A stretch of DNA of 64,000 bases from Casimicrobiaceae bacterium (GTDB lineage Bacteria > Pseudomonadota > Gammaproteobacteria > Burkholderiales > Casimicrobiaceae): positions 686 to 64,685 of the forward strand of contig JBGAMF010000007.1 in NCBI GenBank assembly GCA_044223185.1. The letters are read 5' to 3'. The position numbers were made by a program, and so were the translations under genes. Below the pieces are notes generated by a model. The model did no database searches. It worked only from the letters and a program-made list of their open reading frames with translations, and was not told the origin of the DNA. This document shows, in pieces, positions 1 through 64,000 of this stretch (positions are counted from its first letter, which is position 1; the number at the start of each line of letters is the position of its first letter).

Positions 1-520
1 GCGCCGCCGCCCGCGTGATGCTGCGGACGGCGACTCGTGACAGCACCACCTTAGCAAGGCTCCGGCGCGGTTGCAAGCGAATTTGGCGCGGCGCACACAA
101 GAAATTCCTTTGGCTAATCAATTGGTTAAAAATGTTTTCCGCAAGGCGGAAAAATCGACGCCTGGAATGGCTTCCGATGTGCTGCGCAGCATTTATATCT
201 TATATAAGAGTTGAGCGACGTTGCTTGAGTTTGCATCGACAAGCCCTTGATCCGACAGGCGCCAATCCTGCACAGGCGCCACCCGAAGTGCCGTCACGGA
301 CTTCCGCCTGTCGGAATGTGATTCCAACCGAACGTGGAGGCCGTCATCGCCGCGGTTGCACGAATGCCACAGCCCGCGCCCGCGGCAGCGCCAGCGAACG
401 GTCCCGCCGTGTCGAATGCACCCGTCGGCAAGCCAACGTTCGCGTAACGGGTTTATGATTCCAATCAGAGCGCGAAGCGCGCCATCGCGGATCTTTCGTT
501 CAATTCTGGAGGGAACCACC

Positions 521-829
521 GTGCGAATGCCTGCAGTCGTCACGCCCGCGCTCCTCGCGCTGGTCGCCGCCGCCGCCGCGGCACAAGCCCCCGATCCCAA
601 TCTCGCGCGCAACCTTTCCGCCGCCTGCGCGAACTGCCACGGCACCAACGGCGTGAGCCAGGGCGGGACCATCTCGCTCGCGGGACAGCCCAAGGCGACG
701 CTGGTGCGCAAGATGCAGGACTACAAGGCGGGCCGCACGCCGTCGACGATCATGCAGCAGCTCGCCAAGGGCTACACCGACGAGCAGATCGAACTCATGG
801 CCGGCTGGTTCGCGGCGCAGAAGCCTTGA
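521..829 (+). CDS. fccA: Monoheme cytochrome c subunit of flavocytochrome c sulfide dehydrogenase
   Basis: GGAGG SD before GTG 521; signal peptide; one CANCH heme motif; directly upstream of the fccB-like gene. Confidence 0.85.
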   Translation: MRMPAVVTPALLALVAAAAAAQAPDPNLARNLSAACANCHGTNGVSQGGTISLAGQPKATLVRKMQDYKAGRTPSTIMQQLAKGYTDEQIELMAGWFAAQKP

Positions 830-843
830 AGAGGAGCCGCGAC

Positions 844-2121
844 ATGACCATGCAACGCCGGGATTTCCTGAAAGCGATCGGTGCAGGCGTCTCGACCGCC
901 GCGCTCGCCGCGTGCGCGGGCTCGCCCTCCCGTTCCGGAGCCAGGGTCGTCGTCGTCGGCGCGGGCTACGGCGGCGCCACCTGCGCGAAGTACCTGCGGA
1001 TGTGGAGCAACGGCACCGTCGACGTCACGCTGGTCGAGGCCAACCGCGCATTCGTCTCGTGCCCGCTGTCGAACCTCGTGCTCGGCGGCAGCAAGCAGAT
1101 CGCCGACCTCACGATCGGCTACGACGGCCTCGTCAAGCGCGGCGTGAACGTGATCAACGAGGTCGCGACCGTCGTCGACCCGGTGCGCCAGACGGTGCGC
1201 ATCCGCGACCAGCGGGATCTGCCGTACGACCGGCTGGTGCTCGCGCCCGGCATCGACTTCATGTTCGACCAGGTGGCGGGCCTCGGCAGCCCCGACGCGC
1301 AGGCGAAGGTCCTGCACGCGTGGAAGGCCGGGCCCCAGACGGTTGCGCTGCGCCAGCAGCTCGAGGCGATGCGCGACGGCGGCGTCTACGTGATCTCGAT
1401 CCCGAAGGCGCCGTACCGCTGCCCGCCCGGACCCTACGAGCGCGCCTGCCAGGTCGCGTGGTACTTCAAGCGCGCCAAGCCGCGCAGCAAGGTGCTGATC
1501 CTCGACGGCAACGAGGACGTCCAGTCGAAGAAGGGCCTGTTCATGAAGGCCTGGAACGAGGACTACAAGGGCATCGTCGAGTACCGGCCGAACTACGTGC
1601 TGACCGGCGTGGACGCCGCGACGCTGACCGCGCGGTTCGAGGTGCAGGAGAACGTGAAGGCCGACGTGCTCAACGTGATCCCGCCGCAGCGCGCGAACGA
1701 GATCGCGGCGCAGGCCGGCGTGATCACCGCCAACAACCGCTGGTGCGAGGTCGACTTCCTGTCGTTCGAGTCGGTCAAGGTGCCGAAGGTCCACGTGCTG
1801 GGCGACGCGATCCAGATCGCGCCGGGGATGCCGAAGTCGGGGCACATGGCGAACCAGCACGCGAAGGTGGCGGCGGCCGCGATCCTCAACGCGTTCGCGG
1901 GGCAGTCGCCGAACCCGACGCCTGCGATCAACAACACCTGCTACAGCTTCATCACCGACAAGGACGTCGTGCACGTCTGCTCGGTGCACCAGTACGACGC
2001 GGCGAAGAAGACGCTCCTGACGGTGCCGGGTTCCGGCGGCGTCTCGCCGGCGATGTCGGCGATGGAGGGCGAGTTCGCATTCGCGTGGGCCAAGAACATC
2101 TGGGCGGACACGCTGATGTGA
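844..2121 (+). CDS. fccB: Flavocytochrome c sulfide dehydrogenase flavoprotein subunit (FccB/SoxF family)
   Basis: Tat motif QRRDFLK; GAGYGG FAD motif; CPLSN, CPPGPYERA and NTCYS conserved Cys motifs. Confidence 0.92.
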   Translation: MTMQRRDFLKAIGAGVSTAALAACAGSPSRSGARVVVVGAGYGGATCAKYLRMWSNGTVDVTLVEANRAFVSCPLSNLVLGGSKQIADLTIGYDGLVKRGVNVINEVATVVDPVRQTVRIRDQRDLPYDRLVLAPGIDFMFDQVAGLGSPDAQAKVLHAWKAGPQTVALRQQLEAMRDGGVYVISIPKAPYRCPPGPYERACQVAWYFKRAKPRSKVLILDGNEDVQSKKGLFMKAWNEDYKGIVEYRPNYVLTGVDAATLTARFEVQENVKADVLNVIPPQRANEIAAQAGVITANNRWCEVDFLSFESVKVPKVHVLGDAIQIAPGMPKSGHMANQHAKVAAAAILNAFAGQSPNPTPAINNTCYSFITDKDVVHVCSVHQYDAAKKTLLTVPGSGGVSPAMSAMEGEFAFAWAKNIWADTLM

Positions 2122-2178
2122 CGCGGGTGCGGGACACCGTGCGTCCCGCACCTGCCCTGGAGTCGATCCCGCACGAAC

Positions 2179-2206
2179 GGAAACGGCGCCCGAGGGCGCC
2201 GTTTCC
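2179..2206. terminator. Bidirectional terminator-like hairpin between convergent fccB and clpA
   Basis: ggaaacggcgcc-cgag-ggcgccgtttcc perfect 12-bp stem. Confidence 0.65.
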
Positions 2207-2244
2207 TCTTCCATCGCCGCTGCGCGAGCGGCCGCCGCGCGACG

Positions 2245-4512
2245 CTACGCGACGGGCTCCGCCTCCTTGGGAGCCTCCTCGAACAGCAGCCGCACCTTCT
2301 CGTCGGCGTCGAGGTCGATCGTCACCCTGCCGCCGGCCGTCAGGTGGCCGAACAGCAGCTCGTCGGCGAGCGCCTTGCGGATGGTGTCCTGGATGAGCCG
2401 CGCCATCGGGCGCGCGCCCATCTGCGGATCGAAGCCCTTCTTCGCCAGGAACTCGCGCAGCGCCGGCGTGAACGACGCGTCGACCTTCTTCTCGTGCAGC
2501 TGGTTCTCGAGCTCGAGCAGGAACTTGTCGACGACGCGCAGGATGACGTCGTGGTCGAGCGCGGCGAACGAGATCGTCGCGTCGAGCCGGTTGCGGAACT
2601 CCGGCGTGAACAGCCGCTTGATTTCGGCCATCTCGTCGCCGGCGGCCTTGGTCTGCGTGAAGCCCATCGACGCCTTGGCGAGCTCTCCCGCGCCCGCGTT
2701 GGTCGTCATGATGATGATGACGTTGCGGAAGTCGGCCTTGCGGCCGTTGTTGTCGGTCAGCGTCCCGTGGTCCATCACCTGCAGGAGGATGTTGAAGATG
2801 TCCGGGTGCGCCTTCTCGATCTCGTCCATCAGCACGACGCTGTACGGGTGCTTGGTCACCGCCTCGGTGAGCTGCCCGCCCTGGTCGAAGCCGACGTACC
2901 CCGGCGGCGCGCCGATCAGCCGCGACACCGCGTGGCGCTCCATGTACTCGGACATGTCGAAGCGGATGAGCTCGACGCCCAGGCAGTAGGCGAGCTGGCG
3001 GGCGACCTCGGTCTTGCCCACGCCCGTCGGGCCGCTGAACAGGAAGTTGCCGATCGGCTTGCGCGGGTTGCCGAGGCCCGAGCGGGCCATGCGGATCGCG
3101 GACACCAGCGCGTCGATCGCGCGGTTCTGCCCGAACACGACGTTCTTCAGGTCGCGGTCGAGCGTCTTCAGCGCGTTGCGGTCGTCGGACGTGACGTTCT
3201 TGGCCGGGATGCGCGCGATCTTGGCGACGATCTCCTCGACCTCGGTCTTGCCGATCACCTTCTTCTGCCGGGACTTGGGCAGGATCTTCTGCGCCGCGCC
3301 GGCCTCGTCGATGACGTCGATGGCCTTGTCCGGCAGGTGGCGATCGTTGATGAAGCGGGCGGCGAGCTCCGCCGCGCTGGTCAGCGCCGCCGGCGCGTAC
3401 TTGACGCCGTGGTGCTGCTCGAAGCGGGACTTGAGGCCCTTGAGGATCTCGATCGTCTCGGCGATCGACGGCTCGGGCACGTCGACCTTCTGGAACCGCC
3501 GCGACAGCGCGTGGTCCTTCTCGAAGATCTGGCGGAACTCGTTGTACGTCGTCGCGCCGATGCACTTCAGCGCGCCGGTCGACAGCGCCGGCTTCAACAG
3601 GTTGGACGCGTCGAGCGTGCCGCCGGAGGCGGCGCCGGCGCCGATGATCGTGTGGATCTCGTCGATGAACAGGATCGACTTCGGGCTGTCGGCCAGCTGC
3701 TTCAGGACGGCCTTCAGCCGCTGCTCGAAGTCGCCGCGGTACTTGGTGCCGGCCAGCAGCGCGCCCATGTCGAGCGAGTACACCTGGTACTCGCGCAGCA
3801 GGTCGGGCACGTCGCCCTCGTTGATCCGGCGCGCGAGGCCCTCGGCGATCGCCGTCTTGCCGACGCCGGCCTCGCCGACCAGCAGCGGGTTGTTCTTGCG
3901 GCGCCGGCACAGCACCTGGATGACGCGCTCGAGCTCGTGCGCGCGGCCGATCAGCGGGTCGATCTTCCCGCTGCGCGCGAGCGCGTTGAGGTTCAGCGTG
4001 TAGGCGTCGAGCGCGCCCTGCGACTCGTTGCCGCCCTCGTCGTCGCCCTTCGCCTCCTGCTTCTCCTGCTTCTGCTGCGGCGACTTGGTGATCCCGTGGG
4101 CGATGTAGTTGACGACGTCGAGCCGGGTCACGCCACGCTGGTTCAGGAAGTAGACGGCGTGGGACTCCTTCTCGCCGAAGATCGCGACGAGCACGTTGGC
4201 GCCGGTGACCTCCTTCTTTCCCGACGACTGCACGTGCAGGATCGCGCGCTGGATCACCCGCTGGAAGCCCTGCGTCGGCTGGGTGTCGGCATCCGAGTGC
4301 GGCGCGAGCCGCGGCGTGTGCTCCTGGATGAAGTCCGACAGGACGCCGCGCAGCTCGTCCAGGTCGACGCCGCAGGCCTTCAGGACCTCGGCGGCCGACG
4401 GGTTGTCGAGCATGGCCAGCAGCAGGTGCTCGACCGTGATGAACTCGTGCTGCTTCTGCCTGGCCTCGACAAAGGCCATGTGGAGGGAGACTTCCAGTTC
4501 CTGCGCGATCAT
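2245..4512 (-). CDS. clpA: ATP-dependent Clp protease ATP-binding subunit ClpA
   Basis: Clp N-domain; two AAA+ modules (GEAGVGKT, GPTGVGKT); IGF-type loop; adjacent to clpS. Confidence 0.97.
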   Translation of the reverse strand: MIAQELEVSLHMAFVEARQKQHEFITVEHLLLAMLDNPSAAEVLKACGVDLDELRGVLSDFIQEHTPRLAPHSDADTQPTQGFQRVIQRAILHVQSSGKKEVTGANVLVAIFGEKESHAVYFLNQRGVTRLDVVNYIAHGITKSPQQKQEKQEAKGDDEGGNESQGALDAYTLNLNALARSGKIDPLIGRAHELERVIQVLCRRRKNNPLLVGEAGVGKTAIAEGLARRINEGDVPDLLREYQVYSLDMGALLAGTKYRGDFEQRLKAVLKQLADSPKSILFIDEIHTIIGAGAASGGTLDASNLLKPALSTGALKCIGATTYNEFRQIFEKDHALSRRFQKVDVPEPSIAETIEILKGLKSRFEQHHGVKYAPAALTSAAELAARFINDRHLPDKAIDVIDEAGAAQKILPKSRQKKVIGKTEVEEIVAKIARIPAKNVTSDDRNALKTLDRDLKNVVFGQNRAIDALVSAIRMARSGLGNPRKPIGNFLFSGPTGVGKTEVARQLAYCLGVELIRFDMSEYMERHAVSRLIGAPPGYVGFDQGGQLTEAVTKHPYSVVLMDEIEKAHPDIFNILLQVMDHGTLTDNNGRKADFRNVIIIMTTNAGAGELAKASMGFTQTKAAGDEMAEIKRLFTPEFRNRLDATISFAALDHDVILRVVDKFLLELENQLHEKKVDASFTPALREFLAKKGFDPQMGARPMARLIQDTIRKALADELLFGHLTAGGRVTIDLDADEKVRLLFEEAPKEAEPVA

Positions 4513-4573
4513 CGACCTTCCTTCATCCGGGACGCGCCGCCGGGCAACGCGCCCGGCCGTGCGGCTCTAACGC

Positions 4574-4882
4574 CTACGTCTCCTCCATCGTGCACTGCAG
4601 CGGGTGCTGGTGCTTGCGCGCGATGCCGATCACTTGCTCGACCTTCGCGGACGCCACCTCGCGCGTGTAGGTGCCGCAGACGCCCATGCCCTCGCGGTGG
4701 ACCTGCAGCATCACCTGCGTGGCCTTCTCGCGGCTCATGGCGAATACAGTTTGCAGGACGACGACGACGAAGTCCATCGGTGTGTAGTCGTCGTTCAGCA
4801 ACATGACCTTGTACAGTGGCGGCGGCTTGACCTTGGCCTTCTCGGCCTCGAGGACCGTGCCCTGCTGCTCCCGATTGCTCAT
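4574..4882 (-). CDS. clpS: Clp protease adaptor ClpS
   Basis: [20 protein letters not shown] signature; start re-called to ATG 4882. Confidence 0.96.
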
Positions 4883-5137
4883 GTCCCGCCACGATACTCC
4901 GGATCGATTTGGGGTCAATGTTTGATGATTGCAACAGTTTTTTCAAGGCCGCAGGCCGCCGCCGCCCCCCCGCTTGACGCTCCGGGGGGACGCGCGTAGA
5001 AAGCCCATGTTTGGCGCAACCGCGGTCGGCAGTCCCCGGCGCGCGGCCGGCCCCTCCACGGGAGGCGCCGGCCGGCCCGCGAATCCCCCGGACGCACCCG
5101 CCAGACACCCGTTCAAACACCTAAAGGAACACGCAGT

Positions 5138-5341
5138 ATGGCAACCGGTACCGTCAAGTGGTTCAACGATGCAAAGGGCTTTGGCTTCATCACCCCCGAC
5201 GGCGGTGGCGAAGACCTGTTCGCGCACTTCTCGGCGATCAACATGCAGGGGTTCAAGACGCTCAAGGAAGGCCAGAAGGTCTCGTTCGACGTCACGCAGG
5301 GCCCCAAGGGCAAGCAGGCGTCCAACATCCAGGCCGCCTGA
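5138..5341 (+). CDS. cspD: Cold-shock domain protein, CspD-like
   Basis: RNP1 KGFGFI and RNP2 LFAHF; conserved position divergent from clpS. Confidence 0.9.
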
Positions 5342-5395
5342 CGCCGCCCCCGCCGCCGACGGCATCCCGAGGGATGCCTTCGCCGCCGCCCTCAC

Positions 5396-5426
5396 AGGCC
5401 CGCTCGAGAGCGGGCCTTCTTGTTTT
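5396..5426 (+). terminator. Rho-independent terminator of cspD
   Basis: aggcccgct-cgag-agcgggcct stem followed by tcttgtttt. Confidence 0.75.
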
Positions 5427-5456
5427 CAGGAATCAGGATTCGGGGATCAGGGATCG

Positions 5457-5491
5457 GAAAAAGCAAAAGGCCCACCAGCAGGCAGGCCTTT
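5457..5491 (-). terminator. Rho-independent terminator of icd
   Basis: minus strand aaaggcc...ggcctttt followed by gcttttt. Confidence 0.65.
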
Positions 5492-5533
5492 CGCAGCAAG
5501 AGCCGACGAACGGTCGGCGACGCCCGTCGCTTC

Positions 5534-6793
5534 CTACATGCGCTCGATCATCGCCTGGCCGAAGCCCGAGCACGAGACCTGCTTCGCGCCGTCCATCAGG
5601 CGCGCGAAGTCGTACGTCACGACCTTGTCGGCGATGGACTTCTCGAGGCTCGACACGATGAGCGCCGCCGCCTCCTTCCAGCCCATGTGGATCAGCATCA
5701 TTTCGGCCGAGAGGATCTCGGAGCCGGGATTGACGTAGTCCTTGCCCGCGTACTTGGGCGCGGTCCCGTGCGTCGCCTCGAACATCGCGACGGAGTCGGA
5801 CAGGTTGGCCCCCGGGGCGATGCCGATGCCGCCCACCTCGGCGGCCAGCGCGTCGCTGATGTAGTCGCCGTTCAGGTTGAGCGTGGCGATCACGCTGTAC
5901 TCGGCCGGGCGCAGCAGGATCTGCTGCAGGAACGCGTCGGCGATCACGTCCTTGACCACGATGTCCCCGCCGGTCTTCGGGTTCCGGATCGTCATCCACG
6001 GGCCGCCGTCGAGCGGCTTGGCGCCGAACTCGCGCTGGGCGAGCGCGTAGCCCCAGTCGCGGAACGCGCCCTCCGTGTACTTCATGATGTTGCCCTTGTG
6101 CACCAGCGTGACCGACGGCTTGTCGTTGTCGATCGCATACTGGATGGCCTTGCGGACGAGCCGGTCGGTGCCCTCGCTCGACACCGGCTTGATGCCGATG
6201 CCCGAAGTGGCCGGGAAGCGGATCTTCTTGACGCCCATTTCCTTGACGAGGAATTCGATCACCTTCTTCGCCTGCGGCGAGTCGGCGGCCCACTCGATGC
6301 CGGCGTAGATGTCCTCCGAGTTCTCGCGGAAGATCACCATGTCGACCTTTTCCGGCGCCTTGACCGGCGAGGGCACGCCCTGGAACCAGCGCACCGGGCG
6401 CAGGCAGACGTAGAGGTCGAGTTCCTGGCGAAGCGCGACGTTGAGCGACCGGATGCCGCCGCCGACCGGCGTGGTCAGCGGGCCCTTGATCGACACGACG
6501 TAGTCCTTGAGGATGGCGAGCGTCTCCTCCGGCAGCCAGACGTCGGGGCCGTAGATCTTGGTCGACTTCTCGCCGGCGTAGATTTCCATCCAGGCGATCC
6601 TGCGCTTGCCGCCGTAGGCCTTCGCGACCGCCGCGTCGACGACCTTGATCATCACCGGCGTGATGTCGAACCCCGTGCCGTCACCCTCGATGTACGGAAT
6701 GATCGGGTTGTCCGGGACGTTGATGCTGTAGTCGGGGTTGACGGTGATCTTGGCGCCGCTCGCGGGCACCTTGACGTGTTGGTAGCTGGGCAT
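5534..6793 (-). CDS. icd: NADP-dependent isocitrate dehydrogenase
   Basis: [38 protein letters not shown] motifs; start re-called to ATG 6793. Confidence 0.97.
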
Positions 6794-6945
6794 GGATGCT
6801 CCTCTTGGGGGCGGGCGTCGGGAAGCCGGACGGCGCGCGCGGCGCAAGCCGCACGGCCGACGGAGGCTGGAATTCGGAAAACTCTTGATTATCCTCGAAC
6901 TTGACCTTTCCCGCCACGCGGCCGGGCACCGGAAATGCACGGTCC

Positions 6946-7479
6946 GTGATCCTGCTCAACAAGCCCTACGGCGTGCTCTGCCAGTTCACGGCCGCGGACG
7001 GCCGGCCGACGCTCGCCGACCACGTCGACGTGCCCGGCGTCTATCCGGCGGGCCGGCTCGACGCCGACAGCGAGGGCCTAGTCGTGCTGACCGCCGATGG
7101 CCGGCAGCAGGCGCGGATCGCCGACCCGCGCCACAAGCTGCCCAAGACCTACTGGGTGCAGGTGGAGGGCACGCCCGGCGCCGAGGCGCTGCAGGCCCTG
7201 GCCCGCGGCGTCGTGCTCGCCGACGGACCGACGCTGCCGGCACGGGCCCGCGTGCTGCCCGCGCCGGCCGTCTGGCCCCGCGATCCCCCGATCCGCGTAC
7301 GCCGGGCCATCCCCACCGCATGGCTCGAACTCACGCTGCGCGAAGGCCGCAACCGGCAGGTGCGGCGGATGACCGCCGCGGTCGGCCTGCCGACGCTGCG
7401 CCTCATCCGCTGGGCAATCGGCCCGTGGTCGCTGGCGGGGCTCGCCCCCGGCCAGTGGCGGGAGGCCGCCGTGCTATGA
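6946..7479 (+). CDS. rluE: rRNA pseudouridine synthase, RluE-like
   Basis: [19 protein letters not shown] and [10 protein letters not shown] motifs; start uncertain (6901 TTG or 6946 GTG). Confidence 0.85.
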
Positions 7480-7531
7480 TCGCGCGCCTTTCGCGGGGGC
7501 CCCGCCGCGTCCCGCATCGTCACCTCCCGCA

Positions 7532-8896
7532 ATGATCCGCCGCCTGCTCGCCCGCCTGATTCCCGGCCGGTCGGCACACACCCCCCGCGTCTACGGACCG
7601 GCCGACCACCCGGTCCGCAGCGACCAGGTGTCGCGGGGCGCGCGCACGGTCACCGCCAAGCTGCACGAGGCCGGGTTCAAGGCCTTCGTCGTCGGCGGTG
7701 CCGTGCGCGACCTCCTGCTCGGGCTCACGCCGAAGGACTTCGACATCGCGACCGACGCGACGCCCGAGCAGGTGAAGCCGCTGTTCCGGCGTGCCTACGT
7801 GATCGGCCGCCGGTTCCGGCTGGTCCACGTGCACGTCGGCGCGGAGGTGCTCGAGGTGTCGACGTTCCGCGCCGCCCAGACCGGCGACGACGCCACCGAC
7901 GAGCACGGCCGGCTGCTGTCGGACAACGTCTACGGCACGCAGGACGGCGACGCCGCGCGCCGGGACTTCACGATCAACGCGCTGTACTTCGACCCGCAAT
8001 CCGAGGAAATCTGGGACTACGTCGGCGGCGTCACCGACATCCGCGCGCGCCGGCTGAAGCTCATCGGCGCGCCGGTCACGCGCTTCCGCGAGGACCCGGT
8101 GCGGATGCTGCGCGCGGTCCGGCTGGCCGCGAAGGGTGGCCTCGCGATCGACCCGAAGACCGCGGCGCCGATCCCGAAGCTCGCGAGCCTGATCCAGAAC
8201 GTGCCGCCCGCGCGCCTGTTCGACGAGATGCAAAAGCTGCTGCTGTCGGGTCACGCGGCCGAGACGCTGGCGAGCCTGCGCGCGCACGGGCTCTCGCATG
8301 GCCTGCTGCCGCTGCTCGACGTGATCCTCGAGCAGCCGCTGGGCACGAAATTCATCGAGGTCGCGCTCGCCGGCACCGACGCCCGCGTGCGCGACGGCCG
8401 GCCGGTGTCGCCGGCGTTCCTGTTCGCCACGCTGCTCTGGCACGAGGTGCTGCAGCAGTGGAACGCGGCGAAGACGCGCGGCGAGAAGCCGCTTCCGGCG
8501 CTCTTCGACGCGATGGACCGCGTGCTCGGGACGCAGGCCGAGCGCATCGCGATCCCGCGCCGGTTCGAGGCGACCATCAAGGAAATCTGGGCGCTGCAGC
8601 CGCGCTTCGAGCAGCGGGCAGGGTCGCGTCCGTTCCGCCTGATGGAGCACGAGCGCTTCCGCGCCGCGTACGACTTCCTCGCGCTGCGCGCCGAGTCGGG
8701 CGAGGTCCCGCCGGACCTCGTCGACTGGTGGACGCGCTTCCAGGACGCCGGCGACGCCGAGCGCGCGGACATGCTGCGGCCCGACGAGGCGCCGAAGAAG
8801 GGTCGTCGCTCGCGTGGGCGCGGCCGCAAGCGGCGCGCGGACGCACACGGCCAGGACGGCGCGCCGCCCGCGGCCGACCCGCACGAAACCGGCTAG
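7532..8896 (+). CDS. pcnB: Poly(A) polymerase I
   Basis: VGGAVRDLLLG..PKDFDI, IGRRFRLVHV, RRDFTINAL, EDPVRMLRA; pcnB-folK synteny. Confidence 0.96.
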   Translation: MIRRLLARLIPGRSAHTPRVYGPADHPVRSDQVSRGARTVTAKLHEAGFKAFVVGGAVRDLLLGLTPKDFDIATDATPEQVKPLFRRAYVIGRRFRLVHVHVGAEVLEVSTFRAAQTGDDATDEHGRLLSDNVYGTQDGDAARRDFTINALYFDPQSEEIWDYVGGVTDIRARRLKLIGAPVTRFREDPVRMLRAVRLAAKGGLAIDPKTAAPIPKLASLIQNVPPARLFDEMQKLLLSGHAAETLASLRAHGLSHGLLPLLDVILEQPLGTKFIEVALAGTDARVRDGRPVSPAFLFATLLWHEVLQQWNAAKTRGEKPLPALFDAMDRVLGTQAERIAIPRRFEATIKEIWALQPRFEQRAGSRPFRLMEHERFRAAYDFLALRAESGEVPPDLVDWWTRFQDAGDAERADMLRPDEAPKKGRRSRGRGRKRRADAHGQDGAPPAADPHETG

Positions 8897-9068
8897 TGGC
8901 CCGTAACGGGGGAAGCGGGAGTGAGCGCACGCGGTATGACGCGGCCATTCGCGCCGAGGGCGAGGCGCCGTTGCGAAGCAATGGCCGGCCCCCTTGCGAG
9001 CACCGGCACCGAACCCATCGGCGCGAAGAGCAAGGGAGACACTTCCGATTCCCCCGTTACGGGCCACT
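8895..9068. mobile_element. MITE-like 174-bp element with 20-bp perfect terminal inverted repeats
   Basis: agtggcccgtaacgggggaa (8895-8914) is the exact reverse complement of ttcccccgttacgggccact (9049-9068); no coding interior. Confidence 0.6.
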
Positions 9069-9071
9069 GAC

Positions 9072-9571
9072 GTGATCGTTGCGTACGTCGGGCTCGGCAG
9101 CAACCTCGCGCACCCGCGCCGGCAGCTCGCGCGGGCAGTGGCCGCGCTTTCGCGGCTGCCGCGGACGACGGTCGTGATCGTGTCGCCGAACTTCGTCACC
9201 GCGCCGGTCGGCGCCGACGGCGCGCAACCCGACTACGTCAACGCGGTGGCCGCCGTGCGCACGGCGCTCGCGCCGCGCGCGCTCCTCGGGCGGCTGCACG
9301 CCATCGAGCGCCGGCAGCGCCGGCGCCGAGCGGAGGCCCCCGCAACGCGCCGCGGACGCTCGACCTCGATTTGCTACTATTCGGCTCCCGCAGGAGCGCG
9401 CTGCCCGGGCTGGCGGTGCCTCATCCGCGCATGCACGAGCGCGCGTTCGTGCTGGAACCGCTGGGCGCGATCGCCCCGGCGGCGCGGATCCCCGGCCGCG
9501 GGCTTGCCCGCCGCTTCCGGCCCGCGGTCCGCGGCCAGCGCATCGCCCGCACCCGCACGCATCATCTCTAG
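9072..9571 (+). pseudogene. folK: FolK (HPPK) with a one-base frameshift at C5 run 9337-9341; real lesion or assembly error
   Basis: AYVGLGSNL and QPDYVNAV in one frame; [14 protein letters not shown] and [15 protein letters not shown] in another; one added C restores a single ORF. Confidence 0.9.
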
Positions 9572-9572
9572 C

Positions 9573-10217
9573 ATGGATCTCGCGCGCTGCCGCTACATCG
9601 TCGTCGAGGGCCCGATCGGCGCGGGCAAGACGAGCCTCGCCCGCCAGATCGCCGAGCACCTCGACGCCGAGATGCTGCTCGAGCAGCCCGAGGACAACCC
9701 GTTCCTGTCGCGCTTCTACGACGACATGGCGCGCTTCGCGCTGCCCACGCAGCTCACGTTCCTGTTCCAGCGCGCCGACCAGCTGCGCGAGCTGACCCAG
9801 ATCGACATGTTCCGGCAGCCGACGGTCTCGGACTTCCTGCTCGACAAGGACCCGCTGTTCGCGCGGATCAACCTGACGGACGACGAGTACGCGCTGTACG
9901 AGAAGGTCTTCAAGCACTTGAAGCTCCAGACGGCGGTGCCGGACCTCGTCATCTACCTGCAGGCGCCCGTGGACACGCTGGTGTCGCGCGTGCGGCTGCG
10001 CGGCATCCCGTTCGAGCAGGCGATCCCGGACGACTACCTCGCGCGGATCGCCGACGCCTACGCGCGGTTCTTCTACCAGTACGACGAGGCGCCGACGCTC
10101 ATCATCAACAGCGAGCGGCTCAACTTCGTCGACAATCCCGCGCACATGAAGATGCTGCTGGACCGCGTGGCAGGCATGCGCGCGCGGCGGGAATTCTTCA
10201 ACCTGGGACAGGGGTGA
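9573..10217 (+). CDS. Deoxynucleoside kinase family protein
   Basis: [16 protein letters not shown]-loop; [21 protein letters not shown] 9573 two bases after the folK TAG. Confidence 0.92.
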
Positions 10218-11080
10218 CGCCGATGGACATCGTCCGTACCGCAGCGGAACTCGCGCAACGCGTCGCCGGCCGCGGCCGCGTCGCGTTCGTGCCCACGATG
10301 GGCAACCTGCACGAGGGCCACCTGCGCCTGTGCGAGATCGCGCGCGAGCACGGCGACGTGGTCGTGACCAGCATCTTCGTCAACCGGCTGCAGTTCGGGC
10401 CGAACGAGGACTTCGACCGGTACCCGCGCACGTTCGAGGCGGACACTGCGGCGCTGGAGCGCAAGGGCGTGGACGTGCTGTTCGCGCCGCTCGAGCACGA
10501 GATGTACCCGACGCCGCAGGTCTACCGCGTGCAGCCGCCGCCGCTCGGCAACGAGCTGGAAGGCGCGTTCCGGCCGGGGTTCTTCGACGGCGTGTGCACG
10601 GTCGTGCTGAAGCTCTTCAACCTGGTGCGGCCGGACGCGGCCGTGTTCGGCAAGAAGGACCGGCAGCAGCTCAAGATCGTCCGCGGGATGGTGCAGCAGT
10701 TCAACCTGCCGATCGAGATCGTGCCGGCGGAGACGGTGCGCGCGCCCGACGGGCTCGCGCTGTCGTCGCGCAACGGCTACCTGACGCCCGAGGAGCGGGC
10801 CGAGGCGCCGAACCTCTACCGCGTGCTGCGCGGCATCGCCGACGAGATCGTCGGCGGCCGCACCGACTACGCGAACCTCGAGGCGGCCGGGCGCGCCGAG
10901 CTCTCGTCCCGCGGCTGGAAGGTCGACTACATCGCCGTGCGCCACGGGCTCGCGCTGCGCATCCCGCACCCCGAGGGCTACGACCACCCCAACCTGCTGA
11001 TCGTGCTGGCGGCCGCCAAGCTCGGCAACACGCGGCTCATCGACAACGTCGACGTCGTGTGGCAGGAAGGCAAGGACTGA
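10214..11080 (+). CDS. panC: Pantoate-beta-alanine ligase
   Basis: [34 protein letters not shown] and RLIDN motifs. Confidence 0.97.
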
Positions 11081-11148
11081 CCTCCTGCGGCCTTCACGCC
11101 GCCGTCACCCGCGATCCCCCAACCTTCCGCTGTCCCGGAGGTGCGCCC

Positions 11149-12117
11149 ATGAAGATCGTCCGACTCGTCGCCGCGCTGGCCGTCGCCGCGCTCGTTCCCC
11201 TCGCCGCCCTTGCGCAGGATGCGTACCCGGCCAAGCCGATCCGGCTCGTCGTGCCGTTCCCGCCGGGTGCGGGCACCGACACCGTCGCGCGCTTCGTCGC
11301 GCAGAAGCTCGCCGAGACGACGAAGGCGTCGATCGTCGTCGAGAACAAGACCGGCGCCGGCGGCGCGATCGGCGCGGCCGAGGTCGCCGCCGCGGCGCCG
11401 GACGGCTACACGCTGCTGTTCGTCGCGTCCCCGTTCACGACGGTCGCCGCGGCCGCGAAGACCGCGGCCTACGACCCCATTCGCCAGTTCGTGCCGGTGG
11501 CGCCCATTGCTTCCGGACCGCTCGCGTTCGTCGTCAACAAGGATCTGCCGGTCAACTCGATGCGCGAGTTCGTGGCGCTGGCGAAGAAGGAGCCGGGCAA
11601 GCTCAACTACGGCTCGGCGGGCGCGGGCAGCGTCAACCACCTCGCGCTCGAGCTCATGAACGCGCGCGCCGACATCGTCGTCGTGCACGTGCCCTACCGC
11701 GGCATCGCCGACGCGACCAAGGACCTGCTGGGCGGCGCGATCCAGTCGATGACCGCGTCGATCCCCGCCACGCTGCCGCTCGTCGCCGAGAAGCGCGTCA
11801 AGGTGCTGGCCGTGACGGGCGCCAAGCGCATCCCGCAGCTCCCCGGCGTGCCCAGCTGGCAGGAGGAAGGCGTGCCCAACGCCAACGTGATCAACTACTG
11901 GGGCATCGTCGCCCCCGCCGGCACGCCGCCGGCGATCGTCGCGCGGCTGAACGCCGACGTGCAGAAGGTGCTCGCGCAGCCGGACGTGCGCGAGCGGCTG
12001 GAGAAGGAGGGCGCCGAGCTCATCCCGGGCCCGCCCGAGCGGCTGGGGTCGCTGATCGAGGCCGACTTGAACGGCTGGAGGAAGCTGATCGTCGAGGCGA
12101 AGCTGTCGTTCGAGTGA
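11149..12117 (+). CDS. Bug/TctC family tripartite tricarboxylate transporter substrate-binding protein
   Basis: Signal peptide; YPAKPIRLVVPFPPGAGTD, VENKTGAGGAIG, HVPYRG. Confidence 0.93.
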   Translation: MKIVRLVAALAVAALVPLAALAQDAYPAKPIRLVVPFPPGAGTDTVARFVAQKLAETTKASIVVENKTGAGGAIGAAEVAAAAPDGYTLLFVASPFTTVAAAAKTAAYDPIRQFVPVAPIASGPLAFVVNKDLPVNSMREFVALAKKEPGKLNYGSAGAGSVNHLALELMNARADIVVVHVPYRGIADATKDLLGGAIQSMTASIPATLPLVAEKRVKVLAVTGAKRIPQLPGVPSWQEEGVPNANVINYWGIVAPAGTPPAIVARLNADVQKVLAQPDVRERLEKEGAELIPGPPERLGSLIEADLNGWRKLIVEAKLSFE

Positions 12118-12178
12118 GGCGCTCGGCCCAACCGGAAGCCGGGGGGCCGGGCGCCGCCCCTGCGCTCAATGTCGCGCC

Positions 12179-12796
12179 ATGCTGAAGGTGATCGGCGCCG
12201 GATTCAGCCGGACCGGAACGTACTCGCTCAAGCAGGCGCTGGAAGCGGTCGGGTCCGGTCCGTGCTACCACATGCACGAGGTGTTCGGACGTCCGGAGCA
12301 CGTCGCGCTGTGGGCGAACGCCTCGTCGCGCGAGCCCGACTGGTCGACGATGTTCGCCGGCTACGCATCGGTGGCAGATGCGCCCGCCTGCCACTACTGG
12401 CGGCAGATCCGCAACGCCTTCCCCGGCGCGAAGGTGATCCTGACCGTACGCGATGCGGACTCGTGGTACACGAGCTTCAGCGCGACCGTACTCGAGGTGA
12501 TGCACCGGCCGGATCTCCTGCCGGTGTCGGCGCACCCGACACTGGCGATGGCGCGCAAGCTCGTGCTCGACGAAGTCTTCTCCGGCCGGATCGAGGACCG
12601 GGCTCATGCGATCGCCGTCTACGAATCCCACAATCGCGCGGTCATCGACTCGGTCGATGCGCAGCGCCTGCTCGTCTACCGCGTCAACGACGGGTGGGCG
12701 CCGCTGTGCGCCTTCCTCGAAGTGCCTGTTCCTGCGGGCCCGTTCCCGGCGACGAACGCGCGAGCGCAATTCCGAGCCAGGCTCGGACTTTCGTGA
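12179..12796 (+). CDS. Sulfotransferase-like P-loop protein
   Basis: KVIGAGFSRTGTYSL, PCYHM, DAPAC, GWAPLCAFL..PVP..PFP..N. Confidence 0.85.
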   Translation: MLKVIGAGFSRTGTYSLKQALEAVGSGPCYHMHEVFGRPEHVALWANASSREPDWSTMFAGYASVADAPACHYWRQIRNAFPGAKVILTVRDADSWYTSFSATVLEVMHRPDLLPVSAHPTLAMARKLVLDEVFSGRIEDRAHAIAVYESHNRAVIDSVDAQRLLVYRVNDGWAPLCAFLEVPVPAGPFPATNARAQFRARLGLS

Positions 12797-12809
12797 GTCG
12801 GCGTGACCG

Positions 12810-13682
12810 CTACGCCCGCGGCCTCAGCGCCAGCACGTTGCCCGCTATCGCGAGCGCGACGCCCAGCACCGCGACCCACGTCCAGCGGTAGCCCTCGAAC
12901 AGCGTCGACAGCAGCATCGCCACCACCGGCGTTGCCACGCCGACGAACGACGACGGGCCCGCGCCGACGCGCTTCAGCAGCGTCAGGTACGCGCCGAACG
13001 CGGCGATGCTGCCGAAGACGGCGAGGTACAGCAACGAGAGCACGTAGGGCGGCCGCGGGTCGAACGTCCACGCCGCGCCGGTGACGGCGGCCGACAGCGC
13101 GGCCGCGAGCGCACCGTAGGCCATCCCCCACGCGGTCGCGGGAAACGTCGGCAGGCCGGCCTGGTGGTTGCGCACGGCGAACAGGTTGCCGGCCGTGGCG
13201 ATGGCCGTCGACACCAGCGCGAACGCGATGCCGAGCGCGGCGCTGCCGCCGTGGCGCGCGGCGTCGAGCTCCGGCAGGAACAGCAGCGCCACGCCCGCGA
13301 CGCCGAGCGTGGCCGCGACGAGCGTGCGCGCCGACATGGGCGTCCCGAACGCGAGCCGCATGCCGACCGGGCTCATGAACACGATCGTGGAGAAGACGAC
13401 GGCGACGAGGCCGGACGGCACGAAGCGCTCGGCCCAGTAGACGGTCACGTAGTTGAAGCCGAACAGCGTCGCGCCGGTGCCGGCGAGGAACGCGTGGTCG
13501 CGCCGGGAAAACCGCAGCGGCACGCCGCGCCACGCGCACCACGCGGCCAGCAGCGCGGCGGCAAGCGCGAACCGGTAGGCGACCGACACCTCGGGCGGCA
13601 CGACGCCGAGCTGGAACGTGATGCCCAGCCACGTCGAGCCCCAGATCAGCGTGGCGGTGAGGAAGAGGGCGGGGTTGCTCAT
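12810..13682 (-). CDS. EamA/DMT family transporter
   Basis: About 10 TM helices; LIWGSTW; duplicated EamA pattern. Confidence 0.9.
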   Translation of the reverse strand: MSNPALFLTATLIWGSTWLGITFQLGVVPPEVSVAYRFALAAALLAAWCAWRGVPLRFSRRDHAFLAGTGATLFGFNYVTVYWAERFVPSGLVAVVFSTIVFMSPVGMRLAFGTPMSARTLVAATLGVAGVALLFLPELDAARHGGSAALGIAFALVSTAIATAGNLFAVRNHQAGLPTFPATAWGMAYGALAAALSAAVTGAAWTFDPRPPYVLSLLYLAVFGSIAAFGAYLTLLKRVGAGPSSFVGVATPVVAMLLSTLFEGYRWTWVAVLGVALAIAGNVLALRPRA

Positions 13683-13775
13683 GGGAGAGAGCGTGCCTCC
13701 AGCGGCGCCGGGCCCGGCCGGGCTGCAAGGGCCGGACCCCGATCGCGCGGACTCGAGGCCTGGGAGGGTCTGACC

Positions 13776-14945
13776 CTACGCGGCGCGGAGCGCGTCGACG
13801 ATCCTGAGCCGCGCCGCGCGGGCCGCGGGCAGGAAGCCGCCGACGAAGCCCATCAGCAGCGCGAAGCCGAGCGACGAAGCGACGATCTCCGGCGTCAGCG
13901 TGAACGAGAACGCGATCTCGGAGAAGGTCTGGAAGTTCGACGTCGAGATCGGCACCATCTGCATGAACGACGCCGCGAACAGGCCGGCGAGGCCGCCGAC
14001 CAGGCCCAGCAGCAGCGCCTCGCCGAGGAACGCGACCAGGATGGCCGCGCGCGAGAAGCCGAGCGCGCGCAACGTGCCGATCTCGGCCGTGCGCGACGCC
14101 ACGCTGGCGTACATCGTGATCATGGCCCCGATGATCGCGCCGATCGAGAAGATGACGGAGATGGTCGTGCCCAGGTACGAGATGAACTTGGCCATGACTT
14201 CCGACTGGTCGGCGTAGAACTGCGTCTCGCGCTTGACCTCCAGCGTGAGGCGCTGGTCGCCCTCGATTTCCTTCTTCACCGCGTCGAAGCTCGCGGGGTC
14301 GGCGAGCTTGAACAGGAGCGCCGAGAACCCGATCCGCCGGAACGACTGCAGCATCTGCTCGGCGTCGCCCCAGATCTCCGAGTTGAAGCCGGTGCGGCCG
14401 GCGTCGAACACGCCGACGACCGTCCAGTCGCGCTGGGCGAAGCGCAGCGTCTGCCCCAGCGACGCTCCGCGGAAGCCGTTGGCGATCGCGCGGCCGGCGA
14501 TGATCTCCGACGTGCCGGGCCGGAACATCCGCCCCTCGACGATCTGCGCCTGCGGCCGCAGCACGAGCCCTTCGGGCGTGACGCCGCGGATCACGACGTT
14601 CGACGGCGCGCCGGTCTCGCGCCGCGGCAGCGTGATCAGGACGACCGGCTCCTTCGAGAGGAGCTTGACGCCGCCCCCTCCGGCCGCGACCTGCGGCAGC
14701 GTCTCGACGATCGCCGCGGATGCGCGGTCGATGCCGCTCTGGATCTCGGTCTGCGAGCCGCGGCGGATCACCAGCACGTTGTCCGGCTGCCCGGTCGCCA
14801 CCAGCGTCTCGCGCAGGCCCGCGGAGAGCATCAGCACGGTGGTGAACACGAAGACGACGAGCGCCATGCCCGCCGCGGTGAGCGCCGTGGTGAGCTTGCG
14901 CGCGTACAGGTTGCGCGCGATGTAGGAGAACGGGATCGTGGTCAC
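13776..14945 (-). CDS. MacB/FtsX-like ABC transporter permease
   Basis: MacB periplasmic core; RTAEIGTLRALGF motif. Confidence 0.9.
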   Translation of the reverse strand: MTTIPFSYIARNLYARKLTTALTAAGMALVVFVFTTVLMLSAGLRETLVATGQPDNVLVIRRGSQTEIQSGIDRASAAIVETLPQVAAGGGGVKLLSKEPVVLITLPRRETGAPSNVVIRGVTPEGLVLRPQAQIVEGRMFRPGTSEIIAGRAIANGFRGASLGQTLRFAQRDWTVVGVFDAGRTGFNSEIWGDAEQMLQSFRRIGFSALLFKLADPASFDAVKKEIEGDQRLTLEVKRETQFYADQSEVMAKFISYLGTTISVIFSIGAIIGAMITMYASVASRTAEIGTLRALGFSRAAILVAFLGEALLLGLVGGLAGLFAASFMQMVPISTSNFQTFSEIAFSFTLTPEIVASSLGFALLMGFVGGFLPAARAARLRIVDALRAA

Positions 14946-14955
14946 GTGCAGGGCC

Positions 14956-16113
14956 TCACGCGACGGCGCGCAGGCCGTCGACGATGCGCACGTGGGCGGC
15001 GCGCCAGGCCGGGATCAGCGCCGCCACGACGCCGACGGTGAGCGCGGCGCCGACCTGCATCGCCACGGTGTCCGTCGAGACGAAGAACACCGGGAACAGC
15101 GTTCCCATCTGCCCGGCGAACCAGTCGGCGATCGGGAAGGTGAGCGCGATGCCGAGGGCGCCGCCGGCGAGCGCGATCCCCAGCGACTCGGCGAAGATCA
15201 GCAGCGCGACGAAGCCGTTGCCGAACCCGATCGCCTTCAGCGTCGCGTACTCGGAGTAGCGCTCGCGCGCGGTCATCGCCATCGTGTTGGCCATCACCGC
15301 CATGATGATCAGGATGATGACGAAGGAGACCGTCTCGATGGCGACGAGGATCGCCTCGGTCATCGCGACGAAGCCCAGCTGGAACGCCTTCTCGGTCTCG
15401 GTCAGCGTCTCGGCGAGCGAGTTGCGGAACGTCGCGTCGATGCGCTGCGAGATCTCGGCGGCCTGCGCCGGCTCGCGGATCTCGACCACGTAGAGCCCGG
15501 CCAGGTCCGCCCGCCGCGGGAAGCGCGCCTTGACCGTCTCGTTCAGGTAGTCCCAGTGGAAGAAGAACTGCGTCTCGTCGACCTTGTTGTCGGCGCCGTC
15601 GTAGATCGCGCGCAGCGTGAACGTCCAGGTCCCGGGGAAGATCGTCCCGCGCAGCGGGATGCGGTCGCCGACCTTCCAGCCGTACTTGTCGGCCAGCTTG
15701 CGGCCCACCACCGCGCCTCCGCGGTCGAGCAGGAACGCCTTGCGCTCGGCGTCGTCGAGCCGGTACTCCGGGTACATGCCGAGGAACGTCGGCGCGTCGA
15801 CGGCGAACTGCGGGAAGAAGTTGGCCTCGGTGATGTACACGCCGCCGAACCAGTTCATCCACGACACCGACTTCACGCCCTCGACCTGCCTGATCTTCTG
15901 CGCGTAGTTGAGCGGCAGGAAGAACACCAGCGAGATCGAGCTGCGGGTGATGAGCCGCGCCGACGACGAGGCCTCCGAGCCCGCGTACCACGCGTCGACG
16001 ATCGTGCGCAGCAGGCCGAAGGCGACGATGGCGACGACGATGCCGACCATCGTCAGCGTCGTCCGCAGCTTGTGGCGGAACGCGTTGCGCAGGACGAGGA
16101 ACGGTACGAACAA
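14956..16113 (-). CDS. MacB/FtsX-like ABC transporter permease (second)
   Basis: LRNAFRHKLRT N-terminus; ERYSEYATLKAIGF motif. Confidence 0.9.
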   Translation of the reverse strand: MFVPFLVLRNAFRHKLRTTLTMVGIVVAIVAFGLLRTIVDAWYAGSEASSSARLITRSSISLVFFLPLNYAQKIRQVEGVKSVSWMNWFGGVYITEANFFPQFAVDAPTFLGMYPEYRLDDAERKAFLLDRGGAVVGRKLADKYGWKVGDRIPLRGTIFPGTWTFTLRAIYDGADNKVDETQFFFHWDYLNETVKARFPRRADLAGLYVVEIREPAQAAEISQRIDATFRNSLAETLTETEKAFQLGFVAMTEAILVAIETVSFVIILIIMAVMANTMAMTARERYSEYATLKAIGFGNGFVALLIFAESLGIALAGGALGIALTFPIADWFAGQMGTLFPVFFVSTDTVAMQVGAALTVGVVAALIPAWRAAHVRIVDGLRAVA

Positions 16114-16134
16114 GGGCGGCGCGCGGGCGCGTCT

Positions 16135-16854
16135 TCAGTCGACGAGCACGCCCTTCTCGAGGTGGATGAGCCGCCGCGCCTTGCCGGCCGCCTTCGGGTC
16201 GTGCGTGACCATGATGATGCTCTTCCCGAGCTCGCGGTTGAGCGCGTCGAGCAGCGACAGGATCTCCTCCGCGGTGGTGCGGTCGAGGTCGCCGGTCGGC
16301 TCGTCGGCGACGATCACCGTCGGGTCCGCGATCAGCGCGCGCGCGATGGCGACGCGCTGCTGCTGGCCGCCGGAGAGCTCGTTCGGATAGTGCTCCATCC
16401 GGTCGGCCAGGCCGACCAGCGCCATCGTGTGCTCCACGCGCTCGCGCCGCTCGCGCCGGGACAGCGTCGTGAGCTGCAGCGGCAGCTCGACGTTCTGGAA
16501 CGCGGTCAGCACCGGCATCAGGTTGTAGAACTGGAAGATGAAGCCGACGTGCGTCGCGCGCCAGGCGGCGAGGTCCCCGTCGGACAGCGCGGCGATGTCC
16601 ACGCCGGCGACGCGCAGCTCGCCCGACGACGGCTTGTCGATGCCGGCGATCAGGTTGAGCAGCGTCGACTTGCCGGAGCCCGACGGGCCCATCAGCGCGA
16701 CGAAGTCGCCGACGTCGATGTCGAGGTTGATGTCGACCAGCACCGGGATGACCTGGTCGCCGCGCACGTAGTGCTTGGACAGGCCGCGGATCGCCACGAG
16801 CGAGCCGCGGCCGACGGCCGCACCGGCGGCGGTCTCGCTGGCGGGAGCGGTCAT
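16135..16854 (-). CDS. ABC transporter ATP-binding protein (LolD/MacB type)
   Basis: GPSGSGKST, LSGGQQQRVAIARA, ADEPTGDLD, VTHD. Confidence 0.95.
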   Translation of the reverse strand: MTAPASETAAGAAVGRGSLVAIRGLSKHYVRGDQVIPVLVDINLDIDVGDFVALMGPSGSGKSTLLNLIAGIDKPSSGELRVAGVDIAALSDGDLAAWRATHVGFIFQFYNLMPVLTAFQNVELPLQLTTLSRRERRERVEHTMALVGLADRMEHYPNELSGGQQQRVAIARALIADPTVIVADEPTGDLDRTTAEEILSLLDALNRELGKSIIMVTHDPKAAGKARRLIHLEKGVLVD

Positions 16855-16876
16855 GGGTCGAATGCGCCGGCGCGGC

Positions 16877-18100
16877 CTACTTGGCCGCGACGACCTTGAC
16901 CAGCGCGCCGGCCTGCAGCGTCTCCGGCGGCCGCAGCACGGCCCGGTCGCCCGCCTTCACGTCGCCGGCGATAGCGACCAGGTCGGAGAGCTTCGCGCCC
17001 TCGGTCACCGGAACGGCGACGGCGCGGTCGTCGCGCACGACGAACAGCACCGCCCGTCCGTCGCGCCGCACCAGCGCCGCCGGGTTCACCGCCAGCAGCG
17101 GCTTCTGCTGCTCGGCGGTCACGTCCTGCGACAGGAAACTCACCTTCGCGCTCATCTCCGGCAGCACGCGCGGGTCGATGGTGTCGAACCTGACCTTGGT
17201 CATCACCGTCGCCTTCGCACGGTCGATCGTCGGCACCATCCGGCTGATGCGGCCGCGGAAGCGCACGCCCGGCAGGGCGTCGAGGACGATCTCGGCCGGC
17301 TGCCCCACCTGGATCTTGGCGAGGCTCGCCTCCGACACGTCCGCCTCGACCTCCAGCGTGCTCATGTCCGCCATCGACACGACGGCACCCTTCGAGTCGG
17401 CCGCGTTGGAGAACGGCGTCACCAGGTCGCCGACGTTGGCGCTCTTCGACAGGATGACGCCGTCGAACGGCGCGCGAATGACCGTGTAGTCGACGGCGAC
17501 CAGCGCGTTGCGGGCGGCCGACTCGGCCGCGCCGATGTTCGCCTTCGCGCTGGCCACGCCCGCCACCGCGCGGTCGGCGCGGGCCTTCGCCGTGTCCACG
17601 GACGCGGCGGAGACGAAGCCCTTGGCGAGCAGGTCGTTCGCGCGCTTCAGCTGCGCGAGCGCGTCGGTCTCCTCGGCCTGCGCCTGCGCGAGCGCCGCCT
17701 GCGCGGCGCGCACGTTCGCCTGCGCCGCGTCCGCCTGCGCGACGACGTCGCGGGAATCGATGCGCGCGATGACGTCGCCTTCCTTCACGCGCGATCCCTC
17801 GGCGACGCCCAGCCACTCGACGCGGCCCGTCGCCTTCGACGAGATCGACGCCTTGCGCTGCGCGACCACGTAGCCGGTCGCGTTGAGGACCACGAACTGC
17901 TGCGACGGGTACGCGACGACGACCGGCGCCGCCTGCACCGCAAGCGCACGAGGCTGCAGTGCGAACCAGGCGCCGCCTGCCGCCAGCACGGCGACGAGGA
18001 GGCCGAGCCAGATCCATCGCCGGCGGCGGCGTGACCGGACGGGGGCCAGCTGGCGGTCGATCCGGAGCTTGCTGAGGTCGGGAGAGGTGTCCTGCTGCAT
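16877..18100 (-). CDS. Periplasmic adaptor (membrane fusion) protein of a MacAB-like exporter
   Basis: N-terminal TM; ATGYVVA, lipoyl halves, coiled coil, IRAPFDGVI. Confidence 0.92.
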   Translation of the reverse strand: MQQDTSPDLSKLRIDRQLAPVRSRRRRRWIWLGLLVAVLAAGGAWFALQPRALAVQAAPVVVAYPSQQFVVLNATGYVVAQRKASISSKATGRVEWLGVAEGSRVKEGDVIARIDSRDVVAQADAAQANVRAAQAALAQAQAEETDALAQLKRANDLLAKGFVSAASVDTAKARADRAVAGVASAKANIGAAESAARNALVAVDYTVIRAPFDGVILSKSANVGDLVTPFSNAADSKGAVVSMADMSTLEVEADVSEASLAKIQVGQPAEIVLDALPGVRFRGRISRMVPTIDRAKATVMTKVRFDTIDPRVLPEMSAKVSFLSQDVTAEQQKPLLAVNPAALVRRDGRAVLFVVRDDRAVAVPVTEGAKLSDLVAIAGDVKAGDRAVLRPPETLQAGALVKVVAAK

Positions 18101-18279
18101 GTGGGGTCGACGCCGTCGGTCGCGCCGCAGCGCGCCTTCACGGGCGCCTTTCGCGGCAAGCCGCCTATTCTACCGGCGCCCGCCGTCCGGACGCCTGCGC
18201 GGCGTGCTTACGCCTTCGCGGGCGCCCGCGCCCGCGCTTCCGCACGCAAGGGGTTGCATTGTCGGCCCCGGGGCACCAT

Positions 18280-18298
18280 CATGCGAATAGTTCTTATT
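18280..18298. promoter_or_regulatory. Putative Fur box upstream of bfd
   Basis: catgcgaatagttcttatt resembles AATGAGAATnATTCTCATT; AT-rich in GC-rich context; bfd is classically Fur-repressed. Confidence 0.7.
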
Positions 18299-18338
18299 TC
18301 CTGTCCCGCGCCGCGGGGGCAGGGCCCGAGGCACCGCC

Positions 18339-18533
18339 GTGTACGTGTGCATCTGCAACGCCGTCACCGATCGCGACATCCGCGGCGCGGTCGCGCGCGG
18401 CGCGCGCTCGCTCGACGACCTCGCGGCGACGCTCCGCGTCGCGACGCACTGCCGCAAGTGCGCCGAATGCGCGCGGGCCGTGCTCGCCGACGCCGTGGCC
18501 GCGCTGCCCTCGTGCGCCGCGGCCGACGACTGA
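18339..18533 (+). CDS. bfd: Bacterioferritin-associated ferredoxin
   Basis: MYVCICNAVTDRDI...CRKCAEC. Confidence 0.93.
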   Translation: MYVCICNAVTDRDIRGAVARGARSLDDLAATLRVATHCRKCAECARAVLADAVAALPSCAAADD

Positions 18534-18608
18534 CGGGCACGGGTCCCGCGCTCGCGCCAGCCGGCTTCCGCGCTAGACTGCGCGCTTCCGAACCGCGAGG
18601 AACACCCC

Positions 18609-19091
18609 GTGCGCAGCGATCCCGAAGTCATCCGTCACCTGAACGCCGTGCTCGCCAACGAGCTCACCGCGATCAACCAGTACTTCCTGCACGCGCGGAT
18701 GTTCGGAAACTGGGGCTTCGCGCGGCTGGAGGAAGTCGAGCGCAAGGCGTCGATCGACGAGATGAAGCACGCCGACGCGCTGATCGAGCGGATCCTGTTC
18801 CTCGAGGGCCTGCCGAACCTGCAGGACCTGCACAAGCTGATGATCGGCGAGAGCGTGCAGGAGGCGCTCGCGTGCGACCTCACGCTCGAGCAGGCGGCGC
18901 ACCCGGCGCTCAAGGCGGCCATCGCCCACTGCGAGAAGGTCGGCGACTACGTGAGCCGCGAACTCTTCGTCGACATCCTCGCTTCGGAGGAGGAGCACAT
19001 CGACTTCCTCGAGACGCAGCTCGCGCTCGTCGACAGGGTCGGCGCGCAGAACTACCTGCAGTCGCAGATGGGCGACGGCGGCGCGCCGTAG
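18609..19091 (+). CDS. bfr: Bacterioferritin
   Basis: [34 protein letters not shown] ferroxidase motifs. Confidence 0.96.
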
Positions 19092-19102
19092 CGCCGCCCA
19101 CC

Positions 19103-20041
19103 CTACCCGCCGTCGAGCGGCGTGGGCGCGGGCGGTTGCGGCTGCCCGCGGCGGGCCGCGCGCAGCGCTTCGATCGACACGATCACGAGGCCCGCGCCGA
19201 TCAGCGCGATGCCCGTCCATTCGTTCCCGGTCAGCCGCTCGCCGAACACCAGCATCGACGACACCAGCGCAATCACCGGGATCGCGAACATGTTGAGCGA
19301 CGCGGTGCCGGCCGGCAGGTGCCGCAGGACGGCGATCCACAGCATGAAGCCCAGCCCGGTCGACACGGCGCCGACGTAGAACAGGAGCAGCGCGAAGCCC
19401 GCGCTCCAGCGGGTGGCGGGGAAGTCGGCGAACGCCGGCAGCAGCGTCAGCGGCAGCACGCCGACCGCCATCTGCCACGCCATGAAGTTGAGCGGGTCGA
19501 AGCTCTTGCCGCGCTGGAAGTACTTGGTCGCGACGGTGCCCGCCGCCCAGCCGAAGCCCGACAGCACCGCCCACAGCTTGGGCGTCAGGTCGCCGGACCA
19601 GTCCCACGGCGCGACGACCAGCGTGAGGCCCGCGAACGCGAGCGCGACCGCCACCCACTGGCCGCCGCGCACGCGCTCGTGCAGCACCGGCCACGCGATC
19701 AGCAGCGTCCAGAACGGCATCGTGAACACCAGCACCGACGTGCGCCCCGCGCCGCCGCCGGCGAGCGCCATCGTCGTCGCGCCGAAGTTGATCGTCGTCT
19801 GGAAGAAGCCGGTGACGACGATGGCGAGCCACGACGCTGGCGCGAGCGGCCGGCCCTGCGCGATCAGCACCGCGAAGAGCACGATCGCCGCGAGCCACGT
19901 CCGCTGCACGTTGAGCACGACCGGATCGGCGTGCTGCAGCGCGGACTTCATCACGATCCAGTTGCTGCCCCAGATCAGCGTGAGCGCCGCCAGCGCCACG
20001 TAGGCGCCGCGCCGCGAGTGAATGCCCAACCGCGACCGCAT
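19103..20041 (-). CDS. EamA/DMT family transporter
   Basis: LIWGSNW; about 10 TM helices; ATG overlaps upstream TGA; real gene is the C-terminal part of the 1827-aa track ORF. Confidence 0.88.
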   Translation of the reverse strand: MRSRLGIHSRRGAYVALAALTLIWGSNWIVMKSALQHADPVVLNVQRTWLAAIVLFAVLIAQGRPLAPASWLAIVVTGFFQTTINFGATTMALAGGGAGRTSVLVFTMPFWTLLIAWPVLHERVRGGQWVAVALAFAGLTLVVAPWDWSGDLTPKLWAVLSGFGWAAGTVATKYFQRGKSFDPLNFMAWQMAVGVLPLTLLPAFADFPATRWSAGFALLLFYVGAVSTGLGFMLWIAVLRHLPAGTASLNMFAIPVIALVSSMLVFGERLTGNEWTGIALIGAGLVIVSIEALRAARRGQPQPPAPTPLDGG

Positions 20042-20958
20042 CAGGCGGCCGGCGCGGCCAGGAAGGCCTCCAGCGCGCGCGCCACCGCCTCCGGCTGGTC
20101 GTGGTGGAGCATGTGCCCGGCGTCGGGAATGGTGACGAGCCGGGCGCCCTCCACGTGCGCGAACCGGCGCGCGACCTCGGTCGCCGGGTCGCCGCCGGCG
20201 GCGAGCCACCTGGCGATGTGCGAGTCGGCGCCCGCGATCCAGAGGGTCGGTGCCGCGATCGCGCGCCACACCGCGTACATGTCCGCCATCCGGTAGGTCG
20301 TCGGGAACGGCAGCTTGTGCTTCGGGTCCGCGCGCAGGCGCGCGGTGCCGTCCGCCAGGCGCTCCGCCCAGTGCCCGGCGATGAACGCCGCCTTGTCGCG
20401 CGGCAGCCTGCGGTTGTTCTTCTGCAGCCGGTCGGTGACGGCGTCCATGTCGCGGTAGGGCGCGAAGCCCTCCGGCGCCGCCAGCGCGTCGAGCCAGTGG
20501 GTGAGCTTCTGCGGCGCCTGGTCCGCCGGCTGGTCGGGCACGCCGAAGCCGTCGAGCGCCGCGACGTGCGCGACGCTGCCCGGGCGCGCGCCGGCGTAGA
20601 GCAGCGCGACGTTCGCGCCGAGGCTGTGCCCGGCCAGCGCGATCTTCTCGCCCCCCGCCAGCGCGCGCACCAGCGCGTCGAGGTCGGCCACGTAGTCGAG
20701 GAACCAGTAGCCGTCCTGCGGCGTCTCCGACAGTCCGAAGCCGCGCCAGTCCGGCGCCAGCACGTGCCAGTCGCCGGCAAGCGCGTCGACCATGAACTGG
20801 AACGACGCGGAAACGTCCATCCACCCGTGGAGCAGGAAGAGCTTGCGCGCCGACGCGTCGCCCCACGTGCGCACGTGGTACGACAGCCCGCGCACGTCGA
20901 CGAAGCGCGACGCGGACGCCTTCACCGGCCGGTAGGCGTGCACGCGCTCGGCCGTCAC
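20041..20958 (-). CDS. Alpha/beta hydrolase
   Basis: LLHGWMD, APDWRGFG, GHSLGA nucleophile elbow, AGHMLHHD; GTGA overlap with upstream gene. Confidence 0.92.
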   Translation of the reverse strand: MTAERVHAYRPVKASASRFVDVRGLSYHVRTWGDASARKLFLLHGWMDVSASFQFMVDALAGDWHVLAPDWRGFGLSETPQDGYWFLDYVADLDALVRALAGGEKIALAGHSLGANVALLYAGARPGSVAHVAALDGFGVPDQPADQAPQKLTHWLDALAAPEGFAPYRDMDAVTDRLQKNNRRLPRDKAAFIAGHWAERLADGTARLRADPKHKLPFPTTYRMADMYAVWRAIAAPTLWIAGADSHIARWLAAGGDPATEVARRFAHVEGARLVTIPDAGHMLHHDQPEAVARALEAFLAAPAA

Positions 20959-21266
20959 TTTGCCGGCCCGCGACACTGCGCGAACCCGTCCTGCCAGCCG
21001 ACGCGGTAGTTGCCGTCGTTGGCGAAGCGCGCCGGGTCCTTCTTCTCGGCCCCGCGACCGGTCGCGCAGCCGTCGCCGAAGCCCAGCCGGTACGTCGGCG
21101 GGAAGCCCTGCAGGTTGACGGGCGGCGGCGGCGGCTCGACGTAGGGCGCCGGCTGCGACGGCGGCGGCTTCGCGGGAACCGGCGGTTGCGGCGTGCTCGC
21201 GCAACCCGCGATGACGGCCACCGGAAGCAGGACGCAGGCGCGCGCGGCGCGCGGCGGAATGCGCAT
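20955..21266 (-). CDS. Small hypothetical lipoprotein
   Basis: Signal with IAGC lipobox; Pro-rich linker; YRLGFGDGC..G and YRVGWQDGF..C repeats. Confidence 0.75.
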   Translation of the reverse strand: MRIPPRAARACVLLPVAVIAGCASTPQPPVPAKPPPSQPAPYVEPPPPPVNLQGFPPTYRLGFGDGCATGRGAEKKDPARFANDGNYRVGWQDGFAQCRGPAK

Positions 21267-21319
21267 GGCGATGAGGGCGCGGGCCGCGGCGGATGCCGCG
21301 GCGGCCGATGCGAACGGAG

Positions 21320-21329
21320 TAGAATTCTA
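21320..21329. promoter_or_regulatory. Palindromic TAGAATTCTA giving a -10 hexamer on both strands
   Basis: TAGAAT on + (21320-25) and on - (21329-24) in the short dnaE / lipoprotein spacer. Confidence 0.5.
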
Positions 21330-21349
21330 GCACCCTGCGCACGACCGAC

Positions 21350-24814
<3,465 letters not shown>

Positions 24815-24873
24815 TCCTTCGCCGCGGCGACGAGCCCGCGGCGCCGTACCGACCGACCGCGAGGAAGACCGCC

Positions 24874-25875
24874 ATGCCGTTGCCGAGCACGATGCGTTAC
24901 GTCGCCGTCCGCGAACCGGGGCCGCCCGACGTGCTGGTGCCGGCCGAAGGCCCGCTGCCCGTGCCGAAGCCCGGCGAGGTGCTGATCGAGGTCGCGTACG
25001 CCGGCGTCAACCGCCCCGACTGCCTGCAGCGGTCCGGCGCGTACCCGCCGCCGCCCGACGCGTCGCCGATCGTGGGACTGGAGGTCGCGGGCCGCATCGC
25101 CGCGCTCGGCGATGGCGTGACGGAGTGGCAGGCCGGCGACACCGTGTGCGCGCTGACGCCGGGCGGCGGGTACGCCGAGTACTGCACGGCACCCGCGGGC
25201 TTCTGCCTGCCGCCGCCGCCCGGGCTGTCGCTGGCGGAGGCCGCCTGCGTGCCCGAGAACTTCTTCACCGTCTGGTACAACCTCTTCGACCGCATCCGCT
25301 TCGCGGCGGGAGAATCGGTGCTGATCCACGGCGGCACCAGCGGGATCGGCCTCACGGCGATCCAGTTGTGCAAGGCGTTCGGCGCGATCGTGTACGCGAC
25401 GGCGGGCTCCGCCGAGAAGGTCGCGTTCTGCCGCACGCTGGGTGCCGACCACGCGTTCGACTACAAGACGCAGGACTGGTCGGCGGAGGTGTGGCGGCTC
25501 ACCGGCAAGCGCGGCGTGGACGTGGTGCTGGACATGGTCGGCGGCAGCTACGTCGAGCGCAACCTGCGTTCGCTGGCGCCGGAAGGCCGCCTCGTGCAGA
25601 TCGCGTTTCTCGAGGGCAGCCGGGTCGAGGTCGACCTGCGGCACGTCATGATGAAGCGGCTGACGGTGACCGGCTCGACGCTGCGCGCGAGCCCGCAGGC
25701 GCGCAAGGTCGCGCTGGCGCAGGCGCTGCGCGCGAACGTCTGGCCGCTGTTCGCGCAGGGCAGGTTGAAGGTCGTGCTCAACCGGACGTTCCCGCTCGCG
25801 GACGCGGCGGCAGCACACGCGCTCATGGAGTCCGGCACGCTGATCGGCAAGGTGGTGCTCGCGTTGCGCGGCTGA
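24874..25875 (+). CDS. NAD(P)H-quinone oxidoreductase (zeta-crystallin/PIG3-like)
   Basis: AGVNRPD, GLEVAG, IHGGTSGIG, VLDMVGG. Confidence 0.93.
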   Translation: MPLPSTMRYVAVREPGPPDVLVPAEGPLPVPKPGEVLIEVAYAGVNRPDCLQRSGAYPPPPDASPIVGLEVAGRIAALGDGVTEWQAGDTVCALTPGGGYAEYCTAPAGFCLPPPPGLSLAEAACVPENFFTVWYNLFDRIRFAAGESVLIHGGTSGIGLTAIQLCKAFGAIVYATAGSAEKVAFCRTLGADHAFDYKTQDWSAEVWRLTGKRGVDVVLDMVGGSYVERNLRSLAPEGRLVQIAFLEGSRVEVDLRHVMMKRLTVTGSTLRASPQARKVALAQALRANVWPLFAQGRLKVVLNRTFPLADAAAAHALMESGTLIGKVVLALRG

Positions 25876-25892
25876 CACGCCCGATCCGCACA

Positions 25893-26127
25893 CCCCTCAC
25901 CCCAACCCTGTCCCCGCACGCGGGGAGAGGGAGCGTGCCTGCGCGATCCGCGGCGACGATCCGGCGCGCCGATCGGCAAGGTCGTGCTCGCGGTGCGCGG
26001 CTGACACGCCCGATCCGCGCACCCCTCACCCCAACCCTCTCCCCGCACGCGGGGAGAGGAAGAGTGAAGGCGCACGTCGCGCCGATGCGCTCCCTCTCCC
26101 GCTTGCGGGAGAGGGTTGGGGTGAGGG
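25893..26127. repeat. Cluster of three REP-like palindromes (CCCTCACCCCAACCCTCTCCC...GGGAGAGG), BIME-like
   Basis: Direct copies 25893-25933 and 26022-26059; inverted copy 26090-26127; each has a GC stem. Confidence 0.85.
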
Positions 26128-26132
26128 CGTCG

Positions 26133-26879
26133 TCAGTACGTGGCTCGTCCGCCCGACAGGTCGAACACCGCCCCGGTCGAGAACGAGCAGTCCTCGCTCG
26201 CCAGCCAGCAGACGAGCGCGGCGATCTCGTCGACGGTGCCGAACCGCCCCATCGGAATCTTCGCCAGCATGAAGTCGATGTGCTGCTGCGTCATCTGGTC
26301 GAAGATCGCCGTGCGCACGGCGGCGGGGGTCACGCAGTTGACGCGGATGCCGGTGCGCGCGAGCTCCTTGCCCAGCGACTTGGTGAGCCCGATCACCGCC
26401 GCCTTCGACGCGCTGTACGCCGACGCGTTCGGGTTGCCCTCCTTGCCGGCGACCGACGCGATGTTGACGATCCGCCCGTAGTCCTTCGCCTTCATCAGCG
26501 GCACGACGGCGCGGTTGCACAGGAACACGCCGTGAACGTTCACGTCGAACACGCGCTTCCAGTCGTCGACCGGGTAGTCGGCGAGCGGCACGTTCGGCCC
26601 CGTGATGCCCGCCGAGCACACGAGCACGTCGACGGCGCCCAGCGCCTCGGCCGTCGCCCGCGCGGTGCGCTCGACCGCGGCCGCGTCGGCGACGTCCACG
26701 GCGAACGTGCGGACGTCGCCGGCGATCGCGGCCGCCGCCGCTGCAAGCGCCCGCTCGTCGCGGTCCCACAGCGCGACTCGCGCGCCACCCGCCGCCAGCC
26801 GCTGCGCGACCGCGAGGCCGATGCCCATGGCGCCGCCGGTGACGGCCGCGGTCCGGCCTGCGAAATCGAGCTGGTTCAT
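26133..26879 (-). CDS. SDR family oxidoreductase
   Basis: TGGAMGIG, YSASK (YxxxK), IPMGRFG. Confidence 0.93.
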   Translation of the reverse strand: MNQLDFAGRTAAVTGGAMGIGLAVAQRLAAGGARVALWDRDERALAAAAAAIAGDVRTFAVDVADAAAVERTARATAEALGAVDVLVCSAGITGPNVPLADYPVDDWKRVFDVNVHGVFLCNRAVVPLMKAKDYGRIVNIASVAGKEGNPNASAYSASKAAVIGLTKSLGKELARTGIRVNCVTPAAVRTAIFDQMTQQHIDFMLAKIPMGRFGTVDEIAALVCWLASEDCSFSTGAVFDLSGGRATY

Positions 26880-26929
26880 CGTCGTTCTCCGCGTTCGGGC
26901 AAGGGGCGGAGGATAGCAACCCGCGCGCG

Positions 26930-27637
26930 TCAGCGGAAGAACACGGCGATCCCGACGAGCAGCGCCGCGACCGCGACGATGCCGAGGACGAGCAGCACGC
27001 CGAACATCGTGTGTCGCGTGTCGCTCTGGAACACCAGCATGTCGTCCATCAGTTCGGCGACCTGCGCGTTGGTCGCGGGCGCCGGCGGCGGCGGCTCCTC
27101 CGCGGCCGTGCCGGCGGCAACGGCACCGGCGGCGGGGGCGGCGGTCGGCACGTCGATCGGCAGGATCATCACGAAGTTCGTCACCGGCAGCGTGCGGTGC
27201 GCGTGGTTGTCCCACGCCTTGACCCGCGTGCCGGAGCGCATCCGATAGCCGAGCGCCGCAGCGTCGGCACCGGACTTGCGGTCGCCGGTGTCGACGAAGA
27301 AGCGGGTCGGCAGGCGGCCGGCGTTGGCGACGCGCAGGAGTGTGGCGAACTTGTCCGCGGCCATGGCGACGTTGACCTGGAACTTGCCCGGGGCCTCCGC
27401 GGAGCCGGCTCCCGCCTCCGCGACATAGACGAGCGAGCCGATCGCACCGCCGCCCTCGGGCGCGTGATTGCGCCGCTCGCGGATGCGCAGCACGCCGGCG
27501 AGCTGCTGGAGGGTACCGCCGGTCGCGAGCTCGACCGCGTCGTCGCCGTCCTGCACCACCTTCATCACGAGGACGCTGTCCTTGTCGTCCTCCATGACGA
27601 GCCGGGCCTTGGTCGGCCGGAAACCCAGCAGCGGCAT
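26930..27637 (-). CDS. Hypothetical protein with C-terminal TM anchor
   Basis: GC3-rich codon usage; C-terminal hydrophobic helix; no family recognised. Confidence 0.65.
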   Translation of the reverse strand: MPLLGFRPTKARLVMEDDKDSVLVMKVVQDGDDAVELATGGTLQQLAGVLRIRERRNHAPEGGGAIGSLVYVAEAGAGSAEAPGKFQVNVAMAADKFATLLRVANAGRLPTRFFVDTGDRKSGADAAALGYRMRSGTRVKAWDNHAHRTLPVTNFVMILPIDVPTAAPAAGAVAAGTAAEEPPPPAPATNAQVAELMDDMLVFQSDTRHTMFGVLLVLGIVAVAALLVGIAVFFR

Positions 27638-27917
27638 GGCGCGAGTCCGTGGTGGTTGCGTGCGCGCGGAACCTGCAGCGTACAAGCCGCAACACTTCCG
27701 CGCCGACCGGATTCTATGTCATCCGTCGCCCGGTGTTGGTGCGGGAAGACCGGCGGCAGGCGGCGCCGCTGCCCCCCGCTCCGCTGTCGTGGGCAGGCGG
27801 AACCGTCGCTGCCAAGCGAACATTCGCGTCGCGGCGGCCGTCCGATGCCGTTGTCATCGCCGACGTCCCGGGCGACAATCGTCCCGGTTCCAGCCCCGCC
27901 CATTCCGAGGAGGCGCC

Positions 27918-29198
27918 ATGCCCCGTCCCGCTCTTGCCGCCGTCGCCGTCATCGCCACACTGGCCTTCGCCGCCACCGCCCTCGCGCAGGGACGTCCGGT
28001 GCCGGCCAACCCGCCGAAGCTCACGCCCCGGGTCAGCCTCGTCACTCAGAACGCCAACGCCGCGGCACTGGCGGCGCAACTGGTCGGCCCCGGCGTGACG
28101 GTCAGCAACGCGCGGTTCACCGGGAACGCCAATTCCGCCGGCACGTTCGTCGGGGGCTCGGCGAGCGTGGGCATCGACACGGGCGTGGTCCTGTCGACCG
28201 GCTGGGCCGAGGACGCCCGCGGCCCGAACCAGGCCAGCGACTGGAGCGAGATCATGGGCACGCCCGGCGACGCCCAGCTCGACGCGCTCGTCGCGCCCGA
28301 GGTGACGTTCGACGCCGCGATCCTCGAGTTCGACGTGACGCCGGTGGCCAACACGATCGCGATCCGGTTCGTGTTCGCGTCCGAGGAGTACCAGGAGTTC
28401 GTCGGCTCGCCGTTCAACGACGTGATCGCGATCTTCGTCAACGGCTTCAACTGCGCGAACTACAACGGCCGGCCGGTCAGCGTCAACTCGATCAACGCCG
28501 ACGTCAATTCCGCGCTGTTCATCAACAACGAGGGCGGCACGCGCAACACCGAGTTCGACGGCATGACGGTCCCGCTCGACTGCGTCGCCGCGGTCACGCC
28601 GGGCGTGCCCAACCGGGTGAAGATCGCGATCGCCGACACCGCCGACCCGATCTACGACGCCGGCGTGTTCCTCGCCACCGGCGGCGTCCGCTCGCCTGGC
28701 AGCGGCCCGGTCACGGGCAGCAACGTGATCAAGGCGATCGAGTACTACCACGCCGGGTTCAAGCACTACTTCGTCACGGCGATCCCCGGCGAGATCGCGC
28801 TGCTCGACGCCGGCGCTTTCGCGGGCTGGGCGCGGACCGGCAAGGCGTTCAACGTGTTCGTGCTGGGTACCGCCGGGACCGTCGGCGTGTCGCGCTTCTT
28901 CAGCACCGCGCTCGTCAGCACGGTCATCAGCACGCACTTCTACTCGCTGAACGCCGCCGAGGTCGCGGGCCTCAAGGTCAACCCGAGGTGGACCTTCGAG
29001 GACACGGTGTTCGGCATCATGCCGCCGGTGCCGCTGTGCCCGACCGGGATGACGGCGCTATACCGCGTGTACAACAACGGCATGGGCGGCGTGCCCAACC
29101 ACCGGTTCTTCACCGAGGTCGCGGTCCTCAACTTCATGATCGCGACCGGGTGGATCCAGGAGGGGGACTACGGGATGATGGGCTGCGTGCCGCTGTAG
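27918..29198 (+). CDS. Secreted choice-of-anchor-L-like protein with C-terminal EYYH-HYF domain
   Basis: GAGGAG SD; signal peptide; FDAAILEFD, FVFASEEY.EF, FND..AIFVNG, IAIAD..D.IYDAGVF; C-terminal AIEYYHAGFKHYFVT...YRVYNN...PNHRF. Confidence 0.75.
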   Translation: MPRPALAAVAVIATLAFAATALAQGRPVPANPPKLTPRVSLVTQNANAAALAAQLVGPGVTVSNARFTGNANSAGTFVGGSASVGIDTGVVLSTGWAEDARGPNQASDWSEIMGTPGDAQLDALVAPEVTFDAAILEFDVTPVANTIAIRFVFASEEYQEFVGSPFNDVIAIFVNGFNCANYNGRPVSVNSINADVNSALFINNEGGTRNTEFDGMTVPLDCVAAVTPGVPNRVKIAIADTADPIYDAGVFLATGGVRSPGSGPVTGSNVIKAIEYYHAGFKHYFVTAIPGEIALLDAGAFAGWARTGKAFNVFVLGTAGTVGVSRFFSTALVSTVISTHFYSLNAAEVAGLKVNPRWTFEDTVFGIMPPVPLCPTGMTALYRVYNNGMGGVPNHRFFTEVAVLNFMIATGWIQEGDYGMMGCVPL

Positions 29199-29250
29199 CG
29201 CGCGGCAGTGGCGACCGCGCCGTGCGCCCGCACGGCGCGGAGCGAGGTGC

Positions 29251-29324
29251 GGTGCCGGCAGTAGGAATCGAACCCACGACCAACGGTTTACAAAACCGCT
29301 GCTCTACCCCTGAGCTATGCCGGC
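29251..29324 (-). tRNA. tRNA-Thr(UGU)
   Basis: Cloverleaf with GCCGGCA/TGCCGGC acceptor, anticodon loop TTTGTAA, T loop TTCGATT; genomic 3' end reads ACCG, so CCA is not fully encoded. Confidence 0.97.
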
Positions 29325-29495
29325 ACGGGGTGCGATTCTACCGCGCGCGCCGTGCGCGGTCTCACCGCGGGCGGCCGCAAGGCGCCCGGCGCCCGCATTC
29401 GTGAGGGGAAAATCACGGCGCAAGCGCGGGAGCGCGCGAGCGCTGGAATCCCGCTTTCGCGGGGCCGGCCCGGGGCGCGCCTTGCGCGACCCGGC

Positions 29496-29942
29496 TTACT
29501 TGATGATCTGCAGGTGCGACGGGCGCGGCTTGCGCTTGCCGGGCTCGCCGCCGTCCTTGTCCGTCGGCTCGGCCGCGGCCTTCTCAGGCTCGCGCGGCGC
29601 CGTGGCGGCGGCCAGCGAGGCGACCGGGTCCTGCGGCGACGTGAACGCGAAGCCGTAGCCGGTCTCCTTCGCGAAGATCCCGGACACGGCGTTCATCGGC
29701 ACCGCGACTTCCTGCGACGCGCCGTTGAAGCGCGCGGTGAACTGGATCCACTCGTTGTCGATGGTGAGCTTGCGCGTCGCGGTGCCGCTGACGTTGAGCA
29801 CGATCTCGCCGTTCTTGACGAACGCGGCGGGCACGCGCGTCTCCGCGTTCACCTTGACCGCGAGGTAGGGCGTCAGCGCATTGTCCGCGCACCACTCGCA
29901 GATGGCGCGGATCAGGTACGGCTTGGCGGATTGCTCGGACAT
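29496..29942 (-). CDS. sspB: ClpXP adaptor SspB
   Basis: KPYLIRAICEWCADN, EIVLNVS, FTARFNG, C-terminal HLQIIK. Confidence 0.95.
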   Translation of the reverse strand: MSEQSAKPYLIRAICEWCADNALTPYLAVKVNAETRVPAAFVKNGEIVLNVSGTATRKLTIDNEWIQFTARFNGASQEVAVPMNAVSGIFAKETGYGFAFTSPQDPVASLAAATAPREPEKAAAEPTDKDGGEPGKRKPRPSHLQIIK

Positions 29943-30015
29943 GGGGCAGACATAGTACGCAGCCCTGCCGCCGCGTCAAGGGCGGCGCCGCCGGCCGCGG
30001 CCGGGGCGCCGCGGG

Positions 30016-30615
30016 TCACTTCCGCATGCCGCGCTCGGCCGACGTCAGCGCCTCGGAGAACGCCGGGCGCGCGAACAGGCGCTCGGCGTACTTCATCAGC
30101 GGGGCGGCCTGCTTGGGCATCTGGATGCCGTAGTAGTCGAGCCGCCACAGCAGCGGCGTGATCGCGACGTCGAGCATCGAGTAGTCCTCGCCCAGCATGT
30201 GCTTGTGCTTGGCGAACACCGGCGTGATCTGCAGCAGCGCGTCGCGGACGAGGCCGCGCGCCTTGTCGGCGCTCTTCTGGTTGTTCCCCTCGAGCGCGTC
30301 GATGTGGCAGAACAGCTCCTTCTCGAAGCGGTGCAGGAACAGCCGCGCGCGCGCGCGCATCACCGGGTCCGCGGGCATCAGCTGCGGGTGCGGGAAGCGC
30401 TCGTCGATGTACTCGTTGATGATGTTCGACTCGTGCAGCACGAGGTCGCGCTCGACCAGCACCGGGACCTGGTTGTACGGGTTCATCACCGCGAGGTCCT
30501 CGGGCTTGTGGTCGAGGTCGACGTCGATGATCTGGAAGTCCATCCCCTTCTCGTGCAGCACGATGCGGCAGCGCTGCGAGAAGGGGTCGGTGGTCCCGGA
30601 GTAGAGCGTCATCAT
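30016..30615 (-). CDS. sspA: Stringent starvation protein A (GST-like)
   Basis: MMTLYSG.TDPFSQRCRIVL.EKG, NPYNQVPVLVER. Confidence 0.95.
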   Translation of the reverse strand: MMTLYSGTTDPFSQRCRIVLHEKGMDFQIIDVDLDHKPEDLAVMNPYNQVPVLVERDLVLHESNIINEYIDERFPHPQLMPADPVMRARARLFLHRFEKELFCHIDALEGNNQKSADKARGLVRDALLQITPVFAKHKHMLGEDYSMLDVAITPLLWRLDYYGIQMPKQAAPLMKYAERLFARPAFSEALTSAERGMRK

Positions 30616-30730
30616 GATGGGATTCTCCTCGCCGTGGGCGGGCAATCTCTCGATATGGGGCGAAGGGCCCGGAATGAAACCGGGGCACGGGCGCCGCCCG
30701 TACCCCGCGCGGTCGGTGCGCGACGGCGGC

Positions 30731-31537
30731 CTAGTGGACGTCCTTCCAGTACGAGCGCTTCAGCGCGTAGACGAACGCGAACAGCACGCCGAGGTAGAGC
30801 AGCACGACGATGCCGAGGCTGATCCGCTTGTTGCGCACGGGCTCGGCCACGTAGTCCATGAAGTTGACGAGGTCGGCGACGAACGCCTCGTACTGCACCT
30901 GCGTCATCGTGCCGGGCGCCGCGGGATCGGCGGCGACCGTCCGCACGAGCCACTTGCCGCCCGGGGCCGGGTCGACGCGGACGAGGCCTTTCTTCCCGAT
31001 GGCGGCGGCGGTGGCCTTCTCGTGGTCGGTGAACTCCGTCGTCACGAGCCTGGGCGTGCCGGAGAGCTCCCACAGCGCGTGCGGCATGCCCACGTTGGGG
31101 AACACGAGGTTGTTCCACCCCGTCGCCGACTGCTCGTCGCGGTAGAACGACAGGAAGTAGTTGTACAGCCAGTCGCTGCCGCGGACGCGCGCCTGCACCG
31201 ACAGGTCGGGCGGCATCGTCCCGAACGCGGACTTGGCGAGCCCCGCGGGCATCGCCACGGTCATCGTCGAGCCGATCTTGTCGGTCCCGAACATCAGGTT
31301 GTCGCGGATCTGGTCGGCCGTCAGCCCGATGTCGGTCAGCCGCTCGTAGCGCATGAACTTCGCGCTGTGGCAGTTGAGGCAGTAGTTGACGAAGTTGCGG
31401 GCGCCACGCTGCAGCGACTCGACGTCGAGACGGTGCACCGGCGCCGGCTCGAGGCGCAGGCCGGCGCCGCCGGAGGCGGCGGCCGCCCCGGCGACCGCGA
31501 ACAGCAGCGCCGCGGAGAGGGAGGCGATCTTCTTCAT
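30731..31537 (-). CDS. petC: Cytochrome c1
   Basis: YCLNCH heme motif, PPDLS, C-terminal TM. Confidence 0.95.
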   Translation of the reverse strand: MKKIASLSAALLFAVAGAAAASGGAGLRLEPAPVHRLDVESLQRGARNFVNYCLNCHSAKFMRYERLTDIGLTADQIRDNLMFGTDKIGSTMTVAMPAGLAKSAFGTMPPDLSVQARVRGSDWLYNYFLSFYRDEQSATGWNNLVFPNVGMPHALWELSGTPRLVTTEFTDHEKATAAAIGKKGLVRVDPAPGGKWLVRTVAADPAAPGTMTQVQYEAFVADLVNFMDYVAEPVRNKRISLGIVVLLYLGVLFAFVYALKRSYWKDVH

Positions 31538-31540
31538 TCG

Positions 31541-32827
31541 TCAGGTCGTCCTATCCGGAACGGGCTTGGTCTTGTCGCGCACCGTGTACCAGGGCATCAG
31601 CAGGAAGAACAGGAAGTACACGACCGTGAGCAGGCGCGCGACCACCGTCGCCTTGTCGGCGCCGCCGAGCAGCGGCCAGCCGTCGGCGAACTGCCCCCAG
31701 ATGGTGACCGGGACCACGCCGAGGTAGCCCAGCAGCAGGAACGAGATCACGAACGCGGCAAGCCACGACTTGTAGAGCGTGCCGCGGTAGCGGATCGACT
31801 TCACGGCGCCGCGGTCGAGCCACGGCAGGAAGAAGAAGATCAGCACGGCGGCGCCCATCGCGACGACGCCGTAGAACTGCGTCGCCGGCAGGAACGGCAC
31901 CAGCTCCGACGGGACCGCGCGGAGGATCGCGTAGTACGGCGTGAAGTACCACACCGGCGCGATGTGCTCGGGCGTCTTCAGCGGGTCGGCCGGGATGAAG
32001 TTGTTGGCCTCGAGGAAGTAGCCGCCCATCTCCGGCACGAAGAACATGATCGCCGAGAACACCGCGAGGAAGAACACGACGCCGACGATGTCCTTGATCG
32101 TGTAGTACGGATGGCTGTTGATGCCGTCGAGGTAGAGCCCGGTCTTCGGGTCCTTCGGCTGCTTCTTGATCTCGATGCCGTCCGGGTTGTTGGAGCCGAC
32201 TTCGTGCAGCGCCATGAGGTGCGCGGCAACCAGCCCCAGGAGGACCAGCGGGAAGGCGATCACGTGGAACGCGAAGAAGCGGTTCAGCGTGATGTCGGAG
32301 ATCGTGTAGTCGCCGCGGATCCAGACGCCCAGGCCCTCGCCGATGAACGGGACCGTCGCGAACAGGTTGACGATGACCTGCGCGCCCCAGTAGGACATCT
32401 GCCCCCACGGGAGCAGGTAGCCGAAGAACGCCTCGCCCATCAGCGTCAGGTAGATGAGGCAGCCGATGATCCACAGGAGCTCGCGCGGCTTGCGGTAGCT
32501 GCCGTACATGAGGCCGCGGAACATGTGCAGGTAGACGACGACGAAGAACATCGACGCGCCCGTCGAGTGCATGTAGCGGATGAGCCACCCCCACTCGACG
32601 TCGCGCATGATGTACTCGACCGACTCGAACGCCTTGGTCGCGTCGGGCTTGTAGTTCATCGTCAGGAAGATGCCGGTGACGATCTGCATCACCAGCACCA
32701 GCGTGGCGAGGGACCCGAAGTAGTACCAGAAGTTGAAGTTCTTCGGCGCGACGTACTTGCCCCACTGCGACTCCCACAGCGAGGTCAGCGGGAAGCGCGC
32801 GTCGATCCAGTTCAGTAGCTTGTCCAT
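31541..32827 (-). CDS. petB: Cytochrome b
   Basis: RYMHSTGAS, LPWGQMSYWGAQVI, TLNRFFAFH, PEHIAPVWYF. Confidence 0.98.
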   Translation of the reverse strand: MDKLLNWIDARFPLTSLWESQWGKYVAPKNFNFWYYFGSLATLVLVMQIVTGIFLTMNYKPDATKAFESVEYIMRDVEWGWLIRYMHSTGASMFFVVVYLHMFRGLMYGSYRKPRELLWIIGCLIYLTLMGEAFFGYLLPWGQMSYWGAQVIVNLFATVPFIGEGLGVWIRGDYTISDITLNRFFAFHVIAFPLVLLGLVAAHLMALHEVGSNNPDGIEIKKQPKDPKTGLYLDGINSHPYYTIKDIVGVVFFLAVFSAIMFFVPEMGGYFLEANNFIPADPLKTPEHIAPVWYFTPYYAILRAVPSELVPFLPATQFYGVVAMGAAVLIFFFLPWLDRGAVKSIRYRGTLYKSWLAAFVISFLLLGYLGVVPVTIWGQFADGWPLLGGADKATVVARLLTVVYFLFFLLMPWYTVRDKTKPVPDRTT

Positions 32828-33438
32828 CAGCTATCCTTGCCGTCCTGGCCCACGCCGATGACGATCTTCGTGTCCGTCAGGTACTTGTGCGGGGGAATCA
32901 CGAGGTTGGTCGGCGCGGGCACGCCGCGGTAGACGCGGCCCGCAAGGTCGAACTTCGACTGGTGGCACGGGCAGAAGAAGCCGCCGAGCCAGTCGGGCCC
33001 GAGGTCGGCCGGCGCGATCTCCGGCCGGAACGTCGGCGAGCAGCCAAGGTGCGTGCAGATGCCGATGGCGACCCACATCGAGTCCTTGATCGACCGGTGC
33101 TCGTTCTTGCAGTACGGCGGCTGCTGCGGCACGTTCGAATTCGGGTCCGCGAGCCGGCTGTCGAGCTTCGGCAGCGACTCCAGCATCGGCTTGGTGCGGT
33201 TCAGCACCCAGCACACCTTGCCGCGCCACTCGACGGTGATGAGCTGCCCCGCCTCGATCTTGCCGATGTCCACCTCGACCGGCGCGCCGGCGGCGCGCGC
33301 GCGCGCGGAAGGCCAGAACGACATCACGAACGGCGTGGCGGCGGCGACGACGCCGATCCCGCCCACCGCACTGCTGGCCGTGATCAGGAACCGGCGCTTG
33401 TTGGTGTCGACCGTTTGATTGAGCGCAGCGTCAGCCAT
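32827..33438 (-). CDS. petA: Rieske Fe-S subunit of ubiquinol-cytochrome c reductase
   Basis: KRRFL Tat anchor; CTHLGC and CPCHQS motifs. Confidence 0.97.
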   Translation of the reverse strand: MADAALNQTVDTNKRRFLITASSAVGGIGVVAAATPFVMSFWPSARARAAGAPVEVDIGKIEAGQLITVEWRGKVCWVLNRTKPMLESLPKLDSRLADPNSNVPQQPPYCKNEHRSIKDSMWVAIGICTHLGCSPTFRPEIAPADLGPDWLGGFFCPCHQSKFDLAGRVYRGVPAPTNLVIPPHKYLTDTKIVIGVGQDGKDS

Positions 33439-33683
33439 CCCCGTGTCCCGAGAAGCGCGAAGACCGAAAGTGGGCAGGCCGCCGGGATGGCGGCTGCCCG
33501 CCGTCTTCGCGGCAGGTTCGCAAAACCTGCCGATTATACGGGATTTGCCCGTCCCGCCGGAAGTCCGGCAGTAGGCCGGCCCCGGAATCCGGATGCAAAT
33601 CAGTCGGTTGCGGCCATGTCGCGCAAGGCGCCGGGGCCGGCCCCCGACCCTCGGAACGACCGTCTGCCTCTATACTTGACGGC

Positions 33684-34835
33684 ATGGTTCGCCGGTTCTG
33701 GCTGCTCTTCGCGCAGGCGTGCACGCTGTGCCTCGCCGCGCTTTTCGTCGTCGTCACGCTGCGGCCGGACCTCCTCCCGCGCGGCAGCGGGCGTACGGGC
33801 GCCGTCGTCGTCACCCAGGAAACCGCAACGCCGGTGACGGCCACCCGCGTGGCGAGCTACGCCGACGCCGCGAAGAAGGCCATGCCGGCGGTCGTGAACC
33901 TCTACACGAGCAAGGAAGTGCGCGCGCGGAACCCGCTCGCCGAGGATCCGCTCTTCCGCCGCTACTTCCCGGAACTCGACCGCGGCACCGGCCGCCGCCA
34001 GACGAGCCTCGGATCGGGCGTCATCGTCTCGCCGGAAGGCTACGTGCTGACCAACCACCACGTGATCGAGGGCGCCGACGACATCCAGCTCGTGCTCGCG
34101 GACGGTCGCCGGATCTCCGCGCGGGTCCGCGGCACCGACCCGGAGTCCGACCTCGCGGTGCTGAAGGCCGACGCCGAAGGGCTGCCGGCGATGACGTTCG
34201 CGAGCGCCGACAACCTGCAGGTCGGCGACGTCGTGCTGGCGATCGGCAACCCGTTCGGCCTCGGCAATACCGTCACCTTCGGCATCGTCAGCGCGATGGG
34301 CCGCAACTACCTGGGCGTCAACCGCTTCGAGGACTTCATCCAGACCGACGCGGCGATCAACCCGGGCAACTCCGGCGGCGCGCTGGTCGACACGGCCGGC
34401 AACCTCGTCGGCATCAACAGCACGATCTACTCGCAGTCGGGCGGCTCGCTGGGCATCGCGTTCTCGATCCCGGTGTCGCTCGCGCGCAGCGTGTTCGAGC
34501 AGATCGTCCGCGACGGCGAGGTGACGCGCGGCTGGCTGGGCATCGTTCCGGCGCCGGTCACCGCCGAGGCGGCGAAGGCGCTGGCGCTCGCGCGCGCCGA
34601 GGGTGTGGTCATCCGCGAAATGGAGCAGGGAGGCCCGGCGGCCCGCGCCGGCATGCAGGTGTTCGACGTCGTCGTGGAGATCGCCGGCAAGCCGACGCGC
34701 AACGTGCCGCAGCTGCTCGCGCGCATCGCCGAACTGCCGCCCGGCTCCGTCGCCAGGGTGCACGTCGTGCGCGGGGGCAAGGAAGCGCAGGTCGACGTCA
34801 CCGTCGGCAAGCGGCCGCCGCCCGAGCGGCAGTGA
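33684..34835 (+). CDS. HtrA/DegS-like periplasmic serine protease with one PDZ domain
   Basis: TNHHV, DLAVLK, INPGNSGG triad motifs; N-terminal TM; TATACT 7 nt before ATG suggests a leaderless mRNA. Confidence 0.93.
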   Translation: MVRRFWLLFAQACTLCLAALFVVVTLRPDLLPRGSGRTGAVVVTQETATPVTATRVASYADAAKKAMPAVVNLYTSKEVRARNPLAEDPLFRRYFPELDRGTGRRQTSLGSGVIVSPEGYVLTNHHVIEGADDIQLVLADGRRISARVRGTDPESDLAVLKADAEGLPAMTFASADNLQVGDVVLAIGNPFGLGNTVTFGIVSAMGRNYLGVNRFEDFIQTDAAINPGNSGGALVDTAGNLVGINSTIYSQSGGSLGIAFSIPVSLARSVFEQIVRDGEVTRGWLGIVPAPVTAEAAKALALARAEGVVIREMEQGGPAARAGMQVFDVVVEIAGKPTRNVPQLLARIAELPPGSVARVHVVRGGKEAQVDVTVGKRPPPERQ

Positions 34836-34863
34836 ACCGCCCCGCGCGGGCGCGCGCGGACCG

Positions 34864-35634
34864 CTAGTTCGCCGCCGCCTCTTCCGCTTCCCCGTCCTTC
34901 TTCGGGACGGACACGAACCGCGCGAGGAACAGCCCCAGCTCGTAGAGGAGCCACAGGGGCATCGCGAGCATGAACTGCGAGAGCACGTCGGGCGGCGTGA
35001 AGATCGCCGCGACCACGAAGGCGCCGACGATCACGTAGGAGCGGGCCGCCCGCAGCTTCTCGAGGCTGACCACGCGCATCCGGACGAGGACGATCACGAC
35101 GACCGGCGTCTCGAACGTGAGGCCGAACGCGAGGAACATCGTGAGGACGAACGACAGGTACTTGTCGATGTCCGTCATCATCTGCACGCCGGCGGGCGTG
35201 TAGCCGGCGAAGAAGCCGAACATCACCGGGAACACGAAGAAGTACGCGAACGCCATGCCGATCGCGAAGAACACGACGCTGGAGACGATGACCGGCAGCG
35301 CGAGCCGCTTCTCGTGCTGGTAGAGGCCCGGCGCGACGAACGCCCACGCCTGCCACAGCACGTACGGCAGCGCGATCAGGAACGCCGCCATCAGCGTGAC
35401 CTTGAGCGGGACGAGAAACGTGCCGGTGACGTCCGTCGCGATCATCGTCGCGCCCTGCGGCAGCGCCCGCAGCAGCGGCTGCGCCAGCAGCGCGTAGATG
35501 TCCTTCGCGAACGGGAACAGCGCGAACACCACGACGAGGATCGCGATGACCGAGTGCAGCAGCCGCGTGCGCAGCTCGACGAGGTGCGAGAGGAACGTCT
35601 CCTGCGCGGTGTTGTCGGGCGTGGGTTCCGTCAT
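34864..35634 (-). CDS. tatC: Tat translocase TatC
   Basis: HLVELRTRL, APGLYQHEK, FETPV, TPPDVLSQ. Confidence 0.96.
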   Translation of the reverse strand: MTEPTPDNTAQETFLSHLVELRTRLLHSVIAILVVVFALFPFAKDIYALLAQPLLRALPQGATMIATDVTGTFLVPLKVTLMAAFLIALPYVLWQAWAFVAPGLYQHEKRLALPVIVSSVVFFAIGMAFAYFFVFPVMFGFFAGYTPAGVQMMTDIDKYLSFVLTMFLAFGLTFETPVVVIVLVRMRVVSLEKLRAARSYVIVGAFVVAAIFTPPDVLSQFMLAMPLWLLYELGLFLARFVSVPKKDGEAEEAAAN

Positions 35635-35644
35635 CGCCGGCCGT

Positions 35645-36070
35645 TCAGATCCGGTCGAAGCCGGGCAGCGAGGGCTGCCGCGGCGGCTCGGCGGGCGTCG
35701 CGTCGGCGAGCTGCCCGCCCGGCTCGCCGGGGAGCGGCGCGGGCTCCGCGCCCGGCGCCGGCGCGGCCTCGGCCGCGCCGGCGTTGAGCTCGTTCTCGAC
35801 GCTGCGCACGCCCGTCTCGACGTCGCGGGCGGCGGTCTCGACGGACGACTTCAAGTCGTGCGCCGCGGTCTGCACCTCGCGCTGCAGCTTGCGCAGTTCC
35901 TCGAGCTCCATCTCGCGGCTGATGTCGGACTTCACGTCGTTGACGTACCGCTGCAGGCGGCCGAACAGGTGACCCATCGTGCGCGCCGCCTTCGGCAGCC
36001 TTTCGGGGCCGATGACGATCAGCGCGACGACGGCGATGACGACGAGCTCGGAGAAGCCGATGTCGAACAT
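35645..36070 (-). CDS. tatB: Tat translocase TatB
   Basis: MFDIGFSEL...GPERLP. Confidence 0.96.
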   Translation of the reverse strand: MFDIGFSELVVIAVVALIVIGPERLPKAARTMGHLFGRLQRYVNDVKSDISREMELEELRKLQREVQTAAHDLKSSVETAARDVETGVRSVENELNAGAAEAAPAPGAEPAPLPGEPGGQLADATPAEPPRQPSLPGFDRI

Positions 36071-36121
36071 GGGAAGGCGACGGGCGCGGCGGCGATGGCG
36101 CCCGGCGGCGCGGACGTCCGG

Positions 36122-36355
36122 TTACGACTTGGTCGTTTCCTTCTTCGCTTCCGCGTCGATCGTCTTGCCCGGGATCTGCTGCGCCGCCTGCGGCGCGTCG
36201 CCGCCCGCGGCGTCGTCGCTGGTCTTCATCCCTTCCTTGAATCCCTTGACCGCGCCGCCCAGGTCCTGGCCGATGTTGCGCAGCTTCTTGGTCCCGAAGA
36301 TGAGGACGACGACGACGAGGACGATCAGCCAGTGCCAGATGCTCAAGCCACCCAT
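36122..36355 (-). CDS. tatA: Tat translocase TatA
   Basis: SIWHWLIV...FGTKKL...GFKEGM. Confidence 0.96.
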
Positions 36356-36366
36356 GGTGTGCTCCT

Positions 36367-36735
36367 TCAGTGCTTGCCGCGCACGATCATCGGCCCCAAC
36401 GGCTCGGGACCGCCGATCACGTGCACGTGGACGTGCGGGACGTCCTGCCGCCCGACACGCCCGGTGTTGACGATCGTGCGGAAGCCGTCGCCCGCACCCT
36501 GCTCGCGCGCCAGGCGGCCGGCGAGCGTCATGATCTTGCCCATCGCCGGCGCGTCGGCGGCGGTCAGGTCGTACATCGACGCGACGTGCTTCTTCGGGAT
36601 CAGCATGAAGTGAACGGGCGCCACCGGCTGGATGTCGTGGAACGCGAGCACGTCCTCGTCCTCGTAGACCTTCCGGCCCGGGATCTCGCCGCGCACGATC
36701 TTGCAGAAGATGCAGTTCGGGTCCGTCGCCGCCAT
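36367..36735 (-). CDS. Histidine triad (HIT) nucleotide-binding protein
   Basis: [16 protein letters not shown]. Confidence 0.93.
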
Positions 36736-36874
36736 TTGCCGTTCGTCTCCGTACAGGTCGCGCACCGCGCCGTGGCGGAAGCCTCCGCCGGCGCCACGTC
36801 CGCGCAACCCCGCCATTGTAGCGTCCCCGGGGCTTCCCGCCCTGCGGGCGCCGCAGCCGGGCGGGCCGCGGGCG

Positions 36875-37216
36875 TCAGCGGCCGCGGGCCGCCTTCTCCG
36901 CGTGCCCGGACGTGCCCTCGCGCCGCACGAGCTCGGCCAGCACGTCCGCGGGCGAGAGCCCGTGGCGCGCCAGCAGCACGAGGCAGTGGAACCAGAGGTC
37001 GGCCACCTCCGCCGTGATGCGCACCGGGTCGCCGTCCTTGGCGGCCAGCACGGTCTCGGTCGCTTCCTCGCCGATCTTCTTGAGGATCGCGTCGTCGCCC
37101 TTCGCGAACAGCGACGCCACGTAGGACGTCGCGGGGTCCGCGCCGGCCCGCGCCGCGACCGTCGCCGCCACGCGGGCAAGCACGCCGTCGTCGTTCGCGC
37201 CGTCAGCCTTCGCCAT
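36875..37216 (-). CDS. hisE: Phosphoribosyl-ATP pyrophosphohydrolase
   Basis: [26 protein letters not shown]. Confidence 0.95.
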
Positions 37217-37601
37217 AGATCGCCTTCGGGTCCTTGACCACCGGCTCGACGTCCCGCCACGCGCCGCCGTCGAGCCGGCGGAAGAAGCAGCGCTCGCGGC
37301 CGGTGTGGCAGGCGATGCCGCCGACCTGCTCGACCAGGAGCAGGATCGCGTCGTGGTCGCAGTCGAGGCGGACCTCGCGCACGCGCTGCACGTGGCCCGA
37401 CGACTCGCCCTTGCGCCACAGCTTGCCGCGCGAGCGCGACCAGTAGTGCGCCTCACCGGTGTCGGCGGTCGCCTTCAGCGCGTCGCGGTTCATCCACGCG
37501 AGCGTCAGCACCGCCCGCGACGTCGCGTCCTGCGCGATGGCCGGGACGAGCCCGTCCGCGTTCCAGCGGACGTCGTCGAGCCAGTCGGTGCCGGATGTCA
37601 C
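37203..37601 (-). CDS. hisI: Phosphoribosyl-AMP cyclohydrolase
   Basis: YWSRSR..LW.KGESSGH, DCD.D, ACHTG...CF. Confidence 0.95.
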
Positions 37602-37668
37602 AGGAGACGCAGAGGCGCAGAGAAGACCGGGCTCATGCCGTTCCCGGCGCCTCTGCGCCTCTTTGTGA
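37598..37668. repeat. REP-like palindrome A (TCAC..AG.CGCAGAG.CGC / GCG.CTCTGCG.CT..GTGA) between hisF and hisI
   Basis: Imperfect inverted arms 37598-37618 and 37647-37668; same family as 38458-38574. Confidence 0.8.
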
Positions 37669-37682
37669 AAGGAATTTCCGCG

Positions 37683-38444
37683 TCACGCCCGTACCTCGAT
37701 GCCCGCCGCGGCCATCGCGGCCTTCGCCTGCCCGATCGTGTACTCGCCGTAGTGGAAGATCGACGCGGCGAGCACCGCGTCGGCGCCGCCGACGCGGATG
37801 CCGTCGACGAGGTCGGCGAGGCTGCCCACGCCGCCCGACGCGATCACCGGGACGTCGACGGCGTCGACGACCGCCCGGGTCAGGCGGAGGTCGAAGCCGG
37901 TGCGCGCGCCGTCGCGGTCCATGCTCGTCAGCAGGATCTCGCCGGCGCCCTGCGCGACCACCTCCTCCGCCCACTCCACGGCGTCGATGCCGGTGGGCGT
38001 CCGGCCGCCGTGGACGTAGACCTGCCACGCGTCGACCGCGTACTTCTTGGCGTCGATCGCGGCGACGATGCACTGCGCGCCGTAGCGCGCCGCCGCCTCG
38101 GCGAAGAGCTCCGGCCGGTCGACGCCGGCCGTGTTGATGCTGACCTTGTCAGCGCCGGCGTTGAGCAGCGCGCGGATGTCGTCGACGCTGTTGACGCCGC
38201 CGCCGACGGTGAGCGGGATGAACACCTGCGACGCGACGGCCTCGATCATGTCGTAGAGCAGCCCGCGCTTCTCGACGCTCGCGCGGATGTCGAGGAACGC
38301 GAGCTCGTCGGCACCCTGCTCGTCGTACCGGCGCGCGACCTCGACCGGGTCACCGGCGTCGCGCAGGTTGACGAAGTTGACGCCCTTGACGACGCGGCCG
38401 TCGGCGACGTCGAGGCAGGGGATGATGCGCTTGGCGAGGCCCAT
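37683..38444 (-). CDS. hisF: Imidazole glycerol phosphate synthase subunit HisF
   Basis: [29 protein letters not shown]. Confidence 0.97.
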
Positions 38445-38457
38445 TGGACGGATGTTT

Positions 38458-38574
38458 TCACAGGAGGCGCAGAGACGCAGAGAAATTCCTCCGGCCGCAT
38501 CAGGCAACGGGAAGCCGCACGGTTCGGCGCCTGCCCCGAAACGCCTTTCTCGGCGTCTCTGCGTCTCTTCGTGA
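38458..38574. repeat. REP-like palindrome B between hisA and hisF
   Basis: Arms tcacaggaggcgcagagacgcagagaaa and tttctcggcgtctctgcgtctcttcgtga. Confidence 0.8.
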
Positions 38575-38596
38575 GAGGATTTCGCCGCGCGGCGCG

Positions 38597-39331
38597 TCAG
38601 CCGCCGGCGGCGGCCTTCAGCGCGTCCTTGAAGTTGAGCGTGCCTTCGTAGATCGCGCGGCCCGCGATCGCGCCGATGATGCCGTCGGCCTCGTGCTGCG
38701 CGAGCGCCCGCACGTCCGCGAGGGACGACAGGCCGCCCGAGGCGATGACCGGCACCTTGATCTCCCGCGCGAGCCGGACCGTCGCCTCGATGTTGATGCC
38801 GGTGAGCATGCCGTCGCGGCCGATGTCGGTATAGATGACGCCTTCGACGCCGTAGTCCTCGAACTTGCGCGCGAGGTCCACGACGTCGTGGCCGGTCATC
38901 TTCGACCAGCCGTCGGTCGCCACCTTGCCCTCGCGCGCGTCGAGTCCGACCAGGATGTGGCCGGGGAACGCCGAGCACGCGTCGTGCAGGAAACCGGGGT
39001 TCTTGACCGCCGCGGTGCCGATGACGACGTAGCTGATGCCGTCGTCGAGGTAGCGCTCGATCGTGTCGAGGTCGCGGATGCCGCCGCCCAGCTGGACCGG
39101 GATCTCCTCGCCGATCACGCTCACCACCTCGCGGATCGCGAGCTCGTTGCGCGGCTTGCCGGCGACGGCGCCGTTCAGGTCGACGAGGTGCAGCCGCTGC
39201 GCGCCCTGCTCGAGCCAGTGCTGCGCCATCGCAGCCGGGTCCTCCGAGAACACGGTGACCGACTGCATGTCGCCCTGCTTCAGGCGGACGCAGTGCCCGT
39301 CCTTGATGTCGATCGCGGGAATGATCTGCAT
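38597..39331 (-). CDS. hisA: ProFAR isomerase
   Basis: [31 protein letters not shown]. Confidence 0.97.
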
Positions 39332-39390
39332 GGCGGGGCAGCAGTAGGGGCTGCGTGGGCGGGGCGACGGGGTGGTCGCGTGGGCAGGGA

Positions 39391-40038
39391 CTAGCCGGGA
39401 CGGCCGTCCCAGCTGACGAAATTGGCGAGGAGTGCCAGTCCAGCGCGCTGACTCTTTTCCGGGTGGAATTGGGTGGCGAAGATATTATCCCGCGCAATCG
39501 CGCAAGTAAACGGCGCCGGGTAGTCGGCGGTGCCCACGGTGACCGCGGGGTCGTCGGGCACCGGATGGTAGCTGTGGGCGAAATAGAAGCGGGCCCCGTC
39601 GTCGATCCCGCGCCAGAGCGGATGCGGCCGGACCTGGCGCACCCGGCTCCAGCCCATGTGCGGCACCTTGAGCCGCTCGCCGGCGGCCGAGATCATCACC
39701 TCGTCCCGGAAGCGCAGGACGCGCCCGGGGATCGTGCCGAGGCACTCGGTCGGGCCTTCTTCGCTGCGGTCGAAGAGCATCTGCAGGCCGAGGCAGATGC
39801 CGAGGAACGGCCGGTCGGCCATCGCCGCGCGCACGGCGTCGGCGAGCCCGCTCCCCAGCAGCCCCGCCATGCAGTCGGGCATCGCGCTCTGGCCGGGCAG
39901 CACGATCCGGTCGGCGGCGCGGATCGCCGCCGCGTCCGCGGACACGACGACGTCCCGGTCGGGCGCGACGTGCGCGAGCGCCTTGGCGACCGAGCGCAGG
40001 TTGCCCATGCCGTAGTCGACGACGACGATGCGCTTCAT
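39391..40038 (-). CDS. hisH: Imidazole glycerol phosphate synthase glutaminase subunit
   Basis: [23 protein letters not shown]. Confidence 0.97.
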
Positions 40039-40039
40039 C

Positions 40040-40134
40040 GGGGATCAGGCATCAGGTATCGGGAATCAGCAACTGCGCGCGGGCCGGGGGCCGGGTCGGG
40101 GTCTCTGATCCCTGATGCCTGACCTCTGATCCCC
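40040..40134. repeat. Heptad-periodic inverted repeat ((G/A)NATCAG)n ... (CTGATNC)n between hisB and hisH
   Basis: Left ggggatcaggcatcaggtatcgggaatcag, right ctgatccctgatgcctgacctctgatcccc; half-copy at about 5427-5456. Confidence 0.7.
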
Positions 40135-40155
40135 GGACCGCGGGCCGAGAATCGG

Positions 40156-40767
40156 CTAGAGAGCGCCCTTCGTCGAGGGAATCGCAGCCCCGGCCCGTGG
40201 GTCGAGCGCCACCGCCATCCGCAGCGCCCGCGCGAACGCCTTGAACACGGTCTCCGCCTGATGGTGCGCGTTGTCGCCGCGGAGGTTGTCGACGTGCAGC
40301 GTCAGCTGCGCGTGGTTGACGAAGCCCTGGAAGAACTCGCGCGTCAGGTCGACGTCGAACGCGCCGATCATCGCGCGCGTGAACGGCACGTGGAATTCGA
40401 GCCCCGGGCGTCCCGACAGGTCGACGACGACGCGCGACAGCGCCTCGTCCAGCGGGACGTAGGCGTGCCCGTAGCGCGCGATGCCCTTCTTGTCGCCAAC
40501 CGCGGCGCGCAACGCCTGGCCCAGCGTGATGCCGATGTCCTCGACCGTGTGGTGCGCGTCGATGTGCAGGTCGCCGGTGGCGCGGACCGCAAGGTCGACC
40601 ATGCCGTGCCGCGCGAGCTGGTCGAGCATGTGGTCGAGGAAAGGCACGCCGGTGGCGAGCTCGGCGCGGCCGGTGCCGTCGAGGTCGAGCACGACGGCGA
40701 TCCGCGTCTCGGCCGTGTTGCGCTCGATCCGGGCGGTGCGGGCGGGGACTTCGGCGGGGGCGTTCAT
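40156..40767 (-). CDS. hisB: Imidazoleglycerol-phosphate dehydratase
   Basis: [23 protein letters not shown]. Confidence 0.97.
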
Positions 40768-40794
40768 GCGCCGCTATCGTACTCCAGGACCCCG

Positions 40795-41907
40795 CTACGC
40801 GTAGCGGGCGAGCGCTTCGAGCAGCGCGTTGTTCTCGGCCGGCGTGCCGATCGTGATCCGCAGGCAGTTGGCGAGCAGCGGGTGCCAGCGCCCGACGTTC
40901 TTCACCAGGATGCCGGCGTCCTTCAGCGTCTCGAACCAGAGGTCGGCGTCGGGCACGCGGGCGAGGACGAAGTTCGCGTGCGACGGGAACACGGTCACGC
41001 CGCGCAGGCCGGCGAGCGCTGCCGCGACGCGCGCGCGCTCGCGGCGGATCGCCGCCGCCTGCTCCGCCAGCAGGTCGCCGTGCGCGAGCAGCACCGGCAC
41101 GACCGCCTGCGTCAGCGCGTTCACGTTGTACGGCGGGCGCACCTTGTCGAGCTCGGCGATCCACGCCGGGTGCGCCGCCGCGTACCCCAGGCGGACGCCC
41201 GCCATGCCGATCTTCGACACCGTGCGCACGACGACGAGGTTGGGGAACTCGAGCACGCGCGGCAGGAACGACGCGTCGGCGAACGCGTAGTACGCCTCGT
41301 CGACGGCGACCACGCCGGGAGCCGCGCGGACGATCCGCTCGATGTCGTCCGCCGCGAACAGCGTGCCGGTCGGGTTGTTCGGGTACGCGAGCCAGACGAG
41401 CGCGGGCCGCTCGCGCGCGATCGCCGCGAGCATCGCGTCGACGTCGAGCGTCAGGTCGGCGGCGAGCGGGACGCCGACGAAGCGCAGGTTGGCGAGCTCC
41501 GCGTTGGTCCGGTAGAGGACGAACGACGGGTCGGGCGCCAGCACGACGGCGCCGGGCTTCGCGACGACGGCGGTCAGCATCGTCAGCAGCTCGTCGGACC
41601 CGTTGCCGAGGATCAGCGCGACGCCGTCCGGCAGCGCGAGCGAGCGGCGCAGCGCCGCCTTCACCTCGTCCCCGGCGCCGTCCGGGTAGCGGTTGATGCG
41701 CACGTTGGCGACGGCCGCCGCGATGGCCGCGCGCGCCTCTCCGGTCAGCCCGTACGGATTCTCCATCGCGTCGAGCTTGATCATCCCGACCGCCTTGGCG
41801 ACCGGGTACGCGGACATGGCGCGGATCTTCGGCCGGATGGTCGCCTTGACGCGGGCGGCAACGTCGGCGTCGGCCGCGACCGGCCGTGGACTTCGCGGGT
41901 CGTTCAT
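40795..41907 (-). CDS. hisC: Histidinol-phosphate aminotransferase
   Basis: KLDAMENP, GNGSDE, YPNNPTG, DEAY, RTVSK. Confidence 0.95.
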   Translation of the reverse strand: MNDPRSPRPVAADADVAARVKATIRPKIRAMSAYPVAKAVGMIKLDAMENPYGLTGEARAAIAAAVANVRINRYPDGAGDEVKAALRRSLALPDGVALILGNGSDELLTMLTAVVAKPGAVVLAPDPSFVLYRTNAELANLRFVGVPLAADLTLDVDAMLAAIARERPALVWLAYPNNPTGTLFAADDIERIVRAAPGVVAVDEAYYAFADASFLPRVLEFPNLVVVRTVSKIGMAGVRLGYAAAHPAWIAELDKVRPPYNVNALTQAVVPVLLAHGDLLAEQAAAIRRERARVAAALAGLRGVTVFPSHANFVLARVPDADLWFETLKDAGILVKNVGRWHPLLANCLRITIGTPAENNALLEALARYA

Positions 41908-41914
41908 CGCCGGG

Positions 41915-42223
41915 TCACACGCTCTTCGTGTCGGCAAAGTAGATCACGGCGCCGCCGGTCGCGAAGTTCGCGAGGTCGTTGGCGGTGGCCTGGCCCTCGG
42001 GCGACGCCAGCGCCGCGTGCACGGCCGCCAGCGAGTCGAACGTCAGCGTGGCGATCAGGTGGTACGGCGCCCCGCCGTCGTACGAGTGGACCGGGCCGCT
42101 CGTCACCTCGTAGTGGCGCAGGCCCGGGATCCGCTTCGCGATCGGCACGTGCGTGCCGAAGTAGTAGCGGTCGAACGCCGCGACGTCCGCGGGGGTCTTG
42201 TACATCGCGATGACCTTCGCCAT
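41915..42223 (-). CDS. EthD family protein (dimeric alpha+beta barrel)
   Basis: FDRYYFGTHVPIA..IPGL, IATLTFDS, GQATANDLANFA. Confidence 0.85.
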   Translation of the reverse strand: MAKVIAMYKTPADVAAFDRYYFGTHVPIAKRIPGLRHYEVTSGPVHSYDGGAPYHLIATLTFDSLAAVHAALASPEGQATANDLANFATGGAVIYFADTKSV

Positions 42224-42233
42224 GCCGTCTCCT

Positions 42234-43544
42234 TCAGGTCTTCGTCACGCGCGCCTCGGCCGACCGCGCGTGCGCGGTCAGGCCCTCGCCGTGGGCGAGC
42301 GTCGCGGCCACCGGGCCCAGCGCCTGCGCCGCCGCGCGGGACAGCTTGAGCACGCTCGACCGCTTCTCGAAGTCGTAGACGCCGAGCGGCGACGAGAAGC
42401 GCGCGGTGCGGCCGGTGGGCAGCACGTGGTTCGGCCCCGCGCAGTAGTCGCCGAGCGACTCGGACGCGTAGTGGCCCATGAAGATCGCGCCGGCGTGGCG
42501 GATCAGCGGCAGCAGCGCGTCGGGATCGGCGACCGCGAGCTCCAGGTGCTCGGGCGCGATCCGGTTGACGACGGCGCACGCGTCGGCCAGGTCGCGCGTC
42601 GTCACCAGCGCGCCGCGGCGCGCGAGCGAGGCGGCGATGATCTGCGCGCGCGGCATGTCGGCGATGAGCCGGCGCGCGCTCGCCTCGACGCGGTCCGCAA
42701 GCGCGGCGTCGGGGGTGAGCAGGATCGCCTGCGCCATCTCGTCGTGCTCGGCCTGCGAGAAGAGGTCGAGCGCGACCCAGTCGGGGTTCGCGGTCGCGTC
42801 GGCGACGACGACGATCTCGGAGACGCCGGCCACCATGTCGATGCCGACGACGCCGAACACGCGGCGCTTGGCGGCGGCGACGTATGCGTTGCCGGGGCCG
42901 CAGATCTTGTCGACGGCGGGAATCGTGGCGGTGCCGTAGGCGAGCGCCGCGACTGCCTGCGCACCGCCGACGGTGAACGCGCGCGTGACGCCGGCCAGGT
43001 GCGCGGCCGCGAGCACCAGCGGGTTGCGCACGCCGTCGGGCGTGGGCACGACCATGACGATCTCCGCCACGCCGGCGACCTGCGCGGGGATCGCGTTCAT
43101 CAGCACCGACGACGGGTAGGCGGCCTTGCCGCCGGGCACGTAGATGCCGACGCGGTCGAGCGGCGTCACCCGCTGGCCGAGCTCGCTGCCGTCGGCCTCG
43201 GTGACGCGGAAGCCCTGGCCCTTCTGCCGCTCGTGGAAGGCGCGCACGCGCTCGGCCGCGCGCACCAGCGCGGCGCGCTGGTCGGCCGGCAGCCCGTCGA
43301 ACGCGGCGCGCATCGCGGCGGCCGGAATCTCCAGGGCGGCGGCTTCGGCCACCGCGAGCCGGTCGAAGCGCTGCGTGTACTCCAGCACCGCGGCGTCGCC
43401 GCGGGCGCGGACGTCGGCGACGATCGCCGCCACAGCGGCGTCGATCGCGGCGTCCTGCGCCGACTCGAACGCGACCAGCGCGCCGAGCGCGGCGTCGAAG
43501 CCCGGCGCCGCCGTGTCGAGGCGGCGCAGCGTGAGCGTCGCCAT
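42234..43544 (-). CDS. hisD: Histidinol dehydrogenase
   Basis: [41 protein letters not shown]. Confidence 0.97.
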
Positions 43545-43546
43545 GG

Positions 43547-44200
43547 TCAGGCCGCCGCGGCGTGCGTCGCCGCCGCCAGCGCGTCGATCAGCGGCTGCAT
43601 CGCGGCGCGCTTCAGCTTGAGCGCGCCCGGGTGGACGACCAGCCGCGACGTGATCGGCACGATGTCCTCGACGGCCACGAGGTCGTTCGCCTTCAGCGTG
43701 TTGCCGGTCGACACGAGGTCGACGATCGCGTCGGCGAGGCCGACGAGCGGGGCCAGCTCCATCGAGCCGTACAGCTTGATGAGGTCGACGTGCATGCCCT
43801 TCGCCGCGAAGTGCTCGCGTGCGGTGCGCACGTACTTGGTCGCCACGCGAATCCGCGCGCCGCGCTGGACGGTGCCCGCCCAGTCGTACGAGCGCATCGT
43901 GGCGACGACCAGCCGGCAGCGGCCGATACCGAGGTCGAGCGGCTGGTAGAGCCCCTCGCCGCCGTGCTCGAGCAGCACGTCCTTGCCGGCCACCCCCGCG
44001 TCGGCGGCCCCGTATTGCACGTAGGTGGGCACGTCGGTCGGGCGCACGACGACGAAGGAGACGCCGGGCCGGTTGGTCGGCAGGATCAGCTTGCGCGACG
44101 TCTCGGGATCCTCGGCCGGCACGATGCCGGCCGCCGCGAACAGCGGCAGCGCTTCTTCGAGGATGCGGCCCTTGGACAGGGCGATCGTCAGCGACGACAC
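43547..44200 (-). CDS. hisG: ATP phosphoribosyltransferase, short form
   Basis: [31 protein letters not shown]; about 217 aa, no C-terminal regulatory domain; start uncertain. Confidence 0.95.
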
Positions 44201-44298
44201 GGCGGGCAGGTCACGAGGCAAAAGGCCATTCTAACCCAGCGATTTCGCGGCCCTGCCCCGCCCTGCAGCGGATCGCCCGCCGCGCCCGCGGCGCACGC

Positions 44299-44751
44299 CT
44301 ACCCGCTGCCGCCCGCGCGCCGCAGGATGGCGAGCGTGGCGGCGTCCGGAACCCCGTCGAAGAACCGGGCGAGCGCCGCGTGGAACACCGAGCCCTCGCC
44401 CGCGACCTGCGCGAAGAGCGTCACGCACGAGTGGAACTTCATCGCGTCGACGCCGCCGAGGATCGACGCCGCGCTGCGGCCCGCGTGGCCGTTCATCGCG
44501 GCGACGCACTCGCGCAGTCGCGCGCCCAGCACCGGGTGGTCGAGGTAGGCCTTCGCCTCGGGCAGCCCGGAGAGCGCGTAGCGCACCGCCATGCCGCTGG
44601 AGCCAAGCCCGCGGAGCTGCGGCAGGACGTACCAGCTCCAGTGCGTGACCTTCCGCCCGGCGCGCAACTCGGCCAGCGCGTCGGCGTAGTTGACCGCCTG
44701 CGCCCGCACGAAGCGGTCGAGGTCGAAGGGGTCGGCGGCGTGCCGGGGCAT
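44299..44751 (-). CDS. DUF1810 family protein
   Basis: DPFDLDRFV.AQ, GRK..HW.WYV.PQL.GLG.S, EA.AYL.HPVLG.RL. Confidence 0.88.
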   Translation of the reverse strand: MPRHAADPFDLDRFVRAQAVNYADALAELRAGRKVTHWSWYVLPQLRGLGSSGMAVRYALSGLPEAKAYLDHPVLGARLRECVAAMNGHAGRSAASILGGVDAMKFHSCVTLFAQVAGEGSVFHAALARFFDGVPDAATLAILRRAGGSG

Positions 44752-44779
44752 CGCGGCAACGGCCGCACGCGGCGTCGCG

Positions 44780-45775
44780 TCAGGCGATCACCGTGTCCGC
44801 GCGCGCCAGCAGGGCTTGCGGAACGGTGACGCCGAGCGCCTTCGCCGTCCGGAGGTTGACGACCAGGTCGAACTTCGTCGGCTGCTCGAGCGGGAGGTCG
44901 CCCGGACGCGCGCCGCGCAGGATGCGGTCGACGTACCGCGCGTGCTGCCGCTCCAGCGCGGGCCAGTCGGGTCCGTACGACAGCAATCCCCCCGCCTCGG
45001 CGTATTCGCGCAGCGTGAACGCGCCCGGCAGGCGGTGCTCGAGCGCGATCGCGGCGATCCGGCTGCGGTTCCGGAACGTGAGGAAGTGCGGCTCCAGCAC
45101 GAACGCCTGCACGTGCGCGCGCGCCATCGCCGGCAGCGCCGCATCCACTTCGTCCGGGCTCGCGTAGTAGAAGAACTCGAGCGCAACGCCGACCGCGCGC
45201 GCGGAGGCGCGCAGACGCCCCTCGTACTTCTCCCGCTGGCCGGGATCGGCGCGCGCGTTGGCAAGCGCGCCGAAGCGTGTTGCCGCCGGCAGGGTCTCCC
45301 TGAGGTAGGCGAGGCGCTTCGCGTCGGTCTCGCCCAGCATCCGCGACACGCCGGTGACGTTGCCGCCCGGCTTCGCGAAGCTCGCGGCGAAGCCCTCCTC
45401 CACCGGATCGACGCCGCTGAACACCATCACGATCGGAACGGCCGAGGTCGCCTGCATCGCGGCAAGCGTGTCCGATCCGCCGAAGGTGGCGATGACGTCC
45501 ACGTTGGCGCGCACGAGCTCGCGCGCCAGTGCGGGCACGAGATCCGCCTTGCCGTCCGCCGCGCGCCGCTCGAAGACCACGTTCTGCCCGTCGACCCAGC
45601 CGAGGTCGCGCAGGGCGAGCACCCAGTTCGACTGCCGGAACTCGGCGTCCGTCCGCATCCCCCCACTGGAGAGCAGGCCCACCCTGCGCACGTTCGCGGC
45701 CGGTTGCGCGCCGGCGGCCGGCACCCACGCGCCGAAGCCCAACGCGGCGCCGGCGACGAACTTGCGGCGGTCCAT
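44780..45775 (-). CDS. Orphan ABC substrate-binding protein (COG2984-like), copy 1
   Basis: MDRRKF leader; LRDLGWVDGQN, PGGNVTG, GGLLSYGPD, PGDLPLEQPTKFDLVVNL.TA. Confidence 0.88.
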   Translation of the reverse strand: MDRRKFVAGAALGFGAWVPAAGAQPAANVRRVGLLSSGGMRTDAEFRQSNWVLALRDLGWVDGQNVVFERRAADGKADLVPALARELVRANVDVIATFGGSDTLAAMQATSAVPIVMVFSGVDPVEEGFAASFAKPGGNVTGVSRMLGETDAKRLAYLRETLPAATRFGALANARADPGQREKYEGRLRASARAVGVALEFFYYASPDEVDAALPAMARAHVQAFVLEPHFLTFRNRSRIAAIALEHRLPGAFTLREYAEAGGLLSYGPDWPALERQHARYVDRILRGARPGDLPLEQPTKFDLVVNLRTAKALGVTVPQALLARADTVIA

Positions 45776-45917
45776 CACCGAGCGGCCCGGTCCACCCGGT
45801 GCGGCCACGACGGCGCGGCCACGGTTCCGCAATCGCACGCCAACCTCGAGCTCACCCCGCCTCCCCGGCCGAAATCCGGAATCGCCCGGGCCACGCTACG
45901 CCGACGCGATCCGGTGG

Positions 45918-47261
45918 TCAATCGTCAGCGCCGCCGGGCCCGCGACGACCCGGAGCATCCCGATCGTAGGCGAGGTTGCCGCCCACGTACGTCGCCCGGA
46001 TCGCGCGATCGCCGGCCAGCGCCATCTGCACGGCCAGCGCCTCGTCGACGTCGTCGACGTCGCGCATGCGGAAGTCGATCAGCGGCGTCGAGCGGAGGTC
46101 GAGCACCGCGAGGTCCGCGTCCATGCCGGGCGCGACGCTGCCGATGCGGTCGTCGACGTCGAGCGCGCGGGCGGCGCCGCGCGTGGCGAGGTAGAGCGCG
46201 CCCGCCGGCGACAGCGGCGCGCCGGCCATCTGCGCCACCTCGCACGCGGCCTGCATCGTCCGCAGCATCGAGAGGCTGGTCCCGCCGCCGACGTCGGTCG
46301 CGAGCCCGACGCGCACCGGCCGTCGAGGGTCGGTGGCGGTCGCCAGCGGGAACAGGCCGCTGCCGAGGAAGTTGTTCGACGTCGGGCAGTGCGCGAGCGC
46401 AGTCCCGGCCGCGTGCAGCGCGCGAAAGTCCGCCTCGGCGAGGTGCACGCCGTGGCCGTAGATCGTGCGCGGTCCGGTCAGGCCGTACTTCGCGTAGACG
46501 TCGAGGTACGACGCCGCGTCGGGAAAGAGCTCGGCGACGCGCGCGATCTCCGCCCGGTTCTCCGCAAGGTGCGACTGCACGTAGGCGTCGGGGTGCTCGC
46601 GCTTCAGCGCGCCCGCCGCCTCCAGCTGCGCCGGGCTCGACGTCACCGCGAAGCGCGGCGTGATCGCGTACGCGAGCCGTCCCCGGCCGTGCCAGCGCGC
46701 GATCAGCCGCTTCGACTCGTCGTAGCCGCGCTGCGCCGTGTCGAGCAAAGCGGCCGGCGCGTTGCGGTCCATCAGCACCTTGCCGGCGACCATGCGCAGG
46801 CCGAGCGCGTCGGCCTCCTCGAACAGCACGTCGACGGACGCCGCGTGCACGGTGGCGAACACCGCCGCCGTCGTGATGCCGTGGCGCAGGCTCTCGCGCA
46901 GGTAGACGCGCGCGACGGCGCGCGCGTAGGCGGCGTCGGCGAACCGCGCCTCGGCGGGAAAGGTGTACGTCGCGAGCCAGTCGAGGAGCGGCTTGCCGCC
47001 GGCGCCGATGATCGGCAACTGCGGGTAGTGGACGTGCGCGTCCACGAAGCCCGCCGTGATCAGCGCGTTCGCGTAGGCGGTCACCGGCACGCCGGCGGCG
47101 AGCCGCCGCGCCACGTCCGTCGCGGGGCCGCAGTCGCGCACGCGGCCGTCCTCGACCACGACGATGGCGTCCGGCTCGTAGCGGCGGGTAGCCGCGATCC
47201 CGTCGACGAACGGGTCGCCGGCGAAGGTGACGAGCGCGCCGCGCAGCGCGAAGGCGGTCAT
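45918..47261 (-). CDS. guaD: Guanine deaminase
   Basis: GFVDAHVHYPQ, YAITPRFA, QSHLAEN, HCPTSN.FLGSG, VGLATDVGGG. Confidence 0.92.
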   Translation of the reverse strand: MTAFALRGALVTFAGDPFVDGIAATRRYEPDAIVVVEDGRVRDCGPATDVARRLAAGVPVTAYANALITAGFVDAHVHYPQLPIIGAGGKPLLDWLATYTFPAEARFADAAYARAVARVYLRESLRHGITTAAVFATVHAASVDVLFEEADALGLRMVAGKVLMDRNAPAALLDTAQRGYDESKRLIARWHGRGRLAYAITPRFAVTSSPAQLEAAGALKREHPDAYVQSHLAENRAEIARVAELFPDAASYLDVYAKYGLTGPRTIYGHGVHLAEADFRALHAAGTALAHCPTSNNFLGSGLFPLATATDPRRPVRVGLATDVGGGTSLSMLRTMQAACEVAQMAGAPLSPAGALYLATRGAARALDVDDRIGSVAPGMDADLAVLDLRSTPLIDFRMRDVDDVDEALAVQMALAGDRAIRATYVGGNLAYDRDAPGRRGPGGADD

Positions 47262-47289
47262 CGCGTCGGCGGCCGCAGGCGGCCGGACG

Positions 47290-47697
47290 TCACGGCCCCA
47301 TTTCCGGCGGCCACTGCGCGTACTGCGGCAGCGCGTCCGTGATCTCGTGCCACGGGGCCTTCGATCCCACGAAGATGTGCTCGCGCGGTCGCACGCCCGG
47401 ATCGCCGTCGAGGGTACCCGCGGCCACCTCGCCGACGACCCCATCGTGCGTGCTGACGAGCGGCGATCCGCAGTTCCTGCAGAAGCACCGCTGCCTGCCG
47501 GGCGAGGATTCGTACCCCTGGACGAACTCCGCTCCGGACGTCCAGCGGAACTGGTCGGGGTCGAGGATCCCCCACGTCGCGAACGCCGCGCCGTGGGACT
47601 TCCGGCACTGCGAGCAGTGGCAATTGCCCAGGAACCGGAGCGACCCTGCGACTTCGTACCGCACGGATCCGCACAGGCAACTTCCGCTCAGTGCCAT
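47290..47697 (-). CDS. GFA family Zn-binding protein
   Basis: GSCLCG.VRY, CHCSQCRK, FC..CGS. Confidence 0.9.
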   Translation of the reverse strand: MALSGSCLCGSVRYEVAGSLRFLGNCHCSQCRKSHGAAFATWGILDPDQFRWTSGAEFVQGYESSPGRQRCFCRNCGSPLVSTHDGVVGEVAAGTLDGDPGVRPREHIFVGSKAPWHEITDALPQYAQWPPEMGP

Positions 47698-47791
47698 CGG
47701 GCCTCCCTCTGGGCGATCACGACGCGTGTGGGCACGCGTCCCGGGCGGCGCGTGCCCGCGGCCGACCCGCGTTCGGGCGCGGTGCCGGAGT

Positions 47792-48130
47792 TCATCGGAC
47801 CGGCCCCGTCCTGCCGCCACCCGGCGCGTCGGAGCTTGCCGAGCCCGCCCACGACGCCTTGCCCGTGAACCGGTGCACGAGCACGGGCTCCTTCGCCACG
47901 GTGCCCGCGTAGCCGACCTTGAGCGGGAACGCCCAGTAGTCGCCCTGCAGCGTCGGCTCGGCGACCGCGGCCTCCATCCGGAGTTCGGTGGCGACGAAGC
48001 GCCGCGCCACGACGGCCGCCTCGGCCTTGCCGAGGCCGCCGGCCTTCGGCGCGTCCGCGGCGATCGCCCGCGCACCCGGCCCGAGGGCCGCGCACGAAAC
48101 GAGCAGGCGGATGAAGGTGCGTCGACGCAT
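47792..48130 (-). CDS. Hypothetical exported protein
   Basis: MRRRTF Tat-like leader; short; family not recognised. Confidence 0.5.
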   Translation of the reverse strand: MRRRTFIRLLVSCAALGPGARAIAADAPKAGGLGKAEAAVVARRFVATELRMEAAVAEPTLQGDYWAFPLKVGYAGTVAKEPVLVHRFTGKASWAGSASSDAPGGGRTGPVR

Positions 48131-48209
48131 CGGTGGCGGGCTCCGGCGCCATGCTACCCGGGATGCCCCGGCATCGCCCAGGGCGAAGCGCCGGCGGAGC
48201 GGCGACGCG

Positions 48210-48641
48210 CTACGTCGCGCCCGGCGGCGGCTTCACCGGCACCGGCTGCCGGTCGCTGCGCACGAGCGCCGGATCGAGGCAGGCCCAGCCGGGCGCCATC
48301 GACGTCCAGATGTTCGCGGCCGGCTTGACCGAAGAGGGGTCGTCGAGCGTGCCCACGCGCACGACCGTGACGCCCGGGTAGCCGGACGACTCGGCGAACA
48401 GGTGGCATCCGCACTCCGGGCAGAAGCGGCGGCTGACGCGGTTGCCGCTCTCGGCGGTGCGGACGTACTCGCGGGTCGCACCGGTGACCGCGAGCGCCGG
48501 CGTGGGAAAGAGCGCGTTGACGAGCCCGTTGCCCGCGATGTGCTGGCAGTCGCGGCACCAGCAGATCCTTGCGCCGACGGGCTCCGCGGTGAGCCGGTAG
48601 CGTACGTGCCCGCAAAGGCATCCGCCGGTTCGTTCGGTCAT
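48210..48641 (-). CDS. GFA family Zn-binding protein
   Basis: GGCLCG.VRY, CWCRDCQ, RRFCPECG. Confidence 0.9.
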   Translation of the reverse strand: MTERTGGCLCGHVRYRLTAEPVGARICWCRDCQHIAGNGLVNALFPTPALAVTGATREYVRTAESGNRVSRRFCPECGCHLFAESSGYPGVTVVRVGTLDDPSSVKPAANIWTSMAPGWACLDPALVRSDRQPVPVKPPPGAT

Positions 48642-48755
48642 CGGGTCATCCTCGCGCGTGGAAGGTGGTGGGAAAGGCGGGAGCGCCGTGGACGGCGCAG
48701 GGCAACGCGATCGAACGGCGGACGCCGGGCGCGCCGACGCGGCGACGGGCGGGCG

Positions 48756-49277
48756 TCATTGCGGGGCCTTGCGGCGGGTGTACCTGCCGTCGAACGCAAC
48801 GGTCCACTCGCCCTTGTCGTTCGTGCTCTCCCACAGCTGGCGCACCGAGCCGTCCGCATCGGGAGTCCAGGTGATGCGGTGACGCGTGCGGCTTCCGTCG
48901 GCGCCGCGGACCTCGCCCTCCAGCACCATCCGGTTCGCGCGGAACGCGCCTTCGAGCACGAGCAGCAGGCCGCCGCTGTCGACCCACGTCTGGTGCCAGA
49001 CCTGGCGGCCCGCGTCGTAGACGTTGAGGCTCTCGCCCCGGTAGCCGCGCTGGGTCTCGTACCGTTCGTGGACGACGCAGCCGTCGTATTCGCTGGCGAT
49101 GCGGTTGATGCCCGCCAGCCGACCGGCCGGGCCGCGCACCTCCCACTCGCCGAGCCAGAAGTCGAACTGCCGGTGATCGGCGGTCGCGCAGGGGGTCGGC
49201 CGGGGCTGCGCGAAGCAGGCCGCTGCCGCAACCAGCAGCACGACACCCAGCGAGCGAGCGACGCGGGCAACCATCAT
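48756..49277 (-). CDS. Secreted DUF1579-like protein
   Basis: Signal peptide; QFDFWLGEW.V, W.QTWVD..G, W..AFDG.Y.R. Confidence 0.75.
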   Translation of the reverse strand: MMVARVARSLGVVLLVAAAACFAQPRPTPCATADHRQFDFWLGEWEVRGPAGRLAGINRIASEYDGCVVHERYETQRGYRGESLNVYDAGRQVWHQTWVDSGGLLLVLEGAFRANRMVLEGEVRGADGSRTRHRITWTPDADGSVRQLWESTNDKGEWTVAFDGRYTRRKAPQ

Positions 49278-49457
49278 TCGACCGACTCCTGTGGCACGGC
49301 ATCGGGAACCGCAGCCAGCGCGGGCCGGCAGTGCGCGACGGCGCACGGCGGCGGCTCGCCATCCATGCTACTACCGTCTCCGGCCAGGCGGCCCGGCGCG
49401 GACGGCCAAGATAGTTCGCCGTGCGGCGGCTCGTTCCCTGCGGCCGGCCGTGTTCGG

Positions 49458-49847
49458 TCAGGACATGGCGTCGCAGTCACGCGGCACGTTCTGGGCGATG
49501 CGCCACAGGACACCGGAGGGATCGAAGAGGACGAAGTCACGCATGCGCCAGGGCTGAAGCTCGACCGGGCCGACCTCGACGCCGTACCTGGCGGCAATAC
49601 CGGCGTCCGTGATGGCCGTGTGCCAGGCGTCCACGTCCTCGACCAGCAGGTGCATCATGAAATTCCCGGCCAGCGCCTCGGTGAAGTAGTCCTGCAGCAG
49701 GAAGCTCGCGTCCCCGTGATGGAAGTAGGCAACGCCGTCGTCATCCGACGCCATCGTGAAGCCGATGTCCCGGTAGAAGCGCTTCGACAGCGCGAAATCC
49801 TTCGCGGGCACGAAGGCCTTGATCTCGACGACGCGCAGGTCAGGCAC
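49458..49847 (-). CDS. VOC/glyoxalase family protein
   Basis: AFVPAKDF.LSKRFY, QPW.MRDF.L.DPSGVLW. Confidence 0.85.
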   Translation of the reverse strand: MPDLRVVEIKAFVPAKDFALSKRFYRDIGFTMASDDDGVAYFHHGDASFLLQDYFTEALAGNFMMHLLVEDVDAWHTAITDAGIAARYGVEVGPVELQPWRMRDFVLFDPSGVLWRIAQNVPRDCDAMS

Positions 49848-49921
49848 GGGGGTCCTCTCGGTGATGCCCGACGGCCGGCGCGCCACCGCGGCGGCGCTCC
49901 GTTCGAGCAGGGTCCGGCGCG

Positions 49922-50746
49922 TCACTTTGCGCCATTGCCGTTCGCTTCGGCGGGCAGCGCCGCGATGGAGCGAAGGACCGCCCGCACGATGGCCTGCCGC
50001 TTGTCGAGGTCGCCGGTCCTGTTCGGCGTATCGATGTTGAGCGCAAAGAAGACCGGCCCGGCAGGCCATTCGACCCAGCCGACCCACCAGCCGACCTTGC
50101 CGTCCCACCCGGTCTTGGCGCGCAGTATCCAGTCGAACTCCGCCTCGTTGATCATGAGGTCCTTGACCAGCCTCTGGTGCTCGACGCGAAACGGCAGCGC
50201 GTTCCGGTAGAGCTTGCGCAGGAACGCGACCTGTTCCTGCGCCGAGATCGCGAGGTTGCCGTCGACCCAGTAGTCGCCGGCCCGCGCCGTCGGATCCGCG
50301 TTGCCGTAGTCGGCCTCGGCGAGGTACTTCCTCGCCCGCGGCTCCCCGATCCGCTTGGCGAGGATCTGGTACACCCAGAGTGCCGACGTGCGCATCGCGG
50401 ATCGGAGGTCCTGATCCTGGTTGTGGCCCGGCCAGCGGCGCTTCACCCCGTCCCATGGAAAGACCTGGAACTCGTCGCGCACGGCGCCCGCTTCCAGCGC
50501 GAACAGCGTGTGGGGGACCTTGAACGTCGACGCCGGCGAGTACCGAGTCCCGGCGCGATGCGCGTCGTAGACGAGATGCGCCCGGCGACGCGCGCGCTCG
50601 TCGACCACGACGATCGTGCCGGTGGCGCCGGCAGCGTCGAAGTGCGTCTTCCAGTCGGGGCGCTCGGTCTGCGCCTCCCCTGCGGCACGGGCGGCCGGGA
50701 ACGAGAACAGCACGGCGGCGGCCAGGGCGACGCAGCGGATGGTCAT
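49922..50746 (-). CDS. blaOXA: Class D (OXA) beta-lactamase, OXA-2-like group
   Basis: Signal peptide; SPASTFK, S-A-L at the SxV position, YGN, KTG; long stretches match my recollection of OXA-2. Confidence 0.93.
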   Translation of the reverse strand: MTIRCVALAAAVLFSFPAARAAGEAQTERPDWKTHFDAAGATGTIVVVDERARRRAHLVYDAHRAGTRYSPASTFKVPHTLFALEAGAVRDEFQVFPWDGVKRRWPGHNQDQDLRSAMRTSALWVYQILAKRIGEPRARKYLAEADYGNADPTARAGDYWVDGNLAISAQEQVAFLRKLYRNALPFRVEHQRLVKDLMINEAEFDWILRAKTGWDGKVGWWVGWVEWPAGPVFFALNIDTPNRTGDLDKRQAIVRAVLRSIAALPAEANGNGAK

Positions 50747-50939
50747 CAGCCGTTGGCTCGACGCCCGGGCACGAGTCGACGGGCGCGCAGCGGCAAGGCT
50801 GCCCGGCCGCTTGCCCGGCGGGCCAAGCGACACCGGCGGGCGCCGCGCGCGGCCGACAATCGCCAGCGGCGGTTCGGCAGGTGGAAGCCCGGCATCCGCC
50901 GCGTGGGTGGCCGGGTTTGCCGAAAGCGCCATGCGTCGG

Positions 50940-51623
50940 TCAGAACGCCTTGGGGTCGATGCCGACCACCGGGTCCCTGGACTCCAGTGCCGGTGAATCG
51001 ACCGCCTTCACGACATGGTCGTCCTCGACGTACCCGGAGATCCTGATCGGCTGCGACCGCCCGCCGATCGAGGGGCGCCGGATCGGCAGGTACCGGATCT
51101 CGTAGGTCCCGGCAGGCAGGTCACGGAACGCGAACACGCTTCGTTCCTGCACGAACGCGTGGCGCAGACCGGGACAAGACTGCTTGCCGGCTTCGCAGAG
51201 CTTCACGTAGATCCCGTGGGAACTTGCCCTCACCACGATTACACCATGACCACCCTGCGCCGCCTGCCGCATGTCGAGGTAACCGGTGCTCGCGGGCCAC
51301 GACTTTCCGACGGGAGGCGCAAGAGGCGCGATGCTGGCGTCTCTCGTGGAGGTCGAACGATAGGACTTGAAGGCGTTCGACGGCTCAGCGGGAGCGAGGG
51401 CCAGGTAAGCCGTCGCCAGGGCCGCGGCTACGACCGCAAGCACCACGAGAATCGTGGTCCCGGCGTTGCGCTTGCCGGTCTTGTCGCTCCGGCGGGCGGC
51501 GACCCACGAAATGACGGCGAGCAGCGCGAGCACGGGAGCCAGGACGAGCGCAAACTCGCCGGCCGCATGGACGACCAGCTTCGGGAATGCGCCGATCATG
51601 AAGCGCCAATCCGGGCCGACCAT
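50940..51623 (-). CDS. Hypothetical membrane-anchored protein
   Basis: AAAGGA SD before ATG 51623; two N-terminal TM helices; WP..TGY, YVKL, PAG.YEIRY soluble domain. Confidence 0.6.
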   Translation of the reverse strand: MVGPDWRFMIGAFPKLVVHAAGEFALVLAPVLALLAVISWVAARRSDKTGKRNAGTTILVVLAVVAAALATAYLALAPAEPSNAFKSYRSTSTRDASIAPLAPPVGKSWPASTGYLDMRQAAQGGHGVIVVRASSHGIYVKLCEAGKQSCPGLRHAFVQERSVFAFRDLPAGTYEIRYLPIRRPSIGGRSQPIRISGYVEDDHVVKAVDSPALESRDPVVGIDPKAF

Positions 51624-51903
51624 GTCCTTTTGCGCGTGCACGGGCCGCGCGACCAGCAGTGCAAGCGTCGACCATGCGGGCTCTCCCCGACGCCACGTCG
51701 CCGCGCGCTTGCCGCCCGAAACGATCGGCACACGGCCGACACCGAATCGGCGTCGACACCGACCGCAACTGGCCCGCCGCGCCCGTCGGACCAACGACGG
51801 CAGGCTCGATCCTTCGTGCAGAAGCCGTCGGTCGGCCTCGTGCCCTGCCGGATTTCGACCCGCTCCGATCACTGCAATTTCGCCATTGCAGACATGCGCG
51901 GCC

Positions 51904-52881
51904 CTACTGGATGACCCTGTCTGCACGCGCGAGGACGCCGGGCGGGATCGTCAGGCCGATCCTCCTGGCGGTGTTCAGATTGACGACCAACTCGAACTTC
52001 GCCGGCTGGAGGACCGGGAGATCGGCGGGCTTCGCGCCATTGAGTATTCTGGCCACGTAGAGGGCGGCCTGACGATCGCGGTCCGCGATGCTCTGGGTGT
52101 AGGCCAACAGGCCGCCAGCGTCCGCAAAGCCCTGCCCGGGGGAGGACGACGCGAGCCGATGCTGCATCGCCAGCTCGACGGCACGCTTGTGCGGAAGGCT
52201 CGGCTGGACGATGAGGGCGCTTGCTCGCGCCTTGCCTATGTCCTCGAAGGCGGCGTCCAGCGGCTCGCCGCCGCGCACCGAGAAGATGCGCAGCTCGATG
52301 CCCAGCGACCGGGCGGCGAACTGGTTCTGTTCCAGGAACGTCTTCGTGAAGGTGTCCGCCGCGTTCACGAGCACGGCGACGTGCCTCGCGGAGGGCACGA
52401 TCTGCCGGATCAATTCGAGGTTCTTGGCCGCAAGCTCCGCGGTTGCACTGGATATTCCCGTGACGTTGCCACCGGGCCGGGCGAGGCTGGCGACGAGCCC
52501 CGTTCCCACCGGATCGGCTGCCGCCGCCATGACGATCGGAATCGTCGTCGTGGCCCGTTTGGCCGCCAGGGCGGCCGGTGTCTGGAACGAAACGATGACG
52601 TCGACGTTCAGGCGCACGAGCTCGACGGCCAGCTCGGCCAGACGATCGTTGTTACCTTCAGCCCAGCGCGACTCGACAGCGAGGTTCGTGCCTTCGACAT
52701 AGCCATGGTCCCGCAGGTTCGCCACCAGGGCGGGGGCCCAGCTCGTGCCGCCGGCAACGAAGCCCGGCCCCAGCAGACCGATACGCGCGGGCTTCGCGGC
52801 AGGCGCCTGCGCCAGCACCGACAACGGCGCGGCGAAGGCGCCGGCACCCAGCGCGATGACCAGTTTGCGGCGATGGCTCAA
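51904..52881 (-). CDS. Orphan ABC substrate-binding protein (COG2984-like), copy 2
   Basis: GGAG SD and TTG start; LRDHGYVEGTNL, DPVGTGLVASLARPGGNVTG, PADLPV.QP.KFELVVNL. Confidence 0.88.
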   Translation of the reverse strand: MSHRRKLVIALGAGAFAAPLSVLAQAPAAKPARIGLLGPGFVAGGTSWAPALVANLRDHGYVEGTNLAVESRWAEGNNDRLAELAVELVRLNVDVIVSFQTPAALAAKRATTTIPIVMAAAADPVGTGLVASLARPGGNVTGISSATAELAAKNLELIRQIVPSARHVAVLVNAADTFTKTFLEQNQFAARSLGIELRIFSVRGGEPLDAAFEDIGKARASALIVQPSLPHKRAVELAMQHRLASSSPGQGFADAGGLLAYTQSIADRDRQAALYVARILNGAKPADLPVLQPAKFELVVNLNTARRIGLTIPPGVLARADRVIQ

Positions 52882-53086
52882 TTCGGCTCCTCGGAGGGCT
52901 GCCATTATGTCAAGTTGCGCCGAGGGCAGCATACGAAGGGCTCGCGGCCGGATGCGGGCGCCGATCGGCGATCGAATGCAAACCGGCATGCACTGCCGCG
53001 TGACCCCGGTCGCCGTACGGCAGGTTACGGCACGGCGCCGGCTCGTCATGGAACGACGAAACGGATGGCAATGCGGTGTTCGCGCG

Positions 53087-53176
53087 GCCTGACGGAATGG
53101 CTGACCGGCGGGCCGCGCCAGTGCGGACCAACGTCGAGCCGCATGCCGGCGCGTCCGCTCGAGTGCACGGGCGGGC
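53087..53176 (-). repeat. Degenerate attC (core GTCAGGC, inverse core eroded)
   Basis: GCCTGAC-ggaat-ggctgaccgg...ccgctcgagt-gcacg-GGCGGGC; arm layout like 63511-63591. Confidence 0.55.
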
Positions 53177-53213
53177 CGAAACGCATCGTCCGGCTCGACT
53201 CGATGCAGCACGC

Positions 53214-53316
53214 TCAGTCGGGAAACAGGACTTCGAAGAGCGCCCTGGCCTTTGGCGACAGGTTCCTGGGGTCCGGACGAAGCAGATCGTCGTCGGGCAC
53301 CAATCGGAACCCGGCG
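53214..53316 (-). pseudogene. 3' remnant of an unidentified gene (...AGFRLVPDDDLLRPDPRNLSPKARALFEVLFPD*)
   Basis: Protein-like C-terminus with no start, between the YciI stop and a degenerate attC. Confidence 0.35.
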
Positions 53317-53658
53317 TCAGGACTCCGGATCGTACTGGAACACGCGCAGCTCCTGGTCGCAGCGGCAGGCCTTCGCGATGCGAGCGGCCCATTCGACTGC
53401 CTCCTTGCGCGAGGGAAGTTCGAGCACGGCGAATCCGCCGTCGAGAGGAGCGGCCCACGGATATCCGCCCTCGGCGACTGCGCCATCACCCGAGACGAGT
53501 GCGGGACGAACGGTCTCGTCGATGCCGCCTGCGAAGACATAGACGCCGGCGGCCTTCGCCTCGCCGATCACCGCGTGCGCGTCGCGGCCCACCGTCTCCC
53601 ACTCGCCGTCGGGCACCGCCATCGCCGCGCTTGGAAACGAGATCAGGTACTTGGCCAT
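53317..53658 (-). CDS. YciI/DGPF family protein
   Basis: AAGGAG SD; MAKYLI, AGVYVFAGG, GGFAVLELPSR.EA.EWAA. Confidence 0.85.
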   Translation of the reverse strand: MAKYLISFPSAAMAVPDGEWETVGRDAHAVIGEAKAAGVYVFAGGIDETVRPALVSGDGAVAEGGYPWAAPLDGGFAVLELPSRKEAVEWAARIAKACRCDQELRVFQYDPES

Positions 53659-53693
53659 GCGATTCTCCTTCGGCGAGTAAAGTCGCGGGCCTC

Positions 53694-53795
53694 GGCGAAC
53701 GGTTCCTGCCGGCCGGCGAGCCGGGGAAGGCGGCGGCCCGCCGCGAGCGAAAACCGCGGCTGCAGTGCAGCGTCCGCTTGCGTGGATCGTCAGAC
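53694..53795 (-). repeat. Degenerate attC (inverse core GTCTGAC holding the upstream TGA; core GTTCGCC)
   Basis: Minus strand GTCTGAC-gatcc-acgcaagcggacg...gccggccggcaggaacc-GTTCGCC. Confidence 0.45.
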
Positions 53796-54287
53796 CGTCG
53801 TCCGGCCACGAACCGCCGCCTCGATCACCGCGACGTCGATCTTCTTCATCGTCATCATTGCATCGAAGGCACGCTTGGCTGCGGAGCGATCCGGACCGGT
53901 ATACGCTTTGGTCAACGCGATTGGCGTGATCTGCCAGGAGATGCCCCACTTGTCTTTGCACCAGCCGCATTCGCTCTCCTGGCCGCCGTTGGAGACGATC
54001 GCGTTCCAGTAGCGATCCGTTTCGGCCTGATCCTCGGTGGCGACCTGGAACGAGAACGCTTCGCTGTGCTTGAACGCAGGCCCGCCGTTCAGCCCGAGAC
54101 AGCGAACACCCATCACGGTGAACTCTACCGTCAGCACGTCCCCCAGCCTGCCCGACGGAAAGTCGCCGGGGGCGCGATGAACCGCGCCGAGGGACGAATC
54201 GGGAAAGGTGTCGGCGTAGAACTGCGCAGCTTCCTCGGCATCGCGTTCGTACCAGAGGCAAATCGTATTCTTTGCAATCCTCGTCAT
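53790..54287 (-). CDS. PhnB-like VOC family protein (3-demethylubiquinone-9 3-methyltransferase domain)
   Basis: ICLWY...AEEAA.FY, GLNGGP.F..SEAFSF, CGWCKDKWGISWQI. Confidence 0.9.
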   Translation of the reverse strand: MTRIAKNTICLWYERDAEEAAQFYADTFPDSSLGAVHRAPGDFPSGRLGDVLTVEFTVMGVRCLGLNGGPAFKHSEAFSFQVATEDQAETDRYWNAIVSNGGQESECGWCKDKWGISWQITPIALTKAYTGPDRSAAKRAFDAMMTMKKIDVAVIEAAVRGRTTV

Positions 54288-54485
54288 GCCGCTCTCCCAT
54301 CGAGATCGGAGCGAGCGCCTGCGCCGCTCCCGGATGAAGTCGCCGTGGGTTCCCAGGACCTGGCTGGCAGGTCAGGAGTCCGGGCTTCCCGGAGGTCCGA
54401 CATCCTGCCAGCCAGGTTGGGCATGTTCGGTCGCCGACATTCTCTCCTGACACGCCGGACATCTCGGTAGCGCCACCGTCCTTCC

Positions 54486-54564
54486 GCCAAACGCCCAAAC
54501 TCAGCCGTGGCGCCAGCTTCGCGCAAGCAGATCTGGTGAGGTCGGCTGGAGTGCGTCGTTGGGC
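54486..54564 (-). repeat. attC site
   Basis: GCCAAAC...actcagccg / cggctgGagt (extrahelical G)...GTTGGGC; 79 bp. Confidence 0.8.
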
Positions 54565-54604
54565 GGCATCCGTGAAGAGTCCGCCATCCTCTGAACGAGC
54601 GCGA

Positions 54605-55066
54605 CTACGCCTCGTTGTAGGCTCTCTCGAGCTCGGCCACGTCGAGCTTCACCATCGTCATCATGGCTTCCATCACGGCCTTCACCTTCCTGGGGTTCCT
54701 ATCACGGATCAGCTCGGTGAATCGTCGGGGGACGATTTGCCAGGAAAGACCGAACGGGTCCTTGATCCAACCGCATTGCGTGGGCTTCGCTCCTGCCTTC
54801 ACGAGCTTTTCCCAGTACTCATCCACTTCATCCTGATCCGCGCAGTCCACGTAGAGCGAAACCCCCTCGGAGAAGCTGAAGTACGGACCTCCGTTGTAGC
54901 CCATGAAGCGTTGACCGCCGACGACGAACTCGGCGGAACTGACAGGACCGTCCCTGCCCGTGCGGGCGACGTTGCGTACTTCGGAGTCGGGAAACGTCGC
55001 GGTGTAGAACTCGATGGCCGCTTCGAGCTGGTCGTTGAACATGAGGAAGGGCGTCACCTTGTTCAT
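54605..55066 (-). CDS. PhnB-like VOC family protein
   Basis: KVTPFLMF, YNGGPYF, CGWIKDPFGLSWQIVP; start re-called to ATG 55066. Confidence 0.9.
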   Translation of the reverse strand: MNKVTPFLMFNDQLEAAIEFYTATFPDSEVRNVARTGRDGPVSSAEFVVGGQRFMGYNGGPYFSFSEGVSLYVDCADQDEVDEYWEKLVKAGAKPTQCGWIKDPFGLSWQIVPRRFTELIRDRNPRKVKAVMEAMMTMVKLDVAELERAYNEA

Positions 55067-55102
55067 GGGAATGTCTTCTCCGTGAGTGCGATGCTCTTCT
55101 CC

Positions 55103-55159
55103 GCCCAACGTAGAGTTCGGCGGCGGCCGGCGGCCGTCCGTTGCAACGGCCTGTTGGGC
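55103..55159 (-). repeat. attC site (short, 57 bp)
   Basis: GCCCAAC-gtaga-gttcggcgg...ccgttGcaac-ggcct-GTTGGGC. Confidence 0.9.
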
Positions 55160-55232
55160 AGCTTCTTCACTCGTGCCTTGCCACGGCCGGGTGGTGTCCC
55201 GATTGCGGTGGAAACGGCGGCGCGGCCTTCGG

Positions 55233-55400
55233 TCATTGAATGACGTGATCCGCCCGCAGCAGCACCGACTGCGGGAGGGTGAGGCCCAGGGCCTTCGCGG
55301 TCTTCATGTTGATCACGAGTTCGAATTCGGTCGGCAGCTCGGCGGGCTTTGCCCCCTTGAGGATCTTGTCCACATAGGTGGCGTCCCGCCGGAAGAGTTC
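55233..55400 (-). pseudogene. 3' fragment of COG2984-like substrate-binding protein (copy 3)
   Basis: [55 protein letters not shown]; no 5' part; lacks the usual VEQP. Confidence 0.85.
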
Positions 55401-55559
55401 GACAAAGCTCGGTGCCGGTGACCGTCCCCGCCGACTCCTGGGCCAGGATGCCGACGATCTGCTCATCTGAAAACTTGCTCTTGCGCATGGGCTCCTCCGG
55501 TGGTCAATATACCCGGCAGAGCGTCACCTACCTTGGCCTGGAATTCGGGCGGAAAGTCA
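55400..55559 (-). mobile_element. Truncated IS3-family element (left end plus 30 codons of OrfA)
   Basis: TG-initiated end at 55559; [37 protein letters not shown] then abrupt junction. Confidence 0.8.
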
Positions 55560-55720
55560 AACCCGATCCGCTGCCGCCAGCCACCAGGCGGAAGAGCGGG
55601 ACCGGTGCCGCCTCCTCGGTGCGCAGCGAGCCTTGCATCCAGGAAGACCCCGGCCATTCGCGCAATGCCGCCGGCCAGCGGTGCCGGGAACAGCGCGGCG
55701 ACAATGCGCGATCGCATCAC

Positions 55721-55789
55721 GCCCACCGTTCGAGGAAACGCGGGACCAGCATTGGGACGCCTGGCCCGCCGCTGGGCCTCGTGTTGGCC
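55721..55789 (-). repeat. Possible heavily degenerate attC
   Basis: Minus strand GGCCAAC 14 nt after a stop, cagcggcgggcc arm, GTGGGC end; poor pairing. Confidence 0.3.
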
Positions 55790-55802
55790 GAGGGGTAGGG
55801 AT

Positions 55803-56315
55803 TCACTGCCTGCCAACAGCAGCAGGCTGCCTTTTGGCCACTGCTTGATCCGAGCGCAGGAAGAAGTCCGCAGGCGAGCGGAGCCATTCCCTCTTCTGGT
55901 TATCCCAGTGCGCGCGTTGCCAGCCATTGGGCTCTACGAGGGTCGAGGCCCAGGACGGGACCTCTTCTCCCGGTGCTTGTCCAAGCCCCGCCAAAAAGCA
56001 AACTTCCTCGCCGGTCCGGGTCCTGACGCGTCTTGTTCCAAAGGTGAAAGGCGACTCCAGACCGCTGAAGTCGCGCGCGGTTGTTCCACCGTAGACCTTG
56101 CGGCTTCCCGCAAGGCAGACCACATGGCTGCGTAGACAGGCCAGGAAAGCCTTACACAAGCCCTTCATGGGCTCGTCACTGCAGCCTTTGTTTCCCGTTA
56201 GATTGGGGATGACCAAACCACCGGCCGTCTCCGCAGCCTCGCAGGTGTTCGCATCGGCGGGACTGCAGGTCAGCGCGACAGCGGTGAACGCTGCGATGGC
56301 AATTGACAGGTTCAT
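55803..56315 (-). CDS. Hypothetical secreted Cys-containing protein (cassette)
   Basis: Starts 7 nt after a core site; signal peptide; several Cys; no family recognised. Confidence 0.6.
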   Translation of the reverse strand: MNLSIAIAAFTAVALTCSPADANTCEAAETAGGLVIPNLTGNKGCSDEPMKGLCKAFLACLRSHVVCLAGSRKVYGGTTARDFSGLESPFTFGTRRVRTRTGEEVCFLAGLGQAPGEEVPSWASTLVEPNGWQRAHWDNQKREWLRSPADFFLRSDQAVAKRQPAAVGRQ

Positions 56316-56321
56316 TGCGAG

Positions 56322-56405
56322 GCCTGACGGACAAAGCCAATCGGCCGCGAGCGGACGGCGCGCCAGCGCCGCCGGCGGGCGGTCCGGTTGAGCGAGGGTT
56401 CAGGC
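56322..56405 (-). repeat. attC-like site with GAC/GTC variant R boxes
   Basis: GCCTGAC-ggaca-aagccaatcgg-ccgc...gcggT-ccggttGagc-gagg-GTTCAGGC; both extrahelical bases present. Confidence 0.7.
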
Positions 56406-56427
56406 CGCAAGCAATGCCGCGAGGCGC

Positions 56428-56880
56428 TCATCGGATGAGGCGTGCACGCGCTTGAAGGACTTGCGGAATCGTGAGCCCGAGCGACTTCGCGGTCGCCATG
56501 TTTATGGAGAGCTCGAACCCGGTGGCCTGCTGGATCGGCAGATCACCGGGTTCGCCCCCTTCAGCAACTTGTCCACCAACGCGCCAGCGCGTCGATACCC
56601 TTCGAGCCGGTACGGGCCGTAGCCGATCACGCCGCCGGCGTCGGCGTACTCGTTGATCGCGGACGCCGAAACCAATCGATGCTTCAATGTCGACTCGGCG
56701 ACGGCTCGGGCGTTTACGGCGAACATGGTATCGCCTTGCACGAGCGCGGTATCGCACCGCGCTCTCTCAGCCTTGTCAAGGAAACCGGCGAGCTCAGCCG
56801 GCGTCCGCGCCTCGAACATCGACAGACGATTCTTGAACCACGCCGCCGTAGACTGCATCGCCGGCGTGCTTGTCGTGTGA
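56428..56880 (-). pseudogene. 3' half of COG2984-like substrate-binding protein (copy 4), frameshifted near 56549
   Basis: EYADAGGVIGYGP...VDKLLKGANP / GDLPIQQATGFELSINMATAKSLG in two frames; no start. Confidence 0.8.
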
Positions 56881-56910
56881 TCCGCAGGATTGGCAAGGTA
56901 CGCTACGCGC

Positions 56911-56917
56911 GTTAGGC
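56911..56917 (-). repeat. Isolated inverse core (GCCTAAC) of a truncated attC
   Basis: GTTAGGC on + strand, 7 nt beyond the dehydrogenase stop; no matching arm. Confidence 0.5.
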
Positions 56918-56924
56918 GTCAACA

Positions 56925-57872
56925 TCAATGTTGCTCGACGAAGCGCGGAACACTGTCACCGCTCAGATGTTTCAACAGTACATCGGCGACAGCGTCGGCA
57001 AAGTCCTCGTACTTCTTGTCGGTGGGCCAACCCAAATGCGGCGTGAGAATGACGTTTGGCAACGTCAACAAAGGATGACCGCGCGGTAGCGGCTCGCAGT
57101 CGAATACATCGAGACCGGCGCCTGCAATTCGACCGTCCGCCAGCACCGAAACCAGCGCAGCTTCATCAACGATCGGCCCACGAGCGGTGTTGATCAAACA
57201 GGCGGTAGGTTTCATGAGCCGAAGCCGCCGAGCGTCAAGCAACCCTCGCGTCTCGGGTGCGAGCGTCGCGTGCACTGAAACGACATCCGATTCCCGCATC
57301 AGATGATCCAGATCGCACCACTCTGCACCCAGCGACGCCGCGGCGCCATCGTCGCGACGACGGCTCCAGGCGAGGACTCGCATGTCGAAGGCTCGTGCGA
57401 TCTTCGCGACATGCATACCAACGTGCCCGAGTCCGATGACGCCAAGCGTCTTGCCATTGAGCTCGTGACCCAACGGGGCAGGCCAATGTCCGGACTTCAC
57501 GGCAGCGTCAGCCGCCGGTATGTGTCGCAGCAACGCAATGGTGAGGCCGATGGCCAATTCCGCCGCACCGGTGGAGAAGCCACCGCTCGCCTTTGCCACA
57601 ATCACCCCGCGCTCCCGGGCGGCCGCCAAATCGACGTGGTAAGCGTGGTTCCCGGTCTGCGCGAGAATCCGGAGATCGGGCAATCGCTCGAAGAGCGCCC
57701 GAGTGAATTTTGTGCGTTCGCGGTTCGCTACGAGGGCATCGAATCCACGCAATGCCGCTGCATCGCCAAATGGACCGACGAATATCCGAACCTCGGCTCG
57801 CTCCCTCAGCCGTCGGACGGCCTCGGTACGCTCATACGCCTGGTGGATATCATCAAGAATGGCGACATGCAC
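56925..57872 (-). CDS. D-2-hydroxyacid dehydrogenase family protein (cassette)
   Basis: GGAGG SD and GTG; VAILDD, GVIGLGHVG, LINTARG, LDVF..EP, TPHLG. Confidence 0.92.
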   Translation of the reverse strand: MHVAILDDIHQAYERTEAVRRLRERAEVRIFVGPFGDAAALRGFDALVANRERTKFTRALFERLPDLRILAQTGNHAYHVDLAAARERGVIVAKASGGFSTGAAELAIGLTIALLRHIPAADAAVKSGHWPAPLGHELNGKTLGVIGLGHVGMHVAKIARAFDMRVLAWSRRRDDGAAASLGAEWCDLDHLMRESDVVSVHATLAPETRGLLDARRLRLMKPTACLINTARGPIVDEAALVSVLADGRIAGAGLDVFDCEPLPRGHPLLTLPNVILTPHLGWPTDKKYEDFADAVADVLLKHLSGDSVPRFVEQH

Positions 57873-57889
57873 CTGCTGCCTCCATTGAC

Positions 57890-57979
57890 GCCTGACGAAA
57901 AAGGCGAGCGGCGCGCCGCCGCGGCGCCCGCCAAGTAGAAGCTGCGTACCGACGCGTCCGCTCGACCGCAGGATCAGGC
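57890..57979 (-). repeat. attC-like site with GAC/GTC variant R boxes
   Basis: GCCTGAC-gaaaa-aggcgagcgg-cgcg...cgcgT-ccgctcgAcc-gcagg-ATCAGGC; holds the hicB TGA. Confidence 0.75.
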
Positions 57980-58185
57980 CGGTACGTCGACGCACCGAAC
58001 CGAGCCAGTTGGCGCGGGAATGGGGGTACCATCTTCGCGCATGCCCTCAAGGTGAACTCGATAGCGTCGCGGATCTCCCGCTCGACTTCCTCGACGGTCG
58101 CGCCTGTAGCAACGCAGCCGGGAAGATCAGGAACGTCTGCCGAGTAGTTGGGCCCGGCGCTTTCGATCACGATCGCGTAGCGCAT
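57974..58185 (-). pseudogene. hicB: HicB antitoxin, frameshifted near 58053
   Basis: MRYAIVIE...YSADVPDLPGCVATG.T..E....I..AIEF / HLEGMREDGTPIP.P in two frames. Confidence 0.88.
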
Positions 58186-58195
58186 CTGGTTCCCC

Positions 58196-58383
58196 TCACC
58201 TCGTCGCGCCCGCCTGCTCTCGAATGCTATCGAGTGTCCCAGGAGCGCGTTCGTCGCTTGGCTTGCCAGGAACAGTGACTCGCCGGGTTTCGGCGGATGC
58301 TTGAACCGACGATGACTTCCGCGAGTGGCGACCAGGAACCACCTCTCGTCAGCAAGCAGCGGGAGCATCTCGCCCACCTTAAC
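58196..58383 (-). pseudogene. hicA: HicA mRNA interferase, frameshifted near 58281, start codon degraded
   Basis: W.LVATRGSHR.FKHP.KPG / RVTVPGKPSDE.APGTL.SI in two frames. Confidence 0.88.
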
Positions 58384-58426
58384 GCGCGGGATTATGCGCT
58401 CTCGGCCACGAGCTTCTCAACCTGAG

Positions 58427-58445
58427 GCCAAACGGGATTCAGGCC
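58427..58445 (-). repeat. Collapsed attC (both R boxes, central stem deleted)
   Basis: Minus strand GCCTGAA-tccc-GTTTGGC containing the SMI1/KNR4 stop. Confidence 0.5.
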
Positions 58446-59059
58446 TCAGTGCGGACAGCGTTGCCACGGTTGTCCTTTAGTTCGTTGATCCACCATTGGC
58501 GATTCTCGTCAGGGGTCACAAACCTCATGTGGCTCGCGATTGCAGTTAGTCGCGAAGTGTCCAGGTCCAGATTTCTCTTGACGAAGTCCGGCAAGCTCTG
58601 ACCCAACTCGACGAACTCGAATCCATCGTGTTCGAACTCGAAGACCCTTCCCGTGTATGGCCCGGCAGCAGGTACCAGGAGATAGTTGCCGCTTCGCGGA
58701 ATCTCTCCAACTACCAGGCAGTTCTTGATCCAGTCCGGCAGATAGTCTTCTTCCTCGTCCTCTTCGATACATTCCAGCCATGGCCTGAAACAACTATCCA
58801 GCTCGGGCCACTGTGAAGGACTTGCAATGAAGAAAGCGGCGTCTCCGCTCTCCTCCTCAAAATAGAGTGTGAGCTGCGCAAACGTGTCGTAGAAGTCCCG
58901 AAGTCCTTGAACGTCGGGCACGTCAACACTGGGGTCCGGTGGAAATGCAGCGTGACGGAAGCTCACGGCCTTGGTGTTCTTCTCGCTATGAATCTCACTG
59001 CAGATGAACTGCCCGACGTGTGACTGCACTTCGGAGCGTAGTGATTCGAGTGTGGGCAT
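58439..59059 (-). CDS. SMI1/KNR4 (SUKH) family immunity-like protein (cassette)
   Basis: L.DFY, VGEIP.SGNYLL, G.VFEFEHDG, SL.DFV; acidic. Confidence 0.7.
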   Translation of the reverse strand: MPTLESLRSEVQSHVGQFICSEIHSEKNTKAVSFRHAAFPPDPSVDVPDVQGLRDFYDTFAQLTLYFEEESGDAAFFIASPSQWPELDSCFRPWLECIEEDEEEDYLPDWIKNCLVVGEIPRSGNYLLVPAAGPYTGRVFEFEHDGFEFVELGQSLPDFVKRNLDLDTSRLTAIASHMRFVTPDENRQWWINELKDNRGNAVRTEA

Positions 59060-59092
59060 TGATCTTCCGAGGCGACGAACGGTGATTCGGAG

Positions 59093-59170
59093 GCCTAACG
59101 TTCGAGTTCACTCGCAGCCGGAAGCAGGCGAAGCCTGCTGGAGGCTGTCGGGTGCAACGACGGGTTAGCC
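59093..59170 (-). repeat. attC site
   Basis: GCCTAAC-gttcg-agttcactcg-cagcc...ggctgT-cgggtGcaac-gacgg-GTTAGCC; 78 bp. Confidence 0.95.
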
Positions 59171-59179
59171 CGCACGCTG

Positions 59180-59389
59180 CTACTTCCAGGCGAGGTTGAG
59201 CTTCTTACCAGATGCTGCGCACTCCTTGAGATAGAGGTTGATCAGACTCTGGTAAGGGATGCCGGTCTCGGCCGACATGGACTTGAAGTACGTGATTGAC
59301 TGTTCGTCAAGCCGAATGGTCACCGGCTTCTTAAGTTGCGACGCGTACGGGTTCTTTCGGGAAGCGCTGAAGTCATACTGCTTGCGCAT
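59180..59389 (-). CDS. brnA: BrnA/CopG-like antitoxin
   Basis: MRKQYDFS..RKNPY, KKPVTIRLD, GIPYQSLINLYL. Confidence 0.9.
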   Translation of the reverse strand: MRKQYDFSASRKNPYASQLKKPVTIRLDEQSITYFKSMSAETGIPYQSLINLYLKECAASGKKLNLAWK

Positions 59390-59397
59390 GGTGTCAC

Positions 59398-59676
59398 CTA
59401 TCGGTAGAAGCCCTGTTCCTCGCGCGTGGCCTTGCGCGCGGAGATGATACGGATGATGCCTCCTGCTTCACGATAGCAGTGCGCTACGACCAGTAGGCGC
59501 AAGCTGCTGCTGAGGCCAAGGAGAAGAAAGCGCTCTTCGTCTACCGAGTGGTCCGGATCATCGATCAGGCGGGCGCGCTCATCGGCAAACACGGACTCCG
59601 CGTCCTCGAACGACACGCCGTGCTTGCGGAAATTGGCCGCCGCCTTGCGAGGGTCCCACTCAAAGCGCAGGCTCAT
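59398..59676 (-). CDS. brnT: BrnT toxin
   Basis: FEWDPRKA..N.RKHGVSFE.A, D.DHS..E.RF, IRIISARKAT. Confidence 0.93.
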   Translation of the reverse strand: MSLRFEWDPRKAAANFRKHGVSFEDAESVFADERARLIDDPDHSVDEERFLLLGLSSSLRLLVVAHCYREAGGIIRIISARKATREEQGFYR

Positions 59677-59712
59677 GCCGACATTGTATGTACAACGTAC
59701 GTATACCGCAAC
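59677..59712 (-). promoter_or_regulatory. Cassette-borne brnTA promoter/operator
   Basis: TACAAT -10 just before the ATG; ttgta-tg-tacaa inverted repeat. Confidence 0.55.
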
Positions 59713-59728
59713 CCGGGGCCTTCGTGCG

Positions 59729-59815
59729 GGCTAACGCTACCAGCTAACCGGCGCGTGCCAGCGGCCGCCGAAGGACGGCCGCGGGACACGCGTGCGGTTG
59801 AGCGCCGGGTTAGGC
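59729..59815 (-). repeat. attC site
   Basis: GGCTAAC...agctaaccgg / gcggttGagc...GTTAGGC; holds the higA TAA; 87 bp. Confidence 0.95.
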
Positions 59816-60070
59816 CGCAGATTCAAGGGGCACTTCCCAACCTGGAAACACCAGCACGGCTGGGTGACACTTGAGCGCCCGGGCAAGTGCCTTTGCGCGT
59901 TCAACACCCAGATTCACTCGGCCGTTCTCGATTGCGGAAATGGTGGCCTGCGAGATTCCCGTCAGATCAGCGAGTTGGCTCTGGCTCAGTTCCTGAAGCT
60001 CGCGCAGGATCCGCACAGACTCACCAGGAGTGACATCGATACGATTCTTGGCAGGACGAAATGATTTCAT
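59810..60070 (-). CDS. higA: HigA-like XRE HTH antitoxin
   Basis: LSQSQLADLTGISQATISAIENG HTH. Confidence 0.85.
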   Translation of the reverse strand: MKSFRPAKNRIDVTPGESVRILRELQELSQSQLADLTGISQATISAIENGRVNLGVERAKALARALKCHPAVLVFPGWEVPLESAA

Positions 60071-60071
60071 A

Positions 60072-60356
60072 TCAAGGCTTTCGATAATCGTGCGGAGTTA
60101 CGTGAATCACTTGAATCAATAGCACTTCAGCAGAGACGCGATAGATCACGCGCCACTGCAAGCCAAGTCGAGATGAACGATGACCCTTCCATTCACCCGA
60201 CAGGGCCTCGTCGTGGAATCCCTTAATCATTCTCAGCCCGGGAGGTCCCGAGAGTCTGGCAACGTCCTTCCACTTTTCGTACCGCTTCAGAATCTCGATG
60301 GGGACCGCGCCAGCAAGTTGCTTGTCGACGCGACGATGCTCTTCGATCCGCCACAT
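60072..60356 (-). CDS. higB: HigB/RelE-superfamily mRNA interferase
   Basis: GFHDEALSGEWKGHRSSRL..QWRVIY; toxin-first order. Confidence 0.85.
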   Translation of the reverse strand: MWRIEEHRRVDKQLAGAVPIEILKRYEKWKDVARLSGPPGLRMIKGFHDEALSGEWKGHRSSRLGLQWRVIYRVSAEVLLIQVIHVTPHDYRKP

Positions 60357-60359
60357 GCC

Positions 60360-60391
60360 ATATTATGTATATATCTAATATGGCATGTCAA
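60360..60391 (-). promoter_or_regulatory. Cassette-borne higBA sigma70 promoter with operator
   Basis: TTGACA-N18-CATAAT on minus strand; ATATTA-N10-TAATAT inverted repeat over it. Confidence 0.7.
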
Positions 60392-60419
60392 GCTCGCGGC
60401 GCGGCTCCAGTGCCGTTCG

Positions 60420-60510
60420 GCCTAACGTTCAAGTTAACCGGCGCCCGGCCACCAGCGGTCGGAAACAAGAAACCATGTGCCCGGGCGTCCGGTTGAACGC
60501 AGAGTTAGGC
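60420..60510 (-). repeat. attC site
   Basis: GCCTAAC-gttca-agttaaccgg-cgcccgg...ccgggcgT-ccggttGaac-gcaga-GTTAGGC; 91 bp. Confidence 0.96.
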
Positions 60511-60527
60511 CTGAAATGGGGAGCCAA

Positions 60528-61580
60528 TCAAGCTCCACCACCAAGGATTTTGATATAGCTCTGCTCTTTATCTCGAAGGTCCCATGTTGCCTGGATATGT
60601 CGCGTTAACTCCGGCAAATCGGTTTCAATCGTAGTCCGCCAGAGATGTGCTTTGTACTCAAAGACACGCAACATGTTGTCCACATCAAATACGCGACCCG
60701 TTCCCGTAGCCTTGATGATCGAAACCGGCCTATTCGTCATCATGCGAATGCCTAGCTCGAACAGCACATTAGGATTGTGTTCCGTCAAGTCGCATATGAC
60801 GAGATCAGCCTCCAACAACTCCTTGATGATGGTCGATTGGATCAGGTCGCTGCCTTGTCGGTTTGCCGTTCTTACTTGGAAACCTGCTTCGACTGCCGCC
60901 GGTGTGATAAGGCTTCGGAGCACTTCGGTGAAGAACCCGCTAGCATGTGTTGCTTCTCGTTCTACAAACGGCATGATCACAAAAGCTACAAGATTTGATG
61001 CTGTCTTCGGTTCGCCTACCACAACCGTGGTCTTGGTCTCGGCGGCCCTTTGCGGCGGCGAGCCAGGAGCATCACCGGCCTTGATTCCAAGATACTCGGA
61101 ATTGGCTCGAAAGAGCTTTGAAAATTCTTCGTGCTGCTCGGGCAGGAGTCCAAACTCTCTCTCCAGCGTGTTACCGAGATACTTCATTTCTGGCAGATCA
61201 CTGCCCTTGTAGTGATCGAACACTCGACGAAAGATGTCGACCCCCAGGAATGCTTCCGTTTTCTTTTCTAGCTCAGCTGCCGGGTCCGGAGCGTAAACAA
61301 TCGCTCTGCCCAGATCGGTGAGCTCCACCTTCGGGGTATTTCGAGTGCCGATCGTCAGTCCGAAGTCACGGGAAGCGGCGGTCGTGTAGTAAAACTTGTT
61401 GGTCTTGTGGCTCATGCTCAAGGCTGCGGCTAGATCCTCCACAGCCCATGGATTGCCACCATTCTTCTCCTTGATCGCGACTGGGACTTCTAGCGCTATC
61501 TCAAGAGGCAGGGTCGGAAAGGTGACCTTCGGCTTTTCCGCCTTCGGTGCAGTCTTTTTCGTACCTTTCTTCGCCGCCAC
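60528..61580 (-). CDS. Winged-helix plus nucleoside 2-deoxyribosyltransferase-like (NDT) two-domain protein (cassette)
   Basis: N-terminal FP...LE.AL, FGLT.G, VELT.LG.AI; C-terminal AFVIMPF, ADLVICDLTEHNPNVLFELG. Confidence 0.7.
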   Translation of the reverse strand: MAAKKGTKKTAPKAEKPKVTFPTLPLEIALEVPVAIKEKNGGNPWAVEDLAAALSMSHKTNKFYYTTAASRDFGLTIGTRNTPKVELTDLGRAIVYAPDPAAELEKKTEAFLGVDIFRRVFDHYKGSDLPEMKYLGNTLEREFGLLPEQHEEFSKLFRANSEYLGIKAGDAPGSPPQRAAETKTTVVVGEPKTASNLVAFVIMPFVEREATHASGFFTEVLRSLITPAAVEAGFQVRTANRQGSDLIQSTIIKELLEADLVICDLTEHNPNVLFELGIRMMTNRPVSIIKATGTGRVFDVDNMLRVFEYKAHLWRTTIETDLPELTRHIQATWDLRDKEQSYIKILGGGA

Positions 61581-61604
61581 AATTTTCTCCCTCTGAATAT
61601 TCGA

Positions 61605-61629
61605 ATCTAACGTTGGACTTCACCCGGTC
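61605..61629 (-). repeat. Half attC (core GTTAGAT plus one L arm); other half deleted at the upstream stop codon
   Basis: ATCTAAC-gttgg-acttcacccgg parallels the matching arms at 59093, 60420 and 63005, then runs straight into TGA 61630. Confidence 0.7.
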
Positions 61630-62976
61630 TCACCAGCGCACTTTCCACATTCCGCCTCCGGTGCAGGTGCCGCAATGCTGCAAACTCTTCCAGTCGTTGC
61701 GCCCCGTGACCTTCTCAAGCCCCTTTCTTGCCTTGTCGGCTTTCGCCGATCCTTGCCAAGACGTGTGACCACAGTCTGCGACCTCGACTAAGACATCGTA
61801 TGCGCCCTTGCTATGGGTTTTCTTGTAGAAGCGCACCTCACCCGACCCGGGGTCGGTGGACTCTGAAACGGTGGTGGTTTCGTCCGGGTCTTGGATCTCT
61901 GGCGCCTTCAGCTGGCTAAGTGCGTGTTCAGCCATGTCAGCACGAGCCGCAGTTCGAGCGAGTTCGCTCTGTAGTTGCTCCACTGTGTTCTTGAGATCCT
62001 GGTTCTCATTGATGTACAGACGAGCAATTGCGAGTTCTTCAGAGTTGGGCGCTGCGCGCGCCTCAAGTTCCTCAATCCGACCGCGCGCAACGGCATCCCG
62101 GACTTCTCGAATTCCAACGGGCGGGGTAATTGAGAGCGCAGCCGTCGACATCAGCATTCTGCGCAATGTGGATCTGAGACGATTGAGACCTTTCCCGTCG
62201 CGGTCATTGGACAGGAGCACAGATGCGGTCCAGACGGTACTATTGAAGGTTCCGTCTGGCCTGTTGCGAGGGGGCCAATAGAGGCGGACCGCGCCGCGAT
62301 AACACGAATGCAGTTTCCCGACCTCATCAGACAGGGTCCAGGTTGCATCGTCATCAATCGAGATCACATGGGCAAGACCTGCGAGGTCGAAAGCAAGTTC
62401 TTCTGCGAGCCTGGGCCAGAGTTGTTCACCCTCGATCTGTGACACGACCACGATGGGTAGGCTGCGGTTCCCGCTCCGAATCTCATTGGCAAGTTCCTTA
62501 CCGCCCGTCTCACCAGCGAGGGAGCGTGGCGTAGTTCCACCTATTGTAGTGCCGTTGAGAGTCCAGTCGGCGAACTGATCCAGCAGGGTCCGGACAATCG
62601 ACGGGCACCGCGGGTCGTTCGGCAGCGGAGCAACAATACTGGCAGAGTTCGCAACGCTCAGCGTGCAGTAGATTCTGAGTCGCCCGGCGACCGCCACCGC
62701 TGAGATATGTGTCGTGAAGATCTGACCGGCCCGCGTGAACTCCTCGAGTCGAACTTCGTGAAGGGCGCCGAGATGGACTATCTGCTCCTCGCGGGAGAAA
62801 ACTCCACTCCCATCCTTCGTCAGAGACTCGAACTCACCCGCGTTGAGCGAAGGATCGGCTGCCCCCTTACTTTGGAGCCAGGTAGACATGTTGTGGCGAA
62901 CGGCATCCAATCGACCCTGAAGCTCAGCGTCGGAGAATGTCGGGGATTCGAGAAGGTATGCCGAAAGCACTTGCAT
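61630..62976 (-). CDS. Hypothetical 448-aa protein with coiled coil and C-terminal Cys/His cluster (cassette)
   Basis: Begins 28 nt after the core at 63005; LPIVVVS, LAGLAHV, CYRGAVRLYWP; DCGH...HCGTC. Confidence 0.85.
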   Translation of the reverse strand: MQVLSAYLLESPTFSDAELQGRLDAVRHNMSTWLQSKGAADPSLNAGEFESLTKDGSGVFSREEQIVHLGALHEVRLEEFTRAGQIFTTHISAVAVAGRLRIYCTLSVANSASIVAPLPNDPRCPSIVRTLLDQFADWTLNGTTIGGTTPRSLAGETGGKELANEIRSGNRSLPIVVVSQIEGEQLWPRLAEELAFDLAGLAHVISIDDDATWTLSDEVGKLHSCYRGAVRLYWPPRNRPDGTFNSTVWTASVLLSNDRDGKGLNRLRSTLRRMLMSTAALSITPPVGIREVRDAVARGRIEELEARAAPNSEELAIARLYINENQDLKNTVEQLQSELARTAARADMAEHALSQLKAPEIQDPDETTTVSESTDPGSGEVRFYKKTHSKGAYDVLVEVADCGHTSWQGSAKADKARKGLEKVTGRNDWKSLQHCGTCTGGGMWKVRW

Positions 62977-63004
62977 AGTGGCAGGGAGGCTTTAGGTGCG
63001 TCGG

Positions 63005-63073
63005 GCCTAACGTTTGACATGAGGGGCTTGACCCGGCTTGCCGGGGCAAGTCCCCTCGATGGAAGGGTTAGGC
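63005..63073 (-). repeat. attC site
   Basis: GCCTAAC-gtttg-acatgagggg-cttg...caagT-cccctcGatg-gaagg-GTTAGGC; holds the upstream TAA; 69 bp. Confidence 0.96.
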
Positions 63074-63487
63074 CGCACTGTGATGGCCCAACTGCTTAAG
63101 CCCGGCTAGGTTGTCCCACTCCGCCCAAGCCTCGACGATGCGCTCGTTCTCGATGCGATAGATGGCCAGATACGCAGCGTCAAGCACTCGCCCAGAGGCA
63201 GGGTAGGGCCCCATTGAACCGAGCTGGGTTCCTCGAAACTGATGCCTGGCGGCGACTTTGTCATCTTCTGCCACGAGGTCCAAGAGCGTTTCGCGTGCGT
63301 CTGGGAACGTAGCGAACTCCATCTTAAGAAATGCAACCAACGCCTCGGCGGACTGAACGCTCGATTCGCCTGCGGCGACGCTGTGCCTGACGAAACGCTC
63401 ACCGATGAGGCCACGGAGCCGAGGCCAGTCTTGCTCGTTGATTGCCTCAACGAAAGCGCTGACTAGAGCTTTGTTCTTCTCGGACAT
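63068..63487 (-). CDS. SnoaL-like ester cyclase family protein (cassette)
   Basis: NKALV..FVEAIN, FPD, LVAEDDKVAAR..F.GT..G, YRIEN.RIVE.W. Confidence 0.88.
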   Translation of the reverse strand: MSEKNKALVSAFVEAINEQDWPRLRGLIGERFVRHSVAAGESSVQSAEALVAFLKMEFATFPDARETLLDLVAEDDKVAARHQFRGTQLGSMGPYPASGRVLDAAYLAIYRIENERIVEAWAEWDNLAGLKQLGHHSAA

Positions 63488-63510
63488 AGTGAGGTGTTGG
63501 TTCTTGTGCG

Positions 63511-63591
63511 GGCTAACGAAAAAGGTGACCGGCGCGCGAAAGGCGGGCGAAGCCACGCCGAGGCGCGTCCGCGTTGACCGCCGGGTTAGGT
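63511..63591 (-). repeat. attC site
   Basis: GGCTAAC-gaaaa-aggtgaccgg-cgcgc...gcgcgT-ccgcgttgacc-gccgg-GTTAGGT; 81 bp. Confidence 0.9.
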
Positions 63592-63601
63592 TGCATAGGC
63601 G

Positions 63602-63871
63602 CTACCGCGACTTGCTAAGCCGCTCGGCCATTCGGGTCTGCCAGCCTGGGCCGGTAGCTTTCCAGCGCTCGATGACGTCGACCGGCAGGCGGATGGAGAT
63701 GAGCTTGCGCGGATTCGCCGACAGCGGACGTCCGCCCTTGTTCACGACGGCGCGAGCCAAAGCCTGCTCCGTCAAAGCCGGCAACTCCGTGTACTCGTGC
63801 GCCCGTATCGAGTGAGCATCGACCTTGGTGAGGTCAGATTTCAAAGAACGGCGCGAGGCGGTCTTTCTCAC
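63602..63871 (-). CDS. brnA: BrnA antitoxin (DUF4415 type)
   Basis: GGRP....RKLISIRLP.DVIE.WKATG.GWQTRM. Confidence 0.92.
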   Translation of the reverse strand: MRKTASRRSLKSDLTKVDAHSIRAHEYTELPALTEQALARAVVNKGGRPLSANPRKLISIRLPVDVIERWKATGPGWQTRMAERLSKSR

Positions 63872-64000
63872 GTTGGTTGGCCTTTCGCATGCTGAAAATG
63901 TGGCGAGCGTTTCCTCTCGGCGTGTAGCCGACGACGACTAGGCGGCCGCCAAGCATGCCGTAGCAGATGATGCGCGGCTCGCCATAGTTCCTGCGCAGGT
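63834..64000 (-). CDS. brnT: BrnT toxin, 5' part outside window
   Basis: Manual translation LRRNYGEPRIICYGMLGGRLVVVGYTPRGNARHIFSMRKANQRE...*. Confidence 0.88.
   Translation of the reverse strand, partial: LRRNYGEPRIICYGMLGGRLVVVGYTPRGNARHIFSMRKANQREKDRLAPFFEI

Follow-up and report, generated by a model that had tools for sequence, protein, structure and literature searches.

We analyzed a window of 64,000 nucleotides (64 kb) on contig C53 of an uncultured, high-GC Casimicrobiaceae bacterium of the order Burkholderiales (genome G000), in which all genes and attC sites given coordinates below lie on the minus strand (-). The core anchor at the left of the region of interest is hisG (43547..44221; Pfam HisG, 177 bits; 72-97% amino acid identity in relatives), and the promoter box of this gene, TAGAAT at approximately 44225-44240, was conserved in all relatives. 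Next to it are a DUF1810 gene (44299..44751; Pfam, 179 bits), SBP1, which encodes an orphan PF04392 substrate-binding protein (44780..45838, true start near 45775; Pfam, 117 bits), and a gene for a 453-amino-acid amidohydrolase (45918..47279, with the frame open on to 47444; Pfam Amidohydro_1, 191 bits). The congener gene order at this locus, determined by synteny comparison, is murA-queF-amidohydrolase-hisG. The amidohydrolase gene adjoins hisG, and also queF or murA, in G024, G013, G016, G021, G008, G011, G018, and G002 as well as in one same-locus lineage (E), and no attC or IntI was found at the amidohydrolase-hisG locus of at least eight congeners. For G024, G013, G008, and G011, queF directly adjoins the amidohydrolase gene, which adjoins hisG, and neither attC nor IntI was detected at the queF-amidohydrolase-hisG locus.

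The integrase gene was located on another contig of the genome, C164 (C164:453-1394; 470-bit match to the TIGR02249 profile). It ends approximately 70 bp from the queF stop codon and is followed there by queF and then by murA, bolA, and ABC-2/mla genes. The assembly contains no physical join between C53 and C164, their adjacency being derived from synteny, and the window array runs on to the end of C53, with more attC sites up to the contig end. Since intI adjoins queF on C164 and the congeners have the order murA-queF-amidohydrolase-hisG, everything rightwards of approximately 47.29 kb appears to be a single insertion between queF and the amidohydrolase gene. In lineage E (L155), one 206-kb contig carries murA, queF, a 3' remnant of intI (15 codons, 87% identity), cassettes, the amidohydrolase gene, and hisG in that order; its attC sites, of 34 and 22 bits, are located only on the queF side of the amidohydrolase gene. 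This single-contig order indicates that the integration site is old and that the C53-to-C164 order is right. The site is not the usual one for the genus. When mapped to G000, the sequences flanking IntI in G005, G011, and G072 fall on contig C10, which is without an integron, and the IntI described here is only about 60% identical to the IntI proteins of congeners.

Because the insertion lies between two genes that are adjacent in congeners, the amidohydrolase gene is an ancestral core gene and marks the distal limit of the integron insertion. SBP1 and DUF1810 are beyond it and thus not contiguous with the array, and the pair would represent a later, separate insertion between the amidohydrolase gene and hisG. 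SBP1 is 81% identical to its counterpart in sister lineage C at the amino acid level, with a dN/dS of 0.32, and its family is host expanded, with approximately 27 PF04392 paralogues in the genome; DUF1810 is present in lineages C and D. The initial annotation had treated the whole of 44.3-64 kb as one array, a reading that would make the amidohydrolase gene a very old fixed cassette. All of the genes are co-oriented, the SBP1 family does occur in cassettes, and both DUF1810 and SBP1 are accessory, being absent at the locus in lineage E and the genus representatives. Set against these points, the synteny contradicts a single array, with hisG on one side of the amidohydrolase gene and queF or murA on the other in at least eight congeners and lineage E, no integron distal to it, and the lineage E cassettes confined to its queF side. 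We therefore consider this reading highly improbable; the part of the proposal that stands is 47.3-58.4 kb, which lies inside the integron insertion. A collapsed attC site had also been suggested on the hisG side (GCCTGAC-N18-GTTGCCG at 44754-44785). It was rejected as a chance occurrence: it gave no match to our attC model and a hairpin z-score of -0.94, its heptamers are not complementary and form no palindrome, and the sister lineages conserve neither of them.

The attC sites were identified with a covariance model, R2, that was trained on 107 sites of relatives with the window sites excluded and was run over the whole 64 kb with filters off. Matches were obtained on the minus strand only. 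The sites at 59090-59173, 59726-59818, 60417-60513, 63002-63076, and 63508-63594 were intact, with R2 scores of 70.3, 60.2, 71.5, 59.7, and 66.7 bits across the 59-64 kb interval. Leftward of these, scores fell to 48.3 bits at 57887-57982 and 37.5 bits at 56319-56408 and to 30.6 bits at 55718-55803 (badly degenerate); two short sites with canonical cores, at 55100-55162 and 54483-54567, scored 35.9 and 33.9 bits, and the last detectable relic, at 53084-53179, scored 25.9 bits. The attC bits were correlated with position (Spearman 0.91, p 1e-4). Variant sites had been noted by the initial annotation and were found at 57887, 56319, and 53084, each with an R' core of GTCAGGC and a matching change in R''. 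The site at 58377-58445 was collapsed (no R2 match, z -1.6). Intact sites had hairpin z-scores of -3.0 and -4.3, degenerate ones had values from -0.5 to -2.3, and the 44-51 kb spacers had values from -0.95 to +1.4. A model-free scan for RYYYAAC/GTTRRRY pairs returned only 54486, 55103, 59093, 59729, 60420, and 63005, plus one chance match in the core. Neither the 44-53 kb interval nor the 1-44 kb core gave an R2 match above approximately 16 bits; the attC models used recognize the attC family of this array and could miss foreign types, although the hairpin and core-motif scans agreed with R2. By all three approaches, no trace of attC was found in G000 between 47.3 and 53.08 kb.

The genes to the right of the last relic reflect the same decay. 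The array is fluid and low in GC from 58439 to 64000, where the R2 scan recovered intact attC, and its toxin-antitoxin cassettes include BrnTA, HicAB, and a RelE/YafQ-like gene with an HTH partner. To the left of this interval is a unit (57853..58445; Pfam) with a HicA/HicB-like frame at 57853-58377, the 3' end of which is overlapped by the 48.3-bit GTC-variant attC and upstream of which is the collapsed site. One cassette-sized unit (56443..57830) then combines a 2-hydroxyacid dehydrogenase gene with the PF04392 pseudogene fragments that follow it (56443-56912). The o55803 cassette (55718..56408) is bounded by the 30.6-bit degenerate attC and the 37.5-bit GTC-variant attC. A second PF04392 pseudogene fragment (55233-55466; Pfam) is cut by a relic of the N terminus of IS3 OrfA (55393-55488), both within 55233..55488. 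The PhnB2 cassette (54483..55162) has the two short attC sites at its ends, and o53214 and PhnB1, of the 3-dmu-9_3-mt family, share 53214..54287 with no attC between them in the R2 scan. The pseudogenes expected in 53-58.4 kb were thus present. An IS scar had also been proposed; the OrfA relic bears this out weakly, its HTH_Tnp_1 match of 16.6 bits being below the cutoff, and the reading of 56925-57995 as a scar was rejected, this interval holding the intact dehydrogenase gene.

The attC-less block at 47.3-53.1 kb begins beside the amidohydrolase gene with GFAb, a second GFA-family gene (47290..47700; Pfam GFA, 89 bits). It is followed by o47792 (47792..48130), common to lineages A to D, which encodes a 112-amino-acid protein with no assigned family and has a dN/dS of approximately 1 versus lineage C, so that its coding status is uncertain. 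Next come four fossil cassette candidates: a GFA gene (48210..48641; Pfam, 112 bits; 94% amino acid identity to lineage C and 87% to D; dN/dS 0.22), a DUF1579-like gene (48756..49277; weak Pfam match; 95% and 84% identity to C and D), a VOC/glyoxalase gene (49458..49847; Pfam Glyoxalase, 36 bits), and an OXA-2-like class D beta-lactamase gene (49922..50746; Pfam Transpeptidase, 146 bits). The last was not found in 100 genus genomes and was therefore acquired. The block closes with o50940 (50940..51926), for a 328-amino-acid protein with no assigned family, and SBP2, a PF04392 binding-protein gene (51904..52881; Pfam, 148 bits; 93% amino acid identity to C; dN/dS 0.17). Block genes are strictly co-oriented and cassette sized, and the shared ones are intact, with dN/dS values of 0.17-0.26 versus C. 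The description of 44-53 kb as small co-oriented genes without clear attC was correct in orientation and in the lack of attC; the interval also has large genes, namely, those for the 453-amino-acid amidohydrolase, two binding proteins of approximately 330 amino acids, and o50940.

Five same-locus lineages were compared. The 47.8-53.0 kb interval of G000 is also present in lineages B and C (87-94% nucleotide identity), and lineage D shares only 47.8-49.3 kb (DUF1579-like, GFA, and o47792), 53140-53304, and a 26-nt tail of VOC. Farther right, homology ends or cassettes are reordered, from 53.3 kb in lineage C and from 54.05 kb in lineage B, with which the o53214-PhnB1 stretch is common up to 54047. 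Homology between G000 and lineages C and D is interrupted at the 53084-53179 relic or within it; the orthologue of this relic scores 31-32 bits in B and C. The relic is the boundary between two zones, with a frozen, attC-less block under purifying selection on one side and a fluid cassette zone on the other. The comparison of sister genomes upstream of hisG thus favored the initial annotation for the block and its fluid neighbor; for 44.3-47.3 kb it revealed the syntenic amidohydrolase gene without an integron, the result that the annotation had itself named as counting against its proposal.

Several observations bear on how the block arose. Homologues of its genes had been expected in attC-flanked cassettes elsewhere, and this was the case for OXA (P0010 in L147, 70% identity, with attC of 45.8 and 28.1 bits on its two sides), DUF1579-like (a 56% homologue in G051), GFA (G011, G044, and G072), and PF04392 genes (L141, G011, and G072). 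Sister C has MAPEG-SMR-74aa in place of o50940, and an attC of 19.5 bits persists there behind MAPEG, on the distal side of SBP2 and inside the block. In lineage D, the deletion running from SBP2 through VOC has one end within approximately 4 nt of the R' GTT of a 53084-type attC, and the 3' tail of VOC is fused to the R' box. Arrays of G051 and G044, at loci unrelated to that of the window, end in 14-15 kb of small co-oriented genes after the last attC, with no attC found in these tails with filters off.

All of this, together with strictly co-oriented, cassette-sized genes and a smooth GC3 ramp contiguous with the array, argues against the genes at 47.3-53 kb never having been cassettes, i.e., being accessory genes gathered in a hotspot where the array end meets the core, through illegitimate recombination or homologous recombination with related strains, with the integron neighborhood incidental. 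That explanation would account for the missing attC relics in the G000 block and for the gene-sized indels within it, all with attC-less junctions: GFAb, a single gene that is inserted within the 3' end of the o47792 orthologue and varies among lineages (present in G000 and B, absent in C and D); M217; VOC, precisely lost in B; and o50940 versus MAPEG-SMR. A non-IntI process therefore also moves single genes in the block. The hotspot explanation also agrees with the attC-less contexts in which congeners carry their closest homologues of GFA (70%) and DUF1579-like (64%), with SBP1 and DUF1810 as same-family genes landing outside the array, and with the variability of the murA-hisG interval across the genus: in G012 an attC-less 12.6-kb cluster separates murA from queF, and in G001 and G009 inserts of 4.7-13 kb separate murA from the ABC-2 permease gene. 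We nevertheless regard it as unlikely. A cassette origin of the 47.3-53.1 kb block is well supported by the comparative evidence, and its genes would have entered as cassettes of which no attC survives in G000.

Base composition changes in step with attC bits and hairpin z-scores along the window. GC is 0.74 at 44-48.5 kb and declines rightward to 0.70, 0.68, and 0.63, reaching 0.52-0.60 at 58-64 kb, and GC3 is correlated with gene position (Spearman -0.74, p 6e-5). GC3 was 0.96-0.98 in the core his genes and 0.98, 0.92, and 0.94 in DUF1810, SBP1, and the amidohydrolase gene. Within the attC-less block it was 0.88 in GFAb, 0.92 in both o47792 and GFA, 0.86 in DUF1579-like, 0.88-0.91 in OXA (50 kb), 0.78 in o50940, and 0.84 in SBP2. 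In 53-58 kb it was 0.76 in o53214, 0.78 in PhnB1/2, 0.68 in o55803, 0.67 in the dehydrogenase gene, and 0.68 in HicAB, and farther right it was 0.65 in o58439 and 0.56-0.79 in the remaining cassettes. The right-to-left decay gradient proposed by the initial annotation is therefore real in attC score, fading hairpins, and GC3. Horizontally acquired genes reportedly come to resemble their host in base composition the longer they reside in it, with third codon positions changing fastest (amelioration; Lawrence and Ochman 1997), and the GC3 rise may accordingly record time spent in the host. The gradient could also be partly donor composition. In its strong form, with no appreciable amelioration, this alternative has the distal genes coming from high-GC donors, or being host-like genes made into cassettes, and the proximal ones coming from low-GC donors. 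The equal GC3 of shared genes in G000 and sister C, implying little change since the split, the host expansion of PF04392, and the range of 0.65 (the L147 homologue) to 0.91 in OXA homologues of different hosts are compatible with this. However, a monotonic ramp over approximately 25 genes that parallels attC decay is not readily explained by donors, nor are its recurrence, at the gene level, in sister C and in G051 (where the tail rises from 0.68 to 0.91), the lower GC3 of the lineage-variable inserts GFAb and o50940 than of their older, conserved neighbors, and the GC3 of 0.68-0.79 in attC-flanked PF04392 genes versus 0.84-0.93 in those without attC. GC also rises beyond the last detected attC in G012 and G072, as judged from GC profiles only. 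We find a purely donor-based gradient somewhat unlikely, and an attC-less, GC3-rising tail behind arrays recurs in at least two congeners.

Taken together, these results suggest that 47.29-64 kb, on to the end of C53 and C164, is probably one sedentary chromosomal integron whose cassettes are gradually turning into fixed chromosomal genes. New cassettes would be integrated on the right, at the attI site next to intI, and would push older ones towards the amidohydrolase gene. Near intI, cassettes are low in GC, with intact attC hairpins, and are shuffled between close lineages. Farther away, attC would gain substitutions, particularly a change of the R' core from GTT to GTC and its counterpart in R'', and then lose the hairpin, with none remaining left of 53.08 kb. 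Genes that have lost attC could no longer be excised by IntI, so their order would freeze. Useful genes, such as those for GFA, DUF1579-like, VOC, the OXA-2-like beta-lactamase, and the PF04392 binding protein, would be kept intact by purifying selection while drifting to host composition (GC3 0.84-0.92), and useless ones would degenerate into remnants such as the PF04392 fragments and the IS relic. The cassette-to-core conversion originally proposed for the entire region would thus apply to 47.3-58.4 kb, with its graded attC loss and GC3 rise, and not to 44.3-47.3 kb. Age does increase leftward as claimed, only coarsely and not strictly monotonically, because GFAb, the leftmost inserted gene and not the oldest, and o50940 are lineage variable with locally lower GC3 and because VOC and M217 were lost singly within the frozen block.

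The proposed system resembles sedentary chromosomal integrons such as the Vibrio superintegron and the ilvD-linked integron of Xanthomonas in that its intI is of the integron type, its small, promoterless genes form a long co-oriented array and are separated by related attC hairpins, toxin-antitoxin cassettes are present, and its location is chromosomal. It differs from them in its site, queF|amidohydrolase in the murA-hisG cluster, and in an array that ends in a graded, attC-less tail instead of abruptly. Fused gene cassettes arise by partial or total loss of attC, as isolated events in class 1 arrays that are short and mobile (Fonseca and Vicente, PMC4670013). Here too, attC loss would weld and immobilize neighbors, as for o53214 with PhnB1 and the 2-hydroxyacid dehydrogenase gene with its PF04392 fragment, but at least eight successive genes lack any site, show conservation from lineage to lineage, and resemble the host in composition. 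CALINs, clusters of attC without an integrase, are a product of integron decay (Cury et al. 2016, PMC4889954). Lineage E is a true CALIN at the same site; a CALIN is left with attC after intI is gone, whereas in the present tail it is intI that persists and attC that has disappeared. IntI can also insert cassettes at genomic sites other than att, termed attG (Loot et al., bioRxiv 10.1101/2022.09.11.507474), which offers a route from cassette to ordinary chromosomal gene outside an array. This route is a candidate origin of SBP1-DUF1810 and GFAb, although attG insertions carry their own attC and none is detectable beside SBP1, DUF1810, or GFAb. Finally, unlike amelioration in general, the integron mechanism would have laid the genes out in rough order of arrival, and this order may make amelioration readable as a spatial gradient.

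From hisD (42234) rightward, every gene of the window (C53:686-64685) is on the minus strand; the assembly comprises 192 contigs and 4.18 Mb at 72% GC. Pfam assignments place, rightward of hisG (43547-44221), a DUF1810 gene (44299-44751), SBP1, which encodes a PF04392 binding protein (44780-45838), an amidohydrolase gene (45918-47279), GFAb, a second GFA gene (47290-47700), the GFA gene itself (48210-48641), a DUF1579-like gene (48756-49277), a VOC gene (49458-49847), a putative OXA-2-like class D beta-lactamase gene (49922-50746), and SBP2, encoding a second PF04392 protein (51904-52881). The open reading frame o47792 lies between GFAb and GFA, and o50940 lies between OXA and SBP2. Rightward of SBP2 come, in order, o53214, two PhnB-like genes, a PF04392 fragment, o55803, further PF04392 fragments, a 2-hydroxyacid dehydrogenase gene, a HicA/HicB-like frame, and o58439, and the right part contains BrnTA, a YafQ-like toxin with its HTH partner, two large unknown genes, and a SnoaL gene. 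The sole match in an Rfam scan was a tRNA. The initial annotation had also placed an IS scar in this region; a relic does exist but is limited to 30 codons of an IS3 OrfA (55393-55488), and 56925-57995 is an intact dehydrogenase gene. Four PF04392 (ABC_sub_bind, orphan) members or fragments occur within 12 kb (44780-45838, 51904-52881, 55233-55466, and 56443-56912), and the genome has about 27 such paralogues. Some of them form a tandem run on contig C181, which was not counted as part of the array because it lacks attC matches. The OXA product is a putative class D enzyme by sequence (Pfam PF00905, 146 bits) and is 68% identical to a Pseudomonas aeruginosa OXA-2 record, with many homologues of 65 to 75% identity named OXA-2 by their sources. 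This OXA-2-like gene is fixed in the chromosome, and its environmental homologues number in the hundreds (65 to 90% identity).

The intact attC sites, at 59-64 kb and on to the contig end, belong to one family (GGCCTAAC...GTTAGGCC). A family-specific covariance model, R1, was built from six intact window sites and used to gather 107 attC from the arrays of five congeners, and a second family-specific model, R2, was then built from those 107 congener sites with no window site included. With filters off, R2 gave eleven matches in the whole window, all on the minus strand. The five sites of the intact zone scored 70.3, 60.2, 71.5, 59.7, and 66.7 bits, and the six of the degenerate zone (53-58 kb) scored 48.3, 37.5, 30.6, 35.9, 33.9, and, at 53084-53179, 25.9 bits. 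These five intact and six weaker sites, with more toward the contig end, form the co-oriented attC cluster that characterizes an integron. At 44-53 kb, R2 with filters off returned at most 16 bits on both strands, which is noise and the same as in the 43 kb of core leftward. The decay of attC toward the hisG side that had been proposed was thus borne out (Spearman 0.91 for bits versus position, p 1e-4), as was the leftward rise of GC at third codon positions (GC3), which climbs smoothly from 0.56-0.79 to 0.92, with the core at 0.96-0.98. In single-strand folding, intact sites scored z of -3.0 and -4.3, degenerate sites fell between -0.5 and -2.3, and every spacer at 44-51 kb was at about 0. 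In a model-free scan for complementary RYYYAAC/GTTRRRY pairs, nothing was found left of 54.4 kb except one chance core match.

The relaxed search at 44-53 kb agreed with the annotated absence of clear attC there, and a collapsed site suggested at 44754-44785 proved to be a chance motif that is not found in the sister lineages. Likewise, GGGTTAGAATGG upstream of hisG was rejected as an R' box, being a conserved TAGAAT promoter box. For the genes at 47.3-53.08 kb, no attC of their own was detected above noise (R1 and R2, filters off), nor any hairpin or core-motif pair. These genes are not cassettes at present, and our claim is limited to their former cassette status. Among the degenerate sites, alignment showed that those at 55100 and 54483 are short with canonical cores and that the one at 55718 is badly broken. 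In the sites at 53084-53179, 56319-56408, and 57887-57982, GTC/GAC replaces GTT/AAC in both cores; R' reads GTCAGGC in place of GTTAGGC, and the change is compensated in R''. Within the intact zone, a half attC (TCTAACGTTGGACTTCACCCGG) at 61606-61630 separates two large cassette genes, 60528-61580 and 61630-62976, which are fused through half-site loss. Two solitary attC-like matches occur far from the integron, at C92:6866-6949 and C109:12938-13021 (R1, 50.1 and 35.4 bits).

An integrase gene was found on a second contig, C164 (453-1394). Its product is full length, is without stops, and matches TIGR02249 at 470 bits (cut-off, 265), as an integron-type recombinase should. The contig begins with a cassette fragment, from which the gene faces away; convergent queF (1474-2307), murA, bolA, and ABC-2/mla genes come after intI, and a GTCTAAC motif lies upstream of it within C164:1-452. 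A 283-aa "queF-like" open reading frame was discarded as out of frame and without a Pfam match. The array contig (C53) and C164 are separated by an assembly gap and unjoined; their orientation and flanking genes fit, and the same order is found on a single contig in another lineage of the same locus (lineage E, below). No intI remnant that would mark a second, dead integron near 53.3 kb was found in the window. IntI is present in 33 of 61 genus genomes, at other loci. The intI flanks of three congeners (G005, G011, and G072), whose IntI is only about 60% identical to that of the present genome, map to the start of its contig C10 (15-1118), where there is no integron, indicating that this genome lacks an integron at the usual genus site and has a different one at queF. 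The next 17 kb of C10 have 0.71-0.77 GC and no attC. When the IntI was searched against a database of genome contigs, no close relative of this integron was found (best identity, 67%), and none of the matches lay beside queF or murA.

The insertion site was defined by comparing the hisG loci of 20 relatives. The order mla-ABC2-bolA-murA-hisG is betaproteobacterial, and the organism is accordingly treated as an uncultured member of Burkholderiales. In outgroup families murA directly adjoins hisG, and the order in the genus is murA-queF-amidohydrolase-hisG, in compact form in G024, G013, G008, and G011. The amidohydrolase gene adjoins hisG in at least eight congeners and in lineage E (66 to 89% amino acid identity), and neither attC nor IntI was found at those congener loci. 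Because it is conserved in relatives without the integron, the amidohydrolase is an ancestral core gene. Given the ancestral adjacency of queF and the amidohydrolase gene in the genus, the integron through about 47.29 kb appears to be one insertion between them, and DUF1810 and SBP1, on the hisG side of the amidohydrolase, are a separate insertion. The initial annotation had read the whole 20 kb as a single array reaching hisG. The gradients of attC score and GC3 described above run in the direction that it requires, and the region from 47.29 kb rightward does behave as one insertion, but synteny places 44.3-47.3 kb outside it, so that a single 20-kb array is now highly improbable.

No OXA gene was found in 100 genus genomes; homologues of 70 to 90% identity occur in metagenomes. 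Using OXA homologues and HisD, we located contigs of four further integron-bearing lineages at the same site (B to E, the present genome being lineage A). The evidence on these lineages comes from metagenome contigs, with B and C each recurring in independent assemblies. Lineage C, represented by four independent assemblies (L141-L144), aligns collinearly with 42000-53300 of the window at 90 to 94% nucleotide identity and differs from A only by gene-sized changes: GFAb is missing, an extra membrane gene (M217) lies between VOC and the DUF1579-like gene, MAPEG-SMR-74aa stands where A has o50940, and a GNAT gene and a 132-aa gene lie between SBP2 and the 53084-type attC. Homology ends exactly at the R' box of that attC, beyond which unrelated cassettes with attC of 45 to 54 bits follow. 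Lineage C also keeps a 19.5-bit attC after MAPEG, within the block that is attC-less in A. An ACGTAAC/GTTACGT pair flanking M217 was not substantiated as a split attC. In lineage B (L150 and L151), the stretches 54047-49889 and 49382-47077 are matched, and GFAb, o50940, and M217 are present. Since B lacks VOC and C has both VOC and M217, the ancestral order was OXA-VOC-M217-DUF1579, with M217 lost in A. Further right, B carries the BrnTA and RelE/HTH cassettes of A in another order and lacks 54047-59742.

Lineage D (L156, HisD 92%) reads hisG-DUF1810-SBP1-amidohydrolase-o47792-GFA-DUF1579, followed by a 26-nt tail of VOC whose junction lies within about 4 nt of the R' GTT of the 53084-type attC and then by cassettes with attC of 18 to 55 bits. 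From this tail it follows that the common ancestor had the SBP2-to-VOC block and that D lost it in a deletion anchored at the attC core; we therefore rejected lineage D as proof that OXA-VOC-SBP2 is younger than DUF1579-GFA. The end of lineage C homology at R' GTCAGGC of 53084 and the anchoring of the D deletion at the orthologous R', which reads GTT in D, raise the possibility that the GTC variant is not simply dead and may have been recombinogenic for some time. In lineage E (L155, HisD 92%), a single 206-kb contig reads murA-queF, the last 15 intI codons (87% identity), cassettes, amidohydrolase, and hisG. Three small genes plus DMP19 make up the cassettes, whose attC score 34 and 22 bits, and DUF1810, SBP1, and all genes of the frozen block, as we term the attC-less 47.3-53.08 kb, are missing. 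This locus is a CALIN with an integrase stump. After the stump, about 1 kb of non-coding-looking sequence (GCA_016716425.1, 3420-4413) precedes the attC-bearing cassettes; on its opposite strand, this stretch may represent what is left of a transposase. As lineages A to E all have an integron or its remnant at this site, the insertion site predates their split.

Sharing among these lineages drops with distance from the amidohydrolase gene. Common to A through D are o47792, GFA, and DUF1579; VOC to SBP2 is in A, B, and C, with only the VOC tail in D; o53214 and its attC are again common to A through D; PhnB1 is in A and B; and PhnB2 to o58439 is in A alone. The toxin-antitoxin cassettes are shared by A and B in shuffled order. 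The boundary between conserved and shuffled genes is the last detectable attC, as expected if attC loss freezes the array. The genes common to A and C are all intact and have equal GC3 in both lineages. Between A and C, frozen genes had dN/dS of 0.17 to 0.26, core genes (his and amidohydrolase) 0.04 to 0.20, and DUF1810 and SBP1 0.26 to 0.32; only o47792 departs from this, at about 1. Both GFAb, the most distal gene, and o50940 differ from lineage to lineage and are locally lower in GC3; the proposed increase of age leftward thus holds as a coarse trend in sharing and GC3 and fails for these two genes. At 47290-47815, GFAb forms a clean insertion of a single gene in place of the final ~10 codons of the o47792 orthologue, and neither junction has an attC or repeats.

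We then considered whether the frozen genes were ever cassettes, since they could instead be accessory genes of a hotspot. They lack attC, and the closest congeneric homologues of GFA (70%) and of the DUF1579-like gene (64%) lie in contexts without attC; in the orthology comparison, congeneric loci of these two genes were in unrelated contexts or on contigs too short. Elsewhere, homologues of the genes at 47.3-53.08 kb are flanked by attC: an OXA homologue of 70% identity lies between attC of 45.8 and 28.1 bits in L147 (GC3, 0.65), a DUF1579-like homologue of 56% identity in G051, GFA homologues of 31 to 39% identity in G011, G044, and G072, and PF04392 genes in L141, G011, and G072. In integrons of other taxa, relatives of OXA, GFA, and PhnB are found in cassette position. 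On balance, an origin as hotspot genes that were never cassettes is unlikely.

Similar tails were found behind other arrays of the genus. The congener arrays themselves have 0.55-0.62 GC. Beyond the last attC of G051 and G044 lie 14 to 15 kb of small co-oriented genes in which no attC was detected even with filters off, and in the G051 tail GC3 climbs from 0.68 to 0.91; the GC profiles of G012 and G072 climb in a similar way. In each of the four further arrays examined (G051, G044, G072, and sister lineage C), attC scores decrease away from intI, a trend that reaches significance only in G072. In G012, a 12.6-kb cluster of small co-oriented genes without attC or intI lies between murA and queF (L016, 3098-14685); it holds two VOC genes, GNAT, peptidase S51, DUF3224, FAD oxidase, and DUF1579-like genes with GC3 of 0.66 to 0.86 and may be a fully fossilized array at a neighboring site. 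The GC3 ramp might also reflect the donors of the cassettes and not time. The equal GC3 of lineages A and C speaks for this explanation, and the smoothness of the climb and its recurrence in the G051 tail speak against it; we consider it rather unlikely, and it is compatible with the reading that we prefer. That reading, which we hold to be probable, is of a conveyor: cassettes would come in at attI and age toward the distal end, their AT-rich attC cores would erode in a 72% GC genome, and genes without attC would turn immobile and then either be kept and ameliorated or decay.

In the usual view, integrons are reservoirs whose cassettes stay open to remobilization at all times, and recent emphasis has been on the isolation of chromosomal arrays from other parts of the genome. 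For Xanthomonas, degenerate integrons and stable arrays were reportedly discussed by Gillings and colleagues in 2005. Attention has also been given to fused cassettes (PMC4670013), to CALINs, with a remark on 'genetic degradation of integron cassettes' (Cury et al. 2016, PMC4889954), and to attG insertion (10.1101/2022.09.11.507474). Attachment site loss, cassette fusion, and amelioration are thus already known as ideas; in the literature searched, which included Cury et al. 2016, a 2025 Xanthomonas preprint, and Boucher et al. 2006, we found no account of a graded tail that lacks attC and is undergoing amelioration. On the reading that we prefer, the locus is an ordered example of the outcome opposite to remobilization, with sites lost and genes frozen, under purifying selection and of host composition. 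Replication comes from the five lineages with this locus and from at least two arrays of the genus that are unrelated to it. It offers a means of recognizing ex-cassettes that are invisible to attC-based tools such as IntegronFinder and a natural series of attC changes in which those that abolish recombination can be sought. It also offers a plausible explanation of how resistance genes from the environment, in this case a relative of OXA-2, come to be stable chromosomal genes. More broadly, there is an about even chance that the chromosomal integrons of this group of high-GC Burkholderiales act as a one-way conveyor, in which GC-biased erosion of the attC cores of distal cassettes ends their mobility and leads to vertical inheritance and ordinary selection, and a measurable share of small, 'core-like' accessory genes, including the OXA-2-like gene, are ex-cassettes. 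If this is true, cassette fixation would have left a datable, stratigraphic record in the attC-less tail that follows an array.

What the first reader, a model, noticed from the sequence alone, without database searches (positions are those of the whole stretch)
49922..50746. Environmental OXA-2-like beta-lactamase with S-A-L at the SxV motif
Seen: an intact ORF with signal peptide, STFK, YGN and KTG, and MRTSALW where class D enzymes usually have S-x-V. Segments such as LAISAQEQ.AFLRKLYRN.LPFRVEHQRLVKDLMI and FFALNIDTPNR match my recollection of OXA-2, a clinical class 1 integron cassette. Established: Val to Leu at this position alters carbapenem turnover in the OXA-10 variant OXA-655. The OXA-2 tail that overlaps its attC is replaced by LPAEANGNGAK. 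Inference: an ex-cassette from a reservoir lineage of the OXA-2 group, possibly with a shifted spectrum.
Basis: partly seen in the sequence, partly recalled or inferred. Interest (0 to 1): 0.65.

Follow-up and report, generated by a model that had tools for sequence, protein, structure and literature searches.

The report
Chromosomal OXA-2-like beta-lactamase, probable former cassette
This is an intact gene for a secreted penicillin-destroying enzyme, a fairly distant (67%) relative of the clinical enzyme OXA-2, in the chromosome of an uncultured soil or water bacterium; its "unusual" Ser-Ala-Leu motif is the norm in its environmental branch, so it is a sound but ordinary find.

Summary
Window 49922-50746 (minus strand) encodes an intact 274-residue class D beta-lactamase with a signal peptide, S73-T-F-K76, S121-A-L123, Y147-G-N, W160 and K211-T-G.

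- **Relation to OXA-2:** It is 66.7% identical to OXA-2 (69% for the mature part). It passes NCBI's general class D model but not the OXA-2 family model. It lies in a well-supported sister clade of the OXA-2/OXA-46 clade.
- **The S-x-L motif:** Leu is not special. It occurs in 50 of 51 cluster representatives closer to this protein than to OXA-2. It nearly always comes with Val, instead of Ile, at the omega-loop residue it packs against.
- **The C-terminal tail:** The tail is typical of the clade, not a local replacement.
- **Genome context:** The gene is accessory (2 of 138 genomes of the genus). It lies 2.3 kb beyond the last significant attC of a chromosomal integron array, on the cassette strand. 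Its third-codon-position G+C (GC3, 0.90) is host-like, and it is under purifying selection (dN/dS 0.26). Sister lineages have single-gene differences around it.
- **Cassette history:** Relatives 67-70% identical are true attC-flanked cassettes, as is blaOXA-2. The attC-like relic after this gene is not significant on its own. "Former cassette" is therefore probable, not proven.
- **Activity:** The substrate spectrum is untested.

The parts
49922..50746 (-). Class D (OXA-type) beta-lactamase gene, 274 codons plus TGA
   Evidence: ORF and translation. NCBIfam bla_class_D_main scores 274 bits against a cut-off of 250. PDB OXA-2 1K38 matches at E 1.7e-118. The AlphaFold model matches 1K38 with TM-score 0.92 normalised to the target. 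dN/dS against the sister lineage is 0.26.
50684..50746 (-). Signal peptide, residues 1-21 (MTIRCVALAAAVLFSFPAARA), with predicted cleavage after A-R-A
   Evidence: Read directly from the sequence: a basic n-region, a hydrophobic core and an AxA site. The mature OXA-2 chain in 1K38 aligns from residue 25. In the model, residues 2-14 form a helix and residues 19-22 have low confidence. No signal-peptide predictor was available.
50519..50530 (-). S73-T-F-K76: the nucleophilic serine and the lysine that is carboxylated in class D enzymes
   Evidence: Positions. S73 and K76 are invariant in the 38-sequence alignment.
50378..50386 (-). S121-A122-L123, the 'SxV' box with Leu (TCG GCA CTC)
   Evidence: Leu is the rule in this clade.
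50264..50269 (-). W160-V161: the omega-loop Trp and the residue that packs against position 123
   Evidence: Across 161 relatives the pairs are L with V in 84 and V with I in 44. In OXA-10/OXA-655 residue 117 contacts L155, the residue after W154 (PMC7459404).
50300..50308 (-). Y147-G-N149 motif
   Evidence: invariant in the alignment.
50108..50116 (-). K211-T-G213 motif
49866..49918 (-). 53-nt attC-like relic starting 3 nt after the stop codon. It reads GCCGGAC (R''-like), CCT, GCTCGAAC (L''-like), a GC-rich stem, then GTCGGGC (R'-like). The L' box and spacer are missing.
   Evidence: The attC covariance model R1 places it end to end but gives only 10.2 bits. That is E 2.9 over the whole window and E 0.051 in a 1.1-kb local search. 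Its 5' half resembles the attC after the OXA cassette of L006.
50747..50939 (-). 193-nt spacer upstream of the start codon. It holds GTCGAGC (50756-50762) 9 nt before the ATG, at the place where cassette relatives have the R' core GTTRGGC. It also holds an in-frame upstream ATG at 50932.
   Evidence: The homologous spacer in L104 has attC-like matches of 15.3 and 16.7 bits, the second ending 9 nt before the start position. In the window itself nothing here is significant. No sigma-70-like promoter was found.
49458..49850 (-). VOC/glyoxalase-family gene directly downstream (GTG start, GAGAGGA ribosome-binding site)
   Evidence: Pfam Glyoxalase E 1.2e-8. It is present after OXA in the P0002/3 lineage and absent in the P0004 lineage.
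50940..51926 (-). Upstream ORF of unknown function (328 codons as listed; 310 in L104)
   Evidence: In the P0002/3 lineage this place is taken by MAPEG and SMR genes.
53087..53176 (-). Last statistically significant attC of the integron array on the chromosome side, 2.3 kb from the OXA start
   Evidence: R1 gives 38.9 bits, E 3e-7, and this site was not in the training set.
45918..47261 (-). Guanine deaminase, the first gene on this side with synteny across the genus
   Evidence: Pfam Amidohydro_1. DNA matches in same-genus genomes end at about window 47250. Named relatives are from Burkholderiales and Betaproteobacteria.

Best explanation
The gene encodes a functional, periplasmic class D serine beta-lactamase.

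**Mechanism, inferred from the family.** The protein is exported by the Sec pathway and its signal peptide is cut after Ala21. Ser73 attacks the beta-lactam carbonyl. Lys76, carboxylated by CO2 and shielded by Trp160 and the hydrophobic residues around it (Leu123, Val161), acts as general base for acylation and deacylation. Ser121, Tyr147-Gly-Asn and Lys211-Thr-Gly line the site. A narrow-spectrum penicillinase/oxacillinase like OXA-2 is the most likely activity.

**Place in the family.** It belongs to a large environmental clade, mostly from Betaproteobacteria, that is sister to the clade holding OXA-2 and OXA-46. In that clade the third residue of the SxV box is Leu, and the omega-loop residue after the Trp is Val instead of Ile. 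That is a like-for-like exchange of one methylene between two residues that touch. The Leu is therefore a clade trait, probably compensated, and not a recent spectrum-shifting mutation.

**Genome history.** The gene is accessory in an uncultured Burkholiales bacterium. It most likely entered as an integron gene cassette. It then ended up at the far end of the chromosomal array next to core genes, lost a working attC, and took on host codon usage. It has since been inherited vertically and kept by selection.

**Shown:** the ORF, motifs, fold, clade, context, composition, purifying selection, and the cassette state of relatives.
**Inferred:** enzymatic activity, spectrum, export, and the cassette past.
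For: **Enzyme**
- NCBIfam class D equivalog scores 274 bits against a cut-off of 250. The best family models are OXA-2, OXA-46, OXA-20 and OXA-732 at 398-425 bits, against about 212 for OXA-48 and OXA-62.
- PDB OXA-2 and OXA-46 match at E 1e-116 to 1e-119.
- The model has pLDDT 81 and matches 6XJ3, 1K38 and 3IF6 best, with TM-score 0.90-0.93.
- All catalytic residues are invariant in the alignment.
- dN/dS is 0.26 against the 90% identical sister lineage. Its dS of 0.20 is close to the 0.175 of the neighbouring guanine deaminase gene.

**Clade and motif**
- Trees of 112 and 161 sequences place it in a 52-54-row clade (SH-aLRT 97-99). That clade is separate from the 34-row clade with OXA-2 and OXA-46 (97), inside a 99-row group (99).
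- Leu is in 50 of 51 representatives nearer to this protein.
- L with V occurs 84 times and V with I 44 times, with 10 other V/L-with-V/I/L combinations.

**Context**
- The homologue search hits 2 of the 138 genomes searched in the genus: the window's own, and one other with a 67% copy.
- Synteny with the genus ends at guanine deaminase.
- Significant attC sites span 53087-63591 on the same strand.
- The integron integrase is on contig C164 at 470 bits against a cut-off of 265.
- GC3 is 0.905, against 0.58-0.61 in cassette homologues and 0.51 in blaOXA-2.
- Sister lineages carry the gene at the same locus, with single-gene gains or losses on both sides.
- L006 and L011 have OXA genes flanked by attC on both sides. 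L013 has one immediately upstream. The same model finds the attC of blaOXA-2 at 23.9 bits.
- L104 keeps attC-like relics just before the gene, at 15.3 and 16.7 bits. No match in 94 kb of core sequence reaches 16.7.
Against:
- No sigma-70-like promoter and no clear Shine-Dalgarno sequence precede the ATG. The gene lies more than 14 kb from the attI end of the array, beyond the contig end.
- The attC-like sequence after the stop codon scores only 10.2 bits. Thirty-three matches at least as good occur in the 47 kb of core sequence on both strands. The chance of one in a given 71-nt spacer is about 0.025, which is suggestive only.
- The 5' boundary similarity is weak.
- The L/V pairing rests on few independent changes. 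Only 4 pairs lie on well-supported branches (3 in the same direction, none opposite, one with no difference), which is not significant.
- A second genome of the genus has a 67% copy next to a similar DUF1579-like gene. This could instead mean an old chromosomal gene lost in most species.
Confidence: 0.8

Rival explanations
1. The gene is an old intrinsic chromosomal gene that was never a cassette. It merely lies next to the integron and has been lost from most species of the genus.
For: - Host-like GC3 of 0.905.
- No significant attC on either side.
- A dS equal to that of the neighbouring core gene.
- A 67% homologue in G068 next to a DUF1579-like gene that is 64% identical to the window's.
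Against: - It is present in only 2 of 138 genomes of the genus, which would need very many losses.
- It sits on the array side of the point where genus synteny ends.
- It is on the cassette strand among short co-oriented genes of cassette-typical families, with single-gene differences between lineages 88-90% identical.
- Members of the same clade are true cassettes.
- attC-like relics lie just before the gene in L104.
Confidence: 0.2
2. It is still a mobile, excisable cassette with an unusually short attC that the model underrates.
For: The 53-nt element begins 3 nt after the stop codon and has R''-like and R'-like ends that can pair: GCCGGAC with GTCGGGC, one mismatch.
Against: - The L' box and the unpaired spacer are missing, and the score is at background level.
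- The model does find short sites (the 57-nt site at 55103-55159) and foreign sites (blaOXA-2).
- The OXA-VOC junction is conserved at 91% between lineages rather than reshuffled.
Confidence: 0.05
3. It is a beta-lactamase whose Leu123 gives it a carbapenem-shifted spectrum, as in OXA-655.
For: - V117L in OXA-10 raises ertapenem and meropenem hydrolysis and lowers oxyimino-cephalosporin hydrolysis (PMC7459404).
- Integron-borne OXA-2/OXA-46-like variants from river sediment raised ertapenem MICs 21-63-fold in E. coli (PMC5732528).
Against: - The effect was measured in another subfamily, about 34% identical.
- Here Leu comes with Val instead of Ile at the contact residue, which may restore the original packing.
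- Leu is ancestral to a whole environmental clade, so no recent selection for a new spectrum is implied.
Confidence: 0.2
4. It is a silent or decaying gene with no present function.
For: - No recognisable promoter or strong ribosome-binding site.
- The P0004 lineage has CTG where the window has the ATG start.
Against: - dN/dS is 0.26 over 67 substitutions.
- All catalytic residues and the signal peptide are intact.
- The ORF is intact in at least four diverged lineages.
Confidence: 0.07

Closest known systems
OXA-2 (class 1 integron cassette; PDB 1K38, 6XJ3)
   Same: Same fold (TM-score 0.92) and same length class (274 against 275 residues). Same catalytic boxes STFK, YGN, KTG and WWVGW. Long identical stretches, for example LPFRVEHQRLVKDLMI and FFALNIDTPNR.
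   Different: - Only 66.7% identical (69.4% for the mature part).
- Below the NCBIfam OXA-2 family cut-off, 424.8 against 590 bits.
- In the sister clade.
- S-A-L with W-V instead of S-T-V with W-I.
- A different C-terminal tail that is not encoded by an attC.
- Chromosomal, with GC3 0.90 against 0.51.
OXA-46 (PDB 3IF6), and the OXA-20 and OXA-732 families
   Same: These are the next-best family models, at 413, 409 and 398 bits. Identity to OXA-46 is 68.3%.
   Different: All scores are below the family cut-offs of 585-600 bits. OXA-46 groups with OXA-2, not with this protein.
Environmental attC-flanked OXA cassettes in chromosomal integrons of uncultured Betaproteobacteria (loci L006, L011, L013), and integron-borne OXA-2/OXA-46-like variants from river sediment (Razavi et al. 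2017, PMC5732528)
   Same: L006 and L013 are in the same S-x-L clade and are 70% identical. They have a similar tail and the same gene length. L006 has attC on both sides, and L013 has one upstream plus an R''/L''-like half-site after its stop codon.
   Different: The window's copy has lost recognisable attC sites. It has host-like codon usage and sits at a fixed locus shared by sister lineages.
OXA-655 (OXA-10 T26M/V117L)
   Same: Leu at the third position of the SxV box. The paper itself writes the motif as S-X-V/L (PMC7459404).
   Different: It belongs to a different subfamily; OXA-10 is about 34% identical. In OXA-655 the Leu is a recent single change on a V/L155 background. Here Leu is ancestral and paired with Val161.

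Membership tests
Class D (OXA-type) serine beta-lactamase | S-x-x-K box with the nucleophilic Ser and the carboxylatable Lys | tested here: met
   S73-T-F-K76. Both S73 and K76 are invariant in 38 relatives.
Class D (OXA-type) serine beta-lactamase | S-x-V/I box, Y-G-N box, K-T-G box and omega-loop Trp | tested here: met
   S121-A-L123 (the Leu variant, described in the literature as S-X-V/L), Y147-G-N, K211-T-G and W160.
Class D (OXA-type) serine beta-lactamase | Score above the curated cut-off of NCBIfam NF012161 (bla_class_D_main, equivalog) | tested here: met
   274 bits against a cut-off of 250.
Class D (OXA-type) serine beta-lactamase | Class D fold | tested here: met
   The AlphaFold2 model (pLDDT 81, pTM 0.80) has its best PDB matches in 6XJ3, 1K38 and 3IF6, with TM-score 0.90-0.93 normalised to the target.
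Class D (OXA-type) serine beta-lactamase | Secreted: N-terminal signal peptide | tested here: inconclusive
   A typical Sec signal by inspection, and the protein aligns to the mature OXA-2 chain from residue 25. No predictor was available. An in-frame ATG 62 codons upstream (50932) cannot be excluded as the start.
Class D (OXA-type) serine beta-lactamase | Hydrolysis of beta-lactams that depends on lysine carboxylation | not testable with these tools
   This needs enzyme assays.
OXA-2 family (NCBIfam NF000267 blaOXA-2_like) | Score above the curated cut-off | tested here: not met
   424.8 bits against a cut-off of 590.
OXA-2 family (NCBIfam NF000267 blaOXA-2_like) | Falls in the clade that holds OXA-2 | tested here: not met
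   It falls in a sister clade with SH-aLRT 97-99. OXA-2 and OXA-46 are in a separate 34-row clade with support 97. These were quick searches with SH-aLRT support only.
Integron gene cassette | An attC recombination site at the 3' end of the gene | tested here: not met
   The best match is 49866-49918 at 10.2 bits, E 2.9 over the window, which is background level. The local E is 0.051. It has the form of a relic: R''/L''-like 5' half and R'-like end, with the L' box missing.
Integron gene cassette | A 5' boundary at an R' core (G|TTRRRY) shortly before the start codon | tested here: inconclusive
   GTCGAGC lies 9 nt before the ATG, where L006, L011, L013 and blaOXA-2 have GTTRGGC 15-17 nt before their starts. 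The homologous site in L104 scores 16.7 bits. The window's own copy is not significant.
Integron gene cassette | Lies in an array next to an integron integrase, on the cassette strand | tested here: inconclusive
   It is on the same strand as the array. The intI gene is in the genome on contig C164. However, the gene lies 2.3 kb beyond the last significant attC, and the link between C53 and C164 is inferred.
Integron gene cassette | Homologues occur as cassettes | tested here: met
   L006 (attC at 14-139 and 980-1108 around the gene at 172-975), L011 (7886-7976 and 8783-8842), L013 (7837-7965 upstream), and blaOXA-2 (2292-2361).

The most novel reading that the evidence does not exclude
The S-x-L/W-V clade, to which this gene and many attC-flanked cassettes belong, may be a functionally distinct subfamily of OXA-2-like enzymes. 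Its coupled pair of residues (123 and 161 here) would set a different balance between carbapenem and cephalosporin turnover than the S-x-V/W-I pair of OXA-2 and OXA-46. If so, environmental integrons of Betaproteobacteria would hold a ready-made, mobile pool of such enzymes. This locus would show how one of them becomes a fixed chromosomal gene.
Probability: 0.15. Interest if true: 0.55.

Novelty: new member of a known kind. Interest (0 to 1): 0.3.

Why it matters
It adds one more environmental relative to a clinically known enzyme family, with no sign of present mobility and no close relative on any plasmid in PLSDB (the best match is OXA-2 itself at 68%).

Three side results may be of some use:
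- The Leu of the SxV box is the normal state of a large environmental clade. It travels with a compensating change at its contact residue. This cautions against reading single-motif differences as spectrum shifts.
- Members of the OXA-2 supergroup, from both sister clades, are true cassettes in chromosomal integrons of uncultured Betaproteobacteria. They share a 5' boundary with clinical blaOXA-2, which points to the kind of pool that blaOXA-2 came from.
- The locus is a plausible example of a cassette that has been fixed and recoded at the far end of an array.

Tried and rejected
- **Regular-expression scan for attC:** a loose expression for attC cores over the whole genome returned mostly chance GCTCGAC...GTCGAGC pairs in this 72% G+C genome. 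I replaced it with a covariance model built from ten array sites.
- **Match at 50693-50770:** the model's match here (11 bits) spans the start codon and signal-peptide codons, so I discarded it as chance.
- **Promoter and terminator scan:** no promoter was found, and the one terminator-like site lies inside the gene.
- **Source project:** a paper search for the project accession of the sister contigs (PRJEB19935) found nothing.
- **Label of L004:** the 'Thermoanaerobaculia' label does not give the host, because the core genes have Burkholderiales relatives.
- **Independent-pairs test:** the test of the L/V pairing had too few supported pairs to reach significance.
- **L106 and L108:** the model found no convincing attC near the 78% homologue in L106 or the 67% homologue in L108.
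Full report
**1. The observation**

Window 49922-50746 on the minus strand is an open frame of 274 codons ending in TGA. The product starts with a typical Sec signal (MTIRCVALAAAVLFSFPAARA, then AGE). It carries S73-T-F-K76, S121-A-L123, Y147-G-N149, W160 and K211-T-G213. The Leu codon is CTC at 50378-50380.

**2. What the protein is**

- NCBI's general class D model is passed, at 274 bits against a cut-off of 250.
- The four best family models are OXA-2 (424.8), OXA-46 (413), OXA-20 (409) and OXA-732 (398). All are far below their cut-offs of 585-600 bits and far above OXA-48 and OXA-62 at about 212.
- Identity to OXA-2 is 66.7% over the precursor and 69.4% over the mature part. Identity to OXA-46 is 68.3%.
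- An AlphaFold2 model (pLDDT 81) finds 6XJ3, 1K38 and 3IF6 as its best solved matches, with TM-score 0.90-0.93.
- In PLSDB the nearest plasmid gene is blaOXA-2 itself at 68%. No record exceeds 80%.

The protein is therefore a class D beta-lactamase of the wider OXA-2 group, but not a member of the OXA-2 family as NCBI delimits it.

**3. Where it sits in the family**

A search of 5.8 billion proteins gave 1941 hits at E 1e-40 or better. Most are unnamed metagenome proteins. The named ones come from Rhodoferax, Thauera, Azoarcus, Noviherbaspirillum and Nitrosomonadales.

Trees of 112 and 161 sequences give a 99-row group (SH-aLRT 99) with two main branches:
- a 34-row clade (97) with OXA-2, OXA-46, a Thauera chromosome gene and marine Gammaproteobacteria;
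- a 52-54-row clade (97-99) with the window's protein.

Environmental proteins 86-88% identical to OXA-2 exist in the first clade. The window's lineage is therefore not the source of blaOXA-2.

**4. The S-A-L motif**

Among the 109 motif-matched sequences of the best 121, the box reads STL in 33, SAL in 32, SAV in 25 and STV in 15. Of the representatives nearer to this protein than to OXA-2, 50 have Leu and 1 has Val. Of those nearer to OXA-2, 44 have Val and 21 have Leu. Leu is thus the normal state of the clade.

The OXA-655 paper confirms that V117L in OXA-10 raises carbapenem hydrolysis and lowers oxyimino-cephalosporin hydrolysis. It attributes this partly to the packing of residue 117 on L155, the residue after the omega-loop Trp (PMC7459404). 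I therefore tabulated that second position. In 161 relatives the pairs are Leu with Val in 84 and Val with Ile in 44, with only 10 other V/L-with-V/I/L combinations. This is against a minimum of 14 Val/Leu changes on the tree. One methylene group appears to move from one partner to the other. Only four independent contrasts lie on well-supported branches (three in the same direction, none opposite, one with no difference), so the pairing is suggestive and not proven. It does mean that the OXA-655 effect cannot simply be transferred.

**5. The tail**

In blaOXA-2 the last eleven codons are the 5' half of its attC: GCCCAAC, CCGGC, AGTCAAC and so on. My model finds that attC at L103 2292-2361, across the stop codon.

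The window's tail, ALPAEANGNGAK, is shared by its nearest relatives (ALPAEANGNGAR in P0002 and P0003, with close variants in P0004 to P0007). In L006, a true cassette of the same clade, the tail ALPNEPGKGGAR is followed by the stop codon, and only then by the attC. The tail is a clade trait, not a replacement at this locus.

**6. Genome context**

- **Host.** The genome is a metagenome-assembled one (192 contigs, 93% complete). Relatives of the neighbouring guanine deaminase are named Burkholderiales or Betaproteobacteria.
- **Rarity.** Only 2 of 138 genomes of the genus have an OXA-2-like gene. These are the window's own and G068, which has a 67% copy.
- **Synteny.** DNA synteny with the genus covers hisG and guanine deaminase and stops at about 47250.
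- **Earlier notes.** Earlier notes of this scan describe an integron cassette array at 53-64 kb with the integrase on another contig.
- **My check of the array.** I rebuilt this independently. Ten attC sites of the array align with 83.5% of cells paired and clear covariation. The model built from them (R1) finds significant sites only at 53087-63591, all on the minus strand, including two that were not used for training. The integron integrase model hits contig C164 at 470 bits.
- **Position.** The OXA gene lies 2.3 kb beyond the last significant attC, on the cassette strand. It sits among short co-oriented genes (ABC-type binding protein, an unknown ORF, OXA, VOC, DUF1579-like, GFA, a small secreted protein, GFA).

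**7. Was it a cassette?**

*For.*
- OXA genes 67-70% identical are true cassettes in arrays of uncultured Betaproteobacteria. L006 and L011 have attC on both sides and L013 has one upstream.
- Those cassettes and blaOXA-2 share the 5' boundary GTTRGGC followed by [GA]T[CT]AA(A)GGAA.
- Lineages whose OXA is 88-90% identical carry the gene at the same locus, but with single-gene differences on both sides. The VOC gene is present or absent, and so are a 217-residue gene and a GFA gene. MAPEG plus SMR stand in place of the unknown ORF.
- In the P0002/3 lineage a significant attC lies one gene upstream of OXA, at L094 5186-5279.
- In the P0004 lineage two attC-like relics of 15.3 and 16.7 bits fill the spacer before the gene, the second ending 9 nt before the start position. 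No match in 94 kb of the window's core reaches 16.7 bits.
- GC3 rises along the array from 0.56-0.68 at the attI-side end to 0.85-0.92 at the far end. OXA has 0.905, against 0.58-0.61 in the cassette homologues.

*Against.*
- The 53-nt element after the stop codon (49866-49918) has R''- and L''-like boxes much like those of L006 and an R'-like end. It lacks the L' box and scores 10.2 bits. Thirty-three matches at least as good occur in the core part of the window. The chance of one in this particular 71-nt spacer is about 0.025.
- Nothing upstream in the window is significant.

My estimate is about two chances in three that the gene is a former cassette that became fixed.

**8. Is it kept?**

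Against the sister lineage (L094) the gene has dN 0.052, dS 0.201 and dN/dS 0.26. The neighbouring guanine deaminase has dS 0.175 and dN/dS 0.22, and the other neighbours are alike. The block has thus diverged together with the chromosome, under purifying selection.

Expression is an open point. No sigma-70-like promoter was found. The ribosome-binding site seen in the cassette relatives is eroded.

**9. Verdict**

This is a real, probably active, ordinary environmental class D beta-lactamase. It is a new member of a known kind. Its interpretation is partly right on the family neighbourhood and the likely cassette past. It is wrong on the rarity of S-A-L, on the tail and on the reservoir role.

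Noticed in passing
L004 (CAZQTL010000089.1) against window 43939-58746: A 15.8-kb contig of a MAG labelled 'uncultured Thermoanaerobaculia' is 99.66% identical to the window over 14.8 kb. The window's core genes have Burkholderiales relatives. The contig is probably mis-binned or mislabelled.
   Followed up: partly
window 50378-50380 (L123) and 50264-50266 (V161): Across 161 OXA-2-group sequences, residue 3 of the SxV box and the residue after the omega-loop Trp pair as L with V (84) or V with I (44), with 10 other combinations. This looks like volume-conserving co-variation at two residues known to touch in OXA-10.
   Followed up: partly
L104 5253-5456; window 50744-50934: The P0004 lineage has CTG where the window has the ATG start codon. 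Gene callers therefore extended the ORF 67 codons upstream, through two attC-like relics, to a conserved ATG 8 nt after the previous gene's stop. That ATG is also present in the window at 50932.
   Followed up: partly
window 47290-53000 against L094, L104 and L105: There are single-gene presence/absence differences around OXA between lineages that are 87-93% identical in DNA. They involve the VOC gene, a 217-residue gene, one GFA gene, and MAPEG plus SMR against a 310-328-residue ORF. The window keeps the last 20 nt of the 217-residue gene.
   Followed up: partly
window 47290-63487: GC3 of the co-oriented genes rises from 0.56-0.68 near the attI-side end (59-63 kb), through 0.78-0.81 (53-55 kb), to 0.85-0.92 next to the core genes. 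This fits older cassettes lying farther from attI.
   Followed up: partly
L006 100-160, L011 7940-8003, L013 7935-7990, L103 1440-1503: Environmental OXA cassettes and clinical blaOXA-2 share the 5' cassette boundary: GTTRGGC, then [GA]T[CT]AA(A)GGAA, then the start codon 15-17 nt after the core. In L011, as in blaOXA-2, the attC begins inside the last codons of the gene.
   Followed up: no
L108 (G068:C8), 434-2959: The only other genome of the genus with a homologue has a 67% identical, intact OXA (S-T-L, W-V). It lies between a VOC-like gene plus a membrane protein and a DUF1579-like gene that is 64% identical to the window's.
   Followed up: partly
L106 1-14057: The 78% homologue P0007 lies in a run of 22 co-oriented small genes. 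These include two PF00144 (class C-type fold) beta-lactamase-family genes, methyltransferases and HicB. The array-trained attC model found no site there.
   Followed up: no
window 44204-45955: Relative to same-genus genome G061, an orphan ABC-type binding-protein gene and a DUF1810 gene are inserted between hisG and guanine deaminase. Accessory genes thus also lie on the core side of the first syntenic gene.
   Followed up: no

Follow-up and report, generated by a model that had tools for sequence, protein, structure and literature searches.

The window, by which we mean the whole 64,000-nt stretch analysed, belongs to contig C53 of a metagenome-assembled genome (MAG) in 192 contigs that may be a population composite, and its last part (53087-64000) carries an array of gene cassettes and attC sites in which all cassette genes read leftward. 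Seven canonical attC sites lie on the + strand at 54486-54564 (43.3 bits, supported by its fold), 55103-55159 (57 nt, 39.5 bits, strict pattern match), 59093-59170 (63.6 bits), 59729-59815 (69.8 bits), 60420-60510 (75.2 bits; its core is a natural recombination breakpoint), 63005-63073 (52.5 bits) and 63511-63591 (81 nt, three extrahelical bases, 73.3 bits). These scores are from R1, a home-made covariance model trained on this array alone, under which matches to the training sites are true by construction. The coordinates and the canonical RYYYAAC/GTTRRRY ends of all seven sites, first described in a sequence-only reading of this DNA, were confirmed; the sites fold into imperfect hairpins whose 3' arm is bulged, and the bottom-strand imperfect palindrome 5'-RYYYAAC...GTTRRRY-3' was strictly matched seven times. 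Four further attC sites were identified within the window on the same strand. The most distal attC-like site (53087-53176), which lies outside the training set of R1 and scores 29.5 bits, has a GCCTGAC R' box, a degenerate R'' box and extrahelical T and G bases, and the weak attC-like site at 55721-55801 (22.4 bits, E 0.019 over the window) has non-canonical ends. The variants at 56322-56405 (cores GCCTGAC...TTCAGGC, 49.8 bits) and 57890-57979 (cores GCCTGAC...ATCAGGC, 69.8 bits) complete the set. GAC thus replaces AAC in three sites and the ends are degenerate in the two weak ones; from their sequence, the three to four distal sites that are off consensus (GAC for AAC, degenerate R'') may be inactive. 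Past the window, where the array had been expected to continue, C53 does carry three more attC sites (64188, 64347 and 65118), the last of which (65131-65198 in the model match) is cut off by the contig end. At least 15 attC sites with heterogeneous arms were seen in all, with lengths of 57-123 nt that fall within the 57-141 nt by which attC sites are defined, and the array is incomplete.

All cassette genes within the window are on the - strand. At the distal end (53317-54287), an ORF of 113 aa without a known family (53317-53658), whose homologue in a genome of the same genus (G019, 79% identity) adjoins intI, is followed by a 165-aa PhnB-like gene (PF06983, 53790-54287; gene calls on public assembly L120); no attC was detected between the two, and PADLOC returned nothing for these distal genes. 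A second PhnB-like PF06983 cassette gene (54605-55066, 153 aa as called in L120) precedes a cassette that contains a C-terminal fragment of an ABC_sub_bind protein (PF04392, 55233-55466; Pfam E 3.5e-7, profile positions 242-292 of 293). Cassette ORFs of 170 aa (55803-56315), 118 aa (56502-56858) and 206 aa (58439-59059) had no family in Pfam, NCBIfam or PADLOC. Between the latter two lie a D-isomer-specific 2-hydroxyacid dehydrogenase gene (56925-57872, PF02826 E 5.7e-64, 315 aa in L120) and a HicB-like ORF with a HicA fragment (57853-58377, Pfam), the frame of which continues through the attC. Two toxin-antitoxin cassettes follow, encoding BrnT (92 aa, PF04365 E 1.6e-28) with BrnA (69 aa, PF14384) at 59180-59676, and a YafQ-like toxin (94 aa) with an HTH_3 antitoxin (86 aa) at 59810-60356. 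The cassette at 60528-62976 holds two genes (448 aa and 350 aa) that are separated only by a half-site (TCTAACGTTGG...), and R1 had no attC match between them. Both proteins were matched by PADLOC only, the 448-aa protein as HEC-07 (E 3.7e-26) and the 350-aa protein as a weak TIR-effector match, whereas Pfam and NCBIfam had no family for these two or for the 113-, 118-, 170- and 206-aa ORFs. A SnoaL-like cassette gene (63068-63487, 139 aa, PF07366 E 4.8e-28), whose protein has exact copies in 40 blocks of public assemblies, and a second cassette with BrnA (89 aa) and BrnT (91 aa), at 63602-64000 and continuing to 64109, complete the gene content of the window. The array thus consists of four toxin-antitoxin modules, small enzymes and genes without known family, a content typical of chromosomal integrons, and its GC content is 52-65% compared to 72% for the genome. 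Chromosomal integrons have recently been reported to store anti-phage systems (bioRxiv 10.1101/2024.07.02.601686), with which the HEC-07-like candidate defence pair in this array agrees.

The clustering of the attC sites was examined with a regular expression over the whole genome (RYYYAAC-N35-140-GTTRRRY, ends at least 6/7 complementary), which gave seven matches in the last 10.8 kb of C53 versus eight loci in the other 4.17 Mb; none of these eight forms a stem, and chance is therefore excluded as the origin of the cluster. RNAalifold found no structure in a raw MAFFT alignment of 11 sites because the variable loops were misaligned, and the R/L-box structure of R1 was for this reason written by hand. 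In the alignment, which is fitted to the model, standard pairs occupy 89% of pair cells versus 26-44% when the partners are slid, compensatory changes occur in 14 of 21 pairs, and these values were reached by none of 500 shuffles. With filters off, + strand matches of 22-75 bits to R1 were confined to 53087-63591 of the 64-kb window, with nothing above 20 bits elsewhere in it; in the genome-wide search 150 of 19607 candidates were scored, backed by the whole-genome regular expression and by unfiltered searches of selected loci. Furthermore, when 61 unrelated intI genes and their surroundings (0.92 Mb) were searched with R1, 126 of 132 matches lay on the + strand and upstream of intI; at 30 or more unrelated integrase genes, attC sites were found on the side and the strand that were expected. 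In 15 kb of a class 1 integron it matched attC(aadA5) with 43.6 bits and attC(dfrA17) with 19.4 bits and had no other match above 16 bits. The palindromes therefore pass a home-made covariance model for attC, a check of the kind to which the sequence-only reading had itself pointed. An Rfam gathering scan of the window returned tRNA only, the attC family being absent from Rfam. Hairpins are abundant in high-GC genomes and Rfam holds no curated model that would confirm the palindromes, so that they could be imagined as an unrelated repeat family, such as REP-like elements or terminators, with a coincidental likeness to integron sites. This idea, to which we assign a negligible probability, is ruled out by the R1 matches at unrelated intI genes and at class 1 attC sites and by the position of natural rearrangement breakpoints at the palindrome cores (see below); moreover, the palindromes are limited to one 12-kb stretch and one strand and carry extrahelical T and G bases at 6-bp spacing.

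In the published geometry of the attC bottom strand, the arm facing the AAC triplet has an extrahelical G in L'' and, about 6 bp beyond it, a conserved T (PMC5027507). An extrahelical T was found in 13 of the 14 + strand sites and an extrahelical G in 11 of 14, at a spacing of 6 bp (3+3 bp) and on the arm opposite AAC; two sites have a third extrahelical base. This arrangement, together with 5'-RYYYAAC, identifies the + strand as the recombinogenic bottom strand and bears out the orientation that had been proposed from the extrahelical bases, with cassettes reading leftward.

Dozens of public assemblies contain identical cassettes, arranged in a different order, and each switch of order falls at the core CCTAA|C. 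The HbpS-like cassette, which corresponds to 64348-65123 in window coordinates and has 95-100% nucleotide identity across assemblies, is followed after its proximal CCTAAC by six sequences (the attC of the ABC_sub_bind cassette, attI, the attC at 59093 and three further ones) and preceded at its distal core by three different sequences. In L125 and L128 the attC at 59093 is joined directly to the HbpS-like cassette, and in L120, L122, L123 and L129 window position 60426 is joined to the attC of that cassette at CCTAA|C; the cassettes missing from L120 are exactly those at 60427-64347, so that whole cassettes have been deleted there. The ABC_sub_bind cassette likewise occurs in several contexts in metagenomes. 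Because every switch of order lies at the core CCTAA|C, these data show that the cassettes are discrete units that are exchanged at the G|TT (AA|C) crossover and are mobile in nature. Fixation of the genes in related genomes had been named beforehand as a finding that would speak against the cassette array; their order differs between public assemblies, and the cassette genes are therefore not fixed.

No integrase is encoded within the window, as had been noted, or elsewhere on C53. However, the search for a tyrosine recombinase with the IntI-specific insert that had been suggested for the sequence beyond the window was successful on C164, another contig of the same genome, which encodes a complete, intact integron integrase on the + strand (about 252/453-1409), the only full intI of the genome. 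The region 453-1394 matches TIGR02249 with 469.5 bits (cut-off 265), and the integrase matches NF011946 with 435.5 bits (cut-off 435). The protein aligns over its full length with VchIntIA (PDB 2A3V; E 3e-86, one single-residue indel), including the IntI-specific segment LPxAL..KYP..W..FP between patches II and III, retains the catalytic residues R-K-H-R-H-Y (motifs RLR, HGKGG, HTLRH, GH and IYTH), and shares 62.3% identity with IntI1. The first feature of C164 is a leftward ORF (1-237), the partial first cassette, followed by GTCTAAC|GAGATG... and then by intI on the + strand, with an attI-like crossover (GTCTAA|C) at about 232-238. A sigma-70 consensus scan for a Pc promoter in C164 1-900, which is crude for an organism with 72% GC, gave no match.

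C53 and C164 are separate contigs in this assembly, but their ends face each other and each is broken in or at an attC, as is typical of assembly breaks caused by repeats. No k-mer overlap (15-55 nt) was found between the C53 end and any other contig. In the related genome G005, a single contig carries the counterpart of window 38001-44203 (his operon) 1.6 kb from that of C164 1483-9385 (queF/aroA flank), with no attC in the 1.6-kb interval. A metagenome contig (L121) runs from C164 3773-227 (99.4% identity) into 65126-64422 of C53 in window coordinates (97.7%) with the switch at CCTAAC, and thus has the order aroA-queF-intI-attI followed directly by the HbpS-like cassette of this array. In addition, a 3.5-kb contig (L126) contains C164 1-98 at 100% identity together with the HbpS-like cassette. 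Since several distinct cassettes precede the HbpS-like cassette in different samples, exact-protein look-ups gave no unique fill between C53 and C164; contiguity of the two contigs in this particular genome is nevertheless what these links lead us to infer. Chimerism of the MAG was considered and rejected, as C53 and C164 each have host-like sequence over tens of kb in synteny with a single contig of a relative.

A complete integron comprises intI and at least one nearby attC, and a CALIN is a cluster of attC sites lacking an integron integrase (PMC4889954). The sequence-only reading had left both outcomes open, namely attI and a divergent intI beyond 64000, or a CALIN. The first was found, with intI and attI on C164 in the predicted orientation and the three additional attC sites on C53, so that neither further attC sites nor an integrase are missing downstream. 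The second, that the array lost or was parted from its integrase and that the intI on C164 is part of a small integron of its own at another chromosomal locus, appears very unlikely. It would account for the lack of intI in the window and on C53 and for the first cassette on C164 differing from that at the C53 end; the gap between the contigs is not closed in the assembly, a rearrangement parting the array from intI in this strain is possible, and rearrangements that split integrons are known (PMC4889954). Against it stand the correct mutual orientation of the contig ends, the flanks lying 1.6 kb apart in G005, the physical linkage of intI-attI to a cassette of this array in L121, the co-occurrence in L126 and the presence of only one full intI in the genome. 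With intI and attI on C164 linked by the synteny of G005 and by L121, a CALIN is rejected at the genome level. We therefore consider, with a probability of about 0.92, that an uncultured betaproteobacterium near Casimicrobiaceae carries a complete chromosomal integron and that 53087-64000 is the distal part of its cassette array.

In such an integron the array would run to the end of C53 inside an attC and, after a gap, resume on C164 with part of the first cassette, attI, the divergent intI and queF/aroA. According to the established integron model, from which the following steps are taken, IntI would bind the folded bottom strand of attC (here the + strand) and cleave between A and C of 5'-AAC-3', cassettes would be excised by attC x attC recombination and re-inserted at attI, and the promoterless cassettes would be read leftward from a promoter near attI/intI. 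This IntI presumably catalyses the cassette events seen, and a Pc promoter probably drives cassette expression; other IntI proteins could be the makers of the natural rearrangements.

HisD is 79% and 77% identical to that of an uncultured betaproteobacterial genome and of a Casimicrobiaceae genome, respectively, which supports the betaproteobacterial host proposed earlier; the host is an uncultured soil or freshwater betaproteobacterium near Casimicrobiaceae. The array is flanked by core genes, with the his operon on one side and queF and aroA on the other, and the intI-queF-aroA junction recurs with 99.4% identity in a second sample (L121). The array had also been described as abutting the his operon, which does not hold: about 9 kb of genes with host GC and without attC (44.3-53 kb) lie between hisG and the last attC. 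In tblastx comparisons of C164 and C53 with ten loci of relatives, no flanks were shared at nine intI loci (eight from the same genus and one from another family of the order), and the tenth locus, from the his region of G005, was fully syntenic with C164 and C53. In the nearest relative by HisD, the hisG-queF site is empty.

The proposal of a sedentary chromosomal integron is accordingly borne out only in part, by the core-gene flanks and their recurrence in L121, and is not supported by the unshared intI loci of nine relatives or the empty site of the nearest one. Instead of the large homogeneous attC array that marks sedentary integrons, at least 15 sites of 57-123 nt with heterogeneous arms were found, and heterogeneous attC lengths are a feature of mobile integrons (PMC4889954). 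Together with the empty site, the unshared flanks at loci whose IntI proteins are only 57-77% identical, and the 62% identity to IntI1, this is compatible with a mobile platform, i.e. intI and array recently acquired at hisG-queF on a mobile element and able to move again. We regard such a platform as unlikely, since no transposase, Tni module or inverted repeats were seen adjoining intI, its immediate neighbours queF and aroA are syntenic with the relative, the intI-queF-aroA junction is repeated in another sample and no plasmid match is closer than 63%.

The co-oriented genes at 44.3-53 kb encode two ABC_sub_bind proteins, an amidohydrolase, GFA and VOC proteins and a class D beta-lactamase-like protein, families typical of cassettes. 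We tentatively entertain the possibility that the genes of this 9-kb interval between hisG and the last attC were once cassettes whose attC sites have been lost and whose GC content has moved to that of the host. The hisG-queF interval of just 1.6 kb in the nearest relative and the occurrence of a same-family ABC_sub_bind gene as a demonstrably mobile cassette in metagenomes are in line with such an origin, whereas the lack of any relic attC detectable at 44.3-53 kb with R1 (filters off) counts against it. If true, the integron would pass genes permanently into the core chromosome, with its proximal end still being shuffled in present-day populations.

The integron represents a well-known system, of which it is a sound if unexceptional case, and it changes nothing in the understanding of how integrons operate. 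With its integrase, attI crossover and no fewer than 15 attC sites, it adds to the known integrons a fully documented one from a Casimicrobiaceae-like lineage that is uncultured, and its IntI falls into one broad group with the clinical IntI1 (62% identity). It is of use chiefly as a natural data set: cassettes with 95-100% nucleotide identity occur in varied order, attI among their positions, and the breakpoints lie at the canonical crossover. As the same cassettes are reordered in dozens of metagenome assemblies, in situ integron activity and cassette turnover become quantifiable without cultivation.

The closest known systems are chromosomal integrons with IntI proteins of the soil and freshwater group, found in environmental betaproteobacteria (Azonexus, Usitatibacter, Nitrosomonas, Thiobacillus and Casimicrobiaceae); these proteins are 59-67% identical to that of C164. 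The integrons share the layout, with a divergent intI and attC bottom strands on the intI coding strand and upstream of it, and the cassette content of toxin-antitoxin modules and small enzymes; attC sites of a Casimicrobiaceae MAG (80-81 nt) score 56-66 bits with R1. In contrast to these relatives, no IntI with more than 70% identity turned up, even within the genus, the chromosomal site between hisG and queF is unshared among the relatives examined, and attC lengths vary more than in L066 and L080, whose arrays are homogeneous. The window, or C53 alone, fits the operational definition of a CALIN; in the genome, however, the facing contig end carries intI and attI that match the array and are linked to it in a metagenome contig. 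Class 1 integrons share the recombinase family with its hallmark insert (62.3% identity) and the attC architecture; this level of identity also rules out a class 1 integron as such, which would have a near-identical IntI1 with attI1, and the array described here has no Tn402/3'-CS context and no resistance cassettes and lies on the chromosome between core genes. Like the Vibrio cholerae superintegron (VchIntIA, VCR), the integron has an IntI alignable over its full length, interspersed toxin-antitoxin cassettes and, as in VCR sites, three extrahelical bases in some attC sites (PMC5027507), but its array, of which at least 15 attC sites were seen, is far smaller and its attC sites do not form one homogeneous repeat family.

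On sequence grounds, the locus is most probably a complete integron of the chromosome, of the kind found in soil and freshwater proteobacteria, and assembly has divided it between two contigs of the source genome (4.18 Mb, 192 contigs, 72% GC): C53, of which the window forms positions 686-64685, and C164, which carries the integrase. From 54 kb on, the GC content of the window drops to 52-65%, and each of the seven attC sites listed in the sequence-only reading was present on reading 53000-64000. A strict RYYYAAC-N35-140-GTTRRRY search of C53 returned seven matches, all within window-scale 55103-65194, and the same pattern with ends at least 6/7 complementary occurred at only eight other loci in the whole genome, which are plain GTTCAAC/GTTGAGC coincidences lacking stems. 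When folded with DNA parameters, each site gives an imperfect hairpin whose 3′ arm is bulged. A covariance model of attC (R1) was built from 11 aligned sites of the array, with R-box and L-box pairing assigned manually, since RNAalifold could not cope with the misaligned loops of the MAFFT alignment. An unfiltered scan of the whole window with R1 yielded + strand matches of 22-75 bits confined to 53087-63591, with a best score of 20 bits in the rest of the window and at most 23.5 bits on the reverse strands of the same sites. Outside the training set, it identified attC-like sites at 53087-53176 (+, 29.5 bits) and 55721-55801 (+, 22.4 bits) and the incomplete attC at which C53 stops (22.2 bits). 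Standard pairs make up 89% of pair cells on the model alignment, falling to 26-44% with partners slid, and 14 of the 21 pairs show compensatory changes.

R1 was also applied to the neighbourhoods of 61 unrelated intI genes (0.92 Mb in total), each set with intI on the + strand. This gave 132 matches at E <= 0.01, of which 126 lie on the + strand and all upstream of intI, the expected side and strand. The other six are downstream on the - strand in two Candidatus Eisenbacteria MAGs (L040 16494-18390, L070 20564-20621), unlike all other loci, which suggests that in this phylum the array lies on the opposite side of intI. In the class 1 integron of an E. coli IncF plasmid, the R1 scores were 43.6 bits for attC(aadA5) and 19.4 bits for attC(dfrA17), with all else in the 15-kb region at or below 16 bits. 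Within the source genome, attC-like sites were additionally found beside small ORFs at C92:6869-6946 (-, 43.9 bits), C92:7207-7284 (-, 24.2 bits) and C109:12941-13018 (+, 35.8 bits), which may be solitary cassettes at secondary sites.

The attC bottom strand has 5′-RYYYAAC-3′ in R′, and the extrahelical bases, a G in L″ and a conserved T 6 bp apart, occupy the arm opposite the AAC triplet (PMC5027507). On the + strand, the array sites have the AAC core at the 5′ end, and their 3′ arm carries the T in 13 and the G in 11 of 14 sites at a spacing of 3+3 bp, with a third extrahelical base in two sites. By the published rule, + is therefore the bottom strand, as had been read earlier; every cassette ORF is on the - strand and has its own attC adjoining on the left.

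C53 extends 1.2 kb past the window, with further attC sites at 64188, 64347 and 65118, and ends inside the last. A TIGR02249 search of the whole genome identified one full integron integrase, at C164 453-1394 (+; 470 bits, cut-off 265), which also exceeds the NF011946 cut-off (435.5 vs 435). Its alignment to VchIntIA (2A3V; E 3e-86) spans the full length with just a single-residue indel and takes in the catalytic motifs as well as the integron-specific LPxAL..KYP..W..FP segment. The C164 sequence upstream of intI is ...GTCATGGCGTCTAAC|GAGATGTAGG..., and the start of the contig truncates a leftward ORF (227 to 3); this left end is a first cassette abutting attI. The predicted attI and divergent intI thus occur in the order cassettes left, attI, intI rightward, exactly in the orientation expected.

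Two independent lines, synteny and a joining contig, indicate that C53 and C164 are neighbours. In the relative with the nearest HisD (G005, 79%), one contig contains homologues of window 38001-44203 (the his operon, hisG last) and, 1.6 kb away, homologues of C164 1483-9385, including queF and aroA; the 1.6-kb interval contains no attC. A public metagenome contig (L121, ENA ERZ28615704) matches C164 3773-227 at 99.4% and then window-scale 65126-64422 at 97.7%, with the switch point inside CCTAAC. Together, they point to the order his operon, 9 kb of host-GC genes, array, gap, first cassette, attI, intI, queF, aroA. No k-mer overlap joined the end of C53 across the gap, and public contigs carry several different cassettes at this position.

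Exact-sequence look-ups in public assembly blocks returned 40 for the SnoaL-like protein, 140 for the HbpS-like protein (window-scale 64348-65123) and 34 for the ABC_sub_bind protein. The contigs carrying these are all <10 kb, as expected for repeat-broken arrays, and the cassette copies share 95-100% nucleotide identity with the window. Metagenome contig L120 (9 kb) joins window 52464-60445 to 64348-65198 and is missing precisely those cassettes that lie between the 60426 and 64347 cores; L128 reads ABC_sub_bind, YafQ-like/HTH, BrnTA, HbpS-like; and in L121 the HbpS-like cassette lies directly at attI. When contexts are anchored at the HbpS-like cassette's proximal end (GAGGCTTGTGGCG CCTAAC), six different continuations follow its proximal core (the ABC_sub_bind cassette attC, attI, the 59093 attC and three other sequences), and three different sequences precede its distal core. 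Cassette order always switches at the canonical crossover, the hallmark of IntI-type recombination between two attC sites and between attC and attI. The cassette genes are not fixed in related genomes, as their orders differ among public assemblies, and there are clear signs that cassette shuffling is ongoing in natural populations. The HbpS-like cassette attC (C53 64347-64469) has GGCAGCAGCACCAC.../...GCTGCCGCTGGTGCC vs CTAAGCTGGCGCCAAC.../...GCCGTTGGCGCTCAGC in metagenome copies (L114, L120 and others); the two arms differ together, and the hairpin appears to be preserved.

The cassettes encode two PhnB-like PF06983 proteins, an ABC_sub_bind fragment, a 2-hydroxyacid dehydrogenase, a HicB-like ORF, two copies of a BrnT/BrnA pair, a YafQ-like toxin with HTH antitoxin and a SnoaL-like protein, with the HbpS-like gene past the window end; several cassette ORFs were assigned to no family. 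A two-gene cassette (60528-62976) has just the half-site TCTAACGTTGGACTTCACCCGG (about 61597-61618) between its genes. Its 448-aa protein matches the PADLOC candidate defence family HEC-07 (E 3.7e-26) and its 350-aa protein has a weak match to a TIR-type effector model (E 6e-6), with no Pfam or NCBIfam match for either; the cassette may carry the two as an anti-phage pair. In a variant on metagenome contig L118, 10 nt take the place of 95 nt (61460-61554) from the 5′ portion of the gene for the 350-aa protein, giving a 336-aa call, and the remainder is 99.9-100% identical. The HicB-like ORF (57853-58377) carries an N-terminal HicA fragment and stays in frame through the attC at 57890-57979; it resembles a HicAB module that has fused or decayed. 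At 56900-56925, a lone GTTAGGC without a matching 5′ arm is directly followed by the stop of the 2-hydroxyacid dehydrogenase gene and may be a truncated attC, with two cassettes fused by deletion. The attC sites at 64188-64268 and 64347-64469 are just 78 nt apart, and the interval (64269-64346) is apparently an ORF-less cassette. Orphan ABC_sub_bind (PF04392-type) binding-protein genes or fragments recur along the locus (44493-45728, 51904-52900, 55233-55466, 56428-56858); a 327-aa member (L122 96-1079) is a true mobile cassette found in several metagenomic contexts, and a same-genus genome with its own intI (G019) has several paralogues on the array side of intI.

Contrary to what had been proposed, the array does not abut the his operon: 44.3-53 kb contains co-oriented host-GC genes (two ABC_sub_bind, amidohydrolase, GFA, VOC-family and class D beta-lactamase-like), and no attC was detectable there in the unfiltered R1 scan. 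An ORF in this stretch between hisG and the array (49922-50932) encodes a penicillin-binding transpeptidase domain (PF00905, E 1.3e-42) and has the size of a class D beta-lactamase. HisD shares 79% identity with its counterpart in an uncultured betaproteobacterial MAG and 77% with the one in a Casimicrobiaceae MAG, compared with 64-69% for other Betaproteobacteria and 44-45% for two genomes of Lysobacterales type (Frateuria and a Lysobacterales MAG); the best foreign attC scores with R1 also came from a Casimicrobiaceae MAG. Within the genus, intI occurs in 13 of 24 species genomes (57-77% identity, some pseudogenes), and nine relatives' intI loci, eight of them from the same genus, have no flanks in common with C164 or C53. 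The core-gene flanks, together with this dissimilarity, argue that the integron is chromosomal and its position lineage-specific. The suggested sedentary character finds only partial support: the integron lies between core genes of the chromosome, at a position that these relatives do not share.

The original observation and nearly all of its interpretation were correct, and this kind of integron is already well known. The C164 integrase shares 62.3% identity with IntI1 and at most 67% with the IntI of named genomes, mostly Betaproteobacteria.

Follow-up and report, generated by a model that had tools for sequence, protein, structure and literature searches.

The distal end of the cassette array

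The window analysed here, the whole stretch of 64,000 nucleotides, contains the integrase-distal end of a chromosomal integron between positions 53087 and 64000. Here the minus strand encodes the cassette genes, and the plus strand corresponds to the recombining bottom strand of every attC. Twelve attC sites, named below by their first position, are located directly downstream of cassette ORFs in a co-oriented array (Table 1). Their L boxes, unpaired central spacer (5 nt, kept) and bulged bases are in register with the R boxes, as judged by alignment and consensus fold against the array's canonical sites, and this register is weaker for 53087 and 58377. GC content is 0.54-0.60 at 58-64 kb and increases to 0.63-0.68 at 52-58 kb, compared with 0.72 for the whole genome. 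The GC3 gradient of the cassette genes is only modest (0.56-0.76 proximal, 0.66-0.78 distal).

Table 1. Features at the distal end of the array, from distal to proximal (G5, G at left-box position 5; C3, C at right-box position 3)
Feature	Position	Strand	Remarks
attC, most distal recognisable	53087-53176	+	bottom strand; left GCCTGAC, right GGCGGGC (53170-53176); G5 and C3, remainder of right box decayed
attC	53694-53795	+	left GGCGAAC (canonical), right GTCAGAC; R'' TGA is the stop of ORF 53790-54287
attC, AAC/GTT retained	54486-54564	+	GCCAAAC / GTTGGGC
attC, short, AAC/GTT retained	55103-55159	+	GCCCAAC / GTTGGGC
attC	56322-56405	+	left GCCTGAC, right TTCAGGC (56399-56405); G5 and C3
Orphan right box	56911-56917	+	GTTAGGC; immediately past the dehydrogenase stop codon
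D-2-hydroxyacid dehydrogenase cassette gene	56925-57872	-	between 57890 and 56322; PF02826, 215 bits
attC	57890-57979	+	left GCCTGAC, right ATCAGGC (57973-57979); G5 and C3; R'' TGA terminates broken hicB frame
hicA and hicB toxin-antitoxin cassette	57974-58400	-	one frameshift in each gene; pseudogenes
attC, strongly degenerate	58377-58444	+	left CCTTAAC (canonical triplet AAC kept), right TTCAGGC; 28.8 bits; TGA is the stop of ORF 58439-59059
Five canonical attC	59093-59170, 59729-59815, 60420-60510, 63005-63073, 63511-63591	+	proximal, lower-GC part of array

The contig of the window terminates within an attC, and intI and attI are found on a separate contig of the assembly (C164), together with the start of a cassette and in an agreeing orientation. 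The array probably retains an intact integrase at its opposite end. This IntI is the sole integron integrase in the assembly (470 bits to TIGR02249, 293 bits to VchIntIA), and its nearest relatives come from a mixture of Betaproteobacteria and others, at 57-67% identity. It retains the lysine that corresponds to K160/K171 and contacts T3 and A2', and its attI, GTTAGAC, has a GTT core. The remaining tyrosine recombinase matches in the assembly are weak.

The array is similar to those of sedentary chromosomal integrons such as the Vibrio cholerae repeats, in which each gene is followed by an imperfect palindrome whose R and L boxes are accompanied by bulged bases and a variable centre, a single sequence family runs along a long array, and the next cassette carries the left box of site n; this last rule holds here at the informative positions. 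Unlike in those integrons, AAC/GTT has become GAC/GTC at some distal sites, and more of the defining positions are eroded. The cassettes of the distal zone are eroded as well. The hicA and hicB genes are directly recognisable as pseudogenes, each matched in two frames by an intact hicAB homologue (L085). Truncated ABC_sub_bind fragments are also present, including a C-terminal fragment at 56428-56757, and at the orphan right box at 56911 a deletion has removed the remainder of the attC along with the 5' portion of the following cassette gene. This orphan box and the gene fragments resemble fused or truncated cassettes, degenerate attC and CALIN elements, where loss or erosion of attC fixes cassettes in place (Cury et al., 2016; PMC4889954). 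In contrast to those elements, decay forms a gradient inside one array.

Variant R boxes at the distal attC sites

As the initial annotation had pointed out, sites 53087, 56322 and 57890 carry the core GTCAGGC on the gene strand, which is GCCTGAC on the plus strand. Each copy lies exactly on the R' box, and its flanks align to canonical attC of the same array. These are real attC sites: they score E 1e-12 to 1e-17 with a covariance model whose training set included the same sites, and a profile built from relatives' sites alone recovers 57890 (25 bits) and 56322 (23 bits). Site 53087 was missed by that independent profile and has no attC-like DNA fold (z 0.14), and folding with DNA parameters gives 57890 and 53087 a minimum-energy structure other than the attC fold. 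The heptamer by itself is unremarkable, since GCCTRAC has 21 matches against 15.8 expected. Reading 56322 one base shifted, so that GTTCAGG would serve as a canonical GTT box, would require two indels and disrupt the 5-nt spacer, and was therefore rejected.

The conserved AAC/GTT triplet is absent from both boxes of these three sites, with GAC on the left and GGC, TTC and ATC, respectively, on the right. All other attC in the window keep the left-box AAC (9 of 12), and right-box GTT is kept in 7 of 12. In the distal zone C3 is present in five of seven sites and G5 in three of seven, and every G5 site is also a C3 site. C3 occurs without G5 at 53694, where the reported inverse core is the right box GTCAGAC beside a canonical left box, and at 58377, a fifth variant site beside the four described before. 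The opposite-arm change noted for 56322 and 57890 is real; however, the opposite arm of 53087 has changed too, and the right box starts with T in 56322 and with A in 57890 in place of G, so the crossover C is unpaired in both. Similarly, the L boxes and extrahelical bases, described as kept, are present by alignment, but two left-arm L-box changes in 56322 are uncompensated.

Homologous hicAB cassettes in four same-genus genomes carry GCCTAAC / GTTAGGC with TAA. Among the four closest homologues of attC 56322, left AAC is found in all four, and the right box is GTT in two, GTC in one and ATT in one. Because these same-genus cassettes and sites are canonical, the changes in the window are derived. 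A GC bias is directly visible in the window's hicAB copy, in which weak-to-strong and strong-to-weak changes stand at 21:10, against 12:48 for three homologues pooled (P = 2e-5), with a GC content of 65% in the window copy versus 60%. Across the hicAB cassette, conserved positions show a weak-to-strong rate of just 17%. Set against this rate, the high share of C3 and G5 means either that the zone is far older than hicAB suggests or that these positions change faster than average. An orthologous array within the genus that would date the changes was absent from the 61 genomes searched, which hold only lone homologous cassettes at 68-84% identity.

Variants in related arrays and the relation between the two arms

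Of 101 genomes in the taxonomic family, 79 have matches to the attC family model, and 786 sites of the same attC family in 27 related genomes were surveyed. Canonical sites account for 629 of them (80%), and the commonest variants are G5 (42/786, 5.3%) and C3 (38/786, 4.8%), which occur as 34 G5-only sites, 30 C3-only sites and 8 doubles (1%). The variants are clustered at distal ends: in 17 related arrays, 29 of 187 sites in the distal third carry G5 or C3, versus 10 of 378 elsewhere (permutation p < 1e-4). In five genomes (G031, G036, G066, G096, G011) intI is located where the proximal end was predicted. The intI of G031 is intact, with variants mainly at the far end of the array, and that of G096 is broken, with variants scattered over the whole array. 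The variant bases disobey the cassette-inheritance rule that canonical boxes obey. Perfectly compensated 7-bp GCCTGAC/GTCAGGC sites are present in G066 and G011, and going by published IntI1 data they could still recombine with GTT partners.

The C3 change converts the TAA within R'' to TGA. At 54% of sites the frame that this TAA closes extends over 60 codons or more, compared with 17-24% for the other frames, and the R'' TAA appears to end about half of the cassette ORFs of this attC family. Of the right-box variants, GTC and GCT are the most frequent, and they are the two that preserve a stop, as TGA and TAG. In the window, the R'' stop codon terminates ORFs at 53790, 57974 (broken) and 58439.

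Double variants are no commoner than the local clustering of decayed sites predicts. For the seven distal sites of the window, the co-occurrence of changes in both arms has a hypergeometric P of 0.29, and local-shuffle tests gave p 0.05-1.0, depending on block size, for the window alone and p 0.3-0.9 for all data pooled. A plain 2x2 table of the first 672 relatives' sites suggested covariation (odds ratio 8, p 0.001); however, the signal disappeared under local shuffling, and a non-pairing control, the left box of site n+1 against the right box of site n, gave a still stronger association than the true pairs. The covariation check proposed initially, when run on the relatives, therefore revealed no excess of doubles. 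A polarity of variant runs, with right-only sites proximal and left-only sites distal, would have implied that canonical cassettes were inserted into compensated sites. It stood at 7 versus 2 initially and at 10 versus 6 (p 0.4) after 114 distal-extension sites were added, and was dropped for this reason.

Origin of the GAC/GTC cores

Taken together, these cores belong to genuine attC that are likely to be in ordinary GC-driven decay, in the part of a sedentary chromosomal integron that is oldest and farthest from the integrase. Distal cassettes would no longer be moved, so that genes and sites both erode, and AT-to-GC pressure in a 72% GC genome would lead to transitions at both A:T pairs of the conserved triplet. 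TAA to TGA would be favoured in R'' because TAA is often the stop of the cassette gene and TGA retains this function; the commonest change in R' is AAC to GAC. Since G5 and C3 are both frequent in decayed zones, they would occasionally coincide in one site and by chance re-form a G:C pair. The data can be explained with no coupling between the arms. The GC-biased drift with TAA-to-TGA stops proposed in the initial annotation thus agrees with the derived state relative to homologues, the AT-to-GC excess of hicAB, the distal clustering in 17 arrays and the use of R'' TAA as a stop.

Alternatively, selection may maintain R-box pairing, the second change being fixed because it restores a hairpin still in use, in which case GTC-type attC would work with GTT partners and poorly with each other. 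The identical double substitution, C for T3 and G for the complementary A, was already engineered in attCaadA7-GTC and VCRd-GTC and tested with IntI1; the compensated attC-GTC recombined with attI1-GTT at wild-type level, and recombination was 150-fold lower when both partners were GTC (Frumerie et al., 2010; PMC2811028). The two explanations offered in the initial annotation, drift with hairpin-templated correction or a divergent recombinase, pass over this result. Pairing selection is also in line with the coincidence of G5 with C3 in all three G5 sites of the window, the perfect sites in relatives, and further paired differences from the family consensus in the stem of 57890. However, single variants far exceed doubles in the relatives, doubles stay within the clustering expectation, 56322 and 57890 lack the G opposite the crossover C, and the L-box changes of 56322 are uncompensated. 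In addition, the adjoining genes are pseudogenes and the variant bases break the inheritance rule. We consider this explanation unlikely.

The mutants of Frumerie et al. are laboratory constructs in otherwise intact sites, whereas the window sites are natural, carry extra defects and are known from sequence. The variant sites are predicted to be poor substrates now, notably 56322 and 57890 with their lost G, and the freezing of cassettes by decayed sites, as suggested in the initial annotation, is plausible. We regard it as rather improbable that compensated GAC/GTC attC are a natural semi-locked state, able to recombine with canonical GTT partners and scarcely with each other. If so, a run of such sites would hold cassettes in place yet leave them recoverable, as a stage in their domestication into the chromosome.

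Mutation by quasi-palindrome correction is well established, and template switching during replication of the imperfect palindrome might transfer a change from one box to the other without selection. The doubles of the window would fit such hairpin-templated mutation, but doubles are not above the clustering level, other hairpin mismatches (crossover C against T or A; the 56322 L box) are uncorrected, and about 70 nt separate the arms. This part of the initial annotation found no statistical support, and we hold the mechanism to be quite improbable. A separate site class served by a recombinase that prefers another crossover, suggested by nothing except the recurrence of one core at three sites, is hardly credible, given the canonical sole IntI with its conserved lysine, the GTT core of attI, the weak matches of other tyrosine recombinases, the variant bases that do not follow the inheritance rule, and the sporadic occurrence of the same variants at the distal array ends of many relatives.

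The GAC/GTC cores do not point to a new recombination specificity. Read as ordinary GC-driven decay, they illustrate the loss of integron recombination sites in a GC-rich host, where erosion begins with the most conserved triplet, at the distal end of the arrays, through two transitions permitted by GC pressure and by the retention of a stop codon. This may help to annotate old cassette arrays and to tell which cassettes remain mobile.

Variant cores in the cassette array

The assembly that holds the window (G000:C53:686-64685, on contig C53 of genome G000) comprises 4.18 Mb in 192 contigs with 72% GC. The integron cassette array spans 53087 to the window end, and its cassette genes lie on the minus strand. 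On the plus strand each attC consists of a left box RYYYAAC, a body and a right box GTTRRRY, with a bulged G in the right arm, so that the plus strand is the bottom strand that recombines. The left box corresponds to the complement of R', with cleavage between A and C, and the right box to that of R''. The 12 attC sites of the window were mutually alignable and shared one consensus fold. A covariance model built from them gave no further match above 20 bits within the window and, in the rest of the assembly, only 2 extra sites on C53 and 1 solitary site on each of contigs C92 and C109. These two, C92:6868-6947 (44.6 bits) and C109:12939-13020 (37.5 bits), belong to the array's attC family, lie away from the array, and already have one variant box (TTTGGGC; GCCCAAA).

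One integron integrase was found in the assembly, on the 2.9-kb contig C164 (470 bits, TIGR02249). Adjoining it are an attI with the cassette-strand sequence GTTAGAC and the beginning of a first cassette. The orientation of this intI, on a contig separate from the C53 array, fits an integron with an unassembled middle. The lysine equivalent to K160 of VchIntIA, which reads T3 and A2', is kept in this integrase. GC content is about 0.72 in the chromosome, 0.63-0.68 at 52-58 kb and 0.54-0.60 at 58-64 kb of the window.

Box sequences of the attC sites, from the integrase side outwards (proximal to distal; names are window start coordinates)
Site	Left box	Right box
63511	GGCTAAC	GTTAGGT
63005	GCCTAAC	GTTAGGC
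60420	GCCTAAC	GTTAGGC
59729	GGCTAAC	GTTAGGC
59093	GCCTAAC	GTTAGCC
58377	CCTTAAC	TTCAGGC
57890	GCCTGAC	ATCAGGC
56911 (orphan right box)	deleted	GTTAGGC
56322	GCCTGAC	TTCAGGC
55103	GCCCAAC	GTTGGGC
54486	GCCAAAC	GTTGGGC
53694	GGCGAAC	GTCAGAC
53087	GCCTGAC	GGCGGGC

The box alignment agreed with the sequence facts of the initial annotation, which had reported GAC/GTC cores in sites between 53087 and 57979, and raised its count of C at right-box position 3 (C3, GTT to GTC) from 3 sites to 5. G at position 5 of the left box (G5, AAC to GAC) occurs in 3 sites, 53087 included, all of which are among these 5. In 56322 and 57890 the right box also no longer begins with G, which leaves the cleavage-adjacent C without a partner.

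Derived state and decay of the distal zone

The hicAB cassette has homologues in 4 further genomes of the genus, where the boxes are GCCTAAC and GTTAGGC and the hicB stop TAA falls inside R''. The closest relatives of attC 56322 (n = 4, 84-89% identity) all have AAC in the left box, and their right boxes read GTT in two, GTC in one and ATT in one. These boxes indicate that GAC/GTC in the window is the derived state. At hicAB positions where 3 homologues concur and the window departs, 21 changes were weak-to-strong and 10 strong-to-weak, whereas the same count for each homologue gave 6:14, 3:20 and 3:14 (Fisher P = 2e-5).

The distal zone of the array is under decay. Both genes of the hicA/hicB toxin-antitoxin cassette (57974-58400) are frameshifted, while the homologue is intact; such intact cassettes, with canonical attC sites, are present in at least 4 other genomes of the genus. 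The C-terminal fragments of ABC_sub_bind (PF04392) genes at 55233-55466 and 56428-56757 are remnants of truncated cassettes and, together with the orphan right box, show deletions. Much of the first fragment (about 55220-55420, query 2320-2520) has many matching places in related genomes and thus appears to belong to a repeated gene family. The proteins encoded by the neighbouring cassettes 53790-54287 and 54605-55108 are paralogues of PF06983 type (3-dmu-9_3-mt, glyoxalase-like); the former has homologues throughout much of the genus (76-84% identity), present there as single genes.

Folding and pairing of the two arms

When folded with DNA parameters, the proximal sites formed clean attC hairpins (z -3.3 to -7.3 in 4/5), and the centroid structure of 56322 was still an attC hairpin (z -2.5), whereas 57890, 53694 and 53087 were not set apart from shuffled sequence. 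A sequence profile built from relatives only gave 21-53 bits for the proximal sites, 25 for 57890 and 23 for 56322, and did not detect the other 5 distal sites.

A plain test of G5 against C3 was apparently significant; a control pairing of structurally unrelated boxes gave an equally strong signal. When the right-box state was permuted among 3 to 10 neighbouring sites, sites with both changes were in no excess, with 8 observed in relatives versus 7.6-9.3 expected, and 11 versus 9.6-12.3 with the window added. For all 3 G5 falling in C3 sites among the 7 distal window sites, the hypergeometric P was 0.29. By these three results, arm-to-arm coupling was not demonstrated. A seeming pattern in the polarity of variant runs vanished once more sites were added.

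The triplet is the best-conserved portion of attC (Cury et al., PMC4889954). The paired GTC/GAC change of the window's G5 and C3 sites was built in attCaadA7 and VCRd by Frumerie et al. (PMC2811028), and these mutants recombined with wild-type attI1 at the wild-type level; when attI1 was also GTC, recombination was 150-fold lower and no in vitro cleavage was detected. In the same study, recombination dropped at least 1000-fold unless the triplet matched the partner at its first base pair. Unlike those mutants, 56322 and 57890 have additionally lost the G that opens the right box, and by the matching rule this loss should be more harmful than GTC itself.

The attC family in relatives and its stop codons

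A model search found the window's attC family in 79/101 genomes of the taxonomic family. In one genome of the same genus, an array adjoining an intact intI (G031:C4:1555287-1642127) extends over about 87 kb and comprises at least 123 attC sites, and arrays of 40-66 sites occur in several other relatives. This GC-rich family seems to be rich in very large chromosomal integrons.

Arrays from 27 of the 79 genomes, which are not independent samples, were taken as 20-kb stretches, so that some are incomplete, and 786 sites were aligned; the unpublished genome G058 is the basis of no claim. AAC/GTT was kept in 629/786 sites (80%), with G5 in 42, C3 in 38 and both in 8. Site orientation predicted the array end bearing intI in 5/5 genomes examined. 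Among the longer arrays (15 or more sites, n = 17), G5 or C3 occurred in 29/187 sites of the distal third versus 10/378 other sites (permutation p < 1e-4). In relative G096, intI is internally deleted and variant sites are spread over the whole array. A site with both changes also occurs in the array of relative G036, whose adjoining intI is intact. At informative positions the left box agreed with the next distal right box far more often than with its own (position 1, 103 versus 31; position 2, 67 versus 19; position 4, 83 versus 42), as expected if the R' half travels with its cassette. Position 5, where the variants lie, did not follow this inheritance pattern, which favours in-place change after insertion.

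GTC and GCT are the two most frequent right-box variants. No other single change retains a stop (TGA, TAG), and both are AT-to-GC transitions. In the window's genome long open frames seldom end in TAA (about 7% by a crude count), and within the window the R'' TGA closes ORFs 53790-54287 and 58439-59059 as well as the broken hicB frame. The distal window sites have C3 in 5/7 and G5 in 3/7, a high share beside the weak-to-strong rate of 17% at conserved hicAB positions, so that these two positions may change faster than average. Across the attC family, 54% of sites had an open frame of at least 60 codons ending at the R'' TAA, versus 17-24% for the other two frames. Thus, about half of the family's cassette genes appear to stop inside attC, and this use of TAA would constrain the evolution of R''.
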